Of a stretch of DNA of 64,000 nt, positions 1 through 64,000 are shown piece by piece. The stretch lies in assembly GCF_035254145.1 (NCBI RefSeq), contig NZ_DATFAV010000215.1, positions 1,229-65,228 of the forward strand, written 5' to 3'. The translations under genes were made by a program, and so were the position numbers. This DNA is from Caulobacter sp. GTDB taxonomy: Bacteria; Pseudomonadota; Alphaproteobacteria; Caulobacterales; Caulobacteraceae. Within the stretch, counting starts at the first letter, position 1. The number at the start of each line of letters is the position of its first letter. The notes beneath the pieces are model-generated. The model had not been told where the DNA came from and searched no databases. It saw only the letters and a program-made list of their open reading frames with translations.

Positions 1-230
1 AGCTGCTCGTCCTTGGCGCCCAGCAGGAACACGTCCAGGCCGCCCTTGAAGTCCAGGGTGCGCAGGGCGGCGTTGCTGATGCGCAGCTTGAAGCTCTGGC
101 CCAGCGACTCCGACTGGAGCGTGGCGGGCGACAGAGCCGGCAGGAAGCGGCGCTTGGTCTTGATGTTCGAGTGGCTCACATTGTGGCCGACCATCGGACC
201 GATACCGGTAAGTTCGCAACGGCGCGACAT
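1..230 (-). CDS. rpmB: 50S ribosomal protein L28 (3' end runs off window)
   Basis: Reverse strand from CAT at 228-230 reads [31 protein letters not shown]..., the classic L28 N-terminus. Confidence 0.95.
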
Positions 231-483
231 GGTGGTTACCTTGGCTTGGGCGAAGCCACCTGACCCGTAAGAGCCCGGCCCCGCTAAGATATGAATTCGG
301 ACGCACGATCCGAAGAGGTCGGCCGCGCGAGAGCGGGCGATATAGGCGAAGGCCCGCCCCCGAGTCAAGGCTGTCTGGCCATCGCCGTTCGCGGTCGCGA
401 AGGAACCAAGCGCCTCGCGGCCGCCTTCAAGCACGGTTCATCCGGCTCTCTATATATGGAGCCGCATGAAGGAGACCCGTCGT

Positions 484-939
484 ATGCGTCCACTCGCCCT
501 CGCCGCTTCCGCCCTGGCCCTTGCCGTCGCCCTCCCGCTGGCCGCCAGCCAGGCCCGTCCAACCGCGGCCGCGTCGGCGCGCACGATCCTGCCGGGTCAC
601 TGGGAGTACGACTACCGGATCGGCCCGATCCCGGCCGGCGGCGAAAGCAAGTGCCTCAAGCCCGCCGACGTCGAGCAGTTCTCGCGCGGCATCTGCACCC
701 GCAAGTACCGCTGCGACTACACCACCAACGTCGTTTCCAACGGCAAGATTCGGCTGAAGGGCACCTGGACCGACAAGAAGGACCGCGTGGCCCCGGTGAC
801 GGCCGACGGCGCCTACACGCCCGAGAGCTTCAAGCTGAACATCCACATGAAGACCATCAACGGCCTGCCCCTGGCCGGGGTGATGACCGCCAAGCGCGTG
901 TCGGCCGAATGTCCGGCCGAGCTGACCGCGTCGAAATAG
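484..939 (+). CDS. Secreted hypothetical protein, DUF3617-like
   Basis: Signal peptide MRPLALAASALALAVALPLAASQA; PGHWEY motif and paired Cys; ATG at 484 in the frame of ORF 466..939. Confidence 0.6.
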   Translation: MRPLALAASALALAVALPLAASQARPTAAASARTILPGHWEYDYRIGPIPAGGESKCLKPADVEQFSRGICTRKYRCDYTTNVVSNGKIRLKGTWTDKKDRVAPVTADGAYTPESFKLNIHMKTINGLPLAGVMTAKRVSAECPAELTASK

Positions 940-1097
940 CCGCCGCGCGTTCCGTCCATTTGTGGTTAACGCGTTTTGAGCTACAATAGCTTGTAGGGAA
1001 CAAAAACTGAATCGGCGAACGTCGCTGATTCGGTCATGATTCGTTTCGCCCCTGTTCGGATAAGCGTTAGCGCGCGTTAAGGGGTGCGGCGGAGCCC

Positions 1098-1673
1098 CTA
1101 TCCCCCGCGCGGCGGGGCGACGGAAAACTCCAGGTCGAACAGGGTCGGGACCGCGTTGGTCCGCGCTCGCTCCAAGGTCAGCAGCCGCGCCTTGGTCTCC
1201 GCGCCGCCCGGCGCGGAGAAACCGCCCATGCCGCCGGAAGACGCCAGCACCCGGTGGCAGGGAACCACGATCGGCCAGGGGTTCTCGCCCAGCGCCTTGC
1301 CCACCGCGCGCGCCGCGCCGGGCTCGCCCATGGCCCTGGCCACCTCGCCATAGGTCGAGGTCTCGCCCGGGGCGATGGCGCGGGCGATCTCATAGACCCG
1401 CAGGTTGAAGGCCGGCTGGCCGTCGAGGTCGAGGACCACGTCGGCCAGATCGTCCCGGCCGCCGGCCAGCAGATCCTGGATCCGCCCGATGACCGCCTCG
1501 ACTTCCGGCGGGGGGTCCATTTCGATCGTTCCGGGAAAGCGGCGGCGCAGTCGCGCCCAGGCCGCGCCCGGCGAGCTTTCCGGCAACTGCACGCCGATCA
1601 GGCCGCGTTCGCCCCAGGCGAGGCCGCAGCGACCGATGGATGCGTCGAAAAGGGCGAAACCCTGGGCGGTCAT
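1098..1673 (-). CDS. ogt: Methylated-DNA--protein-cysteine methyltransferase
   Basis: Active-site PCHRV plus TYGEVA..ARAVG HTH motif. Confidence 0.92.
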   Translation of the reverse strand: MTAQGFALFDASIGRCGLAWGERGLIGVQLPESSPGAAWARLRRRFPGTIEMDPPPEVEAVIGRIQDLLAGGRDDLADVVLDLDGQPAFNLRVYEIARAIAPGETSTYGEVARAMGEPGAARAVGKALGENPWPIVVPCHRVLASSGGMGGFSAPGGAETKARLLTLERARTNAVPTLFDLEFSVAPPRGG

Positions 1674-1751
1674 GTCGAAAAAATAGCAGGCCTGTTGCCG
1701 CTGACGAGGGGTCGCCCTTACGATTTCCGGAACTTGCTCTGGAGATCACCC

Positions 1752-3386
1752 TTGCGCCGCCTCGTTCTGACCGCCTTGCTGGCCGCCACGGCTCCCCTCG
1801 CGACGGCGAAGGCCGGCGACCTGCTGATCCACGGCGGCCCTATCCATACAGGGGTCGAGGCCGCGCCGACCGCCCAGGCGGTGCTGATCCGCGACGACAA
1901 GATCCTGTTCGTCGGCGATCTGGCCGCCGCCAAGGCCAAGGCGGCCAAGGGTGTCCGCGACATCGACCTGAAGGGCGCGGCGGCCTATCCGGGCTTCGTC
2001 GACGCCCACGCCCATCTGACGGGGATCGGCCTGCGCGAGCTGACCCTGAACCTCGACCAGGTGAAGTCCGTCGCCGAACTGGCCGCGGCCGTGAAAACCT
2101 ACGCCGCCGCCCATCCCGAGGGCGCGATCTACGGCCGCGGCTGGATCGAAACCCACTGGCCCGAGAAGCGCTTTCCCAACAGGGCCGACCTGGACGCCGC
2201 CGCGCCGGGGCGGATCGTGGTGCTGGGCCGCTCGGACGGCCACGCCAGCGTCGCCTCCAGCGCCGCCCTCGCCAAGGCGGGGATCACCGCCGCCACCGCC
2301 GCGCCCGCCGGCGGCCAGATCCTGAAGGGCGCGGACGGCCAGCCGGACGGCATGCTGATCGACCACGCCCAGTCGCTGGTGGAGGGCGTCATCCCGCCGC
2401 CCAGCGAAGCGCTTAAGCGGCAGGCCTTGCGCAAGGCCGGCGAACTCTACGCCTCGCGCGGCTGGACGGGCCTCGACAACATGAGCGTCATGGAGGGCGA
2501 CCTGGCCCTGCTGCGCGACGAGGCCGCCAAGGGAGCCTTCCACATCCGCGTCGACAACTACATGGATCCCAGCGGCGCGGCCGAGGTGCTGGCCAAGGGT
2601 CCGTCAACCGACCCGACCGGCCTGATCCGGGTGCGCGGCATCAAGCTCTACATGGACGGCGCCCTGGGTTCGCGCGGCGCGGCCCTGCTCGAACCCTATA
2701 GCGACGCCGAGGGGCTTGGATTGCAGTTGACCCCACGCGACCAGGGTCTGGACCTGATGAAGAAGGCCAAGGCCGTCGGCGCCCAGGTGGCCATGCACGC
2801 CATCGGCGACCGCGGCAACCGCATGACGCTCGACTGGTTCGAAGAGGCGCTCGCGGGCGACACCGCCGCCCGCTGGCGGATCGAGCACTCGCAGATCGTC
2901 GCCGACACCGACGTGCCGCGCTTCGCCAGGCTGGGCGTGATCGCTTCGATGCAGCCCAGCCACGCGATCGGCGACCTCTATTTCGCCCCCGCGCGCCTGG
3001 GCAAGGACCGCCTGCACGAGGGCTATCGCTGGAAGGATTTCCTCGACGCCGGCGTGGTCGTGGCCGCCGGCTCGGACGCCCCCGTCGAGGTGGGTGATCC
3101 GCGCATCGAGTTCTACGCCGCCGTCTATCGCCACTCGCTGGACGGTTTCGCCAACGCCGACTGGCATCTGGAGGAGGCCGTCACCCGCGCCCAGGCCCTG
3201 AAGATGCTGACCCTGGCGCCCGCCTACGCCGTGTTCCGCGAAAAGGAGCTGGGCACGCTGGAGGCCGGCAAGAAGGCCGACGTCACCGCGTTCGACAAGG
3301 ACCTGATGACCGTTGAACCCAAGGACATCCTGACGGCCCAGCCGGTGCTGACCGTGGTGAACGGAAAGGTGGCGTTCGCGCGGTGA
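1752..3386 (+). CDS. Amidohydrolase family 3 (YtcJ-like), secreted
   Basis: PGFVDAHAH, HAIGD, RIEH, GSDAP metal motifs, GTLEAGKKAD tail; TTG start at 1752 after GGAGA with a signal peptide. Confidence 0.88.
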   Translation: MRRLVLTALLAATAPLATAKAGDLLIHGGPIHTGVEAAPTAQAVLIRDDKILFVGDLAAAKAKAAKGVRDIDLKGAAAYPGFVDAHAHLTGIGLRELTLNLDQVKSVAELAAAVKTYAAAHPEGAIYGRGWIETHWPEKRFPNRADLDAAAPGRIVVLGRSDGHASVASSAALAKAGITAATAAPAGGQILKGADGQPDGMLIDHAQSLVEGVIPPPSEALKRQALRKAGELYASRGWTGLDNMSVMEGDLALLRDEAAKGAFHIRVDNYMDPSGAAEVLAKGPSTDPTGLIRVRGIKLYMDGALGSRGAALLEPYSDAEGLGLQLTPRDQGLDLMKKAKAVGAQVAMHAIGDRGNRMTLDWFEEALAGDTAARWRIEHSQIVADTDVPRFARLGVIASMQPSHAIGDLYFAPARLGKDRLHEGYRWKDFLDAGVVVAAGSDAPVEVGDPRIEFYAAVYRHSLDGFANADWHLEEAVTRAQALKMLTLAPAYAVFREKELGTLEAGKKADVTAFDKDLMTVEPKDILTAQPVLTVVNGKVAFAR

Positions 3387-3513
3387 AACGCGTCATCCAC
3401 AGGCGCCGCCCCGGACGTCCACATCTTGCTGGTCGTTAAGGATTCCCACTCACGCTTTGGAAACCAGGCTTTTCAAAAATGGGGACGGATGGGGGCCAAC
3501 CCTAGGGTTAGTC

Positions 3514-3876
3514 ATGGACTTTACTGAAGAGACACACGCGCACGCCCAGGTCTGCGATCACCTGCTCGAAGCCGTCGGCGACAAGACGACCGTCGATGCG
3601 GCCACGATCCGCTCCGACCGGCACTGCAACACCGGCCGTTGGTTGTTCGGCCCCACCCAGCAACGGTGGGCCGGCAATCACACCTACCTCAACTGCGTGG
3701 AAGCGCACCGCGAGTTCCACCAGGCCGCCGGAGAGGTCGCCGAGTTGATCAACCGCGGCGAATACGCCGAGGCCAACCGCCGCCTTCGCAACGGCAGCCG
3801 CCTGGCCATGGCCACCTCCGGCCTGAACACCGCCTTCCGCCGGATGCGGTTGGCGATGGAAGCGGTCACGGCGTAG
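3514..3876 (+). CDS. Stand-alone CZB (chemoreceptor zinc-binding) domain protein
   Basis: N-terminal His, HCNTGRWL (C-x-x-G-x-W) and HREFHQAA motifs; ATG at 3514. Confidence 0.75.
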   Translation: MDFTEETHAHAQVCDHLLEAVGDKTTVDAATIRSDRHCNTGRWLFGPTQQRWAGNHTYLNCVEAHREFHQAAGEVAELINRGEYAEANRRLRNGSRLAMATSGLNTAFRRMRLAMEAVTA

Positions 3877-3953
3877 CCGGCCGTCGGGAGCGCGAGGGGG
3901 GCGCAGGCACGCTGGCGCTTGCCCCCCTTCGATTCCCACCCCACCTTCGGGCC

Positions 3954-6512
3954 ATGAGCGACCGTTCGACGGGCCTTGCCCCCTCCAAGCTCACCGCGGT
4001 CTTGGGACCCACCAACACCGGCAAGACGCACCTGGCCGTCGAGCGGATGCTGGCGCATGCCTCGGGCATGATCGGCCTGCCGCTGCGCCTGTTGGCGCGC
4101 GAGATTTACGACCGCGTGGTCAAGCTGCGCGGCAAAGCAGCCGTCGCGTTGATCACCGGCGAGGAGAAGATCGTCCCGGCGCGGGCGGCCTATTTCGTCT
4201 GCACGGTCGAGGCCATGCCCCTGGCCCGCGAGGTCGAGTTCCTGGCCGTCGACGAGATCCAGCTCTGCGCCGATCCCGAGCGCGGTCACATCTTCACCCA
4301 CCGCCTGCTGCACGCGCGCGGCAAGTTCGAGACCATGTTCCTGGGCGCCGGGACCATGGCGCCGCTGGTGCGCCGCCTGCTGCCGGACGCCGAGATCGTC
4401 TCGCGCGAGCGGTTCTCCAACCTCTCCTACGCCGGCTCCAAGAAGCTGACCCGCCTGCCCCGGCGCACGGCGATCGTCGCCTTCTCCACCGACGCGGTCT
4501 ACGCCATCGCCGAGCTGATCCGCCGGCAGAGGGGCGGGGCGGCCGTGGTCATGGGTAGCTTGAGCCCCCGCACCCGAAACGCCCAGGTCGCGCTCTACCA
4601 GTCCGGCGAAGTCGACTTCCTGGTGGCCACCGACGCGATCGGCATGGGCCTGAACATGGACGTCGACCACGTGGCCTTCGCGGGGCTGCGCAAGTTCGAC
4701 GGCAAGCGCACGCGCTGGCTCTATCCGCAGGAGGTCGGCCAGATCGCCGGCCGCGCGGGTCGCTATACCCGCGACGGCACCTTCGGCGTGACCGGCGACT
4801 GCGAGGAGATCGACGAGGACCTGGTCGAGGCGGTCGAGAGCCACACCTTCGAACCGATCGTCGCCGCCGAATGGCGCAACGCGCGGCTGGACTTCGGCTC
4901 GCTGCCCGGCCTGCTGCGCTCGCTGGCCGAAACGCCCAAGCGCAATGGCCTGTCGCTGTCGCAGGAGGCCCTGGACGAGCGCACCCTGCGGGCCCTGGCC
5001 AAGCAGGAAGACGTGGTCGCCCGCTGCAAGGCCGACCGCTCGGCCCTGCTGCGTCTGTGGGACGTCTGCCAGACGCCGGACTTCCGCAAGACCACCGACG
5101 ACGACCATCAGCGCATGGCGCGCACCCTGTTCGACGACCTGACCACCGGCCGCAAGCGCCTGCCCGAGGATTGGGTGGGCGGCCAGTACAAGGCCCTGGA
5201 CCGCGTCGACGGCGAGATCGACAGCCTGGCCGCGAGGCTGTCGGGCGTTCGCACGCTCAGCTACATCGCCAACCGGCCCGACTGGGTGGCCAATCCCGCT
5301 CACTGGCAGGGGCTGACCCGCCAGCTGGAGGACCGGATCAGCGACACCCTGCACGAAAAGCTGATGGCTCGGTTCATCGACCGACGCACCAGCGTCCTGA
5401 TGAAGCAACTGGGCGAGCGCGAGACGCTGTATGCCGGCGTCGGTCAGGACGGCGAGGTGACGGTCGAGGGCCACGTGGTCGGCCACCTCTCGGGCGTGGC
5501 CTTCACCCCCGCCAAGGCGAGTTCGCCACTGGAAGAAAAGGCCCTGCGCAACGCCGCCCAGCGGGCGGTGGGCCCCGAGATCGCCCGGCGCCTGGGCGTC
5601 CTGGCCAGCGAGGCCGACGACGCCTTCGCCCTCACCCCCGACGGGACGATCCTGTGGCGCGGCGAGGCGGCCGGGGCCGTGCGCCGCGACCTGCCCTTGC
5701 TGTCACCCCGCGCACGTCTGTTGGGCGAGCTTGGCCCCGGCGCGGTGCGCGAGCGCGCCGAGCGGCGGCTGGACGCCTTCCTCGCCTCGGAGGTCGATCG
5801 GCACCTGGCGCCGCTGCGCAAGCTGGAGCGCGCCCTGGCCGGCGGAGAGCTTCGCGGCCTGCCGCGCGGCATCGCCCACCGCCTGCTGGAGGCGGGCGGG
5901 GTGCTGGACAAGCGCCCGGTCGATCCAGAGCTGAAGGCCCTGAGCCAGGCCGAGCGGCGCACGCTGAAGAGCCTGGGCGTCAGGATCGGGGCGTTCAGCC
6001 TCTATTGCCCCGGCGTGTTGAAGGCCGAGGCCGTCGCCTGCGCGCGAGCGCTGAATCCGACCGGCTGGCGCGGGGCGCTGACCACCCTGGAGCCTCTGCC
6101 TTCACCGCCGCCCTCGCCCCGGGAGCTCGCCGCCAGCGGCCTGCGCGCCGTCGCCGGCTTCAGCGTTCCGGTCGAGGCGCTGGAGATTCTGGACGGCCTG
6201 CTGCGCGCGGAGCAGCAGCACGGCGGCGTGGTGTTGACAGACAAGGCGCTGGAGACGCTGGGCTGGACGGCCAAGCAGGCCTCGACCGTGCTGCGGGCGC
6301 TCGACTACACCCCGGCGATCCGGGCCAAGCCCGACCAGCCGATCGTCTGGAAGCGTCGTGGCGCGGCCAAGCTTGACCAGAAGCCGGTCAAGGCGCGCCC
6401 GGATTCGCCGTTCGCGGCGCTCGCCAAACTGACTGAACCGCCGCCTCCGCCGGCGCGCCGCAAGCGTCCCCGCCGCCGCAAACTCGCCGCCCCACGGAAA
6501 GTCGCGTCGTGA
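3954..6512 (+). CDS. Suv3/MgpS-like SF2 ATP-dependent helicase
   Basis: GPTNTGKT, DEIQ and QIAGRAGR motifs; ATG at 3954. Confidence 0.92.
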   Translation: MSDRSTGLAPSKLTAVLGPTNTGKTHLAVERMLAHASGMIGLPLRLLAREIYDRVVKLRGKAAVALITGEEKIVPARAAYFVCTVEAMPLAREVEFLAVDEIQLCADPERGHIFTHRLLHARGKFETMFLGAGTMAPLVRRLLPDAEIVSRERFSNLSYAGSKKLTRLPRRTAIVAFSTDAVYAIAELIRRQRGGAAVVMGSLSPRTRNAQVALYQSGEVDFLVATDAIGMGLNMDVDHVAFAGLRKFDGKRTRWLYPQEVGQIAGRAGRYTRDGTFGVTGDCEEIDEDLVEAVESHTFEPIVAAEWRNARLDFGSLPGLLRSLAETPKRNGLSLSQEALDERTLRALAKQEDVVARCKADRSALLRLWDVCQTPDFRKTTDDDHQRMARTLFDDLTTGRKRLPEDWVGGQYKALDRVDGEIDSLAARLSGVRTLSYIANRPDWVANPAHWQGLTRQLEDRISDTLHEKLMARFIDRRTSVLMKQLGERETLYAGVGQDGEVTVEGHVVGHLSGVAFTPAKASSPLEEKALRNAAQRAVGPEIARRLGVLASEADDAFALTPDGTILWRGEAAGAVRRDLPLLSPRARLLGELGPGAVRERAERRLDAFLASEVDRHLAPLRKLERALAGGELRGLPRGIAHRLLEAGGVLDKRPVDPELKALSQAERRTLKSLGVRIGAFSLYCPGVLKAEAVACARALNPTGWRGALTTLEPLPSPPPSPRELAASGLRAVAGFSVPVEALEILDGLLRAEQQHGGVVLTDKALETLGWTAKQASTVLRALDYTPAIRAKPDQPIVWKRRGAAKLDQKPVKARPDSPFAALAKLTEPPPPPARRKRPRRRKLAAPRKVAS

Positions 6513-6883
6513 GCGAGGCGACGCCAACTCCCCTGGGCGACGCCGTGCGAGCGGATGTCTGGCTGTGGCGCGCCCGCTTCTTCAAGACCCGCTCGCTGGC
6601 CGCCAGGTTCGTCGATGAAGGCCGCATCCGCCTGACCCGCACCGGCGCCGAGAGTCGGATCGACAAGCCGTCGCGAACGGTCAAGCCGGGCGACGTGCTG
6701 GTGTTCGGCCTGGCCGGCCGGCTGATCGCGGTGCGCGTGCTGGACTGCGGCGAACGCCGTGGCCCGGCCAGCGAGGCAAGGGGGCTGTACGAGGCGGTGG
6801 AGGGTAGCGCCGAAGATCCTCCCCCGCTTGGGGGAGGTGGCCCGGAGGGCCGGAGGGGGCCAGCTGGACATGGGCCGTGTTAG
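6509..6883 (+). CDS. hslR: S4 RNA-binding protein (Hsp15/HslR-like); C-terminus supplied by a repeat element
   Basis: RADVWLWRARFFKTRSLA...KPSRTVKPGD; GTGA overlap with the helicase stop. Confidence 0.82.
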   Translation: MSEATPTPLGDAVRADVWLWRARFFKTRSLAARFVDEGRIRLTRTGAESRIDKPSRTVKPGDVLVFGLAGRLIAVRVLDCGERRGPASEARGLYEAVEGSAEDPPPLGGGGPEGRRGPAGHGPC

Positions 6884-6934
6884 CCCCCTCAGTCGCTCCG
6901 CGACAGCTCCCCCGCATCACGGGGGAGCATCTTC
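6812..6934. repeat. 123-bp palindromic MITE/REP-like intergenic element
   Basis: 15-bp terminal inverted repeats GAAGATCCTCCCCCG / CGGGGGAGCATCTTC (1 mismatch) and internal hairpins. Confidence 0.8.
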
Positions 6935-9011
6935 AGCCCTCGAACCCCTCCAGAAACCCCGCCACCTCGACCGCCGGCATCGGCCGGCCGAAGTGGAAGC
7001 CTTGGATCTGGTCGCAGCCGTGGCGGGCCAGGGCGGCCAGCTGGTCGGGGTCCTCGACGCCTTCGGCGACGACCTTCATGCCCATCGAGGAGCCCAGGGT
7101 GATCACCGCCTTGACGATCGCCTCGTCCTCGACGTTCTGGACGAACGACTTGTCGATCTTCAGCCGGTCGATCGGGAACTGGCGCAGGTTGGCCAGCGAA
7201 GCGTAGCCGGTGCCGAAGTCGTCCAGGGCGATCATCACCCCGGCCTCGTGCAGCCGCCGGACATTGTCGCTGACCAGGTCCGAGCCCCAGCCCATATAGA
7301 CGTTCTCGGTGACCTCGATGGTCAGGCGCTCGCACGGCACGCCCCAGCGCGCCAGTCGTTCCTGGATCTCCTCGGCCAGGCGGCCGCTGCGGAACTGGGC
7401 GGCCGAGATGTTGACCGCCACGCGGCCGAACTCGACGCCCTGGTCCAGCCAGGCGCGCATCTGGCGCAAGGCCTGCTCCAGGGCCAGGTCGCCCAGGCGC
7501 AGCGACAAGTCCTGGTCCTCGAAGGCGACCATGAAATGGGACGGCGCCAGCACGCCCTGCTCGGGGTGGACCCAACGCATCAGGGCCTCGAAGCCGGCGA
7601 CCCGGTTCTCTCGGATATCGACCACCGGCTGGTAGAACAGGATGAACTCGTCGCCCGCCAGGGCCGCGCGGATGTCGCGCAGCAACTCGACGCGCCGCTC
7701 GACCTCCGACCGCATCGACGGCTCGAACACGATGCTGCGATTGCGGCCCGACTCCTTGGCCCGGTAGAGGGCGATGTCGGCGTTCTTGATCATGTGCTCG
7801 GGGTCGGCGTCCGGGTCGCCGTGCAGGGCCGCGCCAATGCTGGCGCTGGCGGTGAAGCTGCGCCCGCCGTGCTCGATGGGACGGCGCAGCAGTTCCTGCA
7901 GGGTCTGGATCGGCCGCATCATGTCGGCCTCGCCGTGCAGGCCGCGCAGGATCACCGCGAACTCATCGCCGCCCAGCCGCGCGACCGTGTCGCCCGAGCG
8001 GAACGCGCGCTGCAGCATGCCCGCCAAGCGCTTGAGCAAGGCGTCACCGGCGTCGTGCCCAAGGGTGTCGTTGATGTCCTTGAAGTGATCGACGTCGATC
8101 ATGATCAGGCCGAACATCTCGCCCAGCGTCTCGGACGCCGTCACCGCCTCCTGGAAGCGATGCTGGAACAGGGCGCGGTTGGGCAGGCCCGTCAGCGGGT
8201 CCTTGAAGGCCAGGGTCTCGATAGCCTCGGTCTGGCGGCGGCGGTCGGTGATGTCCTTGAACAGGTTGACCAGCTTCTCGGGCTGCCCGTCCTTGTCGAC
8301 GAAGACCTTGCCGACGGCGCGGATCCAGGTCTCGACCCCGTCGTCGCGGTTGAGGCGGAACTCGAACACCCGCGCCTCGCCGATCCGCCGCGAGGCGATG
8401 ACGTCGGCGCATTGCTGGCGGTCGTCCGGATGGACGATCTCCAGCGGATCCTCCTTGAACACGCACCACTTCCGCAGGCCGGGCGCGGTGTCGGAGAAGA
8501 ACATCTCGCCGGTGCGCAGGTCGTATTCGCGCACAAGGAGGTCATCCAGCTCCAGCGCCATCTTCAGGCGCTGCTCGTCGCGCTCGGCGCGCAGGACGCT
8601 CTCGGCGTAGCCGGTCACGTCGCGGACAGTGACCATCACCGCATAGAGGCCCTCGTCGTCGCGACAGGCGCTGAATTCGGTGCGCCATACCCGCCGCTCG
8701 CCGTCGTCGGCCAGGGAGGGCAGGTAGCGGGAGAAATCCGCTCCCTCCTGCGCGCAGGCCAGCAGCGCCGCCCGGTCCGCGGGCGCGACCAGCCCGCTGG
8801 CGTCGGCGCCGATCAGGAGAGCGGGCGCGACGGCCTGGGCCGTCCAGGCGCGGCTGACGGCGACCAGGGTCAGGTCGCGATCCAGCAGGGCCGCGGCGAA
8901 CGGCGCCTCGCGCGCGAACGCGCCGAACGCCAGCGCGCGCGCCCTCGCGGAGGCGTGCGCCTGGCTTCCGACCTCGATGCCGTGCGTGACCGCCAAGGCG
9001 TCAATCTTCAT
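6933..9011 (-). CDS. PAS-GGDEF-EAL diguanylate cyclase/phosphodiesterase
   Basis: [14 protein letters not shown]-site, GGDEF, FEALMRW, DDFGTGY and LKIDKSF all intact; PAS/PAC segment upstream. Confidence 0.93.
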
Positions 9012-9250
9012 TAAGTCGGCTTTCCGACGTTGTTTTTATTGGACGTTTCAGGGACCGCATACTCGCGGTCGTTCAATAAGAAATGGTTCCCAACCGGCGC
9101 TGGCGGCGTCCAGGCGACTTTGGGGAGCGGGCGCCCTGGCCACGCCATCAGAATTCCTGGACCCCTACGCGATCACGCCGCATTGACAAGCCGGCCCCAG
9201 ACTTCGAAAACGCCCGCGCCTAACTCCGTCCGACCTCATTCGAGTTTTCG

Positions 9251-9592
9251 ATGACCTACATCGTCACCGACGCCTGCGTTCGCTGCAAGTTCATGGACTG
9301 CGTGGAAGTTTGCCCGGTCGATTGCTTCTATGAAGGCGAGAACTTCCTCGTCATCAATCCCGACGAATGCATCGACTGCGGCGTCTGCGAACCGGAGTGC
9401 CCGGTCGACGCCATCAAGCCCGACACCGAGGACGAGGCCGACGGCAAGTGGCTGCGCGTCAACGCCGACTACGCCAAGGTCTGGCCCAACATCACGGTCA
9501 AGGGTGTCCCGCCGGAAGACCGCGAACAGTTCGAGCGCGAGACCGGCAAGTTCGAGAAGTACTTCAGCGAGAAGCCCGGCAAGGGCTCCTGA
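9251..9592 (+). CDS. fdxA: Ferredoxin FdxA (bacterial dicluster ferredoxin)
   Basis: [27 protein letters not shown]...[12 protein letters not shown]. Confidence 0.96.
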
Positions 9593-9945
9593 CCCCACCG
9601 CGATTTCTAGAGGCCGAACGCCCGCCGACACGCGAAAGCTTGGCGGCGCGATCCCGCATGCCTGGACGCAACCCTTTCTTCCGGCTGAATTTTATGCTAT
9701 TGTCGCAGTCGACGTGACGGTTGCGGCCCATCGCGACTGTCCGTCTTGTCGAAGTAGCCGGCTCCAGAAGTCAATTTTGGCCGGCTCGCCTGATCCGAAG
9801 GCGAAGGGTGTCTTAGAGGTCTATTCCAAATCCTGACAGGCTTGGCCCCGCGACCAGTATTTCCGCGGAGCGGGAAGCTGTCGCCTTTGGCTTGGAAGTT
9901 AAGACTGTGTTCGGACCCGGCGGGTCCGCATTGATGAGGACGAAC

Positions 9946-10449
9946 ATGAGCAAGAGCGGTCTGGAATTCTCGGTCAGCGACCACGTCGTTTACCCCGCGC
10001 ACGGCGTTGGCACCATTCAGGCGGTCGAGACCCAGGAAGTGGCCGGTATGTCGCTCGAAGTCTACGTCATCACCTTCGACCACGAGAAAATGACCCTCCG
10101 GGTCCCGACCAAGAAGGCCAAGACGGCCGGCCTGCGCCCTCTGGCCGAAGGCGGCACCGTCTCCCAAGCCCTGACCACCCTGAAGGGCCGCGCCCGCGTG
10201 AAGCGCACCATGTGGTCGCGTCGCGCCCAGGAATACGAAGCCAAGATCAACTCGGGCGACCTGATCTCGATCGCCGAGGTGGTCCGCGACCTGCACCGCG
10301 CCGAGAACCAGCCGGAACAATCCTATTCGGAACGCCAGCTGTATGAATCGGCCCTGGACCGCATGGCCCGCGAAGTGGCCGCCATCGAGCGCATCGACCG
10401 CGAAGCCGCGATCGGCATCCTGACCAAGTCGCTGGTCAAGGCCGCCTGA
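9946..10449 (+). CDS. carD: CarD/CdnL family RNA polymerase-binding regulator
   Basis: VVYPAHGVG, MWSRRAQEY, AEVVRDL; ATG at 9946; fdxA-carD synteny. Confidence 0.95.
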   Translation: MSKSGLEFSVSDHVVYPAHGVGTIQAVETQEVAGMSLEVYVITFDHEKMTLRVPTKKAKTAGLRPLAEGGTVSQALTTLKGRARVKRTMWSRRAQEYEAKINSGDLISIAEVVRDLHRAENQPEQSYSERQLYESALDRMAREVAAIERIDREAAIGILTKSLVKAA

Positions 10450-10476
10450 TCCCAATCTTCCGGGTTCGCGGACACG

Positions 10477-10508
10477 AAAACGCCCCTCGCCTCACGAGGG
10501 GCGTTTTT
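10477..10508. terminator. Rho-independent terminator
   Basis: AAAACGCCCCTCG-CCTCA-CGAGGGGCGTTTTT. Confidence 0.85.
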
Positions 10509-10593
10509 ATTTGGCTGGCTGGCCTTGGCGATCCGGGGCGAGCAAGCCCATAAGGAGGCGCGCCGCGTAACCCGTATTCGAGAGTGATCGCCC

Positions 10594-11925
10594 TTGCCGA
10601 TCCAGGACCAGCCTCCCGCTCCCCAGATCCCGGCCCCTAAGCCGTCGCGTCTGAAATGGATGGCCGCCGGAGCCCTGGGCTTGACGCTGCTGGGCGTGGC
10701 GCTCGCGGTCCAGTTCAAGGCCTCTCCCCCGAAGATCGCCCTCGCCGCCACCCCCATTCCAGTCGCCTTGCCGACGGAGCCCGCCGACTGGCGCGGGCGC
10801 ATCGACTATCGCTCCCTCGACGCGCGCCTGGCGGCCATGACCGCCGACCATTCGATGGAAGGCCTGGCGGTCGCCGTGGTCGAGGATGGCCGGCTGTCGT
10901 TCGTGCGTGGCTATGGCCTGACCTCGGCCCAGGACGGCGAGCCCGTCGACGCCCACACCGTATTCCGCTGGGCCTCGCTGTCGAAGACGGTGTCGGGAAC
11001 CCTGACCGCCAGGCTGGCGGCCGACGGCCTGCTGTCGCTGTCGGATCCGCTGGAGGTCTTCCACACCAGTCTGCGCCTGCCGCGCGACGCCCAGCGCGGC
11101 CTGACCGTCGAGCAATTGCTGTCGCAACGAACGGGCCTGCCCAAGAACGCCTACGACGACCGGCTGGAGGATGGCCAGGACCCTGTCGCGATCCGCCACG
11201 CCCTCGGCGAGGTACCCGTCGCTTGCGCGCCGGGCGTCTGCCACACCTACCAGAACATCGCCTACGACACGATCACCGAGGTCATCGGCGTCCGCACCGG
11301 CGAGCGCTACGACCAGACGGTGATGCGCCGCCTGTTCGCGCCGCTGGGCATGACTGGCGCCACGATCGGCTCGGGCGGACTGATCCACGCTCGCCACTGG
11401 GCGCGCCCACATCGCGAGGGCCGGGTGCTGACCTTGTCTGAGGCCTATTACCGCCTGCCTTCCGCCGCCGGGGTCAACTCGACCATCGTCGATCTGGCGA
11501 CCTGGATGCAGGCGCAGATGGGGCTGCGGCCCGACGTGCTGCCCGCCCCGGTCCTGGACGCGGTGCAGCGCCCGCGCGTCGCCACCGCCAGTCCCTATGG
11601 CCGCCTGCCGATCGCGCGCGAGCTGAAGCATGCCGGCTATGGCCTGGGCATGCGCAGCTTCACCTATAAGGGCCACAGGCTGATCGGCCACAGCGGCGGC
11701 GTCTCGGGCTATCGCTCGACCATGATGTTCGACCCGGCGACCCGCACGGGCATCGTCATGCTGTGGAACAGCGACGCGGGCCTGCCCTTCCGCTTCCAGG
11801 CCGAGTTCTTCGACCGCGCCTATGGCCTGCCCTACACCGACTGGCTGGACCTCAAGGACACGTCCGCGTCCCGCGTGGCCGACGCCCGCCGTCTTCGATT
11901 GCCCGCGACGAACGAAGCGGGCTAG
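10594..11925 (+). CDS. Serine hydrolase, beta-lactamase class C-like family
   Basis: SLSK (SxxK), YQN (YxN) and HSG motifs; N-terminal hydrophobic anchor. Confidence 0.88.
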   Translation: MPIQDQPPAPQIPAPKPSRLKWMAAGALGLTLLGVALAVQFKASPPKIALAATPIPVALPTEPADWRGRIDYRSLDARLAAMTADHSMEGLAVAVVEDGRLSFVRGYGLTSAQDGEPVDAHTVFRWASLSKTVSGTLTARLAADGLLSLSDPLEVFHTSLRLPRDAQRGLTVEQLLSQRTGLPKNAYDDRLEDGQDPVAIRHALGEVPVACAPGVCHTYQNIAYDTITEVIGVRTGERYDQTVMRRLFAPLGMTGATIGSGGLIHARHWARPHREGRVLTLSEAYYRLPSAAGVNSTIVDLATWMQAQMGLRPDVLPAPVLDAVQRPRVATASPYGRLPIARELKHAGYGLGMRSFTYKGHRLIGHSGGVSGYRSTMMFDPATRTGIVMLWNSDAGLPFRFQAEFFDRAYGLPYTDWLDLKDTSASRVADARRLRLPATNEAG

Positions 11926-11953
11926 CTGAAGGCCGCGCAGCCGGAGATTTCGC

Positions 11954-13243
11954 ATGGACGCAACGGCCCAGGCCCCTTCGCCAGGCGGCGCGGTGACACG
12001 TTTCCTCGCCTCGGCCCCGCCCTGGGTGTTCGCGCTCTACGGTGGCCTGTCCTCGTTCGCCGTCTATTTCGCCATGTTCGGCTATCGCAAGCCGTTCACG
12101 GCCGCCGCCTACGCTCATGAGGCCGGCTGGCCCTTCGCCTTCGACTTCAAGATCGCCCTCGTCATCGCCCAGGTGGCCGGTTACGCCACGGCCAAGTTCA
12201 TCGGGGTCAAGGTGATCTCCGAGATGCGAGCCAGCCGCCGCGCGGTGGCGATCCTGGCCCTGATCGCCGGGGCGGAGCTGTCGCTGCTGCTGTTCGGCGC
12301 CGTTCCCGCCGTCGCCGGCCCCTTGGCGCTCTATCTCAACGGCCTGTGCCTGGGGATGATCTGGGGCCTGGTGTTCGGCTTCCTCGAGGGCCGACGCCTG
12401 ACCGAGGTGCTGGGCGCCATGCTGTGCGCCAGCTTCATCCTGTCCTCGGGCGTGGCCAAGTCGGTCGGCAAGACGCTGCTGCTGTCGAACGTCGACGAGC
12501 GCTGGATGCCGGCCGTCTCCGGCCTGATCTTCGCGCCGCTGATGCTGGTGGCCGTCGCCGCCCTGGCCCAGTTGCCGCCGCCCAACGCCGCCGACGAGGC
12601 CGAGCGCGTGCGCCGCGCGCCGATGGACGCCAAGGACCGGGCCGCCCTGTTCGCCGCCCACGCCCCCGCCCTGATCCTGCTGATCGCGGTCTATGTGATC
12701 CTGACGGCGTTCCGCGACTTCCGCGACAACTTCTCGGCCGAGATCTGGGCCGAGCTCGGCTTCAAGAACGCCGCCTCGATCTTCACCCTGTCGGAGCTGC
12801 CGGTGGCGGCGATCGTGCTGATCGGCCTGGCCGCGCTGATGGGGGTCAAGGACAACCGCCGGGCCGTGGCGTTCAACCTCGGCTTCGTGGCCCTGGGCTT
12901 TGCCCTGCTCGGCGCCTCGACCCTGGCCTACCAGCTGGGCGTCCTGCCGCCGGTCTGGTGGATGATCCTGGCCGGGGCCGGCCTCTACATGGGCTACACC
13001 CCATTCAACGCCATGCTGTTCGACCGCATGATCGCCGCGACCGGCAAGGTCGGCACGGCCGGCTTTCTGATCTATGTCGCCGACTCGTTCGGCTATATCG
13101 GCAGCATCTCCCTGCTGCTGGTGAAGTCGTTCACCCGGCTGGACGTCGAATGGGGCCAGTTCCTGGCGGGCGGCGCCTACGTCGCCTGCGGCCTGGGCCT
13201 GATCGGCCTGTTCTTCGCCAACCGCTTTCTGAAGAGCCTCTGA
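11954..13243 (+). CDS. MFS-like multi-pass membrane protein (DUF5690-like)
   Basis: About 12 hydrophobic helices; YRKPF, LEGRR, RDFRDNF and FDRMIA motifs. Confidence 0.7.
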
Positions 13244-13245
13244 CC

Positions 13246-14442
13246 ATGGCGCTGCGCGCGATCAGCCTTCGAGCCCGCCAGGCGCTGGTCCAGTTCCTGG
13301 AGAACGAGGCGGCCGGCGGCTACGTACTGATGGCCGCCGCGGCCCTGGCCCTGGTCGTGGCCAACTCGCCTCTGGCCCCGGGCTATTTCAAGGCGCTGGA
13401 GATCCATCTCGGCTTTGCGCTGGGGCCCGTCCATCTGGACGAGAGCGTCCTGCACTGGATCAACGACGGACTGATGGCCCTGTTCTTCTTGCTGGTGGGC
13501 CTGGAGATCAAGCGCGAGGTGCTGGACGGCCAGCTGTCGCGGCCCGCCGACGTGCTGCTGCCCGGCGCCGCGGCTCTTGGCGGGGTCGCGCTGCCGGCGC
13601 TGATCTATCTGACGTTCAACCTGCGCCACCCCGACAGCGTCGCCGGCTGGGCCATCCCCTCGGCCACGGACATCGCCTTCGCCCTGGGGGTTCTGGCCCT
13701 GATGGGCCCGCGGGTCCCGACCTCGCTCAAGATCTTCCTGACCGCCATCGCGATCATGGACGATCTGGCGGCGATCGTGATCATCGCCCTGTTCTACACC
13801 GAGCAGCTGCACCTGCTGGCCCTGGCCGGGGCCGGCGCGGTGCTGACGCTGCTGGTGGTTCTGAACCGCCTGCGGGTGCTGAGCCTGTGGCCCTATCTGC
13901 TGCTGGGCCTCGTCCTGTGGTTCCTGGTGTTGGAGTCGGGGATCCACGCCACCCTGGCCGGCGTCGCCCTGGCCCTGACCATCCCGCTACGCGCCGACGA
14001 CCGCTGCCCGCTGCATCGGCTGGAGCACGCCCTGCACAAGCCGGTCGCTTTCGGGGTGACGCCGATCTTCGGCTTCGCCAACGCCGGCCTGTCCTTCGCG
14101 GGCGTCGGCCTCGCCGCCCTGCTGGACCCCGTACCTCTGGGCGTGGCGCTCGGCCTCTTCCTCGGCAAGCAGCTGGGGGTCTTCGGCGTCGCCTTCGGCC
14201 TGATCCGCCTGGGCTGGGCGCGTCCGCCGGCCGGGGCCTCGCTGGCCCAGCTCTATGGCGTTGCGGTCCTGTGCGGCGTCGGTTTCACCATGAGTCTGTT
14301 CATCGGCGGCCTGGCGTTCGGCGAACCGAAGCTGATCGACGAGACCAAGATCGGCGTCCTGGCCGGCTCGCTGGCCTCGGCCCTTCTGGGCCTTGTGATC
14401 CTGCGCCTGGCCAAGCCCGCGTGCGCCCACAAGGACGCTTGA
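13246..14442 (+). CDS. nhaA: Na+/H+ antiporter NhaA
   Basis: [48 protein letters not shown]; ATG at 13246. Confidence 0.96.
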
Positions 14443-14502
14443 GCCGGCCGCGCTTTGGCGCGAGGATATCGATGGCGGGTGTTTTTCTGGAGTTCGACGA
14501 CC

Positions 14503-14910
14503 ATGCGTCACCTGATCGGTTTCGCCGCGCTTTGCGCGTTGTCCCTCGCCTCGCCGGCGTTCGCCCAATCACCGGACAAGGCCCCCGAAAAGACCCCCAA
14601 CAAGATCGAGGCCAAGCCCGAGCGAACCTGTTTCCGCGCCGAGGACGTGGACGGCTTTAACGCCGTCGACAAGCAGACCGTCGATGTCTCGGTCGGGGTG
14701 AAGGACGTCTATCGCCTGACCCTGTTCTCGCCCTCGCCCGACATCGACTGGACCCTGCGCATCGGGATCGAGGCGCGGGGGAGTTCGTGGATCTGCTCGG
14801 GCCTGGACGCCACCATCATCGTGCCGGGGCCGATCGGGATCCAGCGCTATCCCGTGACCGCGATCCGCAAGCTCTCGCCCGACGAGATCAAGGCCCGCAA
14901 GAAGCGCTGA
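14503..14910 (+). CDS. Small secreted hypothetical protein (DUF6491-like)
   Basis: Signal peptide MRHLIGFAALCALSLASPAFA; paired Cys; ATG at 14503. Confidence 0.55.
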   Translation: MRHLIGFAALCALSLASPAFAQSPDKAPEKTPNKIEAKPERTCFRAEDVDGFNAVDKQTVDVSVGVKDVYRLTLFSPSPDIDWTLRIGIEARGSSWICSGLDATIIVPGPIGIQRYPVTAIRKLSPDEIKARKKR

Positions 14911-14926
14911 ACCCCTTCGGCTCGGC

Positions 14927-15979
14927 TTACTGAAGCAGCAGGCCCAGCGGCTCGCCGCCGTCCGCATAGGCCACCCGGGTGCGGATGACGTAGCGCTGGC
15001 CGTCGATCAGCTTGGCGCGGATGGCCGCGTTGTCGGACGTGCCCGCATCGTCGGCCGAGGCCAGATGGCGGGGCTCGCCGTTGCGCTCCTCGAACAGCAC
15101 GATGCGCGCATCCGACGCCCCCAGGGTCTGGATCGTGTAGTCGCGCGTGGCGTCGGGCTGGAAGACGAAGTCACGCTGCGCGCCCGCCGCCGCCGGCAGG
15201 GGCGTCACCGACATGGCCGCGATCGGAGCCGCCGGCGCCAGGGCCGGATACCAGTGACCAGCCCAGGTCCGGTCGGTGGGCGACAGCACGATATTCTCGC
15301 CCACGCCGGTGACGTCATAGGGCGCCGGCGCCTTGATCAGCCCTTTGCGGAACGGATAGTGCATGACCGAAGCCGGATCCCAGGCCGAGCCGTCGACACT
15401 GTTGGACGGCAGCTTGGCGATGATGTTGTCGTAGGTCGTCTTGCGGTCCCAGCCGTCGCTGGCCAGGTGGTGGGCATAGACCGCCTCCTCGTCCCAGACG
15501 ATGCCGGCCAGCGGGTTCTGGTGCTCGTGCTCCAGGCCCAGGGCGTGGCCGATCTCGTGCAGGGCGGTGGCGCCGCCCCACGCCGTCGTCAGGTCCCAGC
15601 CGAAGTTCATGTTGCGGTCGCGATCGCGGTTCTTGAGGATCGCCGTGCCCACCCACGACCAGCTGCCGTCGCCTTGCCAGCGGCCAATCAGGATCTCGGC
15701 CTCGCTCTCCTTGGGCTCCTCGCGGAAGGTCAGGCCGGGGGCCACGGTCTTCCATTGGGCGAAGGCGGCGCGCACCACGGCCTTCTGCGCCTCGGGCCAG
15801 TTCCAGTCCTCGCGGACGACGAAGCAGTAGCGCAGCACTGTTCCGTTCATCCACTTGTTGTCGCTGCGCCGGATGGCGAAGGCGCGCCCGGGGGCCAGGT
15901 CGGCCGGCAACGGACGGGCCATCGACGGCGGCTGGGCGCACATCGGCCTATCCTCGGCCGAAGTTCTTTGCTCGGACAT
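14927..15979 (-). CDS. Zincin metallopeptidase (M12/astacin-like) with C-terminal beta-sandwich
   Basis: HEIGHALGLEHEH zinc motif, SVMHY Met-turn; GGAGG RBS; no obvious signal peptide. Confidence 0.88.
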   Translation of the reverse strand: MSEQRTSAEDRPMCAQPPSMARPLPADLAPGRAFAIRRSDNKWMNGTVLRYCFVVREDWNWPEAQKAVVRAAFAQWKTVAPGLTFREEPKESEAEILIGRWQGDGSWSWVGTAILKNRDRDRNMNFGWDLTTAWGGATALHEIGHALGLEHEHQNPLAGIVWDEEAVYAHHLASDGWDRKTTYDNIIAKLPSNSVDGSAWDPASVMHYPFRKGLIKAPAPYDVTGVGENIVLSPTDRTWAGHWYPALAPAAPIAAMSVTPLPAAAGAQRDFVFQPDATRDYTIQTLGASDARIVLFEERNGEPRHLASADDAGTSDNAAIRAKLIDGQRYVIRTRVAYADGGEPLGLLLQ

Positions 15980-15980
15980 C

Positions 15981-17360
15981 TCAATTTCCTCCGTTTACGG
16001 ATTGATCGATGGTCGCCTCGGCCGGGCAAGCCGAACCGCCGGCCGCCAGGATCTCGCGGCAGGCGCGCAGGCGGTTCAGCGTCTGTTGGGTGGTGAGCGC
16101 GTCGATCTCGGACTTCTGGCGCGCCGTCGTGGAATTGGCGGCGGCGAAGGCGGCAGCCTGCTCGGCCGCGCCCGCCAGGCCGGCGGCGATCGTCTCTGCC
16201 CGCGCTTTCGCGGTCCAGCTGGCCTCGGAGGTCCGGCCGAACTTGTCGAGGCTCAGGTTCACGTCGCGGTCCCCGCCCTTCAGGTCGAGAAACTCGACGA
16301 CGCCCCATTGCGGCATGGGCAGGGTTTTGGCGGCCGTGGCCAGAACCTTCCCGCCACCGGCGCCGGACTTGGGCGCCATGAACCCGGCCTCGACAGCGAC
16401 ATAGACCGGACGCGGCAGGCAGACGCCGAGAACGCTCTTCTCGTCCTTCCCGGCCGGCGCGAGCTTCTGCCTGCAGATCTCGGCCTGGGCCGTCTCGGTC
16501 GAAGGGGGGGTCACGCCGGCAGGCGGCGTGACGGTCCACTCGACCTCGAACACCCGGGGCGGGCTATTCTCGGCCAGCCAAGGCAGGTCTTGCTTGTCCA
16601 GGTCCAGCGTCGCCTGGGCGGTGTATGTGCGCTTGCCGCTGGACCCGACAGGTCCCTCCTTCAGGTCGGCGAGCTTCAACCTCTTCGAGATGTCGGCGTG
16701 GAGGATTCCGGCGCGCAACGTGGACCGCTCGGTCAGCAGGCGATCGATCGCCTTGTTCTGAGCGCTGGCGGCGGCAGGATCAGCGGGAATCGCCTTATCC
16801 CGCCATTCCTTGAGTCGGGCGTCGATCTTCTCGATACGCCTCAGCGCGTCCATCGCCTCCGGCGAACAGGCGGGTAGCTTCTGGGCGGCGGGCTCGTCGC
16901 CCCGGCTTGGTGTGAACGCCGGCCCAACGCCCGCCGCGGCGCCGACGACCTGAGCGGCGAATTTGATCGCATCGCCGACGATCGCGCCCAGGCGGTTCTC
17001 GTTGCTGCTGCCCAGGGTGGCGATGGCGCCGGTGTCATGCAGGGTGAGCTTCAGCTGGCGCTTGATAATGCTGCTTTTCAGCTGTCTCGTGGTCAGCGGA
17101 AACTCCGCATTCGATCCGGCCGCCTCGCCCACCACGGCCATTTCGGCGTCCACGGAGGGATCATCGGCGCAAGACTTCAGCGTCAGCGAGATCTTCGCCG
17201 ACACGGCCGTCTCCGGCAGCTTATAGCGGATCAGTTCGAAATTGGGCGCATGTACGCAGGCGGCGGTCGGGCACGCCAGCATGAGCGTCATTGGCCAGGC
17301 CGCGCCGCGCGCCAGCGCGCGAAGACGGGAGCCTGACCCGCTCTTGGATCGATTGGGCAT
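15981..17360 (-). CDS. Hypothetical exported protein, probable lipoprotein
   Basis: ATG at 17360 after GGAGA; positively charged N-terminus, hydrophobic stretch and TAAC lipobox-like motif; stop 1 bp before the peptidase start. Confidence 0.6.
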   Translation of the reverse strand: MPNRSKSGSGSRLRALARGAAWPMTLMLACPTAACVHAPNFELIRYKLPETAVSAKISLTLKSCADDPSVDAEMAVVGEAAGSNAEFPLTTRQLKSSIIKRQLKLTLHDTGAIATLGSSNENRLGAIVGDAIKFAAQVVGAAAGVGPAFTPSRGDEPAAQKLPACSPEAMDALRRIEKIDARLKEWRDKAIPADPAAASAQNKAIDRLLTERSTLRAGILHADISKRLKLADLKEGPVGSSGKRTYTAQATLDLDKQDLPWLAENSPPRVFEVEWTVTPPAGVTPPSTETAQAEICRQKLAPAGKDEKSVLGVCLPRPVYVAVEAGFMAPKSGAGGGKVLATAAKTLPMPQWGVVEFLDLKGGDRDVNLSLDKFGRTSEASWTAKARAETIAAGLAGAAEQAAAFAAANSTTARQKSEIDALTTQQTLNRLRACREILAAGGSACPAEATIDQSVNGGN

Positions 17361-17404
17361 GATGATCTCCTGTTTGAAGGAAGTTCGGACTGAGGGGCGA
17401 CGCC

Positions 17405-17923
17405 TCACGCCGGGGCGTCGAGGCCAAAGACGCGGTCGGCGAGGGCCAGCAGGCCGGAGACCACGATGGCGGCCAGACCGACCAGTTCGCCCCAGGCCGT
17501 CATCCACGCCTCGGGCAGCACGCCCTTGATCGACAGGGCCCAGACGAGAAAGGCGATGGTCGCGGCGGTCGGCGGCCAGGGATGGGGCGTGAACGGCGCG
17601 GGCGGCTGACCGGTGGCGCGCTCGGCTTCTCGCTGTTTGGCGTAGGCCAGGGCCAGATACATGACCGGAGTCAGGACGGCGAAGCCGGCATAGAGCCACA
17701 GACCCAATCGTTCCGGCGGATGCGTCATGGTCGCGACCGCGGCGATCCCGGCCAGGAACAGGGTGATGGTCTCCGCCGGCAGATAGCGGGACAGGGCTTC
17801 GAACACGTCGCCCTTCTCGCCCGCGGGGGGCGGACCGGGCGGTTGACCACCGCCTGGGGCATGAGCCGGGCCGCGGATGGAGCGATTGTCGGCGTGGCGA
17901 CGGGCGAGACTGTTGAGGCTCAT
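17405..17923 (-). CDS. Small membrane protein (about 4 TM) with SRYLPAE motif
   Basis: ATG at 17923 after AGAGGA; Pro/Gly linker followed by hydrophobic helices. Confidence 0.65.
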   Translation of the reverse strand: MSLNSLARRHADNRSIRGPAHAPGGGQPPGPPPAGEKGDVFEALSRYLPAETITLFLAGIAAVATMTHPPERLGLWLYAGFAVLTPVMYLALAYAKQREAERATGQPPAPFTPHPWPPTAATIAFLVWALSIKGVLPEAWMTAWGELVGLAAIVVSGLLALADRVFGLDAPA

Positions 17924-18002
17924 CGTTCCTCTCCATGTCAGGTCGCAAGAGCGCGACGGTGAGCGGAATACGGTCACGCTAGGCCCGCGGCGGGGCGTCG
18001 CC

Positions 18003-18020
18003 GCGTGACGGCCGTCACGC
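18003..18020. promoter_or_regulatory. CRP-type operator (CGTGA-N6-TCACG) in the divergent promoter
   Basis: Perfect 18-bp palindrome GCGTGACGGCCGTCACGC with GTGA-N6-TCAC spacing. Confidence 0.6.
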
Positions 18021-18122
18021 GCTGAGAGAGAAGAGCCCACTCCGTGCACGATGACGTTGTGCCCGCGTGCGGTGTCTGCCAGTCTCCGTTCGGGGAACCT
18101 TGGTTTTTAGGCGAGGGGCGCC

Positions 18123-19868
18123 ATGGACGCGGATCAGCCCGCGGCGGCGCGCTATTGGGCGTTCGTCAGCTATAGTCACAGGGACGCGGCGCGCGGCCGG
18201 CGGCTGCATGGGCGCCTGGAGCGCTATGTCCTCCCGCGGCGCCTCGTCGGCCGGATCACGCCGCGCGGCCGCACGCCTCGCCGCCTGGCGCCGATCTTCC
18301 GCGATCGCGAGGAGTTTCCCGCCGCGCACGACCTCAGCACCGAGGTGCGCGCGGCGCTTTCGGTCTCCAACGCCCTCATCGTGATCTGCTCGCCCAACGC
18401 GGCCGCCTCGCCCTGGGTGGCGCGCGAGATCGAGCTGTTCCGCGCCCTGCACCCGGACCGGCCGATCCTGGCGGCCCTGATCGCGGGAGAACCGGACACG
18501 GCCTTCCCCGCTCCGTTGCGCGACCACGCCGAACCCCTGGCCGCCGACTTCCGCCCGGCCGGCGACGGCGAGCGGCTGGCCCTGCTGAAGCTGGTCGCGG
18601 GCATGGCCGGCGTCGGGCTGGACGAACTGATCCAACGCGATGCGCAACGTCGTCTGAGGTCCGTGACGGCCGTCACGGCGCTGTCCCTGTCGGCGGTGCT
18701 AGCCATGGGTCTGCTTACGGCCTTCGCCCTGAGCGCCCGGGACGAGGCCCAGCGACAGCGGGGCCTGGCCCTGGCGGCTCTGGACGAGGCGCGGACCCAG
18801 AGGACGCTGGCCCTGAACGCCCGCGACGAAGCGCAACGGCAAAGGGCCTCGGCCCTGCGGGCGCGCGACGAAGCCCGGCGTCAGCGCGCCGTCGCGCTCG
18901 ACGCCCGCGCCGAGGCCGAGGACCAACGACTGGAAGCCATGGCGATGGTGGAGTTCATGCTGACCGATCTGGGCGACAAGTTGAAAGGCAGCGAACGGCT
19001 GGCGGTGCGCAGCGCCGTCAACCAGCGCGCGCTCGACTACTACGCCGGTCAGCGCCGACTGCCCCCGGCCGCGACAGCCCAGCTCGCCCGGCTGCAAACC
19101 GCCCGGGGCGCGATCTTCGAAGAGAGCGGCGATCTGGATGCGGCGATGATGAAGTTCGCTCAGTCCTTCAGGACCACCACGCGCCTCAGCGAGGCGGCGC
19201 CGAAGAACGCGGCCTACGTCTTCAACCACGCCCAGAACGAGGCCTATGCGAGCAAGGTGGCGTTCATCCGCGCGGACTGGAAGACGGCCCAGGCCGGCTA
19301 CCGGCGCTACAACGCCCTGGCCGAACGCCTGATCGCGCTCCGGCCCGACAATCTCGATTACCGCCGGGAGATCGGCTACGCGCAGGGCAACCTTTGCTCG
19401 GTGGCCTTGCGGATGCGCGACACGCCCGCGGCGCTGGACTATTGCGGCCGGGCGCTGCGGACGATGCGCGACATCGAGGACCGCACGGTCGAGTTGCGGC
19501 GCACCGCCGCGTCCGACGTCGCCAATCGTCATGCCTGGATGGCCGACGTCCGCCAACGCCAGGGCGACCTGACCGGCGCCATGGCCGAGCGGGAGGCGCA
19601 GGAGAAGATCCTCGCCGCCCTCCTGGCCGAGCGCCCCAAGGACCTGGACACCCGCGCCGACTGGATCGCCCTACAGCAGGGCTTGGCCAGCCTCGCCTAC
19701 GCCGCCGGAGATCGCGCCGGCGCCCTCAAGCGCCTGAACGACGTGCGACCGACGGCCGTCACCCTCCTGGAGGACGACACCGACCGGCAGCGCGCCAAGA
19801 AGCTGCTGGCCCAGATCGACGCCAGACTCACCTACTTCAACCAACAAGCGAAGGAAGATCGGAAATGA
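18123..19868 (+). CDS. TIR domain - TM - coiled-coil stalk - TPR protein (cassette 1)
   Basis: AFVSYSHRD, IFRDREE, LIVICSPNAAASPWVAREIELF (TIR); one TM helix; TPR-like helical repeats. Confidence 0.85.
   Translation: MDADQPAAARYWAFVSYSHRDAARGRRLHGRLERYVLPRRLVGRITPRGRTPRRLAPIFRDREEFPAAHDLSTEVRAALSVSNALIVICSPNAAASPWVAREIELFRALHPDRPILAALIAGEPDTAFPAPLRDHAEPLAADFRPAGDGERLALLKLVAGMAGVGLDELIQRDAQRRLRSVTAVTALSLSAVLAMGLLTAFALSARDEAQRQRGLALAALDEARTQRTLALNARDEAQRQRASALRARDEARRQRAVALDARAEAEDQRLEAMAMVEFMLTDLGDKLKGSERLAVRSAVNQRALDYYAGQRRLPPAATAQLARLQTARGAIFEESGDLDAAMMKFAQSFRTTTRLSEAAPKNAAYVFNHAQNEAYASKVAFIRADWKTAQAGYRRYNALAERLIALRPDNLDYRREIGYAQGNLCSVALRMRDTPAALDYCGRALRTMRDIEDRTVELRRTAASDVANRHAWMADVRQRQGDLTGAMAEREAQEKILAALLAERPKDLDTRADWIALQQGLASLAYAAGDRAGALKRLNDVRPTAVTLLEDDTDRQRAKKLLAQIDARLTYFNQQAKEDRK
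18735..18938 (+). repeat. About 5 imperfect 42-bp (14-aa) tandem repeats, ARDEAxRQRxxALx
   Basis: ARDEAQRQRGLALA/ALDEARTQRTLALN/ARDEAQRQRASALR/ARDEARRQRAVALD/ARAEAEDQRLEA. Confidence 0.85.
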
Positions 19869-20497
19869 GCAATCCAACCCGCCTTCTCAGCCAAGAGAAT
19901 AAGTTCGGCAGGATTTCGGGCAACAGGCCCGTCGATTTTAACCCCAAGAAGGTCTTCCATGTCTTTCTGACCATGGATCTATCCAAACCGGGAGACTTAC
20001 AGTTCAACGTCCTGCAGCCGCAGGGGAGCCCTTTCAAATATAAAAGCGATAAAGAACTCGAAGCTTATGCTCTCGGCGCATACGAACATGGCAAATCCTC
20101 GCCGGTTCAATTTCTTCCGAATACGCAATACGATATCGTCGTCAGCGAACAATGCTGGATTATTCTACAACTTGATCCAAGTATTGAAAATTGGCAGTTC
20201 GCACTCGGTGAATTCGGCTGCACGACAAAGAGCGACACAAACGATCGCAACTGCTACCTGCGTCATGTCTATCCTGGACAACTGGGCAAACCAGGCGATC
20301 CCGTCGACAGGAACGGATGCCAGGTTCTCTACTTCGGCGTCTTTCGGCGCGGGGCGCGCGACTCCAACGACGCCAACGACCTGCCGAGCGAACTCTTCAA
20401 CTTCCACACCGAGTTCCTCCAAGCCGCCCTTGGCGCGCGCCTGCCGGTGATCTTCGACCCGGACATCAAGAACGACGCCGACAACAACTTTCCCTAG
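19865..20497 (+). CDS. Hypothetical protein with C-terminal DPDIKN motif (DP-EP/AidA-like beta-sandwich?)
   Basis: ATGA overlap with the TIR gene; 210 aa; AT-rich 5' two-thirds. Confidence 0.7.
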   Translation: MSNPTRLLSQENKFGRISGNRPVDFNPKKVFHVFLTMDLSKPGDLQFNVLQPQGSPFKYKSDKELEAYALGAYEHGKSSPVQFLPNTQYDIVVSEQCWIILQLDPSIENWQFALGEFGCTTKSDTNDRNCYLRHVYPGQLGKPGDPVDRNGCQVLYFGVFRRGARDSNDANDLPSELFNFHTEFLQAALGARLPVIFDPDIKNDADNNFP

Positions 20498-20508
20498 CCC
20501 GCATCGCC

Positions 20509-20532
20509 CCCGGAAGCCGCGAGGCTTCCGGG
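20509..20532. terminator. GC hairpin with GCGA tetraloop between the DP protein and cyclase-like genes
   Basis: CCCGGAAGCC-GCGA-GGCTTCCGGG followed by ACGTTTTG. Confidence 0.55.
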
Positions 20533-20572
20533 ACGTTTTGCTCCATGCGTTCCAGTTCCAGCGAGTACCGGC

Positions 20573-22105
20573 TTGTCCCAATCTTCTCCGCTCGTCGACA
20601 TCATGGCCCTCGCCCGGACGGGCGCGGTCGAGGAGGCCTGGCGGCTGTTTGGCGAATCCGGCCTGGCCGCCGCCCAGGATCCCGCCGCCCTCACGCTGAA
20701 AGGGCGGCTGCTGAAGGACCGCGCGCGGACGGCGCGAGGCCAGGCGCGTCGCGACCTGTTCGTCGAGGCCGCGGCCGCCTATCGCCAGGCGGCGCAACGG
20801 GGCCAGGGCGCCTACGCCTTGATCAACGCCGCCACCCTGTCCCTGCTGGCGGGGGAGATCGAGGCGGCGCGCGCCAACGCCCTGGCCGCCCTCGATGCGC
20901 CTGACAACGACACGCCCTACTATCAGGGCGCGACGCGGGCCGAGGCCCTGCTCGTCCTTGGACGGACGGACGAGGCGAAGGCCGCGCTGACCGAGGCGGT
21001 GTCGCGCGCGCCTCGCGCCTGGGAAGACCACGCCGTCACCCTGCGGCAGTTCCGCCTGATCCTGACCGAACAGGGCCAGGGCGACGACTGGCTCTCGGTG
21101 CTGACCCCGCCCCGCGCCTTGCACTTCACTGGCCACATGGCCCTGTCGGCCGACGAAGGCCTGGCCGGCCGTATCGCCGACGTGCTTGGCCAGGAGAAGG
21201 TGGCGTTCGGCTACGGCGCGATCGCCGCCGGCGCCGACATCCTGATCGCCGAGGCCCTGGTCGAGGCCGGCGCGGCGCTGCACGTGGTGTTGCCGACCAA
21301 CGCCGAAGTGTTCCGCGAGCGGTCCGTCCGTCCGTGGGGCGAGGCCTGGGTGGCGCGCTACGACCGGCTTCTGGTCCTGGCCGACAGCGTGCAGGCGACC
21401 ACCCCCGACCTGGCGCGGGTCTCGCGAGACGCGATCGCCCTGGCCGACGAGACCGCGATGGGGATGACGGTGCTCAAGGCCGCCAGCCTGGCCGGCGAAG
21501 CCCTGCAATTGGCCATGCTGGATCCCGAGCGCCCCGACGCCAGCGGATCGGCCGCCGCGCGCTGGCGAGGCGCCGGCCGCCGCCAGCAGCTGATCGAGGT
21601 TCGTCGCCTGCCGCCCGCCCAAGGCGCGGACGAGCCGACGCCTCCAGAACGGGCGCCGACCGCCCTGCTGGGCTGCGCGCTGGACCTGCCCCTGGACGCC
21701 GATCCGACAGAAGCCCTCGCCACGCTGTCGCGTGTCCTCGCCGCCGCGCCCGCCGGCGTCGCCGCGCCCGCCTGGACCGGCCGCCAATTGCTGCTCGCCT
21801 ACGCCACGCCCGGCCAGGCGGCCCAGGCGGCGGCCGCCTTGCGCGCGGCGCTGGGCCCACGGGCTCGGCTGGCGGGCGCCCATGGTCTGGCGCGGCTGGC
21901 GGCCAGCCCCGTCGGCCACGGGACCATCGCCATCGGTCGGGGGGCCGAGATCGTGACCGCCTATCTCGCGGTGACGCCGCCCGGCGCGGTCTATCTGGAC
22001 CTGCCGTTCGCCGCCGCCCTCTGCGTCGACGCCCCGCCGGACCTAGTCGGCAAGATCATGAACCTGACCGGCGACGCCCTGGGTCCCTACGCCCTTCGCC
22101 CCTAG
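20573..22105 (+). CDS. TPR (DUF4071/TPR-S-like) - SLOG - degenerate class III cyclase-like protein
   Basis: LALARTGA, LKGRLLKD, YALINAATL, FTGH, FGYGAIAAGADILIAE; collinear with 23939..25684 but both cyclase Asp motifs are missing; TTG start. Confidence 0.75.
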   Translation: MSQSSPLVDIMALARTGAVEEAWRLFGESGLAAAQDPAALTLKGRLLKDRARTARGQARRDLFVEAAAAYRQAAQRGQGAYALINAATLSLLAGEIEAARANALAALDAPDNDTPYYQGATRAEALLVLGRTDEAKAALTEAVSRAPRAWEDHAVTLRQFRLILTEQGQGDDWLSVLTPPRALHFTGHMALSADEGLAGRIADVLGQEKVAFGYGAIAAGADILIAEALVEAGAALHVVLPTNAEVFRERSVRPWGEAWVARYDRLLVLADSVQATTPDLARVSRDAIALADETAMGMTVLKAASLAGEALQLAMLDPERPDASGSAAARWRGAGRRQQLIEVRRLPPAQGADEPTPPERAPTALLGCALDLPLDADPTEALATLSRVLAAAPAGVAAPAWTGRQLLLAYATPGQAAQAAAALRAALGPRARLAGAHGLARLAASPVGHGTIAIGRGAEIVTAYLAVTPPGAVYLDLPFAAALCVDAPPDLVGKIMNLTGDALGPYALRP

Positions 22106-22111
22106 CGCCCC

Positions 22112-22780
22112 CTATTCGATCAGGCCTTCCAATCGCTTGGGCGCGACGATGATCAAGGCCTGGGCGGTGCGCCTGATCACCCCTCGCCGCTCCAGCGCGC
22201 TGACCGCGCGCGACACGGTCTCGCGCGTCGTCTGCAGGTCCAGCGCCAGGGCCGCCAGGACGGGCGGAGGGCTGATGGTCCAGTTGTGGGGTTCGGCGCG
22301 CCGCAGCAGCTCGGCATGGATCCGGCCCACGGCGCTCAGGGTGTTGCGGTCGATGATGCGCTCGGTCGACCCCCGCAGTCGGGCCAGCAACATCCGCGAC
22401 AGGGCCAGGCCCACGCAGCTGTGACGCTCCAGCAGGCGCAGGAAGTCCAGGGCCGCGAACACCGCCGCGCGGGCCGTCTCCAGCGCGGTCACCTCGGTCT
22501 CGCTGCGCGCGCCGGGCTGCACGGTGGCGCCGAACAGGTCTCCGGGCGCGTAGTCGTAAAGCAGGATCGCGTTTCCGGTCCGCCCCACGGCGGCGGCGCG
22601 CGCCCGGCCCAGGGTCAGCAGGTAGGTCTCGGCGCAACGGTCGCCCTGGCGGATGATCACCCCGCCCGGCTGATAGGCGCGCTCGACCGCCGCCGCGGCG
22701 ATGCCGCCGGCCACGTCCTCCGGACAGTGGAAGACCTCCCGCGCGAAGGCGGCCAATGCGGACTGATGAGCAGACGACAT
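22112..22780 (-). CDS. Crp/Fnr family regulator with atypical cNMP pocket
   Basis: IIRQGD, PGDLFGA, HTH TTRETVSRAVSALERRGVI; ATG at 22780. Confidence 0.88.
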   Translation of the reverse strand: MSSAHQSALAAFAREVFHCPEDVAGGIAAAAVERAYQPGGVIIRQGDRCAETYLLTLGRARAAAVGRTGNAILLYDYAPGDLFGATVQPGARSETEVTALETARAAVFAALDFLRLLERHSCVGLALSRMLLARLRGSTERIIDRNTLSAVGRIHAELLRRAEPHNWTISPPPVLAALALDLQTTRETVSRAVSALERRGVIRRTAQALIIVAPKRLEGLIE

Positions 22781-22864
22781 CCAACGCCCCCCGCGTCGAC
22801 CCTCGCCAGCATGGCACGAGCCGCCAAGCGCGGACAACCGGCTCGCGGACCCGTCGCCCCTGGC

Positions 22865-23233
22865 TTATTGCGGCCGATCCCGCAGGGCTTCGACAATCAC
22901 CCGGTTGGCGGTTTCACAGCGGCTCTCCCCGAACTGGCGCTCGATCCTCGGCAGGGCCTTGAAGCGGACCTCCAGCTCGGCGGCGGCCGCCTGGGCCCGC
23001 CCCGCGGCCTGGCGCGACTCGGCCAGGCGCTCGCGAGTCTGGGCCAGTTCGGCCAGAATACCGTCGCGGTCGGCGGAAAGGTCGGCCATCTCGCGCCTCA
23101 CCCGCGCCAGCCGCGCCCGCAGGCGAAGCAGCCGCGTCGCCAGCCACGCCACCACCGCCGGCAAACCGATCGACAGGATCTGGGCCGCGAGGATCACGGC
23201 GGGGGTGTCGGTCAGGCTCAGCGGGACGACCAT
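22865..23233 (-). CDS. Small TM + coiled-coil hypothetical protein (122 aa)
   Basis: ATG at 23233 after GAGAAAG; hydrophobic helix followed by heptad-like LARVRREMADL... Confidence 0.5.
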   Translation of the reverse strand: MVVPLSLTDTPAVILAAQILSIGLPAVVAWLATRLLRLRARLARVRREMADLSADRDGILAELAQTRERLAESRQAAGRAQAAAAELEVRFKALPRIERQFGESRCETANRVIVEALRDRPQ

Positions 23234-23461
23234 GTCTTTCTCTACATCCGGGATTAGCGGGCGACGCTGTGAAGACCCGAGCGGCCGCGCCGCCCAGGTC
23301 CTCCACGACGGACGTCCAGTCGTCCTGAAGACGCTGGAGTCCGTCGACTTGCCGCCCCAATTTCCCCACCGGGGCGACAACCTCTTGAAACAACACTTGC
23401 TGGCGCGAGCGCGCGGCGGCGAACGGGTCCGGCGCCGGGTCGCGCGCCGAACGGCAGCGGA

Positions 23462-23662
23462 TTACGCCCTCAAGCCGCTGGGCTGTCGGCCGTCGTCGAT
23501 CGTGGCCAGGGCGAAATCCAAGACCTCGCCGATCACCCCGGACAGACTGTCTTCGGCCACGCCCTGTTCGCGAGCCCAGATCTTAAGGGCGTGGCGAAGG
23601 AAGGTCGTGCCGGCCTCCGGCGCGCGCCCGGCTTCGGCCATGGCGAAATCGTTCACGGACAT
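23462..23662 (-). CDS. Small hypothetical protein (66 aa)
   Basis: ATG at 23662 after GCAGGAG; GC3-biased codons. Confidence 0.5.
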   Translation of the reverse strand: MSVNDFAMAEAGRAPEAGTTFLRHALKIWAREQGVAEDSLSGVIGEVLDFALATIDDGRQPSGLRA

Positions 23663-23836
23663 GGCGCGGCTCCTGCTCGGTTCGGGACGCGGGGTCCCTT
23701 GGGAGATTTGAAAAGTGGACCCGGCCGGCGGTGACCGGGCCCCAGTTCGGTTCACGCGGCCGGAAGCTCTGGGTCAGGAACTGGCTCATCGCGTCCGGTC
23801 GACGCCTGAACCATGTGTGGTGAAGCTGTTTTTGGA

Positions 23837-23852
23837 TGTGCCGATTTTCACA
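23837..23852. promoter_or_regulatory. CRP box TGTGC-N6-TCACA
   Basis: TGTGCCGATTTTCACA, 9 of 10 consensus positions, in an AT-rich intergenic region. Confidence 0.7.
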
Positions 23853-23938
23853 TCAAGAGAAATAACGGTTTTTCCTCAGTCGCCCTGAAGACGCCCTGAA
23901 GGCGCCCTGAGCCCCGCGAAGACGGCGGCGCGCTTCAG

Positions 23939-25684
23939 TCAGGCGCGCGAAAGAGAGAAGATCGGGGTCGCCGCAAAGCCCTTGCGCCCTTGGGTTCGCC
24001 CGACATAGCCGCACCGCACGCGGTCGCCGTGGAAGGTGGCCAGCGCGCCGGCCAAGGCCTCGCTGACATAGGCCGAGCCGGGCGCGACGTCCGGCTCGAT
24101 ACGCGCGGCGACGACGACATGGGCGCCGATCACGGCCGGCGCCTTGGTCAGCGGGTTGGTGCGCAGATGCACGGGTCCGTAGTGGCCGCCGATCCGCAGC
24201 CCCAGCCCCCGCGGCAGCCCAAGGCTTCGCATGTCCAGCGCCCGGTGCGCCTCCAGTAGGGCCAGGGCCGCCAGCGCCGCGTCGATCGGTTGGTCGAAGA
24301 CCAGGAAGAGGCCGTCGCCCCAGGTCTCGACATGGCGTGGCGGCGCCTCCAGCCCCTCGACGACCTCGGCGATACGGCCCATCACCCCCTCGATGAAGGC
24401 CGGGATCTGGTGATCTCGCAGAGCGCCGAAACCCTGGACGTCGGCGAACAGCATGGCCTTCATCGCCCGCGCGCCGACCTCGACCGGCGAGATAAGGCGG
24501 GGCGGACGCGGGGTCGGGCGGTCGATCGGGATCACCGTCGCCGGGCGATCCCCCCGCGCCCAGTAGGCCAGGTCGGATGAGACGCCGGCGGGGCCGGGCG
24601 CGTCCTGGCCGTCCCACACCGCCAGTTGCACCGCCTGGGTCGAAAGGGTCTGGGCCCGCAGCACCGCGCAGCCCATGGCGAACTGACTGGCGTAGGCGAA
24701 CACCTGCTCGTCGCCGAGATAGGCGTCCTGCGAGGCGTAGCGGATGGAGGTCGCCCGCGCGAGGCAGCGCTCGAAGCGGTCGACCCAATCGGGTCCGAAC
24801 GGCTCCACCGACACCTCGACGAAGGAGGCTCGACTGACCGGCAGGACGACGTGCAGCTCGGCGCCGGCGTCCAGCAGCGCCTCGGCGAAGACGATGTCGG
24901 CGCCCGCGGCCAAACCGCCATAGCCGAAGCCGACCCGCTGTGTCCGCAGCGCCTCGTCGATACGCGCCCGCAACGCCGTGTCGGCCACGTCCAGGATGTG
25001 GCCGGTGAAATGGGCGCAGACCGGCGGACGAAACGGTGCGAGCCACGCGGCGTCCAGGCCGGTCTCGTGGCACAGCATCTCCAGCTGGCGCAGGGTCGAG
25101 GCGTGGGCGGCGTAGGCGCGCGGCGCCAGGGTCAGGCCCTGCGCCAGGGTTTGGCGCGCGCCGTCCAGGTCGCCGATGAGGAAACGGGCCTCGGCGAGGC
25201 TGGCGGCCACATAATAGGCCGCCTCGCCTGTCAGGCCCGGCGGGGTGTCCATCGCCAGGACCGATCGGGCCTGGTCCGCCGCGCCCGCGCGGTCTCCCGC
25301 CACCAGGGTCATGGTCGCGGCGTTGATGGCGCCATAGGTCCCGCCCGACCGCTCGGACAACGCTTCGTATCGCCGGCGCGAGGCCTTGGCGAACGCGGCG
25401 CGGCGCGCCCCCCGGCTGGAGAGGGCGACGTCCTTCAGCAGCCGGGCGCCCAGCGCGACCGTGTCGGCGTCCGCGTCCTGGGCCAGGCCCAGACGGACAT
25501 ATTCGGACCGCGCGAAATCAAGGGCGCCCGCCCGCGCCAAGCACAGCACCGCCGCATAGGCGGCGGCGCGCGGAGCCTCGCCCCCCTCCAGCGCGGCGTG
25601 GGCGATGTCGTAGGCGGCGAGGATTTCGCCGCGCCGGATCAGCGCGGCGACCGCCTCACCGTCGAACGGCGGGTCTGCGCTCAG
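23939..25684 (-). CDS. TPR (DUF4071/TPR-S-like) - SLOG - class III nucleotide cyclase
   Basis: FGYGGLAAGADIVFAE (SLOG), MLFADVQGF, ETWGDG, RIGGHYGP, AARIEP; frame open upstream of GTG 25549 to CTG 25684. Confidence 0.85.
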   Translation of the reverse strand: MSADPPFDGEAVAALIRRGEILAAYDIAHAALEGGEAPRAAAYAAVLCLARAGALDFARSEYVRLGLAQDADADTVALGARLLKDVALSSRGARRAAFAKASRRRYEALSERSGGTYGAINAATMTLVAGDRAGAADQARSVLAMDTPPGLTGEAAYYVAASLAEARFLIGDLDGARQTLAQGLTLAPRAYAAHASTLRQLEMLCHETGLDAAWLAPFRPPVCAHFTGHILDVADTALRARIDEALRTQRVGFGYGGLAAGADIVFAEALLDAGAELHVVLPVSRASFVEVSVEPFGPDWVDRFERCLARATSIRYASQDAYLGDEQVFAYASQFAMGCAVLRAQTLSTQAVQLAVWDGQDAPGPAGVSSDLAYWARGDRPATVIPIDRPTPRPPRLISPVEVGARAMKAMLFADVQGFGALRDHQIPAFIEGVMGRIAEVVEGLEAPPRHVETWGDGLFLVFDQPIDAALAALALLEAHRALDMRSLGLPRGLGLRIGGHYGPVHLRTNPLTKAPAVIGAHVVVAARIEPDVAPGSAYVSEALAGALATFHGDRVRCGYVGRTQGRKGFAATPIFSLSRA

Positions 25685-26088
25685 GGAACCCGGCCCGCGC
25701 CGTTCTCGACGTCAGGATCGAGATCGATCTTCTGTTCGTGGCCGTCCAGCATGAACAGGCTGTAGGTGTAGACGCCCATCCGCGCGCATTCGTAGATCAC
25801 CTTGAAGCAGGTGCGCTCGGCGAACGTCGCGCGGCCAGGCCACTCGGTCACCCAGACATAGCTGGAGAAGTTGACGCCATAGTCGTCGGCGACCTTGATC
25901 GGCCGGCGCTGGAAGGTCCATCCGGCCTTGATCAGTTGGTCGCTGAGCACGAAGACCAACTCGCAGCGCTCGCTGAGATCCAGCTTGAGCCGCGTCGGCT
26001 TCGTCGGATCCGCGAAGTTCATGAAATTGAAGTTGTCATCCAGGCCGATGACCAGTTCGACGACTTTACGAGGTGTGGGTTCAGTCAT
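25681..26088 (-). CDS. Hypothetical protein with C-terminal DPDVEN motif (DP-EP/AidA-like?)
   Basis: 135 aa; ATGA overlap with the TIR gene; beta-strand pattern. Confidence 0.7.
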   Translation of the reverse strand: MTEPTPRKVVELVIGLDDNFNFMNFADPTKPTRLKLDLSERCELVFVLSDQLIKAGWTFQRRPIKVADDYGVNFSSYVWVTEWPGRATFAERTCFKVIYECARMGVYTYSLFMLDGHEQKIDLDPDVENGAGRVP

Positions 26089-28148
26089 TCGTGCGCCTCC
26101 CGAGCTTGAGCTAAAGCTTCACCTACGGTGGAGTCTCGCCAGAAGGCAAGGAACCCCGGGTGGGCGTATCCATGCTTGGCAAGGTCGCTGACGATGCTCG
26201 CGGCCTGGTCGGCCCGGCCATCCGCGAGATAGGCGCGGGCCAGGATGTCCAGGCTGGCGGGCGAGAGCGAGGCCCGACGCGCGCCCAGGACCTCGACGGC
26301 GGCGCCGCCACGTCCCGCCGCCCATTCCGCGAAACCATAGAGCGCGGCGCTATCGGCCTCCTTTCGCCAGTTCGTGACCTTCATGCGCGCGGCCAGCGCC
26401 TCTGACATCCGTTGAGCCTTAGCGGACTGTCCGCCGCGCCGCGCCAGGATGATCGAAAGCTGGTCCAGCCGGCCGTCCAGATCGGCGCGCCAGGCCTCGG
26501 CCTTGGGGCCGGATCGCAGTCGGGCCAGCATCGCGGCCGCGTCGGCGCGAGCGGCCTCGGCCTCCTTGAGCCGGCCCGACCACATCGCCAGCTCCAGGGT
26601 GTCCATTCGCCCGATCATCAGAAATTCGCGCCACCGAACATTGGTCGGGTCGAGCGCGGCCAGGTCTTGGAGCCGCGCGACGTTGCGCTCGGACCTGGCC
26701 CGCGCCTCCGCCCCTCGACCAAGATCAAGGTCCAGCCGGGCCAGCGCCAGTTCGGCCCCCACGCTCCGCACCCGCAGGCGCTTGTCGGCCGGATATTTCG
26801 CGATGGCTTGCGACAGGATGCGCACCGCGGCCTCGCGTTCGGCCAGCGCCTCGCGCGGACGTCCCAGCCGCAGCAGGCAGTCGGCGGCCCAGGCCCGCGA
26901 ATTGGCCGCGCCTTCCAGCAAGGTCCGATCCTGTGGGGCGCGCGCGCGTTCCGCCTCGAACACGGCCTGGCCGGCGCGGAACGCCTCCAACGCCTCGGTC
27001 GGCCGATCCTGCTCGAACAGCAAGGTGCCGAGATTGTTCTTGGCGTACGCGACCTCGACCCGCCACTCGGGACGGTTGGGATCGATCGCCACCAAGGTCT
27101 GGGCCAGGTCGCCGTAGCGCTTGAAGCCGCGCTCGGCGCCGGCGACATCCTCGCGCCGCCATTCCACATAGGCCTGCCAGAAGACGTTCTGGGCCTCGTC
27201 GAAGATGCGCTCGCCGTTGCGCGGATCGCGCTGGACCAGGGCGTGGGTCGTCGCCGCCGCCTGGCTGAAGGCGTCCTGGGCGCCGGCCAGGTCGCCGCGC
27301 TGCTCGCGGATGGTGCCCAGCAAAGTCTGAGCCTTGGCGCGCTGGCCGAGCGCCTTGTCGTCGAGGCGCTCGGTCGGCGCCTTGGCGTAGTAGGCCAGGA
27401 CCTTGGCGCTGACGCCGTCCAGCACATCCAGCCGCCCCACCGGCTCGAGCTGCTGGCGCAGGTCGCCCAGCATGAAGGCCACCAGCGCCTCGGTCTCGTC
27501 GCGCTGTTGCCGGGCGATCTGGCGGGACTTCAGCGTGGCAACCGTCATGGCGCCCATGCCGATCGCCAGGACAACAGCCGCGGCGGTGAACGCCGCCATC
27601 ACCTGCAGGCGTCGGCGCGCGTCGCGTTGGACCAGCTGATCCAGGCGCACGCCCAGCAGTTGCGCGGCGATTTTCAGGCGCGCCAGACGAGGGCCGTCGC
27701 CGTCCCGGCGCAGGTCCACGGCCAGGGGCTCGACGCCCTGCGGCAAAATAGCGCGGAGGGCGGGCGGCAGCACCGCGTCCAGCGCCGTTCCAGCCGGCAG
27801 TCCCGGCGCGATCACGCAGATGATCCGGCCAGCGTCCCGGGTCTTCAGGAAATAGTCGACCTCCTGATCCACCCAGCGCGAGGCGGCGGAAGCGGGCGAA
27901 CACAGCACGATCAGGGCGTCAGAGCGGTCCAGAGCGCTGCGGATCACCTCGTTCAGGTCCAGCGAGGCGCTCAGTTCGTCGCGATCGCGGAAGATCGGGC
28001 GCAGCGTCCGCCAGCCCCCATCGTTCTCGCCCTTGGCCAGTCCGCGCGGCGCCCGATAGGCCTCCAAGGCGCGATGCAGCCAAACAGCGGTTTTGAGATC
28101 GCGGTGACTATAGCTGATAAAGGCTCTGTACCGCTGTCGACTATCCAT
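26085..28148 (-). CDS. TIR domain - TM - TPR protein (cassette 2)
   Basis: AFISYSHRD, IFRDRDE, LIVLCSPASAASRWVDQEVDYF; TM helix; TPRs; ATG at 28148. Confidence 0.87.
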   Translation of the reverse strand: MDSRQRYRAFISYSHRDLKTAVWLHRALEAYRAPRGLAKGENDGGWRTLRPIFRDRDELSASLDLNEVIRSALDRSDALIVLCSPASAASRWVDQEVDYFLKTRDAGRIICVIAPGLPAGTALDAVLPPALRAILPQGVEPLAVDLRRDGDGPRLARLKIAAQLLGVRLDQLVQRDARRRLQVMAAFTAAAVVLAIGMGAMTVATLKSRQIARQQRDETEALVAFMLGDLRQQLEPVGRLDVLDGVSAKVLAYYAKAPTERLDDKALGQRAKAQTLLGTIREQRGDLAGAQDAFSQAAATTHALVQRDPRNGERIFDEAQNVFWQAYVEWRREDVAGAERGFKRYGDLAQTLVAIDPNRPEWRVEVAYAKNNLGTLLFEQDRPTEALEAFRAGQAVFEAERARAPQDRTLLEGAANSRAWAADCLLRLGRPREALAEREAAVRILSQAIAKYPADKRLRVRSVGAELALARLDLDLGRGAEARARSERNVARLQDLAALDPTNVRWREFLMIGRMDTLELAMWSGRLKEAEAARADAAAMLARLRSGPKAEAWRADLDGRLDQLSIILARRGGQSAKAQRMSEALAARMKVTNWRKEADSAALYGFAEWAAGRGGAAVEVLGARRASLSPASLDILARAYLADGRADQAASIVSDLAKHGYAHPGFLAFWRDSTVGEALAQAREAHE

Positions 28149-28182
28149 GCGTCGCCCCCGACCGACAGCAGGAGCGTACTCG

Positions 28183-28929
28183 ATGAAAACGTTTTCGCCA
28201 TCATCCTCGCGCGCTTCGTCCACTGGGGCGGACGGGCTTTCGCCGAACGACCACCGGGCCAACCGGATCTTCCGGCACATGTCGCCCGAGGAGATCAGCG
28301 CGCTGGGGCCGTCGATCGAGCACCTGACCTACGGCAAAGGCGAGATGATCCTTCAGCGTCGTGACGAGGAAGGCGGGATCTATCTGTTGCTGGAGGGCGT
28401 CCTGCTGGCCAATCAATACGCCCGCTCGGGCCGCGAGGTCGGCTATCGGCGCATCGCCGCCGGCAGCTATTTCGGCGAGATCTCGGCGATCGACGGCCTG
28501 CCCCGCTCGGTCAACGTCGTGGCGCTGGAGGATGCGCGCATCGCGCGCCTGCCTCAGTCGCTGGTCCGTCGCCTGTTCGAGGAATCGCCGCGCTTCATGA
28601 AGGCGCTGCTGGAGGACATGGCGGGCCTGGCCCGGGCCCTGACCGACCGCCTGTTCGAGCTGACCGCCGTGTCGGTGGCCTGCCGGGTCGACATCGAGTT
28701 GCTGCGGATGGCTGGCGTGGCGGGCGGCGACGGCCAGCGCGCGGTGATCAGCCCCTGCCCCACCCATGCCGAACTGGCCGCCCTGCTGGGCAGCCAGCGC
28801 GAGCCGGTGACGCGGGAGCTGAACCGCCTGGCCGGCCTGGGCATCGTGCGCCAGACCGGCCGCACCCTTCACGTCCTCGACCTCCCGGCCCTGGCCGGAG
28901 AGGTCGAGCGGATCGGCGGGGAGATCTAG
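28183..28929 (+). CDS. Crp/Fnr family regulator with canonical cNMP pocket
   Basis: YFGEISAIDGLPRS phosphate-binding cassette, HTH SQREPVTRELNRL; ATG at 28183 after CAGGAG. Confidence 0.9.
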   Translation: MKTFSPSSSRASSTGADGLSPNDHRANRIFRHMSPEEISALGPSIEHLTYGKGEMILQRRDEEGGIYLLLEGVLLANQYARSGREVGYRRIAAGSYFGEISAIDGLPRSVNVVALEDARIARLPQSLVRRLFEESPRFMKALLEDMAGLARALTDRLFELTAVSVACRVDIELLRMAGVAGGDGQRAVISPCPTHAELAALLGSQREPVTRELNRLAGLGIVRQTGRTLHVLDLPALAGEVERIGGEI

Positions 28930-29981
28930 ACCTTCGCGAGCGAGGCGCTGTCGATCACGAAGCGATACTTCACGTCGCTGCGCTGCATGCGGTCATAGGC
29001 TTCGTCGATCTGGGCGATGTCGATCATCTCGATGTCGGCGACGATCCCGTGCTCGGCGCAGAAGTCCAGCATCTCCTGGGTCTCGGCGATCCCGCCGATC
29101 AGCGAACCGGCGATCGCCTTGCGGCCGAAGATCAGCGTACCGACGGTCGGCGCCGGGTGCGGATGCTCGGGCACGCCGACCAGGCACAGAGTCCCGTCGC
29201 GCTTCAGCAGGGCGGTGAAGACGTCGAGGTTGTGGCTAGCCGCCACCGTGTTCAGGATGAAGTCGAAGCTGCCCGCGTGCTTGGCCATTTCCTCGGGATT
29301 ACGCGAGACGACCACCTCGTCGGCGCCCAGGTCGAGAGCGTCCTGGCGCTTGGCTTCGGAGGTGGTGAAGGCGACGGTATGGGCGCCCATGGCGTGGGCC
29401 AGCTTGACCCCCATGTGGCCGAGGCCCCCGATGCCGACGATCCCGACCTTCTTGCCCGGCCCCGTGTTCCAGTGGCGCAGCGGCGAATAGGTGGTGATCC
29501 CGGCGCAGAGCAGGGGCGCAACGGCGGCCAGTTGTTCCTCCGGATGGCGGATCTTCAGCACGAAGTTGTCGTTGACCACGATGCGCTGCGAATAGCCGCC
29601 TAGGGTGTAGCCCGGCGCGTCCTCGATCGGGGCGTTGTAGGTGCCGGTGAAGCCGTGTTCGCAATATTGCTCCAACCCCTCGTCGCAGGCGTGGCAATGC
29701 TTGCAGCTGCCGACCATGCAGCCGACGCCGACGACCTCGCCTTCCTTGAAGCGGCTGACCTGGCCGCCGACGGCCGAGACCCGGCCGACGATCTCGTGCC
29801 CCGGCACGCAGGGGAAGATCGTGCCTTCCCATTCCGACCGCACGGTGTGGAGGTCAGAGTGGCAGACGCCGCAATAGGCGATCTCGATCTGGACGTCGTG
29901 CGGTCCGACGGCGCGGCGCGTGATGTCCATGGCTTGCAGCGGCTTGTCGGCGGCGAAAGCGCCGTAGGCTTTGATGGCCAT
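28926..29981 (-). CDS. Zn-dependent NAD(P) alcohol/aldehyde dehydrogenase (CAD/YahK-like)
   Basis: CHSD, GHE, GCMVGSCKHCHAC, GIGGLG. Confidence 0.93.
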   Translation of the reverse strand: MAIKAYGAFAADKPLQAMDITRRAVGPHDVQIEIAYCGVCHSDLHTVRSEWEGTIFPCVPGHEIVGRVSAVGGQVSRFKEGEVVGVGCMVGSCKHCHACDEGLEQYCEHGFTGTYNAPIEDAPGYTLGGYSQRIVVNDNFVLKIRHPEEQLAAVAPLLCAGITTYSPLRHWNTGPGKKVGIVGIGGLGHMGVKLAHAMGAHTVAFTTSEAKRQDALDLGADEVVVSRNPEEMAKHAGSFDFILNTVAASHNLDVFTALLKRDGTLCLVGVPEHPHPAPTVGTLIFGRKAIAGSLIGGIAETQEMLDFCAEHGIVADIEMIDIAQIDEAYDRMQRSDVKYRFVIDSASLAKV

Positions 29982-30204
29982 GGTATTCTCCTAAAAAATC
30001 CGGGGACGCCGCGAAGGGCGGCCAGTCGGTGGTCTATCGGTTCCGCTACGGAATGATTAGGGCGGCAAATCCGCATGCGCCTGTGAGCCAAGCTCAGCAA
30101 TGCGCGCCGTCCCTTCGCGTTCGTGAAGCTCCGCCAACCTATCGCCCTCCGGTCATCTCCGTTAGATGCTGGAATCGACATGTGCTTTTGAGCAGGGCTC
30201 AGGA

Positions 30205-31104
30205 ATGGCGCGCGCCAACATCAACGATCTGATCGCCTTCATCACCGTGGCGCGCGAGCGCAGCTTCACGCGCGCGGCCGCCAAGCTGGGCGTCTCGCCC
30301 TCGGCGCTCAGCCACACCTTGCGCGGCCTGGAGGAGCGCCTTGGCCTGCGGCTGCTGACCCGGACCACCCGCAGCGTCTCGCCGACCGAGGCGGGAGAGC
30401 GCCTGCTGCACGCCATCGGGCCGCGGTTCGACGAGATCGACAGCGAGCTCGAGGCCCTGAGCGAACTGCGCGACAAGCCGTCGGGCACGATCCGCATCAC
30501 CGCCACCGACCACGTCATCCAGTCGCTGCTGTGGCCCAAGCTGTCCGCCACTCTGGCCGACTATCCTGACATCAAGGTCGAGATGGTCTCCGACTACGGC
30601 CTGACCGACATCGTCGCCCAGCGCTTCGACGCCGGCGTGCGGTTCGGGGAGCAAGTGGCCAAGGACATGATCTCGGTGCGGATCGGCCCCGACGTCCGCT
30701 TCGCCGCCGTCGCGGCTCCGAGCTACTTCGCCGATCGCCCGATCCCGTCGACGCCCCAGGACCTGGTGCAGCACAACTGCCTGAACCTGCGCCTGCCGAC
30801 CTACGGCGGCTTCTACGCCTGGGAATTCGAGAAGGACGGCAAGGAGCTTCGGGTCCGGGTCGACGGCCAGCTGGCCTTCAGCAGCATCTATCACGTGCTC
30901 GATGCGGCCCTGGCGGGCTTCGGCATCGGCTATGTGGCCGAGGACATGGCCGAGCCGCATCTGCGCGAGGGCCGGCTGGTCCGGGTTCTGGAGGACTGGT
31001 CCCCCTACTGGGAGGGTTATCACCTCTACTATCCCAGCCGCCGCCAGGCCTCGCCCGCCTTCGCGGTCGTGCTGGACGCGCTGAGACATCGGGCGCCGCG
31101 CTGA
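30205..31104 (+). CDS. LysR family regulator
   Basis: SFTRAAAKLGVSPSALSH, RTTRSVSPTEAG, FDAGVR; divergent from the dehydrogenase. Confidence 0.93.
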   Translation: MARANINDLIAFITVARERSFTRAAAKLGVSPSALSHTLRGLEERLGLRLLTRTTRSVSPTEAGERLLHAIGPRFDEIDSELEALSELRDKPSGTIRITATDHVIQSLLWPKLSATLADYPDIKVEMVSDYGLTDIVAQRFDAGVRFGEQVAKDMISVRIGPDVRFAAVAAPSYFADRPIPSTPQDLVQHNCLNLRLPTYGGFYAWEFEKDGKELRVRVDGQLAFSSIYHVLDAALAGFGIGYVAEDMAEPHLREGRLVRVLEDWSPYWEGYHLYYPSRRQASPAFAVVLDALRHRAPR

Positions 31105-31105
31105 C

Positions 31106-31156
31106 CGGCCAGCGTCTTCAGGCGGCCAGCGTCTTCAGACGGCCAGTGTCTTCAAG
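31106..31156. repeat. 3 x 17-bp tandem repeat
   Basis: CGGCCAGCGTCTTCAGG / CGGCCAGCGTCTTCAGA / CGGCCAGTGTCTTCAAG. Confidence 0.9.
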
Positions 31157-31205
31157 CTGTAATAGACCGCCGGTAAGCGCGCGCCTTTATCCGCTGCCCC
31201 GGTCG

Positions 31206-32405
31206 ATGAAGATGCGCCGCTCGTCCCTGCTCCTGCTCGCCGCCGCCGCTTTGGCGATCGCTTCGCCCGCGGTGTCGGCGCCGCGTCCGCCGCTCACCCA
31301 GAATGGCGGGACCTGGGCTTCGGGGCACGTGCAGGGCGTCGCCGTCGATGTGAAGGGCGGCTACATCTATTACTCGTTCACCAACCTGCTGGCGAAATAC
31401 GACTTCGACGGCAGGCTGATCGGCACGCTGGTCGGCTGGACCGGCCACCTGGGCGACCTCGACTTCAATCCGGCCGATGGCAAGGTCTACGGCTCGCTGG
31501 AATACAAGAAAGACCAGGCGTTCTACATCGCCGTCATCGACGTCGCGCGCCTGGACCGGGTGGGCGTCGAAGCCAGCCAGAGCGAACTCTTCCGCACCGT
31601 CTATCTGCCAGAGGTGGCCAGGGACTACGTGGCCGACATGAACGGCGACGGCAAGTTCGACGGCGACGTCGGGACGACGGCGGACCACCGCTACGGCTGC
31701 TCCGGAATCGACGGGGTCTCGTTCGGACCGGCGTTCGGCCGAGGGGGTGGCCGAGTGAGCGACCAGACCGACGGCAAGCGCTACCTGACGGTGGCCTACG
31801 GAATCTACGGAAACACCGGTCGGACCGACAACGATCACCAGGTGCTGCTGCAGTACGACGTCGCCGACTGGGGCCGCTACGCCCGGCCGCTGACCGAATC
31901 CGCTCCGCACCACGAGGGGCCCGCCGCGCCCGCCGCCAAGGTCTTCGTCCGCACGGGCAACACCAGCTACGGCGTCCAGAACCTGGCCTATGACGACAGC
32001 CGCAAGCGCTGGTTCATGGGCGTCTACCAGGGCAGGAAGGAAGCCTTCCCCAACTACGCGCTATTCGCCGTGGATGCAGGAGAACGGCCCGCGCGCGGCG
32101 ATCTCGTCGGCGTGCCCGCCCAGAACGGCCGAGGCTGGGAAAAGGGCCAGGTGCTGGCCCTGGCCGACGACGGCCTGAAGGACCCGGCGACCGGCGTTCG
32201 AGGCTGGAACCAGAAGGCCGATGTCGGCTTCCAGCCCATCGGCGGCGGGCTCGCTTATCTGGCCGTCAACACCAAGGTCGACGGAAGACAGACCGCCGAC
32301 CTCACCCTGATGCGCTGGACCGGCGAGGCGGAAAAGCCATTCGTCCCCGCCACCGCCGACGACCTGCGCGCCTTGCCCAACCCGTCCGCGGTCGGAACGC
32401 GCTAA
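31206..32405 (+). CDS. Secreted hypothetical protein (possible beta-propeller)
   Basis: Signal peptide MKMRRSSLLLLAAAALAIASPAVSA; repeated beta-blade-like segments. Confidence 0.6.
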   Translation: MKMRRSSLLLLAAAALAIASPAVSAPRPPLTQNGGTWASGHVQGVAVDVKGGYIYYSFTNLLAKYDFDGRLIGTLVGWTGHLGDLDFNPADGKVYGSLEYKKDQAFYIAVIDVARLDRVGVEASQSELFRTVYLPEVARDYVADMNGDGKFDGDVGTTADHRYGCSGIDGVSFGPAFGRGGGRVSDQTDGKRYLTVAYGIYGNTGRTDNDHQVLLQYDVADWGRYARPLTESAPHHEGPAAPAAKVFVRTGNTSYGVQNLAYDDSRKRWFMGVYQGRKEAFPNYALFAVDAGERPARGDLVGVPAQNGRGWEKGQVLALADDGLKDPATGVRGWNQKADVGFQPIGGGLAYLAVNTKVDGRQTADLTLMRWTGEAEKPFVPATADDLRALPNPSAVGTR

Positions 32406-32426
32406 CGCCACGTCAACCTGTCACAA

Positions 32427-33071
32427 ATGGCGTCTAGGCAGGGCTCGGATGCAGCCAGCGGGTCGGGGATGAGCGGCGCGGACAGGGAAAGAACGCGTTG
32501 GTTCCTTCGGAACATCCTGCCGCACGAGCCGGCGCTGAGGGGCTGGCTGTCGCGCGGCGCCCTGCCGGGAATCGACGCCGACGACGTCATCCAGGAAGCC
32601 TATTCGATCCTGGCCGAGCTCGAGACGGTCGACGGCATCCGCCATCCCCGCGCCTATCTGTTCCAGGTCGCCCGCTCGGTGATCACTCGCCACGTGCGGC
32701 GCGCGCGGATCGTGGCGATCCACAGCGTCGAGGACCTGGAACGGCTGGAACCTCCCGACGAGGAGGCCTCGCCCGAGCAGCGCACGATCGACCGGGACGA
32801 GCTGCGCCACCTGGCCCGCGCCATCGCCGCCATGCCGCTGAAGACTCGCGAGGCCTTCATCCTTCGTCGCGTCAAGGGCCTGCCCCAGCGCGAGGTGGCC
32901 GCGCGAATGCGAGTTTCGGAGAACACCGTCGAGACCCACATCTCCCGAGGCGTGCTTTTCCTGATTGATTGGTTCGGGCGTGGCGGAAACAAGCGGTCCC
33001 AAACCTCTAAGACCTCGAACCGGGAGAGCGCCTCGCCAAATGGCCGAACGAGACACCAGTCGCGACATTGA
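32427..33071 (+). CDS. ECF sigma factor (FecI-like)
   Basis: DADDVIQEAY, AYLFQVAR, REAFILRRVKGLPQREVA. Confidence 0.9.
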   Translation: MASRQGSDAASGSGMSGADRERTRWFLRNILPHEPALRGWLSRGALPGIDADDVIQEAYSILAELETVDGIRHPRAYLFQVARSVITRHVRRARIVAIHSVEDLERLEPPDEEASPEQRTIDRDELRHLARAIAAMPLKTREAFILRRVKGLPQREVAARMRVSENTVETHISRGVLFLIDWFGRGGNKRSQTSKTSNRESASPNGRTRHQSRH

Positions 33072-34050
33072 CCAGGCGGCGTCCGATTGGGCGGCGCGAA
33101 TGGATCGCGGGCCGCTCTCGTCGACCGGAGAAGCCGCCCTCCAGGCCTGGCTGAGCGGCGATCCACGCCGCCGCGGCGCCCTGCTGCGCGCCCAGGCCCT
33201 GTCGATGATGAGCGAGTCGGCCAAGGCGCTGGGCCCCGACTTCGACCCCGTCGCCTTCGCCGAGCCGAGACGGGCGCGCCTGTCGCGTCGCCAGGCCTTG
33301 ACCTGGTCGGGCGCCGCCGTGGCCGCCGTCTCGCTGGCCGCCCTGGGCGTGGCCACGTCGGCCGCCGGCTCGGTGATCAGCACCGATCGGGGCGAGATCC
33401 GCCTGGTGCCGCTCAAGGATGGCTCGACCGTGCTCCTGAACACCGAAAGCCGTATCCGCGTCCGTTACGATGACGGCCAGCGGCAGGTCGTGCTGCTGAA
33501 GGGCGAGGCCTATTTCTCGGTGGCCCGCGACGAGCGGCGGCCCTTCGTCGTCGAGGTGGACGGCCGCCGGCTGCGCACGGCCCAGGCCGGCTTCCGCGTC
33601 CGCAAGCTGGAGGCCGATCCGGTCGATCTGCTGGTCAGCCAAGGCCAGGTCGAGGTCTCGGCCTCGCCGCTGTTCGGCGTCACGCGCACGATCGCGGTGA
33701 GCGCCAATACGCGCCTCTCCCTGGCCAACGCCGCCCATCGCGCGGCCGAGCAGCCACGCGCGGTCGCCCCCGAGACCGTCACGCGCGAGCTGGCCTGGCG
33801 CGACGGCAAGCTGGCCTTCGAAGGCGAGACTCTGGGCCAGGCGGCCCAGGCCTTCGCGCGCTACAGCGACACCCCCATCGAGATCCGCGACCCGGATCTG
33901 GCGCGCGAGCCGGTCACGGGCCTGTTCGCCGCCAGCGATCCCGTCGGCTTCGGCCGCGCCGTCGCCAAGGTGTTCGACGCGCGCCTTCAGAGGGACGGCG
34001 ACAAGGTTGTGCTGAGCCGCGCCGCGCAACCTCCTGCTGCAGCGCAATAA
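33040..34050 (+). CDS. FecR family anti-sigma/transmembrane sensor
   Basis: QAASDWAAR, LKDGSTVLLNT, LLKGEAYF, LAWRDGKLAF; ATG at 33040. Confidence 0.92.
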   Translation: MAERDTSRDIDQAASDWAARMDRGPLSSTGEAALQAWLSGDPRRRGALLRAQALSMMSESAKALGPDFDPVAFAEPRRARLSRRQALTWSGAAVAAVSLAALGVATSAAGSVISTDRGEIRLVPLKDGSTVLLNTESRIRVRYDDGQRQVVLLKGEAYFSVARDERRPFVVEVDGRRLRTAQAGFRVRKLEADPVDLLVSQGQVEVSASPLFGVTRTIAVSANTRLSLANAAHRAAEQPRAVAPETVTRELAWRDGKLAFEGETLGQAAQAFARYSDTPIEIRDPDLAREPVTGLFAASDPVGFGRAVAKVFDARLQRDGDKVVLSRAAQPPAAAQ

Positions 34051-34143
34051 GAAGTTTTTGCAACAGATAGCGGAAGCCTCCGCCCGGCGGCTCTCAACCC
34101 GCAACGTCGCGACCAGCGCGATGGATTGGGGGCCGTACAGCCA

Positions 34144-37100
34144 ATGATTTCTCGCTATTCCCTCCTGGCCTGCGGGGCGTCGGTCGTCGCCATGTCGATC
34201 GCCGCACCGGCTCTGGCGCAGGAGCGCGTCTTCGATATTCCGGCCCAGCCGGCCGTGCGCGCCATTCCCGAACTGGCCCGCCAAGGCCAGGTGCAGATCG
34301 TGGCCCCCGCCAGCCAGTTGGCCGGCGTCCAGACCCCGGCCGTCAAGGGCCAGATGGACGTCCGCGCCGCTCTGCGTCGCCTGATCGCCGGCACGCCGCT
34401 GCAGATCGATTCCGACGACGGACAGACCATCACCCTGCGCTCGACCGTGAGCGCCTTCCGCCCCCAGGGCGGCGTCGGTAGCGGCAGCGTTCGAGGCCGC
34501 GTCCTCAACACCGCCACCGGCGAATACGTCCGCAACGCCGAGATCCGCGTCGAGGGCGCGTCGATCGCCGCCTATTCCGAGGACGACGGCGAGTTCCGCC
34601 TGACCGGCGTGCCGGCCGGCGACGCCACCATCAAGATCAAGTACGCGGGCCTGCAGGAGGCGACGCTGGTCGTTTCGGTCGCGGCGAACCAGACGGCCAA
34701 TCTCGACGTCTCGCTGATCCCGCTGTCCAGCCTGGACCAGGTCGAGGCCGTGACCATCACCGCCAAGCGCGAAGGCCAGGCCGCCGCCATCATGGAGCGC
34801 CGCGCCTCGACCAACGCCAAAACCGTCGTGGCGGCCGACAACTTCGGCGCCCTGACCATGGGCGACGTGGGCGAGTTCATGAAGAACATGCCGGGCGTCT
34901 CGCTGGACTACACCGAGGTCGACGCCACCGCCGTCCGCATCGGGGGGCTGGACCCCAAGTACTCGACCTTCACGACCGACGGCGCCCGCATGGCGACGGC
35001 GACCTCGAACAACAACAACGGCCGCCAGAACTCGTTCGAGCAGATGTCGATCACCGGCGTCGACTCGATCGAGCTGAACAACACCCTGCAGGCCAGCATG
35101 GACGCCGACAGCCCCGGCGGCGCCATCAACCTGCGCAGCAAGTACGCGTTCCAGCGCACCAGCCGCCTGCTGCGCTTCCAGCTCGGCGGCGTCGGCACGT
35201 CCGACAGCAGTCTGTCGCGCAAGTCCCTGCCCGACGACAAGAAGCACTCTACGATCTACCCCTCGGCGCAGGTAGGCTATGCCGACGTGTTCCTGGACGG
35301 CCGCCTGGGCGTCGCCTTCAACGCCAGCTACAACGCCAACTACGTCCAGCAGGACCGCATCCAGACCGACTGGTCCTACCTCGCCAGCGGCCGGGTCATG
35401 CCCTACCAGGTGATGTGGCGCCCGGGTCCGAAGCTGACCCACCGCAAGGCGGCCAACCTCAGCGTCGATTACAAGCTGACCGACCAGTGGGCCCTGTCGC
35501 TGCGCTCGACCTATTCGTTCTACGACGTCGAGTACTTCAACCAGTACACCTACCTGATCTTCGGCACGTCCACCGCCTCGCAGACCACGGCGGACTCGAC
35601 CCCGACGCACATCGTGGTCAATCCGAACGGGACCAACACCCGCCTGCACACCCAGTACTCGCACCGCTACGCCGGCACGCCCTCGTGGCTGTTCGCGCCC
35701 AAGCTGGAGTACCGCGGCGACACCTGGGAGGCCCAGCTGCGCGGCAGCTATTCCAGCTCGGAGTTCAACTTCCGGGACAATTCCAAGGGCTTCTTTCAGC
35801 GTACGGACGATTACCTGACGCGCATCGGCTTCACGCTGGATCGGGCGTCCGAGGACTCCAACGCGTGGACGCTGCGCCAGACCGCCGGCCGCTCGTGGAG
35901 CGACCCGACCAGCTTCAATCGCGACGATGACATCGGCAACAACATCCGCACGTCGGAGTCCGACGCGGCCAACCAGATGTACGGCCTGAACCTGGACCTG
36001 AAGAAGAAGCTGAACATCGGCCCGGTGCAGCTGAAGGTGCTGGCCGGCGCGACCTACCGGACCAACGTCTGGAAGACCAACGAGGGCTCCTACCAGCAGT
36101 TCCAGTATGTCGGCCCCAACGGCGACCTGACCCAGAAGGCGCCCGAAGCGGTCATCCCCTGGACCCAGAACTATCAGTTCAAGATCCTGGGCTTCGACGC
36201 CGGCAACCTGAACGACCAGAGCTGGCGCGCCGACAGCAACTACGCCGTCTACGACATCTACAAGGCCCACCCCGAGTACTTCGTCCCCGACACTGTGGGC
36301 AACACCAAGCGCCGCCTGGACAACAACAAGAAGGTCGGCGAGGAGGTCAACGCCGCCTATTTCGAGGTCCAGCCACGCGTCGGCAAGGCCCAGTTCGACC
36401 TTGGCCTGCGCTACGAAAAGACCAAGACCGACGCCCGTGTCGCCGACATCCGTCCGGCCAAGGAAGTGACCGCCGCCGGCCTGTCGACCAGCACCGTCGC
36501 CGGCCTGCTCTACCAGTACCGCAACGGGACCTACGCCACCCGCCACGGCGAGTACGACGACTGGTTCCTGAGCGGCGGGGCCAAGTACGACTTCACCAGG
36601 AAGCTGGTCGGCCAGTTGGCCTTCAGCCAGTCGATCCTGCGCCCGGACTACGGCAACCTGGGCGGCGTGGTGTCGGTCAACGACGACACCCTGATCGTCA
36701 CCGTGCCCAATCCGCTGCTGAAGCCCGAGCACTCGACCAAGTACTTCGCCAGCCTGCAGTACTACCTCGAGCCGTCGGGCGTGATCGGGATCTCGGCCTA
36801 CCAGCTGGACGTGAAGGACATGCAGGTCACCGGCGTCACGGTCGACGCCGAGGATGTGGGCTACAACCCCGCCGACTACGCCGGCTACGCGTTCCGCAGC
36901 GCCCAGAACCTGCCGGGAACCAGCACCAACAAGGGCCTGACGCTGGAATACGACCAGCAGCTGACCTTCCTGCCCGGCGCGCTGCGAGGCCTGGGTCTGC
37001 GGGCCTCGGTCACCAAGATCGATCCGGACGGCGTGCGCGTCAGCCTGCCCAAGACCTCGGCCAACTGGGGCCTGCGCTACAGCTACGGCAAGTTCGACGT

Positions 37101-37371
37101 CCAGCTGACCGGCAACGCCCAGTCCAAGTATCGGACCAGCGCGCTCGCCAACACGCCCACCACCGCGACGAACGGCGTCCTCTATCACGCCGCTCGCGAG
37201 CTCTGGAACGTCAGCGCCAGCTACAAGATCAACAGTCAGTTCGAGGTCATGCTGGCCGGCCGCAACATCTTCAACGCGCCTGACGTCATCTACTCGAACG
37301 TCCGAAGCCGCGTGCAGCAGTACAGCATCTACGGCTCGATGTGGAACATCGGGATCAAGGGCTCCTTCTAG
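34144..37371 (+). CDS. TonB-dependent receptor with N-terminal signalling (STN) domain
   Basis: Signal peptide, FDIPAQ STN, plug PGVS, C-terminal GIKGSF; ATG at 34144. Confidence 0.92.
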   Translation: MISRYSLLACGASVVAMSIAAPALAQERVFDIPAQPAVRAIPELARQGQVQIVAPASQLAGVQTPAVKGQMDVRAALRRLIAGTPLQIDSDDGQTITLRSTVSAFRPQGGVGSGSVRGRVLNTATGEYVRNAEIRVEGASIAAYSEDDGEFRLTGVPAGDATIKIKYAGLQEATLVVSVAANQTANLDVSLIPLSSLDQVEAVTITAKREGQAAAIMERRASTNAKTVVAADNFGALTMGDVGEFMKNMPGVSLDYTEVDATAVRIGGLDPKYSTFTTDGARMATATSNNNNGRQNSFEQMSITGVDSIELNNTLQASMDADSPGGAINLRSKYAFQRTSRLLRFQLGGVGTSDSSLSRKSLPDDKKHSTIYPSAQVGYADVFLDGRLGVAFNASYNANYVQQDRIQTDWSYLASGRVMPYQVMWRPGPKLTHRKAANLSVDYKLTDQWALSLRSTYSFYDVEYFNQYTYLIFGTSTASQTTADSTPTHIVVNPNGTNTRLHTQYSHRYAGTPSWLFAPKLEYRGDTWEAQLRGSYSSSEFNFRDNSKGFFQRTDDYLTRIGFTLDRASEDSNAWTLRQTAGRSWSDPTSFNRDDDIGNNIRTSESDAANQMYGLNLDLKKKLNIGPVQLKVLAGATYRTNVWKTNEGSYQQFQYVGPNGDLTQKAPEAVIPWTQNYQFKILGFDAGNLNDQSWRADSNYAVYDIYKAHPEYFVPDTVGNTKRRLDNNKKVGEEVNAAYFEVQPRVGKAQFDLGLRYEKTKTDARVADIRPAKEVTAAGLSTSTVAGLLYQYRNGTYATRHGEYDDWFLSGGAKYDFTRKLVGQLAFSQSILRPDYGNLGGVVSVNDDTLIVTVPNPLLKPEHSTKYFASLQYYLEPSGVIGISAYQLDVKDMQVTGVTVDAEDVGYNPADYAGYAFRSAQNLPGTSTNKGLTLEYDQQLTFLPGALRGLGLRASVTKIDPDGVRVSLPKTSANWGLRYSYGKFDVQLTGNAQSKYRTSALANTPTTATNGVLYHAARELWNVSASYKINSQFEVMLAGRNIFNAPDVIYSNVRSRVQQYSIYGSMWNIGIKGSF

Positions 37372-37391
37372 ACTTCCCCGACCAACTTCAC

Positions 37392-37425
37392 CTCCCGCGG
37401 TTTTCCGGCCGCGGGAGTTTTCTTT
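37392..37425 (+). terminator. Terminator-like hairpin between the receptor and phoD
   Basis: CTCCCGCGG...CCGCGGGAG followed by TTTTCTTT. Confidence 0.7.
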
Positions 37426-37439
37426 TGCGAGGACCTTCC

Positions 37440-39062
37440 ATGCTTCCAAGGATCGATCGCCGCAGCCTGATCGCGGGCGGCCTTGGCCTGGCCGGCCTGA
37501 CCCTGCCCGCCGGCCGGGCGCTGGCCAGTCAGATGCTAGGCGCCACGGGCTTCACCCACAACGTGGCCAGCGGCGAGCCCGCGCCGGACTCTATGCTGCT
37601 GTGGACGCGTTATGTCCCTTCGGCCGAGGCGGGCGTGGTGCGCCTCGACGTCGAGGTCGCCCTGGATCCCGGATTTTCCAAAAGGGTCTCGGGCGGCGTC
37701 GTCCGCACCGGCCCCTATCGCGACTGGACCGCCAAGGTGACGGTCGACGGCCTGAAGCCGGGGACGGTCTACTGGTACCGCTTCGTCGCCCCGGATGGGA
37801 CCAAGTCGCCCGTCGGCCGCACCAAGACCTTGCCGCAAGGGCCGGTGAACCGGTTCGACCTGGCTGTCTTCTCCTGCTCCAACCTGCCCTACGGCTGGTT
37901 CAACGCCTACGCCCACGCGGCCGCGCGACCGGACCTGGATCTGTGGCTGCACACCGGCGACTACATCTACGAATACGGCGCGGCGTCGATCAAGGAAGTC
38001 GACTTGGTCCAGGGCCGTCTGCCCGAGCCGTCGACCGAGATCCTGGCCATAGCCGACTATCGCTTGCGCTACGCCAGCTATCGCGCCGATCCCGACCTGC
38101 AGCGCCTCCACCAGATGGCGCCGATGGTCGCGCTCTGGGACGATCACGAGTCGTCCAACGACAGCTGGGAAGGCGGGGCCCAGAACCACCAGCCCGACAA
38201 GGAAGGCGGCTGGAACATCCGTCGCGCCGCGGCGATGCAGGTCTATCGCGAGTGGATGCCGGTATCGGACGAGCCGTGGAAGACCTATCCGATCGGGACC
38301 CTGGCGACGCTCTACCGCACAGAGTCGCGCCTGCTGGCCCGCACCCGCCCGGCCGACATCGGCGCGGCCTTCAAGGCGGCCGATCCCGAGGCGGCCTTGA
38401 AGGCGTTCCGCGACGGCGCGTGGCGCGATCCCTCCGCGACCATGATGGGTTCGACCCAGGAGACTTGGCTGGCCCACCAGATGAAGGTGAACGCCGGCTG
38501 GCAGCTGGTCGGCATGGGCACCATCCTGGGCCGCACCGTCATGCCCAAGGACGCCGTCGACTGGCTGCGCCCGACCGTCTCCGACAAGAAGGTCGCCAGC
38601 TATCGCGACGACATCCGCGCTGCGGCCCGGGGCCTGCCGATGTGGATGGACCGCTGGGACGGCTACCCCGCCGCCCGTTCGCGCCTGCTCAGGTCGGCCC
38701 AGGCCGCCGACGCCGACCTCGTCATGCTGTCGGGCGACAGCCACAACGCCTGGGCCTACGCCCTGACCGAGGACGGCCGCCCGGCCGGCGTCGAGTTCGC
38801 CGGCCACAGCGTCACCTCCAACGGCATGGAGGGCGACATGGGCGCGGATCCGAAGATCGTCGCCCAGGGCTTCGTGGGCGCCAATCCCGAGCTGAAATGG
38901 GCCGACACCAGCCAGCGCGGCTACATGATGGTCCAGATCACTCCCCAGCGCGTCACCGGCGAGTGGCTGTTCCTGCGCACGATCAAGGCTCCCACGACCG
39001 AGCTGGCCGGAACGCACCGCATGCAGGTCGATCGCGGCCGTCGGCGTTTCTCGCAAGCGTGA
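37440..39062 (+). CDS. phoD: Alkaline phosphatase D family, Tat-exported
   Basis: RRSLIAG Tat motif, FSCSN, GDYIYE, WDDHE, WDGY, SGDSH. Confidence 0.92.
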   Translation: MLPRIDRRSLIAGGLGLAGLTLPAGRALASQMLGATGFTHNVASGEPAPDSMLLWTRYVPSAEAGVVRLDVEVALDPGFSKRVSGGVVRTGPYRDWTAKVTVDGLKPGTVYWYRFVAPDGTKSPVGRTKTLPQGPVNRFDLAVFSCSNLPYGWFNAYAHAAARPDLDLWLHTGDYIYEYGAASIKEVDLVQGRLPEPSTEILAIADYRLRYASYRADPDLQRLHQMAPMVALWDDHESSNDSWEGGAQNHQPDKEGGWNIRRAAAMQVYREWMPVSDEPWKTYPIGTLATLYRTESRLLARTRPADIGAAFKAADPEAALKAFRDGAWRDPSATMMGSTQETWLAHQMKVNAGWQLVGMGTILGRTVMPKDAVDWLRPTVSDKKVASYRDDIRAAARGLPMWMDRWDGYPAARSRLLRSAQAADADLVMLSGDSHNAWAYALTEDGRPAGVEFAGHSVTSNGMEGDMGADPKIVAQGFVGANPELKWADTSQRGYMMVQITPQRVTGEWLFLRTIKAPTTELAGTHRMQVDRGRRRFSQA

Positions 39063-39132
39063 CGGTCGATAGGCTGTCCACCACACCACGGGCCTGGCGG
39101 GTGGCGCCAGGCCCCCGCGCCGCAAGTCAGCA

Positions 39133-39400
39133 CTAAAACCGCTTCGACGCCCCATGCGCGCCGTCGCCGACGACCGCCCCTTTGGCCAGCTCTCCGCCGA
39201 GATCCAGGACCAGCGCCCAGCCGTTCTGAAGCAGCAGCCCACCGCCGACGCCCAGCGTCACCCGGTTCGTCACCCGGTTCGTCGCCCAGGCGTCGCCGGA
39301 GAGTCGATAGGACATGCCCTCCAGCCAGTCGGCATGACGGATCCGCTGGGGATCAAGAACGGCGAACTCGTGCGCGTTCAGAGCCGTCGTAATTGGCATG
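39133..39400 (-). pseudogene. Remnant of an autotransporter beta-barrel C-terminus
   Basis: ...VTLGVGGGLLLQNGWALVLDLGGEL...ASKRF* pattern with terminal Phe; no N-terminal part; internal 12-bp duplication. Confidence 0.45.
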
Positions 39401-39501
39401 GACGTGCGCGTTCCCCCACATTTCAAGACTGCCCATTGCGCGTCATCGCCGACAAGCTAGTTTCCCCATCCACGACCTACGAAACGAGCGAGGGGGAATT
39501 C

Positions 39502-41058
39502 ATGTTTTTTCGGCGGGTGAAGCCACTCGACGCGATCCTGGCCACAGCCGAGAAGAAGTCGTTGCACCGCTCCCTGGGCGCGTTCCAACTGACCATGCTC
39601 GGTATCGGCGCGGTGATTGGCACCGGTATCTTTGTCCTGACGGCTGAGGCGGCTCAGAAGGCCGGACCCGGCATGATGGTCAGCTTCGTCATCGCCGGAG
39701 TGGTCTGCGCTATCGCCGCTCTCTGCTACGCCGAAATGGCGGCCATGGTTCCGGTGTCGGGCTCGGCCTACACCTACAGCTATGCCGTGATGGGCGAACT
39801 CGTCGCCTGGATGGTCGGCTGGGCGCTCATCCTCGAATACGCCGTGGCGGCCGGCGCGGTCTCGGTCGGCTGGTCCGGATATGTTGTCGGCCTCTTCGAG
39901 CACCTGCTGGGGATCGACATCCCCAATTCCCTGGTGCGGGGCCCCTTCGATGGCGGGATTGTCAACCTCCCCGCGGCGGCGATCGCCCTGCTGATCACTT
40001 GGCTGCTCGTGATCGGCACCAAGGAGAGCGCGATGGTCAACGCCGTGCTGGTCGCCATCAAGGTCTCCGCCCTGACGATGTTCGTCGTGTTCGCCGTGCC
40101 GGTGATGAAGATGGAGAACTTCCACCCCTTCAGCCCGCTGGGTTTCGGCGGGATCTCGGCGGCCGCGGCTTCGATCTTCTTCGCCTACGTCGGCTTCGAC
40201 GCCGTCTCCACGGCGGCCGAGGAGACCAAGAATCCGCAACGGAACATGCCGATCGGCCTGATCGGCTCGCTCGCCATCTGCACGATCTTCTACGTCCTCG
40301 TCGCCGCTGGCGTCATCGGCAGCGTTGGCGCTCAACCGATGCTCGCCGCCGACGGCTCCGGCTTGCGCCCGGGCAGCGCCGAACTCAGCAGCGCCTGTAC
40401 GTCCATCCACGACGCGGCCGTGGTCTGTTCCAAGGAAGCCCTGGCTTGGACGCTGCGCAACATCGGTTGGCCGCAGCTTGGCAACCTGATCGGCCTGGCG
40501 GCCGGTCTGGCGCTGCCGTCGGTCATCTTGATGATGATGTTCGGCCAGACCCGCATTTTCTTTGTCATGAGCCGTGACGGCCTGCTGCCGGCGCTGTTCT
40601 CGAAGATCCACCCCAAGTATCGCACGCCACACGTGATCACGATCCTCACGGGCGTTTTCGTGGCCTTGTTCGCGGCCTTCTTCCCAGTGGGCGTGCTGGC
40701 CGACATCTCCAATTCCGGCACCTTGTTCGCCTTCGCGATGGTGTCACTGGCCGTTGTCGTGCTTCGGCGAACGGATCCCGGACGCAAGCGCCCCTTCCGC
40801 ACGCCAGCAGTGGCGATCATGGGCCCGCTCTCGGCGATCGGCTGCGTCTATCTGTTCTTCAGCCTCTCCCGCGAGACGATCATCCTGTTCGTCGGCTGGG
40901 CGGTCGTCGGGGTCGTGGTCTACTATCTCTACGGCTATCGCAAGAGCCACCTGGGTCGCGGGATCGTGGACGTTCCGGAAGAGGACGCCGACGCTCCCCC
41001 GATGGCGGTGGCGCCGATGCCGGGCGCCCCCGCCCCTGGCAGCCACGACGAAACCTAG
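39502..41058 (+). CDS. APC family amino acid permease
   Basis: GAVIGTGIF, PVSGSAYTY, FAYVGFD; ATG at 39502. Confidence 0.93.
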   Translation: MFFRRVKPLDAILATAEKKSLHRSLGAFQLTMLGIGAVIGTGIFVLTAEAAQKAGPGMMVSFVIAGVVCAIAALCYAEMAAMVPVSGSAYTYSYAVMGELVAWMVGWALILEYAVAAGAVSVGWSGYVVGLFEHLLGIDIPNSLVRGPFDGGIVNLPAAAIALLITWLLVIGTKESAMVNAVLVAIKVSALTMFVVFAVPVMKMENFHPFSPLGFGGISAAAASIFFAYVGFDAVSTAAEETKNPQRNMPIGLIGSLAICTIFYVLVAAGVIGSVGAQPMLAADGSGLRPGSAELSSACTSIHDAAVVCSKEALAWTLRNIGWPQLGNLIGLAAGLALPSVILMMMFGQTRIFFVMSRDGLLPALFSKIHPKYRTPHVITILTGVFVALFAAFFPVGVLADISNSGTLFAFAMVSLAVVVLRRTDPGRKRPFRTPAVAIMGPLSAIGCVYLFFSLSRETIILFVGWAVVGVVVYYLYGYRKSHLGRGIVDVPEEDADAPPMAVAPMPGAPAPGSHDET

Positions 41059-41070
41059 TCTTCGAACTTC

Positions 41071-41099
41071 GGCGACCGCCACTTTAGTCGGCGGTCGCC
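41071..41099. terminator. Hairpin between convergent genes
   Basis: GGCGACCGCC-N9-GGCGGTCGCC. Confidence 0.6.
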
Positions 41100-41217
41100 T
41101 GGAGCTCCGCCGCCCCAGTGCGCGCCGCCGCACGCTCGGCAGCGAAACTTTCTGAATTACTCTCGACCGGCGATGCCGTGCCGATGAGTTTCGCCGCCCG
41201 AGCAGCTTGGAAAAGTG

Positions 41218-42153
41218 TCATGGCAAGCTGGAAGTGGCCGCCGCCATCCGGTCGTCGAACGTGGCGCTCAGCATGGAAATGAAGGCCCGAACGGCCGGGT
41301 TGCTGCGCCGGCTTTCCGGCCAAAGGGCCGTGACGTTGTGGCGTTCCACCGCGAAAGCGGAAAGGACCGGCGTCAGCTGTCCACGATCCACATACGGCGC
41401 GGCCACGAAGGAGGCGCCGATGCCGATCCCGCCGCCCGCCACCAGCGTCGCCATCAAGGCCTCGCTGGCGTCGATCACGATGTCGGATCTGGGCAGGATC
41501 TCGATTTCACGATCGGCGATCTTGAACGGCCAACGAAACATCTGACCGGTGCTTTGATAGCGTAGATTGACCGTATCGTGGGCTTCGAGGTCGTTTGGAT
41601 GCGATGGCGCTCCACGCGCGGCCAGGTAGTCCGGAGAGGCGAAGCAGCAAAGCCGATAGGGCGCGAGCTTGCGCGACAAAAGGCGGCTGTCCGGGACTTC
41701 ACCGATGCGGATGGCGACATCGATCCCGTCGTCGATCAGGTCCGTCGTCCTGTCCTCGAGACGAAGCTCGATCGCCAGATCCGGAAAGCGCCGCCGGAAC
41801 GCGGGCAAGGCAGGCGCGATCACGTGCAGGCCGATCGGGAGGGACGCGGCCACCCGAAGCGTGCCACGCGGCTCCGACCGCGCCGTCAGCGCCATCTGCT
41901 CGATTTCCTCGGCCTGGCGGATCAGGTTCAAGGCGCGCTCGTGCAGGTCGCGGCCCTCTGGCGTGAACGCCAGTGAACGAGTCGTGCGCGTGAACAGGGA
42001 GACGCCCAGGCGCTGCTCGAGCCGCTGGATGCTCTTGCTCACGGCCGAGGGGGAGATCGACAGCGAGCGCGCGGCCGCCGTGTAGCTGCCCAGCGCGCCG
42101 ACCCGCGCGAAGGCGATCAATCCCGTAAGGCGGTCGAGGCTAATTTGTTCCAT
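41218..42153 (-). CDS. LysR family regulator
   Basis: [29 protein letters not shown]; ATG at 42153. Confidence 0.92.
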
Positions 42154-42244
42154 GGCGGCACTATTGAAGTGATTTTTGACCTGATTATCAACCGCAGCGC
42201 CACTCGCTAAATCGGCCTTCAAGCGTCGTGCGAGGAGATTGATC

Positions 42245-43258
42245 ATGCGCGAGACGATGAAAGCGGTTCGTCTGCACGCCTTCGGCGGACCTGATGTCCT
42301 GGTGTACGAAGACGCGCCCAAGCCGGAAATCCGGCCGGGCGAAGTGCTGGTCCGTGTCCGGGCCGTCGGCCTCAATCCGCCGGACTGGTACCTGCGTGAT
42401 GGCTATCGCGCCTTGCCCCCCGAGTGGCGACCGGACGCGGACTTCCCGCTCATCCTGGGAACCGACATCTCCGGCGTTGTCGAGGCCACGGCTGCCGACG
42501 TCGCCGACTTCCAGGTTGGGGACGAGGTCTTCGGCATGGTGCGTTTCCCCGATGGCGTAATGACCGGCGGCGCCTATGCCGAGTACGTCGGCACGCCGGC
42601 CACGCACCTGGCCCACAAGCCGGCCAGACTGGACCATCTGCAGGCCGCGGCCGCGCCGATGTCCCTGCTGACGGCGTGGCAGTTCCTGATCGAGCTTGGC
42701 CACGACGCGCCCAACCCCTTCCAGAACTTCCCGCATGAGCCGGCCGAGCTTGAAGGCCGGACGGTGCTGATCAACGGCGCGGGCGGGGGCGTCGGCCATC
42801 TGGCGACGCAGCTGGCCAGGGCGCGGGGCGCGCGGGTGATCGCCGTGGCCTCGGCCAAGAACGCGGCGATGCTCGGAGACTTCGGAGTCGACCAGTTCAT
42901 CGATTACGGAAAAACCGCCATCGAAACGGTCGTCCGGGATGTCGACCTGGTGCTCGATGCGGTGGGCGGTCCTGGGATGGAACGGTTTCTGGACGTGATC
43001 AGGCCCGGCGGAGCCCTGTTCCTGGTCAATCCCCTTGGCTTTGAAGGCCATGACGTCGCGGCGAGCCGGGGGATCAAGGTGTCGTCGACCCAGGTGCGGT
43101 CCAACGGCGCGCAGCTGGCGCAGGCTGCGGCGCTACTCGACCGGCAGGCCGTCCGGGTCGTCATCGACAGCGTCTTTCCGTTGTCGGAGGCCTCGCGGGC
43201 GCACCAGCGCGCCGCCGAGGGCGGCATCCAGGGCAAGATCGTTCTGAGCGCCGTCTGA
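42245..43258 (+). CDS. NADP-dependent oxidoreductase (MDR/quinone reductase)
   Basis: [28 protein letters not shown]. Confidence 0.9.
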
Positions 43259-43322
43259 CGCCGACGCGCCTGCTCGTCGCGGCGGGCTCCTTTCCTTGTT
43301 CGAGCTTCCGGAGACGCTCGCC

Positions 43323-43625
43323 ATGATCATCGTCACGGGTTACGTGCGGGTTCCGCCCTCGGACCTGGAGGCCTTCACCCGCGACCTCGCCGATCTCGCC
43401 GAAGCCACCCGGGAGCGAGACGGCGTCCTGTCCTATGACGCCGCCGTGGTTGACGCGTCGCGCGGGCGGCTGCTCGTGATGGAGCGCTGGCGAGACCAGC
43501 AGGCCCTAAGCGCCCACCTGGCGGCGGCGGACACCGTCGCCTTTGTGGCGCTATGGGGACAGCGGCTCTCGGCGGATATCAGAAAGTACGACGCGATGCG
43601 CGAGCGAGCCTTGGCGGACGCCTGA
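43323..43625 (+). CDS. ABM (antibiotic biosynthesis monooxygenase) family protein
   Basis: TRERDGVLSY, ERWRDQQALSAH. Confidence 0.8.
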   Translation: MIIVTGYVRVPPSDLEAFTRDLADLAEATRERDGVLSYDAAVVDASRGRLLVMERWRDQQALSAHLAAADTVAFVALWGQRLSADIRKYDAMRERALADA

Positions 43626-43677
43626 ACCGTCCAGGCGACCCGCGCCGCGTTTGTATTCGCGAGAACGCGGCGCTCTT

Positions 43678-44667
43678 CTATCGAGCTGATGCGGGGAAGA
43701 CCGGAATTGCGCCAAAGCTCCGCGAGTCATGCGCCGGGAGCGGATGTATTTGAGGGAATTTCTCGCGGATGGCCCTGACGAGAGCGATATCCTTGTGCAC
43801 CACGATGTTGTTTTCGCCGATCAGCCAGCGAAGCATCCAGGGCTTCTCCGCAGGGATATCAACGCCTTCCATTTGGAACACGAGGTCCCCGATCAGGGCG
43901 TATCGAACGCCCGAGGGCAGGCTTACGAAAACGACGACGGAGTCCGGCGTATGACCGGGAGCCGGGACAATGACCACCGAACCGTCTCCAAAGACATCAT
44001 GGCTTCGTGGAAAGCCGAGATAGGGCCCGCCGTCGAAGTCATACAGCCTGTAGTTGATCGCCTTCAGGCTGTTGATCACTTCCGTGCCTTCCGCCTTGGA
44101 CGCGATCCAGCGTCTTCCCGCCGCGGTTTCCATGACCGGAACGCCACGGAAGTCGCCGACGCCGCTGACATGGTCCCAATGACCATGGGTGGGTATGATC
44201 GCGGCGATGTCGCCAGGATGGACGCCGCCGGCCGCCAACTGATCCACGGCCGGAACGCCCTTGGTTTGCGGCGTCCGCTGCATTGGCGGGATCAGCTTGA
44301 TGTGTTCGTCAATATTCCGGCCGAAACCCGTGTCGATCAGCAGGTTTCCTTTGGGATGCCGGACGAGAAGGGCCGTCGCCGCGAGGTGACGCGTTTCGGA
44401 CCACGCGCCGCCGCGATAGGTCAAGGCGGCCGGACTGTCGTAGGTTCCGGTTGGCAATGCGCTGATCGACAGGCCGGCCGGCGGTGATGCGACCGGCAGT
44501 TCGCCTACGGCGACGTCCGGAAGCTCAAGCTTCGCGGGCATGAACGTCAGCGCCACGGCGGCGATCGCGACCAGGGCGGCTGTCCCGATGCTAGCGAAGA
44601 CCCACAGGACGATCTTGGCGACCCTCGTCTTCGCGACGCCTCCCAGCCTGTCTGAGATTCTGGCCAT
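43678..44667 (-). CDS. MBL-fold metallohydrolase, AHL-lactonase-like, with N-terminal TM anchor
   Basis: HGHWDH, PGHT, GD, PAHD; ATG at 44667. Confidence 0.82.
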   Translation of the reverse strand: MARISDRLGGVAKTRVAKIVLWVFASIGTAALVAIAAVALTFMPAKLELPDVAVGELPVASPPAGLSISALPTGTYDSPAALTYRGGAWSETRHLAATALLVRHPKGNLLIDTGFGRNIDEHIKLIPPMQRTPQTKGVPAVDQLAAGGVHPGDIAAIIPTHGHWDHVSGVGDFRGVPVMETAAGRRWIASKAEGTEVINSLKAINYRLYDFDGGPYLGFPRSHDVFGDGSVVIVPAPGHTPDSVVVFVSLPSGVRYALIGDLVFQMEGVDIPAEKPWMLRWLIGENNIVVHKDIALVRAIREKFPQIHPLPAHDSRSFGAIPVFPASAR

Positions 44668-44725
44668 GGCTCGTTTCACCTTTCTCTTCGTGGGGCGCCG
44701 GGCCTCGCGAAGCCTCACACGTCGT

Positions 44726-44777
44726 GATAATGGATGTTATCTTATCCTCAAGCGTAACGATAATAGCCGTTATCGTT
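44726..44777. promoter_or_regulatory. Two GATAA-N6-TTATC operators (probable TetR sites)
   Basis: GATAATGGATGTTATC (44726-44741) and AACGATAATAGCCGTTATCGTT (44756-44777) in the divergent promoter. Confidence 0.7.
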
Positions 44778-44792
44778 TGGAGTCAATGAGCG

Positions 44793-45443
44793 GTGAAGGA
44801 CTGGGCCTCAGATCATCCCAAGGCGAAGCTGATGGCGCGCAAGCGCGCCGCGATCGTCGAAGCGGCTCGCGAAGCCTTCCTTAGAGATGGCTATGATGGG
44901 GCGAGCATGGAGAGGATCGCCAAGGACGCCGGCGTCTCGATCATGACCCTCTACCGTCACGCCGAGGGAAAGGACGATCTGTTCTCGGCCGTCATCGCCC
45001 AGGCTTGCCATCCAGCCGATCAAGCCGAGCAGGCGCGCATCGATGAGTCTCTCCGGAAACCGCTGCCGGAAATCCTGGTTTTCATCGGCGTGATGTTTCA
45101 GGAGCGGATCGCCAGCCCGGCGACAACAGCCTTGTTCCGAACGGTGATGGTTGAGACCCTCCGCTTTCCACACTTGGCGGATATCGCCTATCGCGGCCTG
45201 ATCGGAGCGCACCAAGACGCTCTCGACGCCTTTCTCGGTCAGAGAGATGAAGCCGCGTCCCTCGACGCAAGACGACGCCAAGAGCTCAGCGCGGCCTTCC
45301 TCGATCGCCTGGTGGGACTCGATAGCTTCCGCGTGCTTCTGGGGCTCGAGGGCGCAACGGACGCCAAACGGCTGGATCGCGCCATGTCAGCCGCCGCCGA
45401 ACTGATCTCCGCATTGCCCGCCCCGACAGGCGACAAGCACTAA
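44793..45443 (+). CDS. TetR/AcrR family regulator
   Basis: FLRDGYDGASMERIAKDAGVSIMTLYRH. Confidence 0.9.
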   Translation: MKDWASDHPKAKLMARKRAAIVEAAREAFLRDGYDGASMERIAKDAGVSIMTLYRHAEGKDDLFSAVIAQACHPADQAEQARIDESLRKPLPEILVFIGVMFQERIASPATTALFRTVMVETLRFPHLADIAYRGLIGAHQDALDAFLGQRDEAASLDARRRQELSAAFLDRLVGLDSFRVLLGLEGATDAKRLDRAMSAAAELISALPAPTGDKH

Positions 45444-45491
45444 TCCAGCCCGGTTCTTCCGAAATCACGCCGCTCGAAGCCTGCTGGGTAG

Positions 45492-46370
45492 CTAGGCCGC
45501 CACCGTCTCCAGTTCGCTCATCACGGCATCAGACAAATCCAGTTCGGCGGCCGCCAGATTCTCGCGCAGGTGCGCCACCGACGAGGTGCCCGGGATCAGC
45601 AGGATGTTTGGCGAGCGGCGCAGCAGCCAGGCCAGGGCCACCTGCATTGGCGTCGCGCCCAGTCGTACGGCGACCGCCGACAGAGCCGAGGACTGCAGCG
45701 GCGAGAAGCCGCCCAGCGGGAAGAAGGGCACATAGGCGACACCGTCCTTCGCCAAGTCGTCGACCAGGGCGTCGTCCTCGCGGTGGACCAGGTTGTACAT
45801 ATTCTGCACACAGACGATCTCGGTGACGCCGCGCGCCTCGGCGATCTGGGCGGCCGTGACGTTGCTGACGCCGATGTGGCGAACCAGGCCCTCGCGCTTC
45901 AGGTCGGCCAGCACGCCCACCGGCTCGGCGATCGACCCCTCGGTCGGGGTGAGGGCGAACATGGCGCGGAAGTTGACCACGTCCAGCGCCTCCAGTCCCA
46001 GGCGCTTGAGGTTGTCGTGCACGGCCGAGCGCAGCTCGTCCGGCGCGAAGAATGGCAGCCATGCGCCCTCCTCGTCGCGCCGGGCGCCGACCTTGGTGAC
46101 GATGGTCAGGTCGTCGGCATAGGGGTGCAGCGCTTCGCGGATGATCTCGTTCGTCACGTGGGGGCCATAGAAGTCGCTCGTGTCGATGTGGGTGACGCCC
46201 AAGGCGACGGCCTCGCGCAGCACGGCCACGGCGGCGGCGCGGTCCCTGGGCGGGCCGAAAACGTGCGGGCCGGCCAACTGCATGGCGCCGTAGCCCAGGC
46301 GCCGGATGACGCGGTCGCCGAGCGTGAAGGTTCCGGCCCGTTCGATCTTGGGGGTGTCGATGCTGATCAT
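45492..46370 (-). CDS. Aldo/keto reductase
   Basis: LGYGAMQL, DTSDFYG, TKVG, IGVSN, IPGTSS; ATG at 46370. Confidence 0.92.
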   Translation of the reverse strand: MISIDTPKIERAGTFTLGDRVIRRLGYGAMQLAGPHVFGPPRDRAAAVAVLREAVALGVTHIDTSDFYGPHVTNEIIREALHPYADDLTIVTKVGARRDEEGAWLPFFAPDELRSAVHDNLKRLGLEALDVVNFRAMFALTPTEGSIAEPVGVLADLKREGLVRHIGVSNVTAAQIAEARGVTEIVCVQNMYNLVHREDDALVDDLAKDGVAYVPFFPLGGFSPLQSSALSAVAVRLGATPMQVALAWLLRRSPNILLIPGTSSVAHLRENLAAAELDLSDAVMSELETVAA

Positions 46371-46408
46371 GGTTTCCGTTCCTTCCATTGTGGAGCGGAC
46401 GGGAGTAT

Positions 46409-46424
46409 CTGAAGGATCCTTCAG
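46409..46424. promoter_or_regulatory. Perfect 16-bp palindrome, probable TetR operator
   Basis: CTGAAGGATCCTTCAG between the divergent AKR and TetR genes. Confidence 0.65.
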
Positions 46425-46442
46425 TTTTGGAATTCGCTTTCC

Positions 46443-47069
46443 ATGACCAGCGCCGCGCCCGTTCTCAAGCCCCGGAAACAGCCGGTCCAGGCCCGTTCGG
46501 CCGCCACGATCGAAGCGCTGCACGCCGCCGTGATTCAGGTTTTGACGCGCGAGGGTCTCAACCGCTGCACCACGACGCGGATCGCCGAGCGCGCTGGCAT
46601 GTCGGTCGGCAGCGTCTACCAGTACTACCCCAATCGCGACGCCATGCTCGCGGCGGTGCTGGCGCGGCACCTGTCCGGAATCGCCGAGGCCGTCGAAGCG
46701 GTCTGCCGCGACAACCATGGGCGACCGATCGCTTCCATGGCCAAGGCCCTGGTCGAGGGCTACCTGGCCGCCAAGCTGCGTAATCCCGAAGAGTCGAGGG
46801 CGCTGTACGCGGTGTCCGGCGAGCGCGGCGGCGCCGAGGCGGCCGCGCGGGTCTACAAGCGGATGGAGGCGGCGGTGCGGACCCTGCTCGCCACGGCGCC
46901 CGACGCGCGCTTTGAGGATCCGTCCATGACCGCGACCATCGCGCTGCACGCCCTGGTCGGGCCGGTGCGCACGATCCTGGACGGCGAAGCCTCGCCGGCG
47001 TTCGAGGCGCGGCTGCAGGACCAGCTGGTGCGGCTGCTGACGGCGTATCTGCGGTCGGGGCCCGGTTAG
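46443..47069 (+). CDS. TetR/AcrR family regulator
   Basis: RKQPVQARS, TTTRIAERAGMSVGSVYQYYPN. Confidence 0.92.
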   Translation: MTSAAPVLKPRKQPVQARSAATIEALHAAVIQVLTREGLNRCTTTRIAERAGMSVGSVYQYYPNRDAMLAAVLARHLSGIAEAVEAVCRDNHGRPIASMAKALVEGYLAAKLRNPEESRALYAVSGERGGAEAAARVYKRMEAAVRTLLATAPDARFEDPSMTATIALHALVGPVRTILDGEASPAFEARLQDQLVRLLTAYLRSGPG

Positions 47070-47193
47070 AGGTCTGTCCGGCTTGCGGTCAGGATCCGAC
47101 GCGCCTCCCTTGAACGTCGTGTTCCTGGAGGCGCGACAACGTCAGCAAATGGCGCGTACTCGCCCCTGGTGGGCTAGAAGGCTGGAAGGGACT

Positions 47194-48099
47194 CTAGGCG
47201 GCCAGCGCATCGCGGATCAGCGATTGGTGGGCGCCGACACCAGCCAGCACTCCGTCGGCCGAGGCTAGGGTGGCGTTTTGCATTGGGCGGGCGGCGTCTC
47301 CGGCCGCGTAGACACCGGGCGCGGTAGTCGCTTTCCAGGCGTCGGTTCGGATGATCGGTCCCAGCGGCCCTTCGTCGAATTCGCAACCGAGCCTTTGGGC
47401 CAAAGGGCTGGCCATGCGCTGGGCGGGCGCGACGAAGAGGCCGTTCAGCGCGACCGTGCGTCCGTCGGCCAAGGCCACGGCTTCGAGATCGGGCGCGCGG
47501 CCCAGTAGGGCGACGACCGGCGTCCGCTCGATGGTGACCCCACGTGCGTCCAGCAGCGCGCGCTGTTCGTGGTCCGGTTCGAACACGCCCTGGGTGAACA
47601 GGGTGGTCGGACCCCAGTCGGGAATCATCGCGGCCTGATGGGCCGACATCGGAAGTCCCGCCATCACGCCCAGAGGCCGATCGCGGTGCTCATAGCCGTG
47701 GCAATAGGGACAGTGCAGCACGCTGGCGCCCCAGCGTTCCTTCAAGCCCGCGACTTCCGGCAGAACATCGACGACCCCGGTGGCCAGGACGAGCCGCCGA
47801 GCCTCGACAACGCGACCGCCGGCCAAGGCCAGTTTGAAGCCAACGTGGAGCGCCTCGGCGTCCAGCACCTCTCCGTGGACAAAATCCACCGTCGGATAGG
47901 CGGTGACCTGACAGGTCGCCTCTCGCACGATCTGTCCCGGAGCCTTGCCGTCCTGGCCCAGGAAGCCGTGCGAGGCGTCGGCGAAGCGGTTGCGCGGCAG
48001 ACCCGCGTCTACAAGCAGGATTCGGCGACGCGCGCGGGCCAGCTGCATGGCGGCGGAAAGGCCGGCGAAGCTGCCGCCCACGACTACAGCGTCAAACAT
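47194..48099 (-). CDS. NAD(P)/FAD oxidoreductase, thioredoxin-reductase-like
   Basis: GGSFAG, ATGV, HCPYCHG, YAAGD. Confidence 0.9.
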   Translation of the reverse strand: MFDAVVVGGSFAGLSAAMQLARARRRILLVDAGLPRNRFADASHGFLGQDGKAPGQIVREATCQVTAYPTVDFVHGEVLDAEALHVGFKLALAGGRVVEARRLVLATGVVDVLPEVAGLKERWGASVLHCPYCHGYEHRDRPLGVMAGLPMSAHQAAMIPDWGPTTLFTQGVFEPDHEQRALLDARGVTIERTPVVALLGRAPDLEAVALADGRTVALNGLFVAPAQRMASPLAQRLGCEFDEGPLGPIIRTDAWKATTAPGVYAAGDAARPMQNATLASADGVLAGVGAHQSLIRDALAA

Positions 48100-48538
48100 G
48101 ATGATGGTCCTTGGAGAGGGGGATCTTGGTGGTGTCGACGCGGCCGAACAGGTCGGCCAGCGACACGGTCGCCAACCGCCTGGTCAACAAGGCGCGCGCT
48201 TCCACGACCGCTTCGTCCAGCGCTGCGTTGACGGCCTGTTCAATCAGGCATCCCGGCGATTCCTCGGCCTTGCCCAGAGCGATGATGGGCTCGTCCAGCG
48301 CGTCCTGAACTTCTGCGAGGCTAATCTGCGATAGCGGCCGACCCAGGCTCCAGCCGCCGCCGTGCCCCTTTGTCGAGGCGACGATCCCGGCCTCGCGCAG
48401 GCCCGCGAAGGTGCGCCGGATGACGACCGGATTGGTCCCCGCGCAGGCCGCCATCTCCTCGGAGGTCATGGATGTCGGGCGCTGAGCCATGTGCAGGAGC
48501 ACGTGGAGGGCGACGGACAGGCGGCTATCACGTTTCAT
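48092..48538 (-). CDS. Rrf2 family regulator
   Basis: TNPVVIRR, STKGHGGGWSL, GCLIE. Confidence 0.9.
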   Translation of the reverse strand: MKRDSRLSVALHVLLHMAQRPTSMTSEEMAACAGTNPVVIRRTFAGLREAGIVASTKGHGGGWSLGRPLSQISLAEVQDALDEPIIALGKAEESPGCLIEQAVNAALDEAVVEARALLTRRLATVSLADLFGRVDTTKIPLSKDHHHV

Positions 48539-48558
48539 GTAATACTAATTGTTACATG
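48536..48558. promoter_or_regulatory. Inverted repeat over the Rrf2 start codon (autoregulatory operator)
   Basis: CATGTAA-N9-TTACATG. Confidence 0.55.
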
Positions 48559-48728
48559 AGTGGCCGCGCCGCAAGGGGCGCCGACGTGACGAAGTTGAGA
48601 AAGTCGGCGTCTCGCCCTGCCGCGGCGAGCTTGAGCGTCACATGATCAGTGTACGGAGCGCCTTCAATAGTCTGGCCGACGCTCGGCGTGGCCTTTACCC
48701 TATGTGATCTGCCTACGCGCCGGCGACC

Positions 48729-51653
48729 CTAAAACCGCACGGTCACGGCTCGCCCGCCGTACGAGATCGTCCGAACGGCCGATGGCGGCGTGGGCGCGCT
48801 TTCGCTGGCGGCGCCGATCACCACGATCTTGAGCGTTCGCTGCTTGACCATGCCGGGGAAGGCGCCGCGCCGCGCGCCGACGGTCAGGGTGCGCCGCGCA
48901 TCGTTCCAGCTGAGCTCGTAGCGCGCTGACTGGCCCCTCTCGTAGGCGTAGGTTTCGTTGTCGTCCTCATAGAGAGTGAACTTGCCGTCCGCGCCCGGGT
49001 AGACGCGGATCTCATAGGGCGCGTCAGGGCGCTCGGTCGCGTACTGCAAGGCGGGCCCCATGGGGATGATCGCTCCGGCCCTGATATAGAGCGGCACGAT
49101 GTCGAGCGGCGCCTGGCGCGCGACGGTTTGGCCGCCGGCATGGCGCTGATTGCTCCAGAAATCATACCAGTCCGCGCCCTTGGGCAGATAGGTGCGCATG
49201 GTCAGGTCGCGCGGAGCGCTGACCACCGCGGCGTCCCGCCGCAACTCGCTGGGCGTTCGCCAGACGAAGCGGAACACGCGGCCGCCCTCCGGATGGGAGA
49301 ACTCCAGCCGCACCGGAAGCTTTTCACCCGCCTTCAGCGCGCGCCGCACCAGGCGGGTGCGGGTCGCCGCCCGGGTCCACTCGTCGATCACCGTCTCGCC
49401 GCCCAGGGCGAGGCGCATTCCGTCGTTGCCCGTCAGCCCGATCTCGTATTCGCCGTCCTCCGGCGCGATCAGATCGCCCTCCCAGCGCGCCGAGAAGTGG
49501 CTGAGCGAGGTCAGGCCCGGCGGAAGCTCCGCGAGCGGCGGATCGGGCCAGGTGTGGTCGATCTTCGTATCGAGCGCCGCGCCGCGCGGCGTCTCGAAGT
49601 TCTCGCCGGCGAAATACCGCACCGTCAGGCCCGCCCGGCCGTCGGCGGCGCGCAGGTGTTGCGCCGGCACGAACGTGGGATTGGAGGGGAGGATATTGTA
49701 CATCGCCCGCGTGACGGGGTGGACCAGAACCGAGGGCCCGAACAGGAAACTGTCGTTGATGCCGAACGTCGCCGGGTCGCTGGGGAAGTCCATCGGCAGC
49801 GCGCGCATCAGGGTGTAGCGATCCGCCGTGACCCGGGCGCTGACGCTGTAGATGTAAGGCAGCAGGCGGTAGCGCAGCTGCGTCGCCTCGAGCAGGGCTT
49901 TGTAGACCGGCGGGTCCAGCGCCTTGAACAGATAGGGCTCGCGCTCCACGCTGGTGCCGTGGACCCGCATGATCGGGTTGAAGGCGGCGTACTGGAACCA
50001 GCGGGCGTAGAGCTCGCGCCAGGCGGGGTTCTTCTCGCCGCCAGGAAAGTCGGTGACGAAGAAGCCGCCGGTGTCCTGGGTCCAATAGGGGTTGCCCGTG
50101 ATCGTGACGTTGACGCCGCCGGAGACCTGTTGGGCGAAGGTCTTCCAGCTCGCATAGATGTCGCCCGACCACGAGGCTGCGGCCGTGCGCTGCGCGCCGG
50201 CCCAGGCTGACCGTGTGAGGGTGAAGACGCGCTTGTCGCTGGTCGCGCGCTGGCCCTTGTAGGTCCCTTCAGTCGTCAGCAGGGAGTAGGGGTTCAGGTA
50301 CCGGGTGAAGTCGCCCATTGCGTTGCCGCCCAGCGCCTTGGTGTCGCGGACGTTGTCGGCCGGGTTCCACATCGCCGAGCTGACCTCGACCTCGGTCCCG
50401 TCCATCCAGAGGGCGTCCACGCCCTTGTCGAGCAGACCCGACTTGATGTGCTTGAAATAGATCTCCCGGCCGAGGGGGCTGTAGGCGTCGTAGACGCGCG
50501 CCTGCTTGGAGATCCAGTGCAGCGGCTTGAACCGCAGATCGTGCTGATCCAGTTCGTGGGCGAGCGCCGTGTCGTTTCCAACCGAGGGCCAGATCGAGAC
50601 CATCAGCTTCAGGTGCAGGTCGTGCAGCGAGCGAGTCATGCCCGCGGGATCGGGAAATCGTTCCGGATCCCAGGTCATGCCCGACCAGGAGCCGTCCTTG
50701 TCGCTCCCCCAGTACTGCCAATCCTGCACGATGTAATCGAGGGGGAAGCCTTCCTCGCGGAAGGTCTTGGCGACCTCGAGCAGGCGCGCCTGGGTCGGAT
50801 AGCGCTCCTTGCTCATGAACAGGCCGAACGCCTGCTTGGGGTACATCGGCGCGTCGCCCGTCAGCCACCGATAGTCGCCGATCACGCCGTCCATCGTCTC
50901 GCCGGCCATGAAGTAGTAGTCGACGCCGCCCGGCGCGCTCTCGGCCCAAAGCCGCGCGCCCTGGTCGTCGTCCTTGAAGCGCATCTGCGAATAGCTGTCC
51001 CAGAGGACGCCATAGCGCTCGGTGGAGACCATCACCGGAATGATGATGCCGACATTGGTCTGGACGAGCAGCAGATCCTTGCCCCGGCGGTTGATGTCGT
51101 CGTCGCCCGTGAAGCCGAAGCCGTAGATTCCTTCGCCCGGCTTGAGCGTGAAGCGGTTTTCCACCTCGTAGGTCGGCGCGTCGCTGATGACGCGCCTGTC
51201 GATCGATTGCGGCGCATCGGGCTTCTCGCGGGTGAGCAGCCGGCCGGCGGCGTCATAGTAGGTCAGGGCGCCGGCGTGCTTGTCGATCGCGACGTGCAGC
51301 TTCTGGCCGACCAGCTCCACCGCGTCCGGGGTCTCGCGCACTGTGAAGGCCACGGACTCGGGCTGGCGGATCACCACGAGGCTTGGCGCGGTCCAATAGG
51401 ATTGGCCCAGATTGGCGTTCACCCGCACGATCGTCGGCGAATAGAAGAGCACCGACTTGGTGACGCCGTTCAACTGGAACTGCACGCCGCCGCGCAGCCG
51501 CTGGAAGCGGAACGACGCGTCGGTCGCCGGCCTCAAGGCCTGCAAGTGGCCCAGCGGGTCGAGGCCGGTAGGCGGCGACAGCGGCGCCGCCACGGCCGGA
51601 ACAGCCGCCAACATGGCGATCGCCGCCACGGCGATCGTCCAACGCGCCTTCAT
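48729..51653 (-). CDS. GH31 alpha-xylosidase-like glycosidase with PA14 insert
   Basis: WMDGTE nucleophile, WSGD acid/base, FSARWEG PA14 motif, signal peptide; ATG at 51653. Confidence 0.9.
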   Translation of the reverse strand: MKARWTIAVAAIAMLAAVPAVAAPLSPPTGLDPLGHLQALRPATDASFRFQRLRGGVQFQLNGVTKSVLFYSPTIVRVNANLGQSYWTAPSLVVIRQPESVAFTVRETPDAVELVGQKLHVAIDKHAGALTYYDAAGRLLTREKPDAPQSIDRRVISDAPTYEVENRFTLKPGEGIYGFGFTGDDDINRRGKDLLLVQTNVGIIIPVMVSTERYGVLWDSYSQMRFKDDDQGARLWAESAPGGVDYYFMAGETMDGVIGDYRWLTGDAPMYPKQAFGLFMSKERYPTQARLLEVAKTFREEGFPLDYIVQDWQYWGSDKDGSWSGMTWDPERFPDPAGMTRSLHDLHLKLMVSIWPSVGNDTALAHELDQHDLRFKPLHWISKQARVYDAYSPLGREIYFKHIKSGLLDKGVDALWMDGTEVEVSSAMWNPADNVRDTKALGGNAMGDFTRYLNPYSLLTTEGTYKGQRATSDKRVFTLTRSAWAGAQRTAAASWSGDIYASWKTFAQQVSGGVNVTITGNPYWTQDTGGFFVTDFPGGEKNPAWRELYARWFQYAAFNPIMRVHGTSVEREPYLFKALDPPVYKALLEATQLRYRLLPYIYSVSARVTADRYTLMRALPMDFPSDPATFGINDSFLFGPSVLVHPVTRAMYNILPSNPTFVPAQHLRAADGRAGLTVRYFAGENFETPRGAALDTKIDHTWPDPPLAELPPGLTSLSHFSARWEGDLIAPEDGEYEIGLTGNDGMRLALGGETVIDEWTRAATRTRLVRRALKAGEKLPVRLEFSHPEGGRVFRFVWRTPSELRRDAAVVSAPRDLTMRTYLPKGADWYDFWSNQRHAGGQTVARQAPLDIVPLYIRAGAIIPMGPALQYATERPDAPYEIRVYPGADGKFTLYEDDNETYAYERGQSARYELSWNDARRTLTVGARRGAFPGMVKQRTLKIVVIGAASESAPTPPSAVRTISYGGRAVTVRF

Positions 51654-51778
51654 GCGGCGTCTATCTCTTGGTGGGCGCGAGTCGTTGAATCTGGCGCCCA
51701 CGGCGGTCCCGACCGCGTGGCGAGTAAGGCACCAGCCCATCATCAAATTCCCCAACGCCCTGTCTATTGTCTGACTAA

Positions 51779-51792
51779 TGGTAGCGAAACCA
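51779..51792. promoter_or_regulatory. LacI-type, XylR-like operator
   Basis: TGGTAGCGAAACCA upstream of GH31. Confidence 0.45.
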
Positions 51793-51981
51793 CGGACCGA
51801 TGTCCGATTAAATCTCAGCTTCGTCATTCGCCATGGGATGCCATGCCCGTCGCGATTGGCCGACCGCATGGGTCAAGCGCTGGGCCGAATGTCCTTATTG
51901 CGGAGGGCGGCCAAGGTCTGCTTGTGGCGCATTCGCGCCTCTGAACCGGAGGCGCTGATCGACCGTGAAGGGTAGCCCCGT

Positions 51982-52782
51982 TTAGCGGACTGTTTCTCCA
52001 GCCAGAAGGCGCCCCCAGATGCGCCGTCCACGCTCTTGGTAAAGGCGCGTCTGCTCGACGAGCTGTGAAAACTCGCCGCCTCCGGTCAATTCGGGAGGCA
52101 GCAAGGGGTCGTGCATGATCTCGGCGATCACCGCGCGGCCCACGAGCAAGCTCTCGCGAGCGGCGGCCTCGAGCTCGTGCTGGTCAAGACGCCGCTCACT
52201 CTCGAGTAGAGCTTGGAGCAAGCGGTGATAGTTGGCGCGCAACGCATCGATCGCCCACAGCCCTTGAACCTCGGCGTACTGGACCGCATCGAGCTGCTCC
52301 ACGCCAACCACCTCGGCGCCATCGGCAAGGCCCAGTTGGGGAAGCTGAAGCCGCAGACTTTCAGCTCCGCCGGCCAGATTAGCGGGACGGAGGTGAAAGC
52401 CCGGCCGCCACGTGCGGAAGCCCCGCAGGCTCAGGGCCCGGCGGTGCCGCCGCAGACGTGTGCGATCGGTGGTCGAGATCTTTGGGTCGACGACGGCGAC
52501 CCAATTGCCCGCCCACGGCGTCATCCATGACATCCGGCCAAGCCAGCCCATCACGTCCTCGGCCATCGGCTGGTAGGCGGGATGGAAGCCGTACAACCCG
52601 CGTTCGGCCTTGCAGAGCTTCCGTTGCTGCACCAGGCGGGTCAGGGCCACGCGCATTTGACCCTCGCCCACGTCAAGGACCGCTCCGGCGCGGCACAGAT
52701 CCTGGACCGACAGGCGACTTCCGTCAGCCGCGGTCAGCAAGTCGAGCACGAGATCGGTGGCGGGGGGAACGACCGGCGTCAT
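51982..52782 (-). CDS. PaaX family regulator
   Basis: MRVALTRL wHTH, LSLRGF, LMHDPLLP-type C-terminus (IMHDPLLP). Confidence 0.82.
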   Translation of the reverse strand: MTPVVPPATDLVLDLLTAADGSRLSVQDLCRAGAVLDVGEGQMRVALTRLVQQRKLCKAERGLYGFHPAYQPMAEDVMGWLGRMSWMTPWAGNWVAVVDPKISTTDRTRLRRHRRALSLRGFRTWRPGFHLRPANLAGGAESLRLQLPQLGLADGAEVVGVEQLDAVQYAEVQGLWAIDALRANYHRLLQALLESERRLDQHELEAAARESLLVGRAVIAEIMHDPLLPPELTGGGEFSQLVEQTRLYQERGRRIWGRLLAGETVR

Positions 52783-52879
52783 GTTTCAGCCCTTAGCGCG
52801 TTTGCATCTTAGGGAATGTTTCCATTGATGACATGTTTTGGTCGTGATCTGTAATATTCCAGATAGGGAGAACAAAGTG

Positions 52880-53689
52880 ATGGCGGCGGAGACCTCCGCA
52901 CACGACCGCCCGGGCGCTGGCGTCCGGATCGAGGTCGACGGCGACATAACCACCATTATCCTCTGCCGGCCCGAGCGGCGAAACGCTGTCGACGGACCCA
53001 TGGCGCAAGCTCTGCGCGCGGCGTTCCAGGCGTTCGAGGCCGATGAGAGCCAGCATGTGGCCGTGCTGTTTGGCGAAGGCGGCGCGTTCTGCGCCGGCGC
53101 CGACCTGTCGGCCCTGGAGGATCCGACCCGCGCGCATGAGTTGGACCCCAGCGGCGCCGGCGCCGGTCCTATGGGCCCCTCGCGTCTTCTCCTGTCCAAG
53201 CCGCTGATTGCCGCCGTGGCCGGTCCCGCCGTGGCCGGCGGGCTGGAACTGGCCCTGTTGGCCGACCTGCGAGTGGTCGAGGAGACCGCAGTTTTCGGAG
53301 TCTTCTGCCGCCGGTGGGGTGTGCCGCTGATCGACGGCGGCACGGTGCGTCTGCCGCGGGCAATCGGCATGTCGCGCGCCCTGGACATGATCCTGACCGG
53401 CCGCCCGGTCGACGCTCGAGAAGCCTTAGACATGGGCCTGGCCAACCGGGTCGTGGCGCCGGGCCAGGCGCGCGTCGCCGCCGAGGCGCTGGCTCGCCAG
53501 ATCGCCGCCTTCCCGCAGGCCTGCATGAAGGCCGATCGCCACTCGGCCTATGCTCAATGGGACCTGCCGCTGGACGCCGCCCTCAAGCAGGAGGGACGCT
53601 TGGGCGCGCCGATCGTGGCGGCGGAGGGACGCGCGGGGGCGCGTCGTTTCGTGGGCGGCGCGGGCCGTCACGGCCAGTTCGGAAATTGA
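52880..53689 (+). CDS. Enoyl-CoA hydratase/isomerase (crotonase)
   Basis: RNAVD, FCAGADL, AGGLELAL, DGGTVRLPR. Confidence 0.92.
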   Translation: MAAETSAHDRPGAGVRIEVDGDITTIILCRPERRNAVDGPMAQALRAAFQAFEADESQHVAVLFGEGGAFCAGADLSALEDPTRAHELDPSGAGAGPMGPSRLLLSKPLIAAVAGPAVAGGLELALLADLRVVEETAVFGVFCRRWGVPLIDGGTVRLPRAIGMSRALDMILTGRPVDAREALDMGLANRVVAPGQARVAAEALARQIAAFPQACMKADRHSAYAQWDLPLDAALKQEGRLGAPIVAAEGRAGARRFVGGAGRHGQFGN

Positions 53690-53702
53690 GGAAGATCCCG
53701 AC

Positions 53703-55232
53703 ATGAGCCAAGGCCCGAGCTGCCTGGAGTTGATCGAACGCGGCGCGCGCCAGCACGCCGACCGCATCGCCGTAATCGCCGAGGGTCACAGCCTGACCTT
53801 TGCCGAGGTGAACGTGCGAGCTAATCGCCTGGCCCACGCCATGCGCTCGGCGGGCCTTTCGCCGCACCGCCGCGTGGCGCTGCTCGCCAATAATGGTGTG
53901 CACAGCGTACCCTTGGACTTCGCCTGCGTGAAGGCGTGCCTGAACCGGGTGCCCCTGAACGCCCGCCTGGCGACCAGCGAACACGCCCGGATGCTCGCGG
54001 AGGCCCAATGCAGCGTCCTGGTGTTCGGTCCGGATCTTCTGGATCGCGCCGCCGAGCTGAAGGCTCTAAAGCCGGATCTCGTCTGCCTGGGTCTTGGAGC
54101 GCGGCTGGACGACGGCGACGACCTGCTGGCGATGGCCGAGGCGATGCCGGGCGACGCGCCGCAGACCGATGCCCGGCTCGAGGACGTGATCGTCACCCTC
54201 TATACCTCCGGCACCACCGGTGTGCTGAAGGCGGCCCAGCACACGCAAGGCTCCTACGCGGCGATCTGCCGGAACATCCTCATGAACCTGTTCCCGGCCA
54301 GTCCCGACGACGCCATGCTGCACTCGGCCTCGCTGATCCATGCGAGCGGCACGTTCGTGCTGCCGCTGTGGGTGCGTGGCGGGCGCAACATCGTGCTTCC
54401 AGGCTTTGCGCCCGCCGCTTTTTTGCAGGCGATCGCCGAGCATCGGGTCACCGCGATAAACCTGGTGCCGACGATGATGCAGATGCTGCTGGAGCATCCA
54501 GACATCGACCACTTCGACATCTCGTCGCTCGAGCGGATCATCTACGGCGCCTCGCCGATGCCGCGCGCCGTGATCGAGCGGGCCATCGCTCGCTTCGGCC
54601 GGGCTCGGTTCTGGCAGTTTTTCGGCCAGACCGAGGTCCCGCTGTGCATCGCCGTGCTGCGGCCGGAAGACCATCACGGCGAACAATTGGGGGCCTGCGG
54701 GCGACCGGCTGTGGATGTCGAGATCCGTCTGGTGGACGAGGGCGGTCGGGACGTGGCGACGGGCGAGATCGGTGAGATCCTGGTGCGCGCGCCCAGCGCT
54801 GCGGCCGGTTACTTCAACGCGCCCGATCTGAGCGCTCAGACCTTCGACGCAGAGGGATAGGTCCATACGCGCGACGTCGGCCTATTGGACGCGAACGGCC
54901 TGCTGCACCTGCGCGACCGCACCTCGGACATGATCATCTCGGGCGGCTACAATGTCTATCCGCGGGAGGTCGAGGACGCCCTGATCACCCATCCGGCGGT
55001 GCTGGAGGTCGCGGTCGTGGGCCTGCCGGACGACAAGTGGGTCGAGGCCGTCACCGCCGTCGTGGTGCTGCGCGCCGGACAGGCGGCGACTGACGTCGAA
55101 CTGATCGCCCACGTCGCCGCAGGGATCGCCTCCTACAAGAAACCGCACCGCATCGTGTTCGCCGAGGCCATTCCGAAGACGGCGGTCGGCAAGCTGGACC
55201 GCAAGCGCTTGAAGGCGCAGCTTCTCGTCTAG
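53703..55232 (+). pseudogene. Acyl-CoA synthetase interrupted by an in-frame TAG (54858-54860)
   Basis: YTSGTTG, FGQTE, ...EG*VHTRDVG...DRTSDMIISGGYNVYPREVE...GK; both halves in the same frame. Confidence 0.85.
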
Positions 55233-55293
55233 GCGATGGTTCGCAGCATGGCTGGTTAGCGGGGATCGTGAGAGCCTCGTTATTCACAAGGCG

Positions 55294-55714
55294 ATGCCAA
55301 GAAGCTCACTGGCGCATGCTGGTCAGGTCTATTTCCGCTCCAGCCTGAGCTTTCGAGATGTCGAGGAATTGCTGGCCGAACGCGGCGTCAAAGCCAGCTA
55401 TGAGACGATCCGACGAACGAAGCCACCTCCATCTTTCGGGTGGCCTGCGCGAGAACAACAGGGTGGAGGACTCGCACCCGCCGATCCGACAGTGGGAGCG
55501 AAGGATGCAGCGTTTAAAAGTCCGGCCTCCGCCCAGCGCTTTCTCGCCACCCACGCCGCCGTCTACGACACCTTCAACACTCAACGTCATCTGGTCAGCC
55601 GCGCAACGCTTCGGCGCTTCCGCGCCGAGGCTCACGCAGCGTGGGCGGCAGCCACCGCCGAACGCGGCCAAGTATTCGGCCTCCGCGACGCGGGGCGATC
55701 AACGTGACAGCCCC
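55294..55714 (+). mobile_element. IS6-family transposase remnant with right inverted repeat
   Basis: SLSFRDVEELLAERG..SYETIRR; NNRVEDSH; FKSPASAQRFL; DDE core deleted; right end AACGTGACAGCCCC. Confidence 0.82.
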
Positions 55715-55724
55715 CCGGGCGTCG

Positions 55725-57695
55725 TTAGTAGGTCAGGCCGAAATGGATCGGATACAGGGGGGCCCGGGAGTCGTGCGGCGCATCCTCGGCCTGGGCCTCG
55801 ACGGCGGCCATGGACGAAGGCAGCTCGAACGGCAGCTTGCCACGCGGCGGAGCGGCGCCGGTCAAGGCGTCGAGGAAGGCCTCGTCGCTGGATCCGAAGT
55901 CGCCGATCAAGGCGCTGACCTTGTCCCGCACGTTGGTCAGGATCGCCGGTCGGTCCAGGTAGACGGCGACGATGGTGGGGACCTTGGCCGAGGCGGCCTT
56001 GATCGCCTCGTAGTCGGCCGCGCCGTCCTTGAACGACAGGTCGCCCTCGTGCTGCATCGCGCCGAACACGAAGTTCGGGTGCAGGGTCTGGAACGGCGTC
56101 GCGGTTCGGATGATCGCCAGCTCGGCCTGGGCCAGATCCGCGACCGGAACGAAGCCGTGGGCGCGGGCGGCGGCGTCGGACACGCCCTTGAGCCAGACCT
56201 TCTTGCCGCCCGGCTTCAGCGGCAGCAGACCGTTCTTGTTCTCCAGCAGCGTCAGCGCCGCGCTCTGCGCCGCGCGGCCCTCCGCCACGAACGCCTGGGA
56301 ACCGACGATGGCGGTCGCGGCCTTGGCGTCGACATAGGGATTCTCGAACAGACCCTGCTCGAACTTGATCGCCAGTATGCGCCGCGCCGCGTCGTCGACA
56401 CGGGCCGGCGGGATCTTGCCGGCCTTCACCGCCGCCACCAGCTCGGCCGTGTCCTCGACGCCACCGAACTGGTCGAGGCCCGCGTTGACGCCCTTGGCGT
56501 AGCGATCGGTCTTGGAAAGCGCCTCGACGCCCCAGGCCGTCGAGAAGCCGGCGAAACTCGGCTTCTGGCCTTCGGGGAAGCCGTCGCGGCAGGTCTCGGG
56601 GCAGTCGTTGGTGATCGCCCAGTCGGACAGGACGATCCCCTTGAAGCCGTGCTTGGTCCTGAGTTGCTCGGTCAGCAGTTGCTTGGAGAACCCGGCCCCC
56701 ACCTGTTCGAGCGGCTGACCGTCCAGCATGAGGTCCTTGAGGATCGCGTAGGTCGGCATCACCCCGACGGCGCCGGCGGCGAAGGCCTGGTCGAACGGTT
56801 TGACGTGCAGGTCGAACTGGCCGGCCGGGAAGACGGCGTAGCGGCCATAGCTGTTGTGGCCGTCGAAGCCCTTGGCCGAGGCGCCGTAGCCGACCCAGTG
56901 CTTGACCACCGCCGAAACGCCGTTCGGCACGAGGCTGGTCTGGCCGCCCTGGAAACCCTGGATGTAGGCCTTGACCATGCGGCCGACGAGATCCGGGTCC
57001 TCGCCGAACGTGCCGCTGATCCGCGACCAGCGCGGTTCGGTGGCGAGATCGGCCATCGGGGACAGGGCCTGATGAATGCCGACGGCGCGATACTCCTGGC
57101 GGGCGATGTCGCCGAAGCGGCGGACCAGCGTGTCGTCGCCGATCGCGGCGAGACCCGGGGCCTCCGGCCATTGCGAGAAGCCGCCCGCCGCCACGCTGGC
57201 TCCGTCCACGAACTGGAAGTGGTGGCGCGGGTCGGTGCTGATGGTCACGGGCACGCCCAGGCGGCCCTGCTCGGCGATCGCCTGGACGGCGTTGTTCTGT
57301 TCGGCCAGCCAGGCCGGATCGCCGGAAAGGCGCGTGATGAAGGTCGTCACGCGCCGATCGAGGATCAGCGGCTTCAGCTTGGCGAGGTCATAGCCCTGCC
57401 CTCGCCCCGGAACCATGCCGCCCACGGCCGGCAGGGTGCCGTGCATCATCTCGCCGGCCTTTTCCTCCAGCGTCATGCGGGAAACGAGGTCGGCGGCGCG
57501 CTGGTCCGGGGCCAGACGCCAGTCCTCGAACGGCGAGAGCTTGCCGTCACGATCGAGGTCGCGGAAACGCAGCCCCTCGACCGTCAGCACCTTGCCGTCG
57601 CGGACTCCAAGGAGCGGTTGGGTGGCGGCCAGGGCCGACGAACCGGTCGCGACCAGGATCGCGGTCGAGATCAGAAGACGTTGAAGGGCGCGCAC
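55725..57695 (-). CDS. GH3 beta-glucosidase/beta-xylosidase, secreted
   Basis: STDPR, TFGED, KHW, SDW nucleophile, GLDQFGG. Confidence 0.93.
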   Translation of the reverse strand: MRALQRLLISTAILVATGSSALAATQPLLGVRDGKVLTVEGLRFRDLDRDGKLSPFEDWRLAPDQRAADLVSRMTLEEKAGEMMHGTLPAVGGMVPGRGQGYDLAKLKPLILDRRVTTFITRLSGDPAWLAEQNNAVQAIAEQGRLGVPVTISTDPRHHFQFVDGASVAAGGFSQWPEAPGLAAIGDDTLVRRFGDIARQEYRAVGIHQALSPMADLATEPRWSRISGTFGEDPDLVGRMVKAYIQGFQGGQTSLVPNGVSAVVKHWVGYGASAKGFDGHNSYGRYAVFPAGQFDLHVKPFDQAFAAGAVGVMPTYAILKDLMLDGQPLEQVGAGFSKQLLTEQLRTKHGFKGIVLSDWAITNDCPETCRDGFPEGQKPSFAGFSTAWGVEALSKTDRYAKGVNAGLDQFGGVEDTAELVAAVKAGKIPPARVDDAARRILAIKFEQGLFENPYVDAKAATAIVGSQAFVAEGRAAQSAALTLLENKNGLLPLKPGGKKVWLKGVSDAAARAHGFVPVADLAQAELAIIRTATPFQTLHPNFVFGAMQHEGDLSFKDGAADYEAIKAASAKVPTIVAVYLDRPAILTNVRDKVSALIGDFGSSDEAFLDALTGAAPPRGKLPFELPSSMAAVEAQAEDAPHDSRAPLYPIHFGLTY

Positions 57696-57770
57696 ATTGA
57701 ACTCCGGATACGAACCAAAGAAAGCGCCCTCGGCGCGCAGGAACGCCGAGGGCGGTAAGTCGCCGGGAAG

Positions 57771-59957
57771 CTAGAAATTGACCCCCAGGCGCAGGCCGTA
57801 AGTGCGCGGTGGCGCGTAAAACTCCCCATTGCCGTTGGTGGCCACGCCCGTCGTCGAGTTTGGCGACGAGGCGGTGCGCACATCGTCGTCCTCGAGGTTG
57901 CGGACATAGCCCTGCAGGTTCCAGCGATCGTCGGCGCTGGTGTAGGTCAGGCTGAGATCTGTCTTGGTGAAGCTGCCCTGCTTGTTCTGGGCGAAGCCAT
58001 GGTACTCGAGGTTCTTGCCGCTCTCGTAGTGTGTCTGGACGCGGCCGACGACCTTCGCGCCCGATGCGATCTCCCAGGTGTGCTGGTAGCCGACGTTCAG
58101 GGTCCAATCCGGCGTGCGGGCCATGCGGCAACCCGAGAAGTCGGTCGACCGCGGCGCCGCGGCGCTCCAGTTGGCCTTGAAGCAGGACGCGACCGTCGCG
58201 TTGGCGGCGTTGTTGGAGAAGGCGTCGCCTAGCGGCAGCACGAAGTCGGTGTAACGGGCGTGCAGCCAGCCCAGCGTGGCGTCGATCCGGTCGTTCTCGG
58301 TGATGACCAGATTGCTTTCGAACTCGACGCCGTAAACCCGCGCCTTCTCGGCGTTCAGGGTCACGGAAGCCTGCTGGCCGGCGATGATGCCCACGGCCGT
58401 GACCTGGAAGTCGCGGTAGTCGTAGAGGAAACCGGTGGCGTTGAACTGCAGGCGGTTGTCGAAGAAGCGGTTCTTCACCCCCGCCTCGTACGAGGTGATC
58501 TTCTCCGGCGCGTAGACGTTGTTGGCGACGCCGTCGTAGTAGCCGCCGGCCTTATAGCCCGTGGCGACGTTGGCGTAGAGCATGCTGGTGCTGGTGAGGT
58601 CGAAGTCCGCGCCGAGCTTCCAGTTGGTGGCGTCCCACTTGGCGTCGGCCAGGTTCTTGATGACCGTGCTGGTGATCGCCCCCGCCGAATTGGTCAGGAA
58701 GGTGCCGCCATCGCGCGCCTTGCGGTCCTCGGTGTAGCGCAGGCCGCCGGTGACGCGGAACCGATCCGTCACCTCGTAGGTGCCCTGGCCGAACACGGCG
58801 ATCGACTTGGCCGTGACCTCCGGCTGGATGAACGACAGGTACGAGTTCGTGGCCAGGAAGACGCGGAAGTCGACGTTGTTGTCCTCGGTGAAGCGGTAGA
58901 GCCCGACCACCCACTTCAGCTTGCCCGTGTCGCCGCCCAGGCGCAGTTCATGCGACCAGGTGTGGTCCTTGCCCTTGAAATAGTTGGGCGCGCCGGTGCT
59001 GGCGTTCTCGCCGTTCCGATCCAGGCGCGAGAAGTTGTAGCCGGTCAGATAGGTCAGGGTGGCGAAGCTCAGGTCCAGGTCGGCCTGTGCGTGAGCGCCG
59101 AAGAACTTGTTGTTGCGATAGAGGTTGGTGGCGCAGTTGCAGGTCCAGGGATCGCTGGTGGCCAACGCCGTGCCGTAGGTCTTGTCGCCGCCGCCGGCGC
59201 CGCCCTGGTGCAGATAGTCCGCGCCCGCGCGCAGCGAGAAGGTGTCGGTGGGCTTCCACAGCAACTGGACCCGCGCGGACTTGTCGTCCTGGTCGTAGCG
59301 ATCATTGCCGCCGGTCCCAGGCCCCTTGTTCAGCGCCTTTACGTAGCCGTCGTGGCGCGAGGTCTGGAAGGCCGCGCGCACGGCGATGGTGTCGCTGACC
59401 GGCAGGTTGACCATGCCCGAGGTGGTGATGGCGCCGTAATTGCCGACGTCGACCGAGCCATTACCCTCGTAGTCGAACTTGGGCTGCTTGGTGATGACGT
59501 TGATAGCGCCGGCCGTGGCGTTGCGGCCGTAGAGCGTGCCCTGAGGGCCGCGCAGAACCTCGACCCGGTCGACGTCGTAGAAGAGAGCGCCCACCGAGGT
59601 GGAACGGGCGATGTAGATGCCGTCCATGTGATAGGCGACCGCCGGATCGCCAACCTCGGTGGTGTTGGTGCTGCCGATGCCGCGCAGGAAGACCACCGCC
59701 GCGCCCGAGCCGCTGGAGCTGATCTGCAGCGCCGGCACCTGGGACGACAGATCCACGACCGTCTTGATGCCCTGGGCTTCAAGCTTGTCTCCCGTCACCG
59801 CCGATACGGTGAGCGGGGTCTTCTGAAGGTTTTCACTGCGGCGTTGAGCGGTCACGACCACTTCGTCGAGCTTCACGGCGCTGTCCTGAGCCGCCGCGCC
59901 AGGCGCGTGAAGGCCCGCGGCCGCCACGGCGGCCGATGCGAACAGAAGACTACGCAT
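57771..59957 (-). CDS. TonB-dependent receptor
   Basis: VVVTAQRR TonB box, RVEVLRGPQGTLYGRNATAGAINV, terminal F; ATG at 59957. Confidence 0.93.
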   Translation of the reverse strand: MRSLLFASAAVAAAGLHAPGAAAQDSAVKLDEVVVTAQRRSENLQKTPLTVSAVTGDKLEAQGIKTVVDLSSQVPALQISSSGSGAAVVFLRGIGSTNTTEVGDPAVAYHMDGIYIARSTSVGALFYDVDRVEVLRGPQGTLYGRNATAGAINVITKQPKFDYEGNGSVDVGNYGAITTSGMVNLPVSDTIAVRAAFQTSRHDGYVKALNKGPGTGGNDRYDQDDKSARVQLLWKPTDTFSLRAGADYLHQGGAGGGDKTYGTALATSDPWTCNCATNLYRNNKFFGAHAQADLDLSFATLTYLTGYNFSRLDRNGENASTGAPNYFKGKDHTWSHELRLGGDTGKLKWVVGLYRFTEDNNVDFRVFLATNSYLSFIQPEVTAKSIAVFGQGTYEVTDRFRVTGGLRYTEDRKARDGGTFLTNSAGAITSTVIKNLADAKWDATNWKLGADFDLTSTSMLYANVATGYKAGGYYDGVANNVYAPEKITSYEAGVKNRFFDNRLQFNATGFLYDYRDFQVTAVGIIAGQQASVTLNAEKARVYGVEFESNLVITENDRIDATLGWLHARYTDFVLPLGDAFSNNAANATVASCFKANWSAAAPRSTDFSGCRMARTPDWTLNVGYQHTWEIASGAKVVGRVQTHYESGKNLEYHGFAQNKQGSFTKTDLSLTYTSADDRWNLQGYVRNLEDDDVRTASSPNSTTGVATNGNGEFYAPPRTYGLRLGVNF

Positions 59958-60108
59958 CTCTTTCCCTTTGTCCTGGCTGGACTCGGAGCGCGCCGACGCG
60001 AACGCCGGACGCCACGGTTCCCAGGGCGCCATCCGGCGCCTGTTTGCGTTTCCTTGGGCCCCTTGTTCCGAGGCCTTTTCCCGACGCGGTCGTCGTCGCC
60101 AAGATGGC

Positions 60109-60185
60109 TACGACAACGTTGTCTCAAACTAGACAGCACGATTACGACAACGTTGTCTATGATCGATTCCATTGACACCGCTGTC
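60109..60185. promoter_or_regulatory. LacI-family operators, 2 x GACAACGTTGTC plus 1 variant
   Basis: TACGACAACGTTGTCT at 60109 and 60143; GACACCGCTGTC at 60174. Confidence 0.8.
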
Positions 60186-60307
60186 GAAAATATTGGCCAA
60201 CGGACGGAATTCGCCTCCGACGAAGGCCCATGGCGAAGCTTTGTTCGCCGGCCCCGGGCCAACGCCGAAAATCGGTCGTGTCTGGCGGGATCCTTGGCCG
60301 ATCCGGC

Positions 60308-61354
60308 CTAGGCCAGCGGCGGGGCGGCCGAGTCCCTCTGGACGAGGCGATAGTCCAGTTGGCGCGCCGCGACCCGGGCGCGGAGCCGCTCGTCGCCGAA
60401 TCCGTCGATCAGCATCTCGACGGCGGCCTCCGCCATCTCGGCGGTGGGCTGATGGACCGTGGTCAGGCGCGGCCAGGCCGCTTCGGCCGTTGGCGTGTCA
60501 TCGAAGCCGACCACCGAAAGATCGCGCGGCACGGACAGTCCGTGCTTGGCGGCGGCGGCCAGGGCGCCCACCGCCATCTCGTCATTGGCCGCGAAGATCG
60601 CGGTCGGACGCTCGGGCAAGCCCAGCAAGCGCTCCGTGGCGTCGAAGCCCGACAGGCTGAGAAACTCGCCCTTGGCGATCCATTCGGGCCGAGGCTCGAC
60701 GCCCCGGTCGCGCAACGCCTCGATATAGCCTTGGCGCCGACGCGCCGCCGAGCCGTGATCGGCGGGACCATCGATGAAGGCGATCCGCCGGTGACCCATG
60801 TTCCATAGCCGCAGGGTCTGCTCGCGCGCGGCCTTGCGATCATCCATGAAAACATAGGGCGAACGCTCGAACTCGCGATCCGGCGCGATGCGCACATAGG
60901 GCAGTCCCGCGGTCTCGACCGCCGCCAGAACCTCGGGATCGTCACAGGTTGGCGGGGTCAGCACCACGCCGTCGAACCGGGCGTCGCGCAGTTCGTCGGC
61001 GAACCCCTGGACGCCGCCCACGGCGTCGGGCGGCAGCACCTGTTCGACAACCAGGTGGTAACCGGCCCGGCGACAGGCGCGCATCGCGCCCACCTGAACC
61101 TCGCCCACATAGTGATAGGCGCCGACACGCATGAAGATCACGCCAATGAGATAGCTGCGGCGACTGGACAGCGAGCGAGCCGAGACATTTGGGCGATAGC
61201 CCATCGCCGCGACGATTTCCAAGACGCGCGCCCGGGTCTCGGCTCCAACCCCCTCTTCCTGGTTGATGACGCGCGAGACGGTCTTGATGGACACGCCGGC
61301 GGCTCGGGCGATGTCGACGATCGTGAACTTCGCGGCTGGCGGATCGCGCTGCAT
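60308..61354 (-). CDS. LacI family regulator
   Basis: TIVDIARAAGVSIKTVSRVIN, SVVGFDD, LTTVHQP; ATG at 61354. Confidence 0.94.
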   Translation of the reverse strand: MQRDPPAAKFTIVDIARAAGVSIKTVSRVINQEEGVGAETRARVLEIVAAMGYRPNVSARSLSSRRSYLIGVIFMRVGAYHYVGEVQVGAMRACRRAGYHLVVEQVLPPDAVGGVQGFADELRDARFDGVVLTPPTCDDPEVLAAVETAGLPYVRIAPDREFERSPYVFMDDRKAAREQTLRLWNMGHRRIAFIDGPADHGSAARRRQGYIEALRDRGVEPRPEWIAKGEFLSLSGFDATERLLGLPERPTAIFAANDEMAVGALAAAAKHGLSVPRDLSVVGFDDTPTAEAAWPRLTTVHQPTAEMAEAAVEMLIDGFGDERLRARVAARQLDYRLVQRDSAAPPLA

Positions 61355-61690
61355 GCGGCGACACCTAGCGAAAACGACGCGATGACGCGAGGATTTCAAG
61401 GCCAGGATCGCGCTCGGGCCAATAACGATGGACGCGCTCTAGACGGATTGCTCTGGGCCGCGATCCTCACCTCTCCGCCACGAGGCGTCGAGGCGAGCTT
61501 CGCGTTCAGTTGACTTGCCCCACCGACGCCGTGGCCGGAACGTCCACTGCTTCCCAACGCCATCAACACCTTGATGACGGAGCTTTGGGATCGGGGGTTA
61601 GCCGCGCCATGCCTAACCAGTTCCGCGGGCGGTGGAACTGTACAAGCGAAACTTGGCATTCGTCCCTTCGCGCCATCCTACTGGCGAATA

Positions 61691-63664
61691 TCAACGCCGG
61701 AGCGCGAAGCCGACATGGACGGCGCGCGGCGCCGAATAGCTGGTGACGCCGTCCGCCGTCTGACCGACCGCCAGATCGGCGTCGAGGGCGTTGTCCGCCG
61801 CCAGGTAGATCTCGCTGGTCGGCGACAGCGCCCAGCCGACCCGAAGGTCCAGGCTGGTCCCGGCCCTGAGCGTCCGCTGGTTAAGGTCATCCTCGAACCG
61901 CTTGCTCTCGTAGCGCAGGTCGGCGTCGAGGCTGAGCCGGTCGAACGGCTTCCAGCGCGCGCCGGCCGTGACGGTCAGGGCCGGCGCCTGGGCGGGGCGC
62001 TTGCCGGTCAGCTGAGCCGCCGCGCCCCCGCCGTCGACGCGGGCGTGGGTGGCCGAGAAAGCCGCGCGCACCGTCCAGGCCGGCGAAAGGTCGGCGGCGA
62101 TGTCGGCTTCCAGGCCGTAGGCGTTGATCTCGCCGGCGTTGCGCCGCCGGCGGAGCACCCCGCCGGCCGGGATGAAACCGGCCACCGGGAAGGTTGCTGG
62201 CCCGACGCCGACGGTGACGTTGGTGATCGGATCCTGGATCTGGTTGTAGAAGACGCCCAGGCTCCACTTCGCGGCGCCCTCGCCGGAAAGACCGGTCTCG
62301 ACGCCGTACAGGGTCTCGGGCTTCAGGGCGGCGTTGGCTTCGGTGACGTCGTTGCCGACGCGGAACGGGCGGTGGAGCTCGTTCAGGGTCGGGGGTCGGA
62401 AGCCGGCGTAGGCCGCCCCCCGCCACCAGGTCTGGCCCGACAGACGCTGGCGCACCCCGACGCGGCCTGTCGGCGTCGTTCCCGAGGCGTTGGCCGGTGG
62501 CGCGTCCAGCGTCAGGCCGCCGGTGGCCGTGTCCCGCTCGCGCCTGACGCCGTCGTACGAGCGCCAGCCGTCCAGCCGGGCGCCAGCCGCCAGGGAGAAG
62601 TCACGACGCGCGAAGGCCATCTCGGCGTAGAGACCGCCGACCAGGGTGCGGCCGCCGGCCGTGCGCTGGCGGGTGAAGGCGCCGCTCATGTAGCGGAAGA
62701 GCTCGTGGGTCTGGCCCTCGGTCGCGCGGACGTCGCCGCCCAGCTCCCAGGACCACTCGCCCCGCCCGCCCTGCCAGGCGGCGTTGAGGCCGTAGCCGCT
62801 GGCCGGAGTCGAATACTGGTCATTGGCCGGCGTCGTGCCGACCCGTCCCGCGGCGACGGCGGCGGAGGTGTTCTCGAGGTCGCTGGTCCGGGCCCAGGCT
62901 TGTACGCGCCAGGCCTCGCCGGCCAGGGTCACGGCCAAGGAGCCGCCGGTGGCGTTCGATCGCGCGCCGACCAGGCCGGCGTCACGCTTTTCCTGGAAGG
63001 CCCCCACCCGGATCGCCCAGCGCACGCCGCCCGCCGCGCCCTGGACGCGGGCGGCGATCGAGCCGTCCTCCAAGGTCGTGGGCGTATCGGCCGCGCCGGC
63101 CGCCGAACCCCGCACCGGTCGATACCCGTCGGTGCGCGAGCCGCTGGCGGTCAGCAGCAGGTGGTCGGTCCCGACGGTCCCGGCCGCGCGCCAACTGTCG
63201 CGCTGGCCGCCCTGGACCGTGAAGCTGGTGAGGCCGCCGCCGGCCGCCCGCTCGCGCAGGGCCACGACGCCGGTGAGGGCGCCGGCGCCGTAGGGCCCCG
63301 CCCCCGCGCCACGCACGATGGTCGCGCCCGAAAGGCCCTCGCCCGGCAGCGCCGTCCAGATCACCCAACCGCCGAACGGATCGTTCTGCGGCGCGCCGTC
63401 CAGGGTGACTAGCGCCCGGCCCGCGCCCGACGGCGCCACGCCGCGCAGCGACAGGCCCTGGATGGTCGGATTGGCCGCGTCGCTGCCCGTACGTCGAAAC
63501 AGCGAGACCCCGGGGGTGGTCTTCAGCACGTCGTCCAGCCGCGCCGCCGCGCCCAGCTGGGCGGCGTCGTAGACAGCCGTAGAGAAAGCCTCCTGCCCCG
63601 CCAGAGGCGGCAGGCGGGGCGCCTCGACAACGACGGCGGAAACCGGGGGCGGGGCGTCAATCAT
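61691..63664 (-). CDS. TonB-dependent receptor lacking an evident signal peptide
   Basis: PGVSLFRR plug, RALVTLDGAPQNDPFGGW, barrel strands. Confidence 0.85.
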   Translation of the reverse strand: MIDAPPPVSAVVVEAPRLPPLAGQEAFSTAVYDAAQLGAAARLDDVLKTTPGVSLFRRTGSDAANPTIQGLSLRGVAPSGAGRALVTLDGAPQNDPFGGWVIWTALPGEGLSGATIVRGAGAGPYGAGALTGVVALRERAAGGGLTSFTVQGGQRDSWRAAGTVGTDHLLLTASGSRTDGYRPVRGSAAGAADTPTTLEDGSIAARVQGAAGGVRWAIRVGAFQEKRDAGLVGARSNATGGSLAVTLAGEAWRVQAWARTSDLENTSAAVAAGRVGTTPANDQYSTPASGYGLNAAWQGGRGEWSWELGGDVRATEGQTHELFRYMSGAFTRQRTAGGRTLVGGLYAEMAFARRDFSLAAGARLDGWRSYDGVRRERDTATGGLTLDAPPANASGTTPTGRVGVRQRLSGQTWWRGAAYAGFRPPTLNELHRPFRVGNDVTEANAALKPETLYGVETGLSGEGAAKWSLGVFYNQIQDPITNVTVGVGPATFPVAGFIPAGGVLRRRRNAGEINAYGLEADIAADLSPAWTVRAAFSATHARVDGGGAAAQLTGKRPAQAPALTVTAGARWKPFDRLSLDADLRYESKRFEDDLNQRTLRAGTSLDLRVGWALSPTSEIYLAADNALDADLAVGQTADGVTSYSAPRAVHVGFALRR

Positions 63665-64000
63665 CTACTTCTGGGAGGACAGATAGGCGATGATCGCCGC
63701 TCGCTGATCCGCCGCGGAGACCCCGACCATCATCTTGGTTCCCGGCGCCGCCTTTCCGGGCGCGGCTAGAAAGGCGTCCAGGCGGGCCGTGCTCCAGGTC
63801 GTCTTCGACCGTTTCAGCGCGTCGCTGTAATTGTAGCCGGCCGCGGCCCCTAGCTTGCGGCCGACGACGCCCTTCAAGGGCGGTCCCATCTTTCCCGGCG
63901 CGGGCGTCAGGCCGTGGCACATGCCGCAGCGAGATTCAAACAGCGCCTGGCCGTTGGCCTGGGCCGCGGCGCTGGATCCGGCATGGAGAACCGGGACGAT
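63665..64000 (-). CDS. Cytochrome c (class I), 5' end off window
   Basis: Frame open to the window edge: ...AQANGQALFESRCGMCH...MGPPLKGVVGR...PGTKM. Confidence 0.92.
   Translation of the reverse strand: MVPVLHAGSSAAAQANGQALFESRCGMCHGLTPAPGKMGPPLKGVVGRKLGAAAGYNYSDALKRSKTTWSTARLDAFLAAPGKAAPGTKMMVGVSAADQRAAIIAYLSSQK

Follow-up and report, generated by a model that had tools for sequence, protein, structure and literature searches.

Inverted TIR, Asp-Pro protein and SLOG-cyclase cassettes with Crp regulators in Caulobacter: a candidate nucleotide-signalling locus

What is the role of a locus in which a membrane TIR protein, a small Asp-Pro protein and a TPR-SLOG-cyclase protein are encoded twice, in opposite orientations and next to two Crp-type regulators? 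The original prediction read it as a two-messenger relay, running from the TIR domain through a SLOG-gated cyclase to Crp. We addressed this question in a 64-kb stretch of DNA, hereafter the window. The host is a soil Caulobacter, the source of the sequence being a soil metagenome.

Organization of the Locus

Two inverted, mirror-image cassettes and two Crp genes were found in the window, with gene coordinates backed by GC3. The features are as follows:

14927-15979, minus strand: M10/astacin-like metalloprotease (Peptidase_M10 3e-9, Astacin 6e-7), within a 9-kb insertion
15981-17351, minus strand: 456-aa predicted lipoprotein, in the same insertion
17405-17924, minus strand: ~172-aa multi-TM protein, divergent from A1
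18123-19868, plus strand: A1 (cassette 1), with TIR domain, TM helix, 14-aa tandem repeats and TPR region
19865-20497, plus strand: B1, 210 aa, pNTSase1 member with C-terminal FDPDIKN, ATGA-coupled to A1
20573-22105, plus strand: C1, with TPR-S, SLOG and a truncated, predicted dead cyclase-homology domain
22112-22837, minus strand: Crp1, CRP/FNR-family regulator convergent with C1, start probably 22780
22865-23233, minus strand: 122-aa protein with N-terminal TM helix and coiled coil, coming after the 66-aa ORF
23462-23662, minus strand: 66-aa ORF downstream of C2, conserved in position, a candidate Crp target
23837-23852, no strand: CRP-type palindrome TGTGCCGATTTTCACA, after the C2 stop and before the 66-aa ORF
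23939-25684, minus strand: C2, with TPR-S, SLOG and class III cyclase-like domain (mechanical ORF starts at GTG 25549)
25681-26088, minus strand: B2, 135-aa all-beta protein, ATGA-coupled to A2
26085-28151, minus strand: A2 (cassette 2), with TIR domain, one TM helix and ~480-aa TPR region
28147-28929, plus strand: Crp2, CRP/FNR-family regulator divergent from A2, start probably 28183

The cassettes are paralogous, as had been proposed: A1 and A2 share 35% identity (E 2e-69), and C1 and C2 share 40% across their N-terminal 348 residues, which cover the TPR-S and middle domains (E 5e-65). The predicted coupling of the small B genes to the TIR genes is likewise seen at both A/B junctions, each an ATGA overlap. 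Upstream conservation suggests that the true start of C2 is probably the CTG at 25684, which overlaps the B2 stop codon.

TIR and TPR-S/SLOG Proteins

Both A proteins have the anticipated TIR-TM-TPR composition. A2 matches the Pfam families ThsB_TIR (5e-12) and TIR_2 (6e-12) as well as TPR, A1 matches TIR_2 (3.5e-9), and ThsB-type PADLOC matches were obtained for both. The catalytic-Glu motif S-x-W-x3-E is kept (SPWVARE in A1, SRWVDQE in A2), and the TIR partners of C homologues elsewhere carry a Glu at the equivalent position. In Pfam terms the TM and TPR portion is the sole module besides TIR in A1 and A2, neither of which has a cNMP-binding domain; the 14-aa units of A1 span 18726-18884. 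From topology reasoning we infer that the TPR region is extracytoplasmic and that A acts as a membrane sensor. A2 is 68.5% identical to its C. segnis orthologue, which occupies the same syntenic place.

The C proteins conform in part to the TPR-SLOG-class III cyclase architecture assigned to both. C1 matches TPR-S above the Pfam cut-off (5.6e-9) and C2 just below it (6.8e-6, 27.1 bits, cut-off 27.6), and the domain is matched by 83 of the 83 C-family representatives tested. The SLOG domain has no Pfam support in either protein and emerges from structure: an AlphaFold model of C2 residues 160-355 (pLDDT 88.7) gave, in Foldseek, structural matches solely to SLOG-superfamily members, with ShosA, DprA, LOG and Moco carrier protein at probability 0.98-1.0 and YgdH at 0.84-0.87. 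These matches are moderate (TM 0.41-0.44 for the best) and agree with the original SLOG call; the top match, ShosA, is a protein of the Shosta defence system.

The cyclase assignment stands for C2 but not for C1. C2 exceeds the Guanylate_cyc cut-off (4e-5, 23.7 bits, cut-off 21.9), and a profile of the C family matches PDB cyclases with values reaching 8.5e-16. The metal Asp residues (D370, D412) and the catalytic Arg (R483) are kept in C2, as they are in about 80% of the domain-bearing family members. Its specificity residues are non-canonical, with Glu at the Lys position, Val at the Asn position and Ala at the second specificity position; C2 thus has neither the transition-state Asn nor the Lys/Asp (adenylyl) or Glu/Cys (guanylyl) pair. 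Across the family the Asn position is mostly T/S/A and the Lys position mostly Asn. Judged by its residues, C2 alone of the two C proteins carries a plausible class III cyclase domain, which may make a non-cNMP product or be weakly active. C1 has no Guanylate_cyc match, and its C-terminal domain shows homology only to the final two thirds of a cyclase domain (hhalign 99.35%), with Ala and Arg in place of the first and second metal Asp and Ala in place of the catalytic Arg; on these grounds its cyclase domain is predicted to be truncated and catalytically dead. Such dead-cyclase proteins account for 41 of 134 representatives. A fused cNMP-binding domain occurs in two of 83.

Small B Proteins

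The DPD[IV]xN protein originally described for both cassettes proved to be two rather different proteins. Its ATGA coupling and Asp-Pro are retained in each, but BLASTP detects no significant similarity between B1 and B2 (E 0.19). B1 belongs to Pfam pNTSase1 (PF20301; E 2.4e-10, 41 bits, cut-off 25); B2 has no Pfam match, and pNTSase1 does not match it even at E 10. We nevertheless consider the two probably homologous, because profiles of their families align collinearly (hhalign, E 0.01) and motifs and gene position are shared. Sixteen B1 homologues were found in all, one of them bearing the UniRef name 'nucleotide synthetase', and 93 B2 homologues, of which every one bearing a source name is from Caulobacter. 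In six alphaproteobacterial lineages a B-like ORF separates A from C, and B is absent from loci with a TIR-WD40 partner; B2-type proteins were found only beside TIR-TM-TPR-type partners.

In 25 diverse B proteins from these six lineages the sole invariant columns are an Asp-Pro 9-16 residues from the end, represented in B2 by Asp124-Pro125, 11 residues from the C-terminus; the family shows no obvious motif for nucleotide binding. The AlphaFold model of B2 (pLDDT 87.1) retrieved SO1698 entries for all of its top 12 Foldseek matches (E 5e-5), with TM scores of 0.58-0.65 (query) and 0.67-0.71 (target), the next folds being at about 0.4. The suggested check against DP-EP is therefore positive at the level of fold (TM 0.65/0.71), and B2 is modelled as a DP-EP/SO1698-like beta-sandwich; Pfam DP-EP and PDB sequence searches gave no match. 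SO1698 (DUF1888, DP-EP) of Shewanella oneidensis gives the best structural match to B2 and the only strong one, and in both proteins an Asp-Pro lies about 10 residues from the C-terminus. Asp116 and Pro117 mutants of SO1698 are named in PDB entry titles, and the protein reportedly cleaves itself at the Asp-Pro bond. SO1698 differs from B2 in having no detectable sequence similarity to it, and we know of no link between SO1698 and TIR, SLOG or cyclase genes. Given the modelled fold and the invariant Asp-Pro, B2 is predicted, most likely, to cleave itself at Asp124-Pro125. In our reading B2 would assist or regulate A and would not be a nucleotide synthetase. Between B1 and its allele in locus L004 identity falls to 52.5%, against 94.8% for A1 and 87.8% for C1, and by this comparison B1 appears hypervariable between strains.

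Distribution and Cassette History

A C homologue is encoded in at least 584 species, and the recurrence of the components in other genomes, named at the outset as a check on the prediction, was scored in the 80 species loci that matched best, counting genes no more than 3 kb from the C homologue. Of these 80 loci, 52 have a TIR gene, 31 have a Crp-like gene and 22 have both. Since 28 of the same 80 best loci have no TIR gene and 49 have no Crp-like gene within this distance, the relay is not obligatory for the C family. The co-occurrence spans phyla, differing gene orders and TIR partner types, namely TIR-TM-TPR in Alphaproteobacteria and TIR-WD40 in Actinomycetota; in L021, of the Actinomycetota type, the C homologue is immediately followed by a Crp gene.

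In C. segnis and other Caulobacter, cassette 2 occupies a syntenic position amid housekeeping genes, with no mobile-element or defence genes nearby. This conserved order indicates that cassette 2 is part of the syntenic core genome of Caulobacter and has been vertically inherited. Cassette 1 sits in a strain-variable 9-kb insertion. Homologues of the ~172-aa multi-TM protein, itself without Pfam match, adjoin cassette-1-type loci (L004, 83%; L005, 49%). The metalloprotease and lipoprotein genes are both present in L004, and the equivalent neighbours in L003 and L005 have no BLASTP similarity to either; whether these two genes are tied to the signalling system is uncertain.

Crp Regulators and a Conserved Palindrome

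The presence of two Crp regulators was confirmed by Pfam matches of both to cNMP_binding and HTH_Crp_2 (1.5e-16 and 3.7e-11 for Crp2; 1.5e-10 and 8e-9 for Crp1). Crp2-type regulators keep the GE...R[ST]A cNMP-binding cassette, Crp2 itself reading YFGE...PRS. In Crp1, FGA...RSE stands for FGE...RS, and the ribose-contacting Glu has thus been lost. Crp2 is found at the same position in the Caulobacter loci L001, L004 and L006-L008 and in the Sphingomonadales locus L009; a Crp gene occupies the position equivalent to Crp1 in L003 and L004.

The original prediction also placed CRP-type sites around the cassettes. This did not hold, as such sites are not enriched (8 matches vs 10.2 expected) and the window contains just one perfect TGTG-N8-CACA, at 23837-23852. 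The half-sites of this palindrome are invariant in six Caulobacter loci, and the surrounding spacer is poorly conserved. The 66-aa ORF is conserved at the same position in C. segnis (54%) and L004 (82%), its orthologues in L001 and L004 having no Pfam family on record. The 122-aa protein, also without Pfam match, is conserved in C. segnis (57%) and in L004 (78% by BLASTP, 89% by local alignment).

A Possible Relay and Its Alternatives

The relay from TIR through SLOG-cyclase to Crp is, in our judgement, the best reading of the locus, and we regard it as about equally likely to be right or wrong. Cassette 2, comprising Crp2, A2-B2-C2, the operator and the two small ORFs, would be the complete and ancestral copy. 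A2 would span the membrane once, with its TIR domain in the cytoplasm and its TPR region on the extracytoplasmic side, such that an envelope cue could activate the TIR domain, which has kept its catalytic Glu and may convert NAD+ to an ADP-ribose-derived signal. Binding of this signal to the TPR-S/SLOG half of C2 would switch on the C-terminal cyclase-like domain, which, with its non-canonical specificity residues, would yield some cNMP. The cNMP would be read by Crp2 through its canonical cNMP-binding cassette, and Crp2 would act at the TGTG-N8-CACA site that precedes the 66-aa and 122-aa ORFs. B2, translationally coupled to A2, would have an accessory or regulatory role towards A. The catalytic Glu, the SLOG fold, the C2 residues and the Crp2 cassette all speak for the two-messenger relay first proposed, but as stated it does not apply to cassette 1, because the C1 cyclase is predicted dead and the ribose-contacting Glu is missing from Crp1. 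From the C1 residues, cassette 1 should be unable to make cNMP itself; it is probably a derived accessory copy that modulates cassette 2 or has an altered read-out.

A fuller version, in which a membrane TIR product acts through the SLOG-cyclase on a dedicated Crp regulon and B is a self-cleaving Asp-Pro module tuning the TIR receptor, is offered tentatively. If true, TIR signalling would here serve gene regulation instead of cell suicide, and the hypervariable surface of B1 or a released tail of 10-16 residues would determine which input the TIR protein responds to or the threshold at which it is activated.

The pairing of TIR and SLOG is the hallmark of type I Thoeris, and one may ask whether the locus causes abortive infection, with the cyclase domain as a toxic effector, through nucleotide depletion or a cNMP flood, and Crp merely autoregulating. 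The ThsB-type Pfam and PADLOC matches of A1 and A2, ShosA as the top structural match of the SLOG domain and the allelic diversification of B1 would all suit such a role. However, across Caulobacter cassette 2 is inherited vertically and kept in synteny amid housekeeping genes, a dedicated cNMP-binding transcription factor with a conserved operator suggests gene regulation, and the frequency of dead-cyclase proteins (41/134) fits an enzymatic killer poorly; we find this reading rather unlikely. The Pfam annotation implies instead that B, as a new nucleotide synthetase, makes the messenger and that TIR and/or SLOG process or sense it, in a conflict system directed against invaders. PF20301, which B1 matches, is described as 'Predicted novel nucleotide synthetase', a name echoed by UniRef for a B1 homologue; B1 is also hypervariable among near-identical strains, as often in conflict-system components, and cassette 1 is accessory, inside a variable insertion. 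We hold this to be unlikely, given that B2 is modelled as a small beta-sandwich with SO1698 as its one strong structural relative, that Asp-Pro alone is invariant in the 25 B proteins, which have no evident nucleotide-binding motif, that TIR-WD40 versions do without B, and that PADLOC holds no model for B or C.

In a reverse, Pycsar/Pucsar-like order, C would both sense and make cNMP, the TIR protein would be an NAD+-depleting effector and Crp a parallel transcriptional branch. Defence pairs of a cyclase and a cNMP-activated TIR effector exist, according to a preprint on Pucsar (10.64898/2026.08.12.744502), a Thoeris survey counted all PF00211-containing operons as Pycsar, and PADLOC PycTIR models weakly match the cNMP-binding domains here. 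These domains belong to HTH regulators, though, and the A proteins have none, their TM and TPR portion (WD40 in other phyla) resembling an input domain; in addition, SLOG domains are known to receive TIR products and the locus is core-genome, outside any defence island. Such an order seems to us unlikely. That the genes form no functional unit, being adjacent by chance or through local duplication of unrelated genes, could draw on the lack of enrichment of CRP-like sites and on the protease and lipoprotein genes not being kept beside the cassette elsewhere. The co-occurrence data contradict chance adjacency, since the same gene set recurs across genomic contexts and phyla, and the genes are translationally coupled; we consider this extremely improbable.

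Comparison with Known Systems

The combined architecture had not been recognised as an experimentally described system. This agrees with PADLOC, which assigned no known system to the locus, and with the literature, where we found no experimental description of this gene set, but pNTSase1 (PF20301) and TPR-S (PF20308) are already curated Pfam families for conflict and signalling systems. As B1 is a pNTSase1 member, parts of the system had already been predicted computationally. B1 and C1 lie above the respective Pfam cut-offs and C2 is marginal; however, the Pfam functions are predictions, the fold result obtained here opposes a synthetase, and B2 escapes the Pfam model. Hundreds of species carry the gene set.

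In type I Thoeris the SLOG domain binds 3'cADPR (bioRxiv 10.64898/2025.12.03.692087), and the present locus is similar in that a TIR gene with the catalytic Glu adjoins the gene for a protein whose SLOG-fold domain would be expected to receive an ADPR derivative made by the TIR. In contrast to type I Thoeris, the sensor is fused to a Guanylate_cyc-like domain (predicted dead in C1) and not to SIR2, TM or Macro, the TIR domain is fused to TM-TPR or WD40, a small protein of the DP type and a dedicated Crp regulator are added, and the locus belongs to the syntenic core genome; PADLOC gave no ThsA match at the locus. In type VIII Thoeris (TIR plus ThsI) a TPR-containing effector responds to cADPR (bioRxiv 10.64898/2025.12.03.692087). 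ThsI consists of a TPR and a CMP-hydrolase-like domain, is activated by canonical cADPR and resembles C in that a TPR domain at the start of the TIR partner is followed by a nucleotide-processing domain. The ThsI TPR domain was earlier predicted to act in TIR signalling (bioRxiv 10.64898/2025.12.03.692087), and we suspect that it is of the TPR-S type. The two systems, compared here by description, differ in that ThsI acts as a toxic effector within an operon for phage defence, whereas in our locus a cyclase domain comes after the TPR-S/SLOG half and a transcription factor is encoded as well.

With Pycsar/Pucsar the locus has in common a PF00211-type cyclase domain encoded together with a cNMP-binding protein. 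However, the cNMP-binding domain is here carried by a Crp HTH protein and not by a TIR/TM killing domain, the PADLOC PycTIR matches spanning the cNMP-binding part only, and the cyclase has N-terminal TPR-S and SLOG domains and other specificity residues. The locus also recalls CRP/cAMP and sensor-regulated class III cyclases, in which an N-terminal sensor gates the C-terminal cyclase and its product is read by a CRP-family regulator with a TGTG-N8-CACA-type site; here, in contrast, the proposed input is an NAD+-derived TIR product acting through SLOG, and the regulator is dedicated and locally encoded.

Gene Layout and Paralogy

The window has a GC content of approximately 68%, and its genuine genes were picked out by third-position GC. 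On this basis the gene coordinates of the original prediction are correct. The two cassettes, each with a CRP/FNR regulator (Crp1 or Crp2), are composed of A (a TIR-TM-TPR protein), B (a small Asp-Pro protein) and C (a TPR-S/SLOG/cyclase-like protein).

Features of the locus (named genes by ORF and third-position GC)
18123-19868, + strand, A1
19865-20497, + strand, B1
20573-22105, + strand, C1
22112-22837, - strand, Crp1
22865-23233, - strand, 122-aa ORF between Crp1 and C2
23462-23662, - strand, 66-aa ORF between Crp1 and C2
23939-25549, - strand, C2
25681-26088, - strand, B2
26085-28151, - strand, A2
28147-28929, + strand, Crp2

The two cassettes had been described as paralogous, which holds in part. 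A1 and A2 are clear paralogs (35% identity across 518 aa, E 2e-69), but the paralogy of C1 and C2 (40% identity, E 5e-65) is limited to the N-terminal 348 aa, and BLASTP detects no similarity between B1 and B2. The A/B junctions are ATGA overlaps in both cassettes, and Crp1 and Crp2 share 29% identity. C2 orthologs at 69-95% identity carry the name Caulobacter. The window sequence itself derives from a soil metagenome, and no RNA evidence for it was found, a near-complete match (99% of sampled words) occurring in a single run, of soil-metagenome DNA.

Upstream of the GTG of C2, 45 stop-free codons (25549-25684, - strand) encode the conserved N-terminus of the orthologs (FD.E.VAALIRRGEILAAYDIAHAALE) and include no ATG, GTG or TTG. 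A CTG at 25684-25682 overlaps the TGA of B2 (CTGA), an arrangement also seen in C. segnis. C2 is probably a protein of 581 aa, initiated via translational coupling at a non-canonical codon. B1 and C1 share a reading frame, with the B1 stop codon and 75 nt of stop-free spacer between them; two loci from other genomes (L003 and L004) show this relation and a third (L005) does not, and it is probably a coincidence.

TIR Proteins and Crp Regulators

Pfam identifies TIR_2/ThsB_TIR matches in A1 and A2, and both proteins contain the S-x-W-x3-E motif (SPWVARE and SRWVDQE, respectively), whose Glu is catalytic in TIR NADases. A Glu is also retained at the equivalent position in TIR partners elsewhere. 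Within A1, the TM helix is directly followed by 14-aa 'ALxARDEAQRQR' units, encoded by a 42-nt unit repeated 3.8 times (18726-18884); this juxtamembrane stalk is missing from A2. Additionally, the perfect 16-nt palindrome CGTGACGGCCGTCACG occurs in two identical copies, at 18004-18019 (104 nt before the start codon of A1) and at 18662-18677 (inside A1).

Two Crp-type regulators had been proposed at the locus, and Pfam finds cNMP_binding and HTH_Crp_2 domains in both. The GE...R[ST]A cNMP-binding cassette is kept in Crp2 and in most Crp genes adjoining C homologs. Crp1 reads FGA...RSE, and has thus lost the Glu that contacts the ribose in Escherichia coli CRP. An NCBIfam search yielded nothing beyond the Pfam domains.

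The C Proteins: a Predicted SLOG Fold and Two Forms of a Cyclase-Like Domain

TPR-S is recognized by Pfam at the N-terminus of both C1 and C2. The SLOG region is silent in Pfam, NCBIfam and PDB sequence-profile searches, and only structure prediction resolved it. When a C-family profile of 83 representatives was searched against PDB it matched cyclases (down to 8.5e-16) and the ASK1 TPR region, and the middle domain was without a match. The AlphaFold model of C2 residues 160-355 (pLDDT 88.7, pTM 0.85) has high-probability Foldseek matches to ShosA, DprA, type I and II LOG, YgdH, TT1465 and the Moco carrier protein, with TM 0.40-0.44 for the best. Since these are all SLOG superfamily members, the modeled middle domain is supported as SLOG at the fold level. 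The SLOG call of the original prediction is thereby backed by structure prediction, though without sequence support, and its fold-level confirmation is new here.

A class III cyclase had been proposed in both cassettes. Residues were read by alignment to solved cyclases and by column counts across 134 family members. Pfam Guanylate_cyc matches C2 at residues 365-504, and the metal-binding Asp pair (D370, D412) and the catalytic Arg (R483) are present. At the position of the adenylyl-cyclase specificity Lys, C2 has Glu (Asn in most of the family), the second specificity position is Ala, and that of the transition-state Asn is Val (T/S/A in the family). The C2 domain is plausibly active but non-canonical by these residues, and to this extent the proposal stands. 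It does not for C1, which has no Pfam Guanylate_cyc match, carries Ala, Arg and Ala at the three catalytic positions, and, in its tail, matches only the last two thirds of the cyclase domain (hhalign 99.35%, E 6e-21). Judged from the alignment, the C-terminus of C1 is a truncated, dead cyclase-homology domain. This short form was found in 41 of the 134 family representatives, and thus constitutes a regular subfamily, newly described here, rather than a local accident. Since class III cyclases act as dimers, it is conceivable, as a speculation, that the dead C1 domain pairs with the catalytic domain of C2.

The B Proteins: Nucleotide Synthetase or Self-Processing Protein

Pfam assigns B1 to pNTSase1 ("Predicted novel nucleotide synthetase") with 41 bits against a cut-off of 25, and a role of B in nucleotide synthesis is a rival explanation that rests on this annotation. 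B1 has only 16 detectable homologs, all PF20301. B2 has no Pfam match and nothing in NCBIfam or PDB sequence-profile searches; none of its 93 homologs has a Pfam family, and every source-named one is Caulobacter. Nevertheless, B1 and B2 are likely to be homologous, because the two family profiles give a collinear 105-column alignment (E 0.01), MAFFT aligns shared motifs (a C-W/E strand, W-x-F, a Tyr and h-h-h-D-P-D-h-x-N), and each gene directly follows, and is coupled to, its TIR gene. B-like ORFs ending in h-h-h-D-P are also found between A and C in Sphingomonadales, Kordiimonadaceae, Maricaulis, Rhodothalassiaceae and Rhodospirillaceae, and when 25 B-like proteins are aligned, no columns other than Asp124-Pro125 are invariant.

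The AlphaFold model of B2 is all-beta (pLDDT 87.1), and its 12 best Foldseek matches in PDB are one protein, SO1698 of Shewanella oneidensis (TM 0.58-0.65 by query and 0.67-0.71 by target, E down to 5e-5), with the next folds at ~0.4; Pfam and PDB searches give no sequence-level match between the two. SO1698 is described in PDB as "an aspartic peptidase", and entry titles list D116A and P117A mutants. SO1698 is reported by Osipiuk et al. (2012) to self-cleave the Asp116-Pro117 bond, nine residues from the C-terminus; in B2 the Asp-Pro lies eleven residues from the end. The link of B with the SO1698/DP-EP fold is new, and we conclude that B probably processes itself in the manner of DP-EP, which is likelier than a function as nucleotide synthetase. 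Predicted self-cleavage at the invariant Asp-Pro offers a concrete, checkable alternative to the pNTSase1 annotation. No B-like genes were found in loci with other TIR partner types. In a Burkholderiales locus (L014, 6171-7735), the place of a B-type gene between TIR gene and C homolog is taken by two signal-peptide proteins (237 and 293 aa).

A Conserved Predicted Operator

The CRP-type sites proposed around the cassettes are not enriched, with 8 consensus matches in the window against 10.2 expected, but one site stands out. The only perfect TGTG-N8-CACA in the window, at 23837-23852, falls, between the stop of C2 and the 66-aa ORF, within an AT-rich stretch, and in an alignment of six Caulobacter loci its half-sites and part of the core are invariant within a poorly conserved spacer. 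This site is, by its conservation, the phylogenetic footprint of a predicted CRP/FNR-type operator. The 66-aa and 122-aa ORFs are conserved, the latter encoding a TM helix and a coiled coil, and in the present strain they are followed, on the same strand, by Crp1. We regard these two ORFs as the best candidates for a regulated output; the conserved predicted operator and these candidate targets are likewise new here.

An 11-nt unit, CGCCCTGAAGA, is repeated 2.7 times at 23881-23910, where it directly follows the C2 stop codon and closely precedes the AT-rich stretch. FNR-like matches (TTGAT-N4-ATCAA, at most two mismatches) number 16 across the whole window against 5.5 expected, a count reached by no shuffle; three are within the coding sequence of C2 or A2, and the cassette promoters contain none.

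Distribution across Species

Relatives of the TPR-S/SLOG half of C2 number 2808 among 50%-identity cluster representatives, 695 of them with E <1e-30, and a scan of one genome per species places a C relative in at least 584 species. These belong to Alphaproteobacteria, Actinomycetota, Gammaproteobacteria, Burkholderiales, Acidobacteriota and Cyanobacteria. All 83 C-family representatives have TPR-S, 38 have Guanylate_cyc, two a fused cNMP-binding domain and three a BTAD domain. Of the 80 best C loci, 52 have a TIR gene within 3 kb, 31 a Crp-like gene and 22 both. The partner of C differs by lineage: Alphaproteobacteria have TIR-TM-TPR and, after it, a B-like gene; Actinomycetota have a TIR-WD40 protein (~960 aa) that directly adjoins C, and no B gene. 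Three Actinomycetota loci (L021, L024 and L028) have a Crp-like ORF immediately downstream of C, with Crp domains confirmed for L021. The co-occurrence anticipated for TIR and C and, less universally, Crp is thus found across phyla, and since the set recurs in varied gene orders we consider it strong evidence, at the level of gene neighborhoods, that these proteins work together.

A Putative Relay and Its Alternatives

The original prediction envisaged a relay from a TIR product through a SLOG-cyclase and a cNMP to Crp. In corrected form, this is the best-supported reading for cassette 2, where we infer every step from residue conservation, fold, co-occurrence and precedent; cassette 1, to judge from its residues, cannot run it by itself. 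An envelope cue would act via the TPR region of A2 to activate the TIR domain, which would produce an ADPR-derived signal; this would bind the TPR-S/SLOG part of C2, C2 would make a cNMP, and Crp2 would read it and act at the conserved operator. As precedents, SLOG binds 3'cADPR in type I Thoeris, and a TPR-containing effector responds to cADPR in type VIII Thoeris (bioRxiv 10.64898/2025.12.03.692087).

The same parts might instead, though less probably, operate in the reverse order, in a Pycsar/Pucsar-like manner, or as a Thoeris-like abortive defense. PADLOC touches on both, its PycTIR models matching the cNMP-binding domains and its ThsB-type TIR models giving weak matches, and assigns no system to the locus. 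All characterized bacterial TIR signaling systems (the Thoeris types) end, to our knowledge, in a toxic effector, whereas at the output end of this module are a cyclase-like domain and a transcription factor. If the relay is true, it would link the NAD+-derived and cyclic-nucleotide messenger worlds and represent a regulatory, non-suicidal use of bacterial TIR signaling.

The claim that the architecture is not experimentally described stands insofar as our literature search found no experimental study of the module. However, pNTSase1 and TPR-S are already catalogued as Pfam families, and so the kind of system is not categorically new; we assume both families to derive from the computational work of the Aravind group (Burroughs et al. 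2015 NAR; Burroughs and Aravind 2020 J Bacteriol). In a recent systematic TIR survey, operons with PF00211 were set aside as Pycsar, which means that this architecture would have been missed.

Caulobacter Synteny and a B1 Allelic Hot Spot

C. segnis ATCC 21756 has cassette 2 only, in the order Crp | A-B-C, 67-aa ORF, 122-aa ORF, DUF5690, beta-lactamase, CarD and ferredoxin, and window positions 9251-13243 correspond to the same flank. The window, like the metagenome contig L004, which has the complete mirrored layout, therefore carries ~9 kb extra (13244-22865) that are absent at the syntenic C. segnis place. This region contains NhaA, DUF6491, an M10/astacin-like protease, a 456-aa lipoprotein, a TM protein, cassette 1 and Crp1, and has no tRNA or integrase genes at its edges. 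In Caulobacter sp. Root1455, an A-B-C-Crp set of the cassette 1 type is found at an unrelated locus. Given this pattern of synteny and insertion, cassette 2 behaves like a vertically inherited part of the core genome, and cassette 1 like accessory DNA.

The metalloprotease and lipoprotein were considered as members of the system and rejected, the neighbors in the equivalent place beside the cassette-1-type loci of L003 and L005 being non-homologous to them. A mobile-element or defense-island context was likewise rejected: the window has no tRNA genes, and annotation of its large ORFs gave no integrase, transposase or defense genes, the remainder being ordinary chromosomal functions.

The core-genome synteny of cassette 2 is new here, as is an allelic hot spot at B1. 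Compared with L004, the window shows 92-97% identity in flanking genes and protein identities of 94.8% for A1, 52.5% for B1, 87.8% for C1 and 96.3% for Crp1; B2 is conserved (94.8%). Nucleotide identity falls from ~92% to 38-74% exactly across B1 and recovers at the C1 start. The replaced region spans 19865-20540 of the window, L004 being otherwise 90-96% identical. Such allelic replacement, limited to B1, is what is typically seen where diversifying selection acts on a specificity determinant, and it lends cassette 1 a conflict-system flavor that is absent from cassette 2. Between L003 and L005, identities are 83% for A, 67.5% for B and 79% for C, so that B evolves fastest there too.

What the first reader, a model, noticed from the sequence alone, without database searches (positions are those of the whole stretch)
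19865..26088. Each TIR gene is translationally coupled to a divergent small protein ending in DPD[IV]xN
Seen: 19865..20497 (DPDIKN) and 25681..26088 (DPDVEN) both overlap their TIR gene by ATGA. They share only a W-x-F segment, a beta-strand pattern and the DP motif. Known: the DP-EP (DUF1888) family self-cleaves at an Asp-Pro bond. Inference: cognate adaptors, ligands or self-processing switches for each receptor. The family assignment is by motif only.
Basis: partly seen in the sequence, partly recalled or inferred. Interest (0 to 1): 0.65.

Follow-up and report, generated by a model that had tools for sequence, protein, structure and literature searches.

The report
Self-cleaving-type partners of TIR receptors
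Each of the two membrane TIR receptor genes is followed by a small gene whose predicted protein folds like the one known self-cleaving DP-EP protein and keeps its Asp-Pro cut site, so the database label "nucleotide synthetase" for one of them is probably wrong.

Summary
Small ORFs 19865-20497 (+) and 26088-25681 (-) each overlap the stop codon of a TIR-TM-TPR gene by ATGA. They end in DPDIKN... and DPDVEN... These are the only two TIR genes in the genome.

- AlphaFold2 models of both proteins have SO1698, the self-cleaving DP-EP protein, as their top PDB fold match.
- The family of the 135-aa protein aligns end to end with DP-EP profiles (E about 1e-5), Asp-Pro on Asp-Pro.
- All 21 bona fide DP-EP genes examined lie directly downstream of a TM-TPR module homologous to the TPR part of the window's TIR receptors.

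Neither protein reaches the Pfam DP-EP threshold. The 210-aa protein is a Pfam pNTSase1 member ("predicted novel nucleotide synthetase"). The 135-aa protein belongs to an unassigned family found only in its own genus.

Each cassette also has a TPR-S/Rossmann-like/cyclase-type gene and a Crp-type cNMP regulator.

Best reading: fast-diverging, autoproteolytic-type partners of a modular TM-TPR receptor. Cleavage itself is untested. The receptor's TPR is predicted periplasmic, while the partners have no signal peptide.

The parts
18123..19868 (+). Receptor A (581 aa): TIR, one TM helix, repeat-expanded stalk, TPR module
   Evidence: Pfam TIR_2 3.5e-9 and ThsB_TIR 1.3e-5. Sequence. 35% identical to receptor B. 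Its TPR part matches the regions upstream of DP-EP genes by tblastn, E down to 4e-18.
19865..20497 (+). Small partner A (P0002, 210 aa): Pfam pNTSase1 member with a predicted DP-EP-like beta-sandwich
   Evidence: PF20301, 41 bits against a cut-off of 25. AF2 pLDDT 72. Foldseek top hit SO1698 chain 3njl, E 2.6e-3, TM(target) 0.60. ATGA overlap.
20456..20473 (+). DPDIKN motif of partner A; candidate scissile bond D198|P199 (20456-20461)
   Evidence: D198, P199 and D200 are invariant in alignment A1. The same DPDIKN is invariant in canonical pNTSase1. It lines up with the SO1698 site D116|P117-QIIN. Coordinates checked.
20573..22105 (+). Third gene A (510 aa): TPR-S, a Rossmann-like (SLOG-type by motif) segment, and an unassigned C-terminal domain
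   Evidence: Pfam TPR-S 5.6e-9. 40% identical to third gene B over about 350 aa. No cyclase match.
22112..22837 (-). Crp-type regulator A (cNMP-binding plus HTH_Crp_2), convergent with cassette A; start codon uncertain
   Evidence: Pfam cNMP_binding 1.5e-10 and HTH_Crp_2 8e-9. The same neighbour is found in L029 and L027.
23939..25549 (-). Third gene B (536 aa): TPR-S, Rossmann-like segment, class III nucleotidyl cyclase domain
   Evidence: Pfam Guanylate_cyc 4e-5, above cut-off; TPR-S 6.8e-6, 27.1 bits, just below the 27.6-bit cut-off. PDB cyclase Ma1120, E 1.5e-3.
25681..26088 (-). Small partner B (P0003, 135 aa): unassigned genus-restricted family with a predicted DP-EP-like beta-sandwich
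   Evidence: No Pfam hit at E<=10. AF2 pLDDT 83. Foldseek hits 1-12 are all SO1698 chains, E 1e-4 to 1e-3, TM 0.57-0.70. hhalign against DP-EP gives E 4e-5 to 4e-6. ATGA overlap.
25702..25719 (-). DPDVEN motif of partner B; candidate scissile bond D124|P125 (25719-25714)
   Evidence: D124, P125 and N129 are invariant in alignment A2. They align on the DP-EP Asp-Pro. Coordinates checked.
26085..28280 (-). Receptor B: TIR, TM, TPR. The longest ORF is 731 aa; the likely start is M45 at 28148, giving 687 aa
   Evidence: Pfam ThsB_TIR 5.5e-12 and TIR_2 7.3e-12. The alignment to receptor A starts at M45. TPR residues 270-552 match the gene upstream of a DP-EP gene with E 7e-23.
28147..28929 (+). Crp-type regulator B, divergent from receptor B; likely start M45 at 28279
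   Evidence: Pfam cNMP_binding 1.5e-16 and HTH_Crp_2 3.7e-11. Sequence. Same arrangement in L028.

Best explanation
The two small proteins are divergent members of the DP-EP (SO1698-like) beta-sandwich superfamily. They are dedicated partners of a conserved 'single TM helix, short stalk, TPR' receptor module. In this window that module carries a cytoplasmic TIR head. In canonical DP-EP loci it carries a wHTH-nSTAND1 NTPase head.

Each partner is made together with its receptor (overlapping stop and start codons). Each most likely cuts its own chain at the invariant Asp-Pro bond 11-12 residues from the C-terminus (D198|P199 and D124|P125), as SO1698 does at D116|P117. That would give a core ending in Asp and a short peptide beginning PD[IV]xN. 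I propose that the processing state, or the freed tail, is what the TPR module reads. The candidate reader is the receptor's own TPR, or less likely the TPR-S of the third gene. This would gate the TIR head. TIR output would then pass through the TPR-S/Rossmann-like/cyclase protein to the adjacent cNMP-binding Crp regulator.

Shown here: gene order and overlaps, domain identities, predicted fold, profile homology, conserved Asp-Pro, and conserved pairing with the TM-TPR module.

Inferred: self-cleavage, binding to the TPR, and every signalling step.
For: Fold:
- AF2 models without templates (pLDDT 83 and 72) both return SO1698 as best PDB match.
- P0003: ranks 1-12 are all SO1698 chains, E 1e-4 to 1e-3, TM 0.57-0.70. 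The next hit has E 7e-3 and TM 0.41.
- P0002: rank 1 has E 2.6e-3 and TM(target) 0.60. The next hit has E 0.068.

Profiles:
- P0003 family against 22 DP-EP proteins: hhalign prob 69-72%, E 4e-5 to 4e-6, 111-124 columns, Asp-Pro on Asp-Pro.
- The score is 34.3 against 11.8 +/- 1.8 for 60 column shuffles.
- Canonical pNTSase1 against DP-EP: E 5e-3, 0 of 60 shuffles reach it. Against the P0003 family: E 1.5e-3. Against the P0002 family: E 7e-8, prob 95%.

Motif:
- DPx[IVM]xN lies 9-15 residues from the C-terminus in all four families.
- It is the SO1698 cut site SPD|PQIIN.
- In the PDB, SO1698 wild-type chains have 119 residues (cut). D116A and P117A chains have 128 (uncut).

Synteny:
- The TPR part of receptor B matches the gene directly upstream of a DP-EP gene (E 7e-23).
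- 20 of 21 DP-EP loci match it by tblastn with E 1e-15 to 4e-32. The 21st is a second tandem DP-EP copy.
- Those upstream genes are wHTH-nSTAND1-TM-TPR.

The cassette is conserved in relatives.

The small protein is the fastest-diverging part. Receptors A and B are 35% identical, third genes 40%, and the small proteins are undetectable by BLASTP.
Against: - Neither protein hits the Pfam DP-EP model, even at E<=10. Neither family profile finds SO1698 by sequence in the PDB.
- The direct P0002-family to DP-EP profile match is not significant (E 0.089; 2 of 60 shuffles reach it). Its link rests on the fold hit, the motif, the synteny and the chain through canonical pNTSase1.
- S114, whose alanine mutant is uncut in SO1698 crystals, is Ile in P0002 and Asp in P0003.
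- The D37 equivalent aligns for P0002 (invariant D90). It is two positions off for P0003.
- I could not superpose coordinates.
- Topology: with one TM helix and a cytoplasmic TIR, the receptor's TPR should be periplasmic. Neither small protein has a signal peptide. Only one of 22 DP-EP proteins shows one.
- No cleavage data exist for any member other than SO1698.
Confidence: 0.55

Rival explanations
1. Non-cleaving adaptor or ligand. The small proteins share the DP-EP fold, but the invariant Asp-Pro tail is a structural or TPR-binding motif and is never cut. The intact protein docks on the receptor or on the TPR-S protein as a stoichiometric subunit or inhibitor.
For: - TPR domains commonly bind short terminal peptides (established knowledge), and two TPR proteins flank each small gene.
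- The SO1698 residue S114 is not kept in P0002 (Ile).
- The motif extends beyond Asp-Pro to an invariant Asn and, in pNTSase1, to PPP. That is more than a scissile bond needs.
Against: - The exact cut-site motif of SO1698 (DPx[IV]xN, at the same distance from the C-terminus) is the most conserved feature across four otherwise very divergent families.
- The fold that catalyses the cut is predicted to be kept.
Confidence: 0.27
2. Nucleotide synthetase, as the Pfam name pNTSase1 and the NCBI product name say. The small protein makes a nucleotide second messenger that the TPR-S/SLOG-type protein senses.
For: - P0002 passes the PF20301 cut-off.
- Relatives are named 'nucleotide synthetase' by NCBI.
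- The neighbours are nucleotide-signalling parts: TIR, TPR-S, cyclase and a cNMP-binding Crp.
- Several polar residues are invariant.
Against: - The name is a context-based prediction. I could not read the source papers.
- The predicted fold is an all-beta sandwich whose only significant PDB relative is a self-cleaving protein. No nucleotidyltransferase or cyclase fold appears among the hits.
- The cassettes already encode two nucleotide-producing types of domain, TIR and a class III cyclase.
- The same small-protein and TM-TPR pair occurs with wHTH-nSTAND1 heads, without the TPR-S/Rossmann-like/cyclase third gene seen here.
Confidence: 0.08
3. Acyl-donor or conjugation module. Asp-Pro cleavage passes through a reactive C-terminal Asp anhydride. 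In SO1698 (from my memory of Osipiuk et al. 2012) this ends up linked to Lys98. Here it might acylate a partner protein or a small amine, marking the receptor covalently.
For: PDB entries include a K98A mutant among the mechanistic set. The rest rests on my recollection of the published SO1698 structure and on Asp-Pro chemistry.
Against: - The Lys98 position is not conserved in the alignments made here.
- No data point to a target.
Confidence: 0.05

Closest known systems
SO1698 of Shewanella oneidensis (DUF1888 / Pfam DP-EP PF08985; PDB 3N55 and 3NJF-3NJN; Osipiuk et al. 2012 JBC, not readable here)
   Same: - Small all-beta sandwich: top fold match for both window proteins.
- Asp-Pro inside DPx[IV]xN near the C-terminus.
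- Encoded directly after a gene carrying the same TM-stalk-TPR module.
   Different: - No match to the Pfam model.
- The S-P before the Asp is replaced by I-F or D-L.
- P0002 carries about 75 extra residues (helical insert 53-89 and loop 113-153).
- The partner's head is TIR rather than wHTH-nSTAND1.
- Two extra genes are present: TPR-S/cyclase and Crp.
Pfam pNTSase1 (PF20301) with TPR-S (PF20308): a computationally predicted TIR-linked nucleotide-signalling system (Burroughs/Aravind; papers not held)
   Same: - P0002 is a member.
- The canonical locus in G188 has the same order: TIR-TM-TPR, pNTSase1, TPR-S protein, Crp.
- The DPDIKN tail is invariant.
   Different: - P0003 does not match the model and forms its own genus-restricted family.
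- The evidence here points to a DP-EP-type fold rather than a synthetase.
Thoeris type VIII (TIR ThsB making cADPR, plus ThsI with a TPR and a CMP-hydrolase-type domain; bioRxiv 10.64898/2025.12.03.692087)
   Same: A TIR gene is paired with a protein that combines a TPR of the kind predicted to take part in TIR signalling with a Rossmann-type nucleotide domain.
   Different: - Here the TIR is membrane-anchored with its own TPR module.
- A small DP-EP-like gene sits between the two.
- The third protein ends in a cyclase-type domain.
- A Crp regulator is attached.
- There are no PADLOC or NCBIfam effector matches.
- Phage defence is untested.

Membership tests
DP-EP (Pfam PF08985 / DUF1888) | Match to the family HMM above the gathering score | tested here: not met
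   No PF08985 hit for P0002 or P0003, even at E<=10. None for six further members of the P0003 family.
DP-EP (Pfam PF08985 / DUF1888) | SO1698-type beta-sandwich fold | tested here: met
   On predicted models only. SO1698 is the top Foldseek PDB hit for both (P0003 E 1e-4, TM 0.57-0.70; P0002 E 2.6e-3, TM(target) 0.60), with a clear gap to the next hits.
DP-EP (Pfam PF08985 / DUF1888) | Profile-level sequence homology to bona fide members | tested here: inconclusive
   P0003 family: met (hhalign E 4e-5 to 4e-6, prob about 70%, 0 of 60 shuffles). P0002 family directly: not significant (E 0.089). It is linked only through canonical pNTSase1 (E 7e-8 to A1, 5e-3 to DP-EP).
DP-EP (Pfam PF08985 / DUF1888) | Invariant Asp-Pro scissile bond about 10 residues from the C-terminus | tested here: met
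   D198-P199 and D124-P125 are invariant in their families. They align with the DP-EP Asp-Pro. The SO1698 site was identified from PDB chains.
DP-EP (Pfam PF08985 / DUF1888) | Other residues whose mutation leaves SO1698 uncut in crystals (D37, S114) | tested here: inconclusive
   D37A and S114A chains have 128 residues, that is uncut. Position -2 from the Asp is Ile in the P0002 family, D/T/N in the P0003 family and T/S in canonical pNTSase1. The D37 equivalent aligns with invariant D90 in P0002 but is offset by 2 in P0003.
DP-EP (Pfam PF08985 / DUF1888) | Autoproteolysis at Asp-Pro | not testable with these tools
   Needs protein expression and mass spectrometry. Expected mass losses are 1,359.4 Da (P0002) and 1,110.2 Da (P0003).
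DP-EP (Pfam PF08985 / DUF1888) | Gene directly downstream of a TM-stalk-TPR module gene | tested here: met
   This is a regularity found here, not a published criterion. It holds in all 21 DP-EP loci (20 match the P0004 TPR directly; the 21st lies behind a tandem DP-EP copy) and in both window cassettes.
pNTSase1 (Pfam PF20301) | Match to the family HMM above the gathering score | tested here: met
   P0002: 41.0 bits against a cut-off of 25, covering profile positions 55-159 of 161. P0003: no match, so P0003 is not a member.
pNTSase1 (Pfam PF20301) | Nucleotide synthetase activity, as implied by the name | not testable with these tools
   No biochemical data were found. Fold hits give no nucleotidyltransferase-like match.
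Thoeris-type TIR signalling system | TIR protein plus an adjacent effector recognised by defence-system models | tested here: inconclusive
   The receptors give weak ThsB/TIR PADLOC hits (E 9e-6 to 3e-3). The small and third genes give none. NCBIfam gives only a sub-threshold Thoeris type III hit.
Thoeris-type TIR signalling system | Protection against phage through a TIR-made signal | not testable with these tools
   Needs phage challenge and metabolite analysis.

The most novel reading that the evidence does not exclude
A widespread class of bacterial one-pass receptors has an outward-facing TPR solenoid, one TM helix and a swappable cytoplasmic head (TIR here, wHTH-STAND NTPase elsewhere). 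Each such receptor would be armed by its own co-encoded pro-ligand. That pro-ligand is a DP-EP-fold protein that must cut off its own Asp-Pro tail before the receptor fires. This would be a bacterial counterpart of the Toll/processed-Spaetzle logic. The whole Pfam family now annotated 'nucleotide synthetase' would then be such self-processing ligands.
Probability: 0.2. Interest if true: 0.85.

Novelty: new variant of a known kind. Interest (0 to 1): 0.66.

Why it matters
SO1698 is the only studied DP-EP protein, and I found no biological role described for it. This locus and its relatives place DP-EP-type proteins as fixed partners of a modular membrane TPR receptor. One form of that receptor has the same domain order as Toll-like receptors: a solenoid, a TM helix and a TIR domain.

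If the Asp-Pro cut happens, three things follow:
- The self-cleaving family gains a function.
- The propagated annotation 'nucleotide synthetase' (Pfam PF20301 and NCBI product names) would need correcting.
- There would be a simple, testable handle on how membrane TIR receptors in bacteria are switched on: a mass shift of 1.1-1.4 kDa, abolished by one point mutation.

The window is convenient for this. It carries two diverged cassettes side by side, which is a natural cognate versus non-cognate test.

Tried and rejected
- Direct sequence routes to DP-EP failed. Pfam at E<=10 found nothing. Family profiles against PDB sequences found nothing relevant. Scanning 24 canonical pNTSase1 proteins at E<=10 gave no DP-EP cross-hit.
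- hhalign in global mode gave nonsense for the P0002 family. I used local mode with shuffle and reversal controls instead.
- An exhaustive HMM search with the P0003 family found only four strong 50%-identity clusters and one distant 147-aa relative ending in DP. It gave no bridge to other families.
- NCBIfam and PADLOC gave nothing for the small proteins.
MakD ranked 4 for P0002 at E 0.09.
- The key papers could not be read: Osipiuk 2012 (PMC3365983), Burroughs 2015 (PMC4678834) and Burroughs & Aravind 2020 (PMC7685563). The Thoeris survey's supplements contain none of the five search terms PF20301, PF20308, PF08985, pNTSase1 or TPR-S.
- I considered chance. An ATGA overlap alone is common, and a beta-sandwich alone is generic. 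I rejected chance because both independent models pick the same PDB protein and because the upstream partner is homologous.
Full report
**What is there.** The window is about 69% G+C, and close relatives of its proteins come from Caulobacter. Around the finding lie two convergent cassettes.

- Cassette A, plus strand:
  - 18123-19868: a 581-aa protein with an N-terminal TIR domain, one hydrophobic helix and TPRs.
  - 19865-20497: P0002, 210 aa.
  - 20573-22105: a 510-aa TPR-S protein.
  - 22112-22837, minus strand: a convergent Crp-type regulator.
- Cassette B, minus strand:
  - 28280 (probably 28148) to 26085: the TIR-TM-TPR receptor.
  - 26088-25681: P0003, 135 aa.
  - 25549-23939: a 536-aa protein with TPR-S (27.1 bits, just under the 27.6-bit cut-off) and a class III nucleotidyl cyclase domain.
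  - About 28279-28929, plus strand: a divergent Crp-type regulator.

The genome has only these two TIR_2 genes.

**The observation.** Both junctions are ATGA overlaps preceded by Shine-Dalgarno-like runs. The tails read DPDIKNDADNNFP and DPDVENGAGRVP. BLASTP sees no similarity between the two small proteins. The profile alignment of their families pairs the WxF segment, the strand pattern and the Asp-Pro, at E 3.5e-3. Tight junctions recur in relatives:
- 4-nt overlaps in C. soli (L028) and Caulobacter sp. Root1455 (L029);
- an 11-nt overlap in a distant metagenomic relative (L031);
- a 2-nt gap in an Alteraurantiacibacter genome (L027).

**Family assignment by sequence.** P0002 passes Pfam PF20301, pNTSase1, 'predicted novel nucleotide synthetase' (41 bits, cut-off 25). 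NCBI names relatives 'nucleotide synthetase'. P0003 hits nothing in Pfam at E<=10, nor in NCBIfam or PADLOC. An exhaustive HMM search over 1.8 billion representatives found only four close clusters and one distant 147-aa relative, which also ends in ...IIIDPVANN. Among 121 genomes of the same taxonomic family, the P0003 family occurs only in the window's own genus: 5 of 8 genus genomes and 0 of 113 others. pNTSase1 is also rare, in 2 of 401 genomes of the phylum.

**Fold.** AlphaFold2 on the family alignments, without templates, gave all-beta models with pLDDT 83 for P0003 and 72 for P0002.
- P0003: Foldseek ranks 1-12 against the PDB are all chains of SO1698, the Shewanella oneidensis 'aspartic peptidase' that defines DP-EP/DUF1888. 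E is 1e-4 to 1e-3 and TM 0.57-0.70. The next hit is a cupredoxin at E 7e-3 with TM 0.41.
- P0002: rank 1 is again SO1698, with E 2.6e-3 and TM normalised to the target 0.60. Rank 2 has E 0.068.

Two independent models picking the same small protein out of about 174,000 entries is hard to put down to a generic beta-sandwich.

**The cut site.** I collected 22 bona fide DP-EP proteins from genomes. Aligning two of them to the PDB chains showed the SO1698 site as S-P-D116|P117-Q-I-I-N. Wild-type, K98A and Q118A chains in the PDB have 119 residues, so they are cut. D37A, S114A, D116A and P117A chains have 128 residues, so they are uncut. DP-EP proteins end in xDP[QEA][VIM]xN. P0002 has D198-P-D-I-K-N and P0003 has D124-P-D-V-E-N. 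Canonical pNTSase1 has an invariant I-D-P-D-I-(K)-N-P-P. The motif and its distance from the C-terminus (9-15 residues) are shared by all four families.

**Profile comparisons with controls.**
- P0003 family against DP-EP: prob 69-72%, E 4e-5 (local) and 4e-6 (global), end to end, Asp-Pro on Asp-Pro. The score is 34.3, against 11.8 +/- 1.8 for 60 column-shuffled targets and 13.9 for the reversed target.
- Canonical pNTSase1 against DP-EP: E 5e-3, and 0 of 60 shuffles reach it.
- Canonical pNTSase1 against the P0003 family: E 1.5e-3.
- Canonical pNTSase1 against the P0002 family: E 7e-8, prob 95%.
- P0002 family directly against DP-EP: not significant (E 0.089; 2 of 60 shuffles reach it).

**Synteny, an independent line.** Residues 270-552 of receptor B match the protein encoded directly upstream of a DP-EP gene (BLASTP E 7e-23). 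In 20 of 21 DP-EP loci, the 1.5 kb upstream on the same strand matches this TPR part by tblastn, with E 1e-15 to 4e-32. The remaining locus is a second tandem DP-EP copy. The full upstream proteins have this order: wHTH (Trans_reg_C), nSTAND1 NTPase, one TM helix, a Q/E/R-rich stalk ending in ...FM(V/L)G(E/D)(F/L)..., then TPRs. The window's receptors share the same post-TM layout. The conserved unit is therefore 'TM-stalk-TPR module plus DP-EP-type small gene'. The cytoplasmic head varies.

**Divergence pattern.**

| Comparison | Receptor | Third gene | Small protein |
|---|---|---|---|
| Cassette A vs cassette B | 35% | 40% | not alignable by BLASTP |
| Cassette A vs Root1455 orthologue | 55% | 57% | 42% |
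| Cassette B vs C. soli orthologue | 62% | 70% | 65% |

All values are identities. A-type receptors are closer to the receptor of the canonical pNTSase1 locus (42-46%) than to B-type receptors (35-39%). Receptor and partner types therefore track each other.

**Mechanism.** I commit to the reading that these are autoproteolytic-type DP-EP-fold partners of the TM-TPR receptor module. I propose that their tail or processing state is read by a TPR. I put superfamily membership at about 0.85 and actual self-cleavage at about 0.5-0.6. A secondary source states that the SO1698 sequence was reported to cleave at low pH (PMC11655445, citing Osipiuk 2012).

Downstream steps follow from domain identities only. 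TIR would act on NAD+. The third protein combines TPR-S, a Rossmann-like segment (GYGxxAAGADI...HVVLP, SLOG-type by motif only) and, in cassette B, a cyclase. An adjacent cNMP-binding Crp regulator suggests a transcriptional output.

Type VIII Thoeris is the nearest experimentally studied analogue of the TIR-to-TPR leg. It pairs a TIR that makes cADPR with ThsI, which carries a TPR and a CMP-hydrolase-type domain.

**Weak points.**
- S114 of SO1698 is not kept: Ile in P0002 and Asp in P0003. The D37 equivalent is convincing only for P0002 (D90).
- With one TM helix and a cytoplasmic TIR, the TPR should be periplasmic. The small proteins have no signal peptide. One DP-EP paralogue in L001/L007 does have one.
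- Models could not be superposed on coordinates.
- The source papers for pNTSase1, TPR-S and SO1698 were not readable. I therefore cannot rule out that a link between pNTSase1 and DP-EP has already been noted.

**Earlier notes of this scan** (AI notes, used as leads only). They report similar 'head-TM-TPR plus small Asp-Pro protein' pairs with wHTH-STAND, TIR and kinase heads in other genomes. One follow-up concluded 'not DP-EP' for its own pair. My tests on this window point the other way at superfamily level, while agreeing that the Pfam model is not met.

**Verdict.** This is a new variant of a known kind: one small protein belongs to a computationally described family whose name is probably misleading, and the other to an unassigned sister family. 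The idea can be tested with one mass-spectrometry experiment.

Noticed in passing
window 18726-18884 (+), inside TIR gene A: A 42-nt (14-aa) tandem repeat, 3.8 copies at 66% match, encodes repeated ARDEAQRQR... units. It lies in the stalk between the TM helix and the TPR module of receptor A. Receptor B, the G188 receptor and the DP-EP-linked receptors have a single such unit, so the stalk of A is lengthened.
   Followed up: partly
L005 6903-7997 (-), L006 10009-10962 (-), L007 12098-13051 (+): In all three canonical DP-EP loci read in full, a diguanylate cyclase gene lies within a few kb of the DP-EP gene; Pfam confirmed PAS-GGDEF for the L005 and L006 genes, while the L007 gene was judged GGDEF only from its C-terminal sequence. 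In L005 it is directly downstream on the same strand. This parallels the nucleotide cyclase in the window's cassettes.
   Followed up: partly
L001 1351-1857 (+), same as L007 9227-9733: One genome has two tandem DP-EP genes after its wHTH-nSTAND1-TM-TPR gene. The second has a Sec-type signal peptide (MTHLRTLLGAALLLSAPAMA). This hints that some DP-EP proteins act in the periplasm, where the TPR module is predicted to be.
   Followed up: no
window 20573-22105 (+) versus 23939-25549 (-): The two third genes are 40% identical over TPR-S plus the Rossmann-like segment. Only B has a detectable class III cyclase domain. The last 160 residues or so of A match nothing in Pfam or in PDB sequences.
   Followed up: partly
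window 14927-15979 (-): A 350-aa zincin-type metallopeptidase (Matrixin/Astacin hits) lies in the operon divergent from TIR gene A. No link to the small proteins was tested.
   Followed up: no
L028 10351-11742 (+): In C. soli the B-type cassette carries a fourth same-strand gene (463 aa, no Pfam hit) after the cyclase gene. I did not check whether the window's central region 22865-23935 holds a counterpart.
   Followed up: no

What the first reader, a model, noticed from the sequence alone, without database searches (positions are those of the whole stretch)
20573..25684. Active cyclase plus pseudo-cyclase pair behind SLOG domains, with non-canonical base-specificity residues
Seen: the minus-strand copy keeps both metal Asps (FADV, TWGD) and the Arg (AARIE). 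It has Glu at the adenylyl-cyclase Lys position (ETWGD), Ala at the second specificity site, and Val in place of the VN Asn. The plus-strand copy is collinear but has lost both Asps. Known: class III cyclases work as dimers, and altered-specificity class III enzymes make cCMP/cUMP (Pycsar). Inference: an unusual cNMP product and a regulatory active/inactive heterodimer.
Basis: partly seen in the sequence, partly recalled or inferred. Interest (0 to 1): 0.78.

Follow-up and report, generated by a model that had tools for sequence, protein, structure and literature searches.

The report
Two TIR-linked sensor cassettes, one cyclase dead
A soil Caulobacter carries two sister four-gene signalling cassettes side by side; one ends in an intact, guanylyl-cyclase-like enzyme with a matching cyclic-nucleotide-binding regulator, while the other has lost both the enzyme's active site and the regulator's nucleotide pocket, so they look like parallel systems and not a working enzyme pair.

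Summary
The sequence observation is correct. The minus-strand protein (A, 23939-25684) is TPR-S + SLOG-fold + class III cyclase domain. It keeps both metal Asps, the Arg and the phosphate Lys. It has Glu/Ala at the two base-specifying sites and Val at the Asn site, invariant in 121 orthologues. The plus-strand protein (B, 20573-22105) has the same three domains, but its cyclase domain lacks every catalytic residue class (hhalign 99.7%; AF2 model matches only class III cyclases).

- Glu plus a small residue is the guanylyl-cyclase signature, not a Pycsar one, and no PycC model matches.
- B lacks both halves of the shared active site, so an A:B heterodimer would have no complete catalytic site.
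- A and B each belong to their own four-gene cassette: Crp regulator, membrane TIR-TPR, pNTSase1-like protein, sensor.
- The cassettes are 460 kb apart in C. segnis. A stands without B within 8 kb in 31 Caulobacter species. B-type cassettes occur alone in other genera.
- Every A-type cassette has a Crp with an intact cNMP phosphate-binding cassette. Every B-type Crp examined has lost it.

Best reading: TIR product → SLOG/TPR-S → cyclase → cGMP (or cAMP) → Crp. B is a cNMP-independent derivative. This wiring is inferred, not shown.

The parts
18123..19868 (+). Cassette 1: TIR domain - one transmembrane helix - TPR-like region (581 aa)
   Evidence: Pfam TIR_2 3.5e-9 and ThsB_TIR. It is 35% identical to the cassette-2 TIR protein over 518 aa. 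The TM segment and tandem ARDEAQRQR-type repeats are read from the translation.
19865..20497 (+). Cassette 1: pNTSase1-family small protein (210 aa); its start overlaps the TIR stop (ATGA)
   Evidence: Pfam PF20301, 41 bits, E = 2.3e-10. The ATGA overlap was read.
20573..22105 (+). Protein B (510 aa): TPR-S (about 20573-21097), SLOG-fold domain (about 21098-21607), degenerate class III cyclase domain (about 21608-22102)
   Evidence: Pfam TPR-S. 40% identity to A over 348 aa. C-terminal domain: hhalign 99.4-99.7% to the active family; AF2 pLDDT 93 and Foldseek hits all cyclases. Catalytic columns are not conserved in 120 relatives. dN/dS of the C-terminal domain is 0.24-0.54.
22112..22837 (-). 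Cassette 1: Crp/Fnr-family regulator with a degenerate phosphate-binding cassette (FGA...; no Glu, no conserved Arg-Ser/Thr)
   Evidence: Pfam cNMP_binding + HTH_Crp_2. Phosphate-binding-cassette alignment.
22865..23755 (-). Two small conserved ORFs downstream of A (22865-23380 and 23462-23755), also found after A in the C. segnis clade
   Evidence: tblastn 70% and 54% identity to the 122-aa and 67-aa genes of C. segnis. Function unknown.
23939..25684 (-). Protein A (581 aa if started at CTG 25684; 536 aa from GTG 25549): TPR-S (about 25034-25684), SLOG-fold domain (about 24515-25033), intact class III cyclase domain (23942-24499)
   Evidence: Pfam TPR-S and PF00211. Family profile against the PDB, E = 7.7e-17. 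SLOG fold. 111 of the 150 nearest cluster representatives share all three domains. dN/dS of the cyclase domain is 0.06-0.16.
24101..24442 (-). Active-site codons of A: D370 (24440-24442), E408 (24326-24328), D412 (24314-24316), A472 (24134-24136), V479 (24113-24115), R483 (24101-24103); K523 lies at 23981-23983
   Evidence: Column mapping against solved cyclases. Invariant or nearly so (A472 in 119, V479 in 120) in 121 orthologues.
25681..26088 (-). Cassette 2: short pNTSase1-like protein (135 aa)
   Evidence: No Pfam hit on its own. hhalign 93.7%, E = 2e-7, to the pNTSase1-like small proteins of other cassettes; shared C-terminal IDP[DK][IV]xN motif. The Kordiimonas counterpart hits PF20301 at 28.9 bits.
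26085..28148 (-). Cassette 2: TIR - TM - TPR protein (about 687 aa from the Met matching orthologues; the ORF is open to 28280)
   Evidence: Pfam ThsB_TIR 5.5e-12, TIR_2 7.3e-12, and TPR. The W-x-x-x-E motif (SRWVDQEV) is read from the sequence.
28183..28929 (+). Cassette 2: Crp-family regulator with an intact phosphate-binding cassette (FGEISAIDGLPRS), divergent from the TIR gene
   Evidence: Pfam cNMP_binding 1.5e-16 and HTH_Crp_2. Phosphate-binding cassette compared across 50 loci. The start is set by orthologues.

Best explanation
The region holds two paralogous, self-contained signalling cassettes lying tail to tail. Each has four genes: a Crp-family regulator, a membrane-anchored TIR-TPR protein, a small pNTSase1-like protein, and a TPR-S/SLOG/cyclase-domain protein.

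Cassette 2 (protein A). The cyclase domain is intact and should work as a homodimer. Its Glu/Ala base-specifying pair points to cGMP, possibly with cAMP as a side or dual product. I infer the following chain: the TIR protein makes an NAD-derived nucleotide; the SLOG and/or TPR-S module of A binds it and switches the cyclase on; the neighbouring Crp, which keeps a canonical cyclic-nucleotide pocket, reads the cNMP and changes transcription.

Cassette 1 (protein B). The same architecture has lost all catalytic cyclase residues, and its Crp has in parallel lost the phosphate-binding residues. This cassette no longer signals through a cNMP. Its pseudo-cyclase domain is kept under weaker purifying selection, probably as a dimerisation or partner-binding module.

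Shown: domain identities, residue states, cassette composition, their independence across genomes, and the cyclase/Crp co-variation. Inferred: enzyme activity, the product, ligand sensing by SLOG/TPR-S, the direction of signal flow, and the output of cassette 1.
For: Domains and residues: A; B; SLOG fold and invariant GxD motif; this motif is the predicted ligand-binding signature of YpsA-clade SLOG domains, PMC6459960.

Paralogy of all four gene pairs.

Independence of the cassettes:
- C. segnis carries them 460 kb apart.
- 31 Caulobacter loci have crp/TIR/small/A with no B within 8 kb.
- Complete B-type cassettes (TIR, small protein, B, Crp) occur alone in Phenylobacterium and another proteobacterium; in Sphingomonas only B and Crp are adjacent.

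Co-variation. Every Crp next to an active-type cyclase (about 50 loci; Caulobacter, Kordiimonas, Maricaulis, Woodsholea and others) has FGE...R[ST/A]. All five distinct B-type cassettes have FG[A/T/S] and no conserved Arg-Ser/Thr.

Selection. dN/dS is lowest in A's cyclase domain (0.06-0.16) and relaxed but below 1 in B's (0.24-0.54).

Literature.
- In guanylyl cyclases Glu replaces Lys and carries most GTP specificity, while the second site is variable (PMC7384201).
- Alphaproteobacteria have cGMP-activated Crp proteins encoded next to guanylyl cyclase genes (CgrA with gcyB/C; Clr) (PMC10187061).
- SLOG domains bind TIR-made cADPR isomers in Thoeris. A TPR of the Aravind type accompanies a cADPR-responsive effector in type VIII Thoeris.
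Against: - No activity, product or ligand has been measured.
- The canonical Asn is Val, which could lower turnover.
- The wider clade mostly has Asn, not Glu, at the base site. Specificity rules may therefore differ in this clade, and Glu alone does not prove a guanylyl cyclase.
- SLOG assignment rests on modest TM-scores (about 0.45) and has no sequence-family hit.
- The signal could flow the other way (cNMP or Crp controlling TIR expression).
- The role of the pNTSase1-like protein is unknown.
- Many members of the family (Stellaceae, Arenimonas and others) have no TIR or Crp within 8 kb, so TIR coupling is not universal.
- In the window's own lineage the cassettes are adjacent, so cross-talk there is not excluded.
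Confidence: 0.6

Rival explanations
1. First reader's model. A and B form a regulatory active/inactive cyclase heterodimer, and A makes an unusual cyclic nucleotide (cCMP/cUMP, as in Pycsar).
For: A and B are homologous along their whole length. They lie 1.8 kb apart in this genome and in its close relatives. Class III cyclases are obligate dimers. A lacks the adenylyl-cyclase Lys/Asp pair and the Asn.
Against: - B lacks the Asp pair and also the Arg, the base residues and the Lys. A heterodimer would therefore have no complete active site, unlike tmAC C1/C2 or sGC alpha/beta, where the halves are complementary.
- The cassettes are unlinked in C. segnis. A occurs without a nearby B in 31 species, and B occurs without A elsewhere.
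- No PycC model matches.
- Glu plus a small residue is the guanylyl-cyclase pattern.
- B's own Crp has lost its nucleotide pocket, which fits a separate, rewired cassette.
Confidence: 0.1
2. The cassettes are Thoeris-like anti-phage systems. Phage infection triggers the TIR, the SLOG protein senses the signal, and the cNMP or Crp output drives an abortive or protective response. B-type cassettes are a variant with another effector mode.
For: TIR (ThsB-like) plus a SLOG-fold sensor is the Thoeris logic. TPR-S and pNTSase1 are Pfam families named from predicted nucleotide-based conflict systems. The genomic position of the A cassette varies among Caulobacter species. cGMP-based defence with TIR partners now exists (Pucsar).
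Against: - No PADLOC system model matches the sensors.
- The output is a transcription factor, not a toxic effector.
- The TIR proteins are membrane-anchored with a large TPR region, like environmental receptors.
- Flanking genes are metabolic or envelope genes, not defence genes.
- The cassette is found in at least 31 Caulobacter species.
Confidence: 0.2
3. A is an ordinary adenylyl (or dual-specificity) cyclase, and its non-canonical residues carry no information on specificity, as in Rv1900c-type enzymes.
For: Most of the clade has Asn at the Lys site and His/Gln/Glu two residues before the Asn column. This resembles mycobacterial cyclases that are active adenylyl cyclases without the canonical residues; the Rv1900c comparison is from my own knowledge, and the Ma1120 alignment is. 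The adjacent Crp has a generic phosphate-binding cassette that fits either purine cNMP.
Against: Glu408 and Ala472 are invariant or nearly so in 121 Caulobacter orthologues, while the rest of the clade uses Asn, Asp or Ala, which suggests a lineage-specific change of substrate. The Crp C-helix pair changes in step: Thr-Asp in Caulobacter against Thr-Thr elsewhere.
Confidence: 0.25

Closest known systems
Guanylyl cyclase + cGMP-responsive Crp modules of alphaproteobacteria (Rhodospirillum centenum gcyB/gcyC-cgrA; S. meliloti Clr)
   Same: A class III cyclase gene lies next to a Crp-family regulator with an intact cNMP pocket, in an alphaproteobacterium. Glu sits at the purine-specifying site.
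   Different: Here the cyclase is fused to TPR-S and a SLOG-fold domain and is operonic with a membrane TIR protein and a pNTSase1-like protein. The product and Crp ligand are untested. The Crp C-helix has Thr-Asp.
Thoeris (ThsB TIR + ThsA SLOG effector; type VIII ThsI with a TPR)
   Same: A TIR gene lies next to a protein with a SLOG-fold and/or Aravind-type TPR module. In Thoeris those modules perceive TIR-made cADPR-type signals.
   Different: The output domain is a nucleotide cyclase (or a dead copy), not SIR2, a TM domain, Macro or a CMP hydrolase. A Crp regulator is a conserved fourth gene. The TIR protein is membrane-anchored. No ThsA or PADLOC model matches. Anti-phage function is untested.
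Pycsar / Pucsar cyclase systems
   Same: A class III-fold cyclase whose cNMP is read by a neighbouring protein with a cyclic-nucleotide-binding domain. TIR proteins are present in the locus.
   Different: No PycC model hit. The receptor is a DNA-binding Crp, not a CNB-TIR or CNB-TM effector. The TIR proteins here have no CNB domain and probably act upstream. The specificity residues are of the purine (GC) type.
Pseudo-heterodimeric class III cyclases (mammalian AC C1/C2, soluble guanylyl cyclase alpha/beta)
   Same: One catalytically complete and one incomplete homologous cyclase domain are encoded in the same genome.
   Different: In those enzymes the two halves are complementary and form one active site. 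B has lost both halves, is encoded in a separate cassette, and is usually not linked to A.
Mycobacterial minimal or atypical cyclases (Ma1120, Rv1900c)
   Same: They are among the closest solved relatives by sequence (Ma1120 ranks fifth for the family profile, Rv1900c about thirtieth) and among the top fold matches for B's domain. They also lack the canonical Asn in the V-N column.
   Different: Different N-terminal modules. Ma1120 has the Lys/Asp pair, whereas A has Glu/Ala.

Membership tests
Class III nucleotidyl cyclase (PF00211) - protein A | Sequence and fold of the cyclase homology domain | tested here: met
   Pfam 23.7 bits, above the 21.9 cut-off. Family profile against PDB cyclases, E = 7.7e-17.
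Class III nucleotidyl cyclase (PF00211) - protein A | Two metal-binding Asp, transition-state Arg, phosphate-binding Lys | tested here: met
   D370, D412, R483 and K523 are invariant in 121 orthologues and nearly so in 150 distant representatives.
Class III nucleotidyl cyclase (PF00211) - protein A | Transition-state Asn (V-N motif) | tested here: not met
   V479 in A. The clade has Ser/Thr/Asn/Val at this site. The active cyclase Ma1120 has Ala in this column, so the Asn is not strictly required.
Adenylyl cyclase subtype | Lys and Asp (or Thr) at the two base-specifying sites | tested here: not met
   E408 and A472.
Guanylyl cyclase subtype | Glu at the first site and Cys/Ser/Gly-type small residue at the second; GTP preference | tested here: inconclusive
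   The Glu is present and Ala is small, which fits the published rule that the second site is variable. Substrate preference cannot be tested here.
Class III cyclase, catalytically competent - protein B | Catalytic residues retained | tested here: not met
   The fold is retained. D370 is Ala, D412 is Arg, R483 is Ala and K523 is absent. These columns are unconserved in 120 relatives.
SLOG (SMF/DprA-LOG) superfamily - middle domain of A and B | Rossmannoid fold of DprA/LOG type | tested here: met
   AF2 pLDDT 96. Top Foldseek hits are ShosA, DprA, LOG and Moco-carrier protein; E = 1e-4 to 1e-2, TM 0.43-0.46 for the ShosA, H. pylori DprA and most LOG chains.
SLOG (SMF/DprA-LOG) superfamily - middle domain of A and B | Match to a curated SLOG sequence family | tested here: not met
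   No Pfam hit for 25 members and no PDB sequence hit.
SLOG (SMF/DprA-LOG) superfamily - middle domain of A and B | GxD/E ligand-binding signature of the YpsA-like clade | tested here: met
   AAGADI is present, with the Gly and Asp invariant in 25 diverse members. The motif is described in PMC6459960.
Pycsar (PycC + effector) | Cyclase matching PycC models | tested here: not met
   No PADLOC hit for A or B at E <= 0.01.
Pycsar (PycC + effector) | Adjacent effector made of a cNMP-binding domain fused to a TIR or TM killing domain | tested here: not met
   The cNMP-binding proteins here carry an HTH_Crp_2 DNA-binding domain. The TIR proteins have no cNMP-binding domain.
Pycsar (PycC + effector) | cCMP or cUMP product | not testable with these tools
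   Needs an enzyme assay.
Thoeris | ThsB-like TIR gene | tested here: met
   PF08937 and PF13676 hits in both cassettes; weak PADLOC ThsB hits.
Thoeris | Effector with a signal-sensing domain plus a cell-arresting domain (SIR2, TM, Macro-linked and others) | tested here: not met
   A SLOG-fold sensor is present, but the output is a cyclase or pseudo-cyclase. No ThsA model hit.
Thoeris | Protection against phage | not testable with these tools
   Needs plaque assays.
Complementary heterodimeric cyclase (AC C1/C2, sGC alpha/beta type) | Each partner keeps the half-site the other lacks | tested here: not met
   B lacks both half-sites.
Complementary heterodimeric cyclase (AC C1/C2, sGC alpha/beta type) | Partners co-inherited or co-located | tested here: not met
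   460 kb apart in C. segnis. A has no B within 8 kb in 31 species. Adjacent only in the window's close relatives.

The most novel reading that the evidence does not exclude
A two-tier second-messenger relay. A membrane receptor with Toll-like topology (TPR region - TM - TIR) makes an NAD-derived nucleotide. This switches on a SLOG/TPR-S-gated guanylyl cyclase, whose cGMP is read by a dedicated Crp regulator. It would be a Thoeris-type sensor module re-used for transcriptional signalling instead of cell killing. The sister cassette would be a natural experiment in which the cyclase and the Crp nucleotide pocket degenerated together, leaving a cNMP-free version, for example direct pseudo-cyclase-to-regulator coupling.
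Probability: 0.3. Interest if true: 0.8.

Novelty: new variant of a known kind. Interest (0 to 1): 0.55.

Why it matters
TIR-to-SLOG signalling is so far known to end in effectors that arrest or kill the infected cell. Here the same sensor logic appears fused to a nucleotide cyclase and tied to a Crp transcription factor. The architecture is widespread: 111 of the 150 nearest 50%-identity cluster representatives share all three domains.

If the wiring is right, it links NAD-derived and cyclic-mononucleotide messengers in one pathway. It would also give a candidate source and receptor for cGMP in Caulobacter.

The parallel decay of the cyclase site and the Crp nucleotide pocket in B-type cassettes is genomic evidence that the cyclase and the Crp work together. 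It also offers a ready-made contrast for experiments. For the finding as stated, the main result is a correction: this is not a catalytic heterodimer and not a Pycsar-like pyrimidine cyclase.

Tried and rejected
- Direct BLASTP of A against B aligns only the N-terminal 348 residues. Profile and fold methods were needed for the C-terminal domain.
- Single-sequence and profile searches of B against the PDB gave only sub-threshold cyclase hits (E 0.03-0.1).
- The middle-domain profile found nothing in Pfam or the PDB by sequence.
- PADLOC and NCBIfam gave no family for A, B or the small proteins.
- BLASTP of the two small proteins against each other was not significant. Homology needed profiles.
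- The Burroughs 2015 and Burroughs & Aravind 2020 papers that define TPR-S, SLOG and pNTSase1 are not held. What they say about this architecture could therefore not be checked. A figure legend in PMC6459960 lists an adenylyl/guanylyl cyclase among YpsA-clade SLOG contexts.
- The first genome scan with a diverse alignment failed for lack of a conserved stretch.
- No RNA runs exist for this soil-metagenome organism, so expression and the CTG start were not tested.
- I considered that B might keep its first metal Asp through a two-residue register shift. This is left as a caveat, because the other catalytic classes are lost regardless.
- I considered that the A cassette is a fixed core locus. 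This was rejected: its flanks differ among Caulobacter species.

Full report
**Where and what.** The window is high-GC DNA (about 70%) from a soil-metagenome Caulobacter close to C. segnis. Around the finding lie two gene sets of the same composition in opposite orientation.
- Cassette 1: a TIR-TM-TPR protein (18123-19868, +), a pNTSase1-family protein (19865-20497, +), protein B (20573-22105, +) and a convergent Crp-family regulator (22112-22837, -).
- Cassette 2: protein A (23939-25684, -), a 135-aa protein (25681-26088, -), a TIR-TM-TPR protein (26085-28148, -) and a divergent Crp-family regulator (28183-28929, +).

All four gene pairs are paralogous:
- TIR proteins, 35% identity.
- A and B, 40% over their first 348 residues.
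- Crp proteins, 29%.
- Small proteins, by profile comparison only (93.7%, E = 2e-7), with a shared C-terminal IDP[DK][IV]xN motif.

**Checking the observation: protein A.** A's C-terminal domain passes the Pfam cyclase threshold only narrowly. A profile of 25 diverse relatives, however, hits 57 solved class III cyclases, the best at E = 7.7e-17.
- D370 and D412 are the metal ligands.
- R483 is the transition-state Arg.
- E408 is at the Lys/Glu site.
- A472 is at the Asp/Cys site.
- V479 is at the Asn site.

These residues and K523 are invariant or nearly so in 121 orthologues. dN/dS is lowest in this domain, at 0.06-0.16.

**Checking the observation: protein B.** B's last 165 residues align with the active family at 99.4-99.7% hhalign probability. 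They fold with pLDDT 93 into a structure whose 50 best PDB matches are all class III cyclases. B has Ala, Arg, Ala and Ala at the positions of D370, D412, E408 and R483, and it lacks the K523 segment. Across 120 B-type relatives these columns are unconserved, while structural glycines and the R-I-G-G-H-Y-G strand are kept. B's domain still evolves under constraint, with dN/dS 0.24-0.54. B is therefore a true pseudo-cyclase and not a decaying gene.

**The 'SLOG' label.** The middle domain has no sequence-family match. A pLDDT-96 model has ShosA, DprA, LOG and the Moco carrier protein as nearest structures. The family keeps an invariant G-x-D, which is the predicted ligand-binding signature of YpsA-type SLOG domains. 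I accept SLOG at fold level.

**How large the family is.** A's cyclase domain has 2295 relatives among 50%-identity cluster representatives, 1571 of them below E = 1e-10. Of the nearest 150, 111 have the full TPR-S + SLOG + cyclase architecture. Their usual signature is Asn at the Lys site, Asn/Thr/Ser/Gly/Ala at the second site, and Ser/Thr at the Asn site. Only 10 of 150 have Glu. Two conclusions follow:
- The missing Asn is a clade trait and not a peculiarity of this gene.
- The Glu/Ala pair is a derived state of the Caulobacter lineage.

Published structures show that guanylyl cyclases replace Lys/Asp by Glu and a poorly conserved small residue, and that the Glu carries most of the GTP specificity (PMC7384201). 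That makes cGMP the best guess. It gives no support to a pyrimidine product, and no PycC model matches A.

**Are A and B a pair?** Three lines of evidence say no.

1. Chemistry. In class III dimers each active site takes the two Asps from one subunit and the base, Asn and Arg residues from the other (established knowledge on tmAC C1/C2 and sGC alpha/beta). B has neither set, so an A:B dimer would be inactive. B could at most sequester A.
2. Genomics.
   - In C. segnis the A cassette lies at 4.06 Mb and the B cassette at 3.60 Mb.
   - In 31 Caulobacter species genomes the A cassette (crp, TIR, small protein, A) has no B-type gene within 8 kb.
   - B-type cassettes stand alone in Phenylobacterium, Sphingomonas and another proteobacterium.
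   - Adjacency is confined to the window's close relatives. There a block carrying the B cassette and its usual left-hand neighbours sits between two genes that are adjacent in C. segnis.
3. Each cassette has its own matched regulator.
   - Every Crp next to an active-type cyclase (about 50 loci from several genera) keeps the phosphate-binding cassette FGE...R[S/T/A].
   - All five distinct B-type cassettes have FG[A/T/S] and no conserved Arg-Ser/Thr.
   - The cyclase site and the receptor pocket have therefore decayed together. This is the strongest genomic evidence that the cyclase feeds the adjacent Crp in A-type cassettes, and that B-type cassettes do not depend on a cNMP, including one from A.

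**Likely mechanism.** These steps are inferred.
- The TIR proteins carry the W-x-x-x-E motif, one transmembrane helix and a long TPR-like region. They may act as membrane receptors that make an NAD-derived nucleotide.
- SLOG domains bind such molecules in Thoeris, and an Aravind-type TPR accompanies a cADPR-responsive effector. The TPR-S/SLOG module of A is therefore the probable receiver and gate of the cyclase.
- The cNMP then acts on the Crp. This resembles the known cGMP-Crp modules of other alphaproteobacteria.
- The pNTSase1-like protein has no assigned role.
- For cassette 1 the output is unknown. The retained pseudo-cyclase may serve dimerisation or partner binding.

**Comparison and novelty.** The parts are known: class III cyclase, SLOG, TPR-S, pNTSase1, TIR and Crp. 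Comparative genomics has evidently seen SLOG-cyclase contexts, and the Pfam family names point the same way. I found no experimental work on this architecture, and no defence-system model covers it. I rate it a new variant of a known kind.

**Limits.**
- Everything on activity, product, ligand and signal direction is inference.
- The defining bioinformatic papers could not be read.
- Multimer modelling and expression data were not available.

Noticed in passing
window 25549-25684 (-): A's conserved N-terminal 45 codons have no ATG, GTG or TTG. An in-frame CTG (25684-25682) overlaps the TGA stop of the upstream small gene (CTGA), and this is conserved in three relatives. The upstream codons change mainly at third positions. 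This suggests a CTG start with translational coupling. Other Caulobacter species have ATG seven codons further in.
   Followed up: partly
window 18123-19868 (+) and 26085-28148 (-): Both TIR proteins have an N-terminal TIR domain, one transmembrane helix and a long C-terminal TPR-like region, a receptor-like (Toll-like) topology. The cassette-1 protein has tandem ARDEAQRQR-type repeats just after the helix.
   Followed up: no
window 28183-28929 (+); loci L008-L078: The Crp C-helix pair that contacts the base in CAP and Clr is Thr-Asp in all Caulobacter A-type cassettes (cyclase Glu408). It is Thr-Thr in Kordiimonas, Maricaulis and Woodsholea cassettes (cyclase Asn or Asp). This may be ligand co-variation.
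   Followed up: partly
window about 12300-22840: The B cassette and its neighbours (Na+/H+ antiporter, DUF6491, M10-type peptidase, two unknown genes) form a block. It is inserted between a 122-aa gene and a DUF5690 gene that are adjacent in C. segnis.
   Followed up: partly
window 22865-23380 (-) and 23462-23755 (-): Two small conserved ORFs (about 122 and 67 aa; the larger has a hydrophobic segment and a coiled-coil-like region) follow A here and in the C. segnis clade. They may belong to the A cassette in that clade.
   Followed up: no
window 28148-28183: The divergent starts of the cassette-2 TIR gene and its Crp gene are only about 34 bp apart, and 35 bp in C. segnis. Promoters must therefore overlap coding sequence, or the mRNAs are leaderless.
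   Followed up: no
loci L048, L052, L056, L071, L078 (Maricaulis and relatives): Their cassette cyclases have Asp at the Lys/Glu site, Ala at the second site and Pro instead of the phosphate Lys. This is a third signature within TIR- and Crp-linked cassettes.
   Followed up: no
loci L043-L047, L054-L070 and others (Stellaceae, Nevskiaceae, Arenimonas): Many TPR-S/SLOG/cyclase genes with a uniform Asn/Asn/Ser signature have no TIR or Crp gene within 8 kb. Their partners, if any, were not identified.
   Followed up: no
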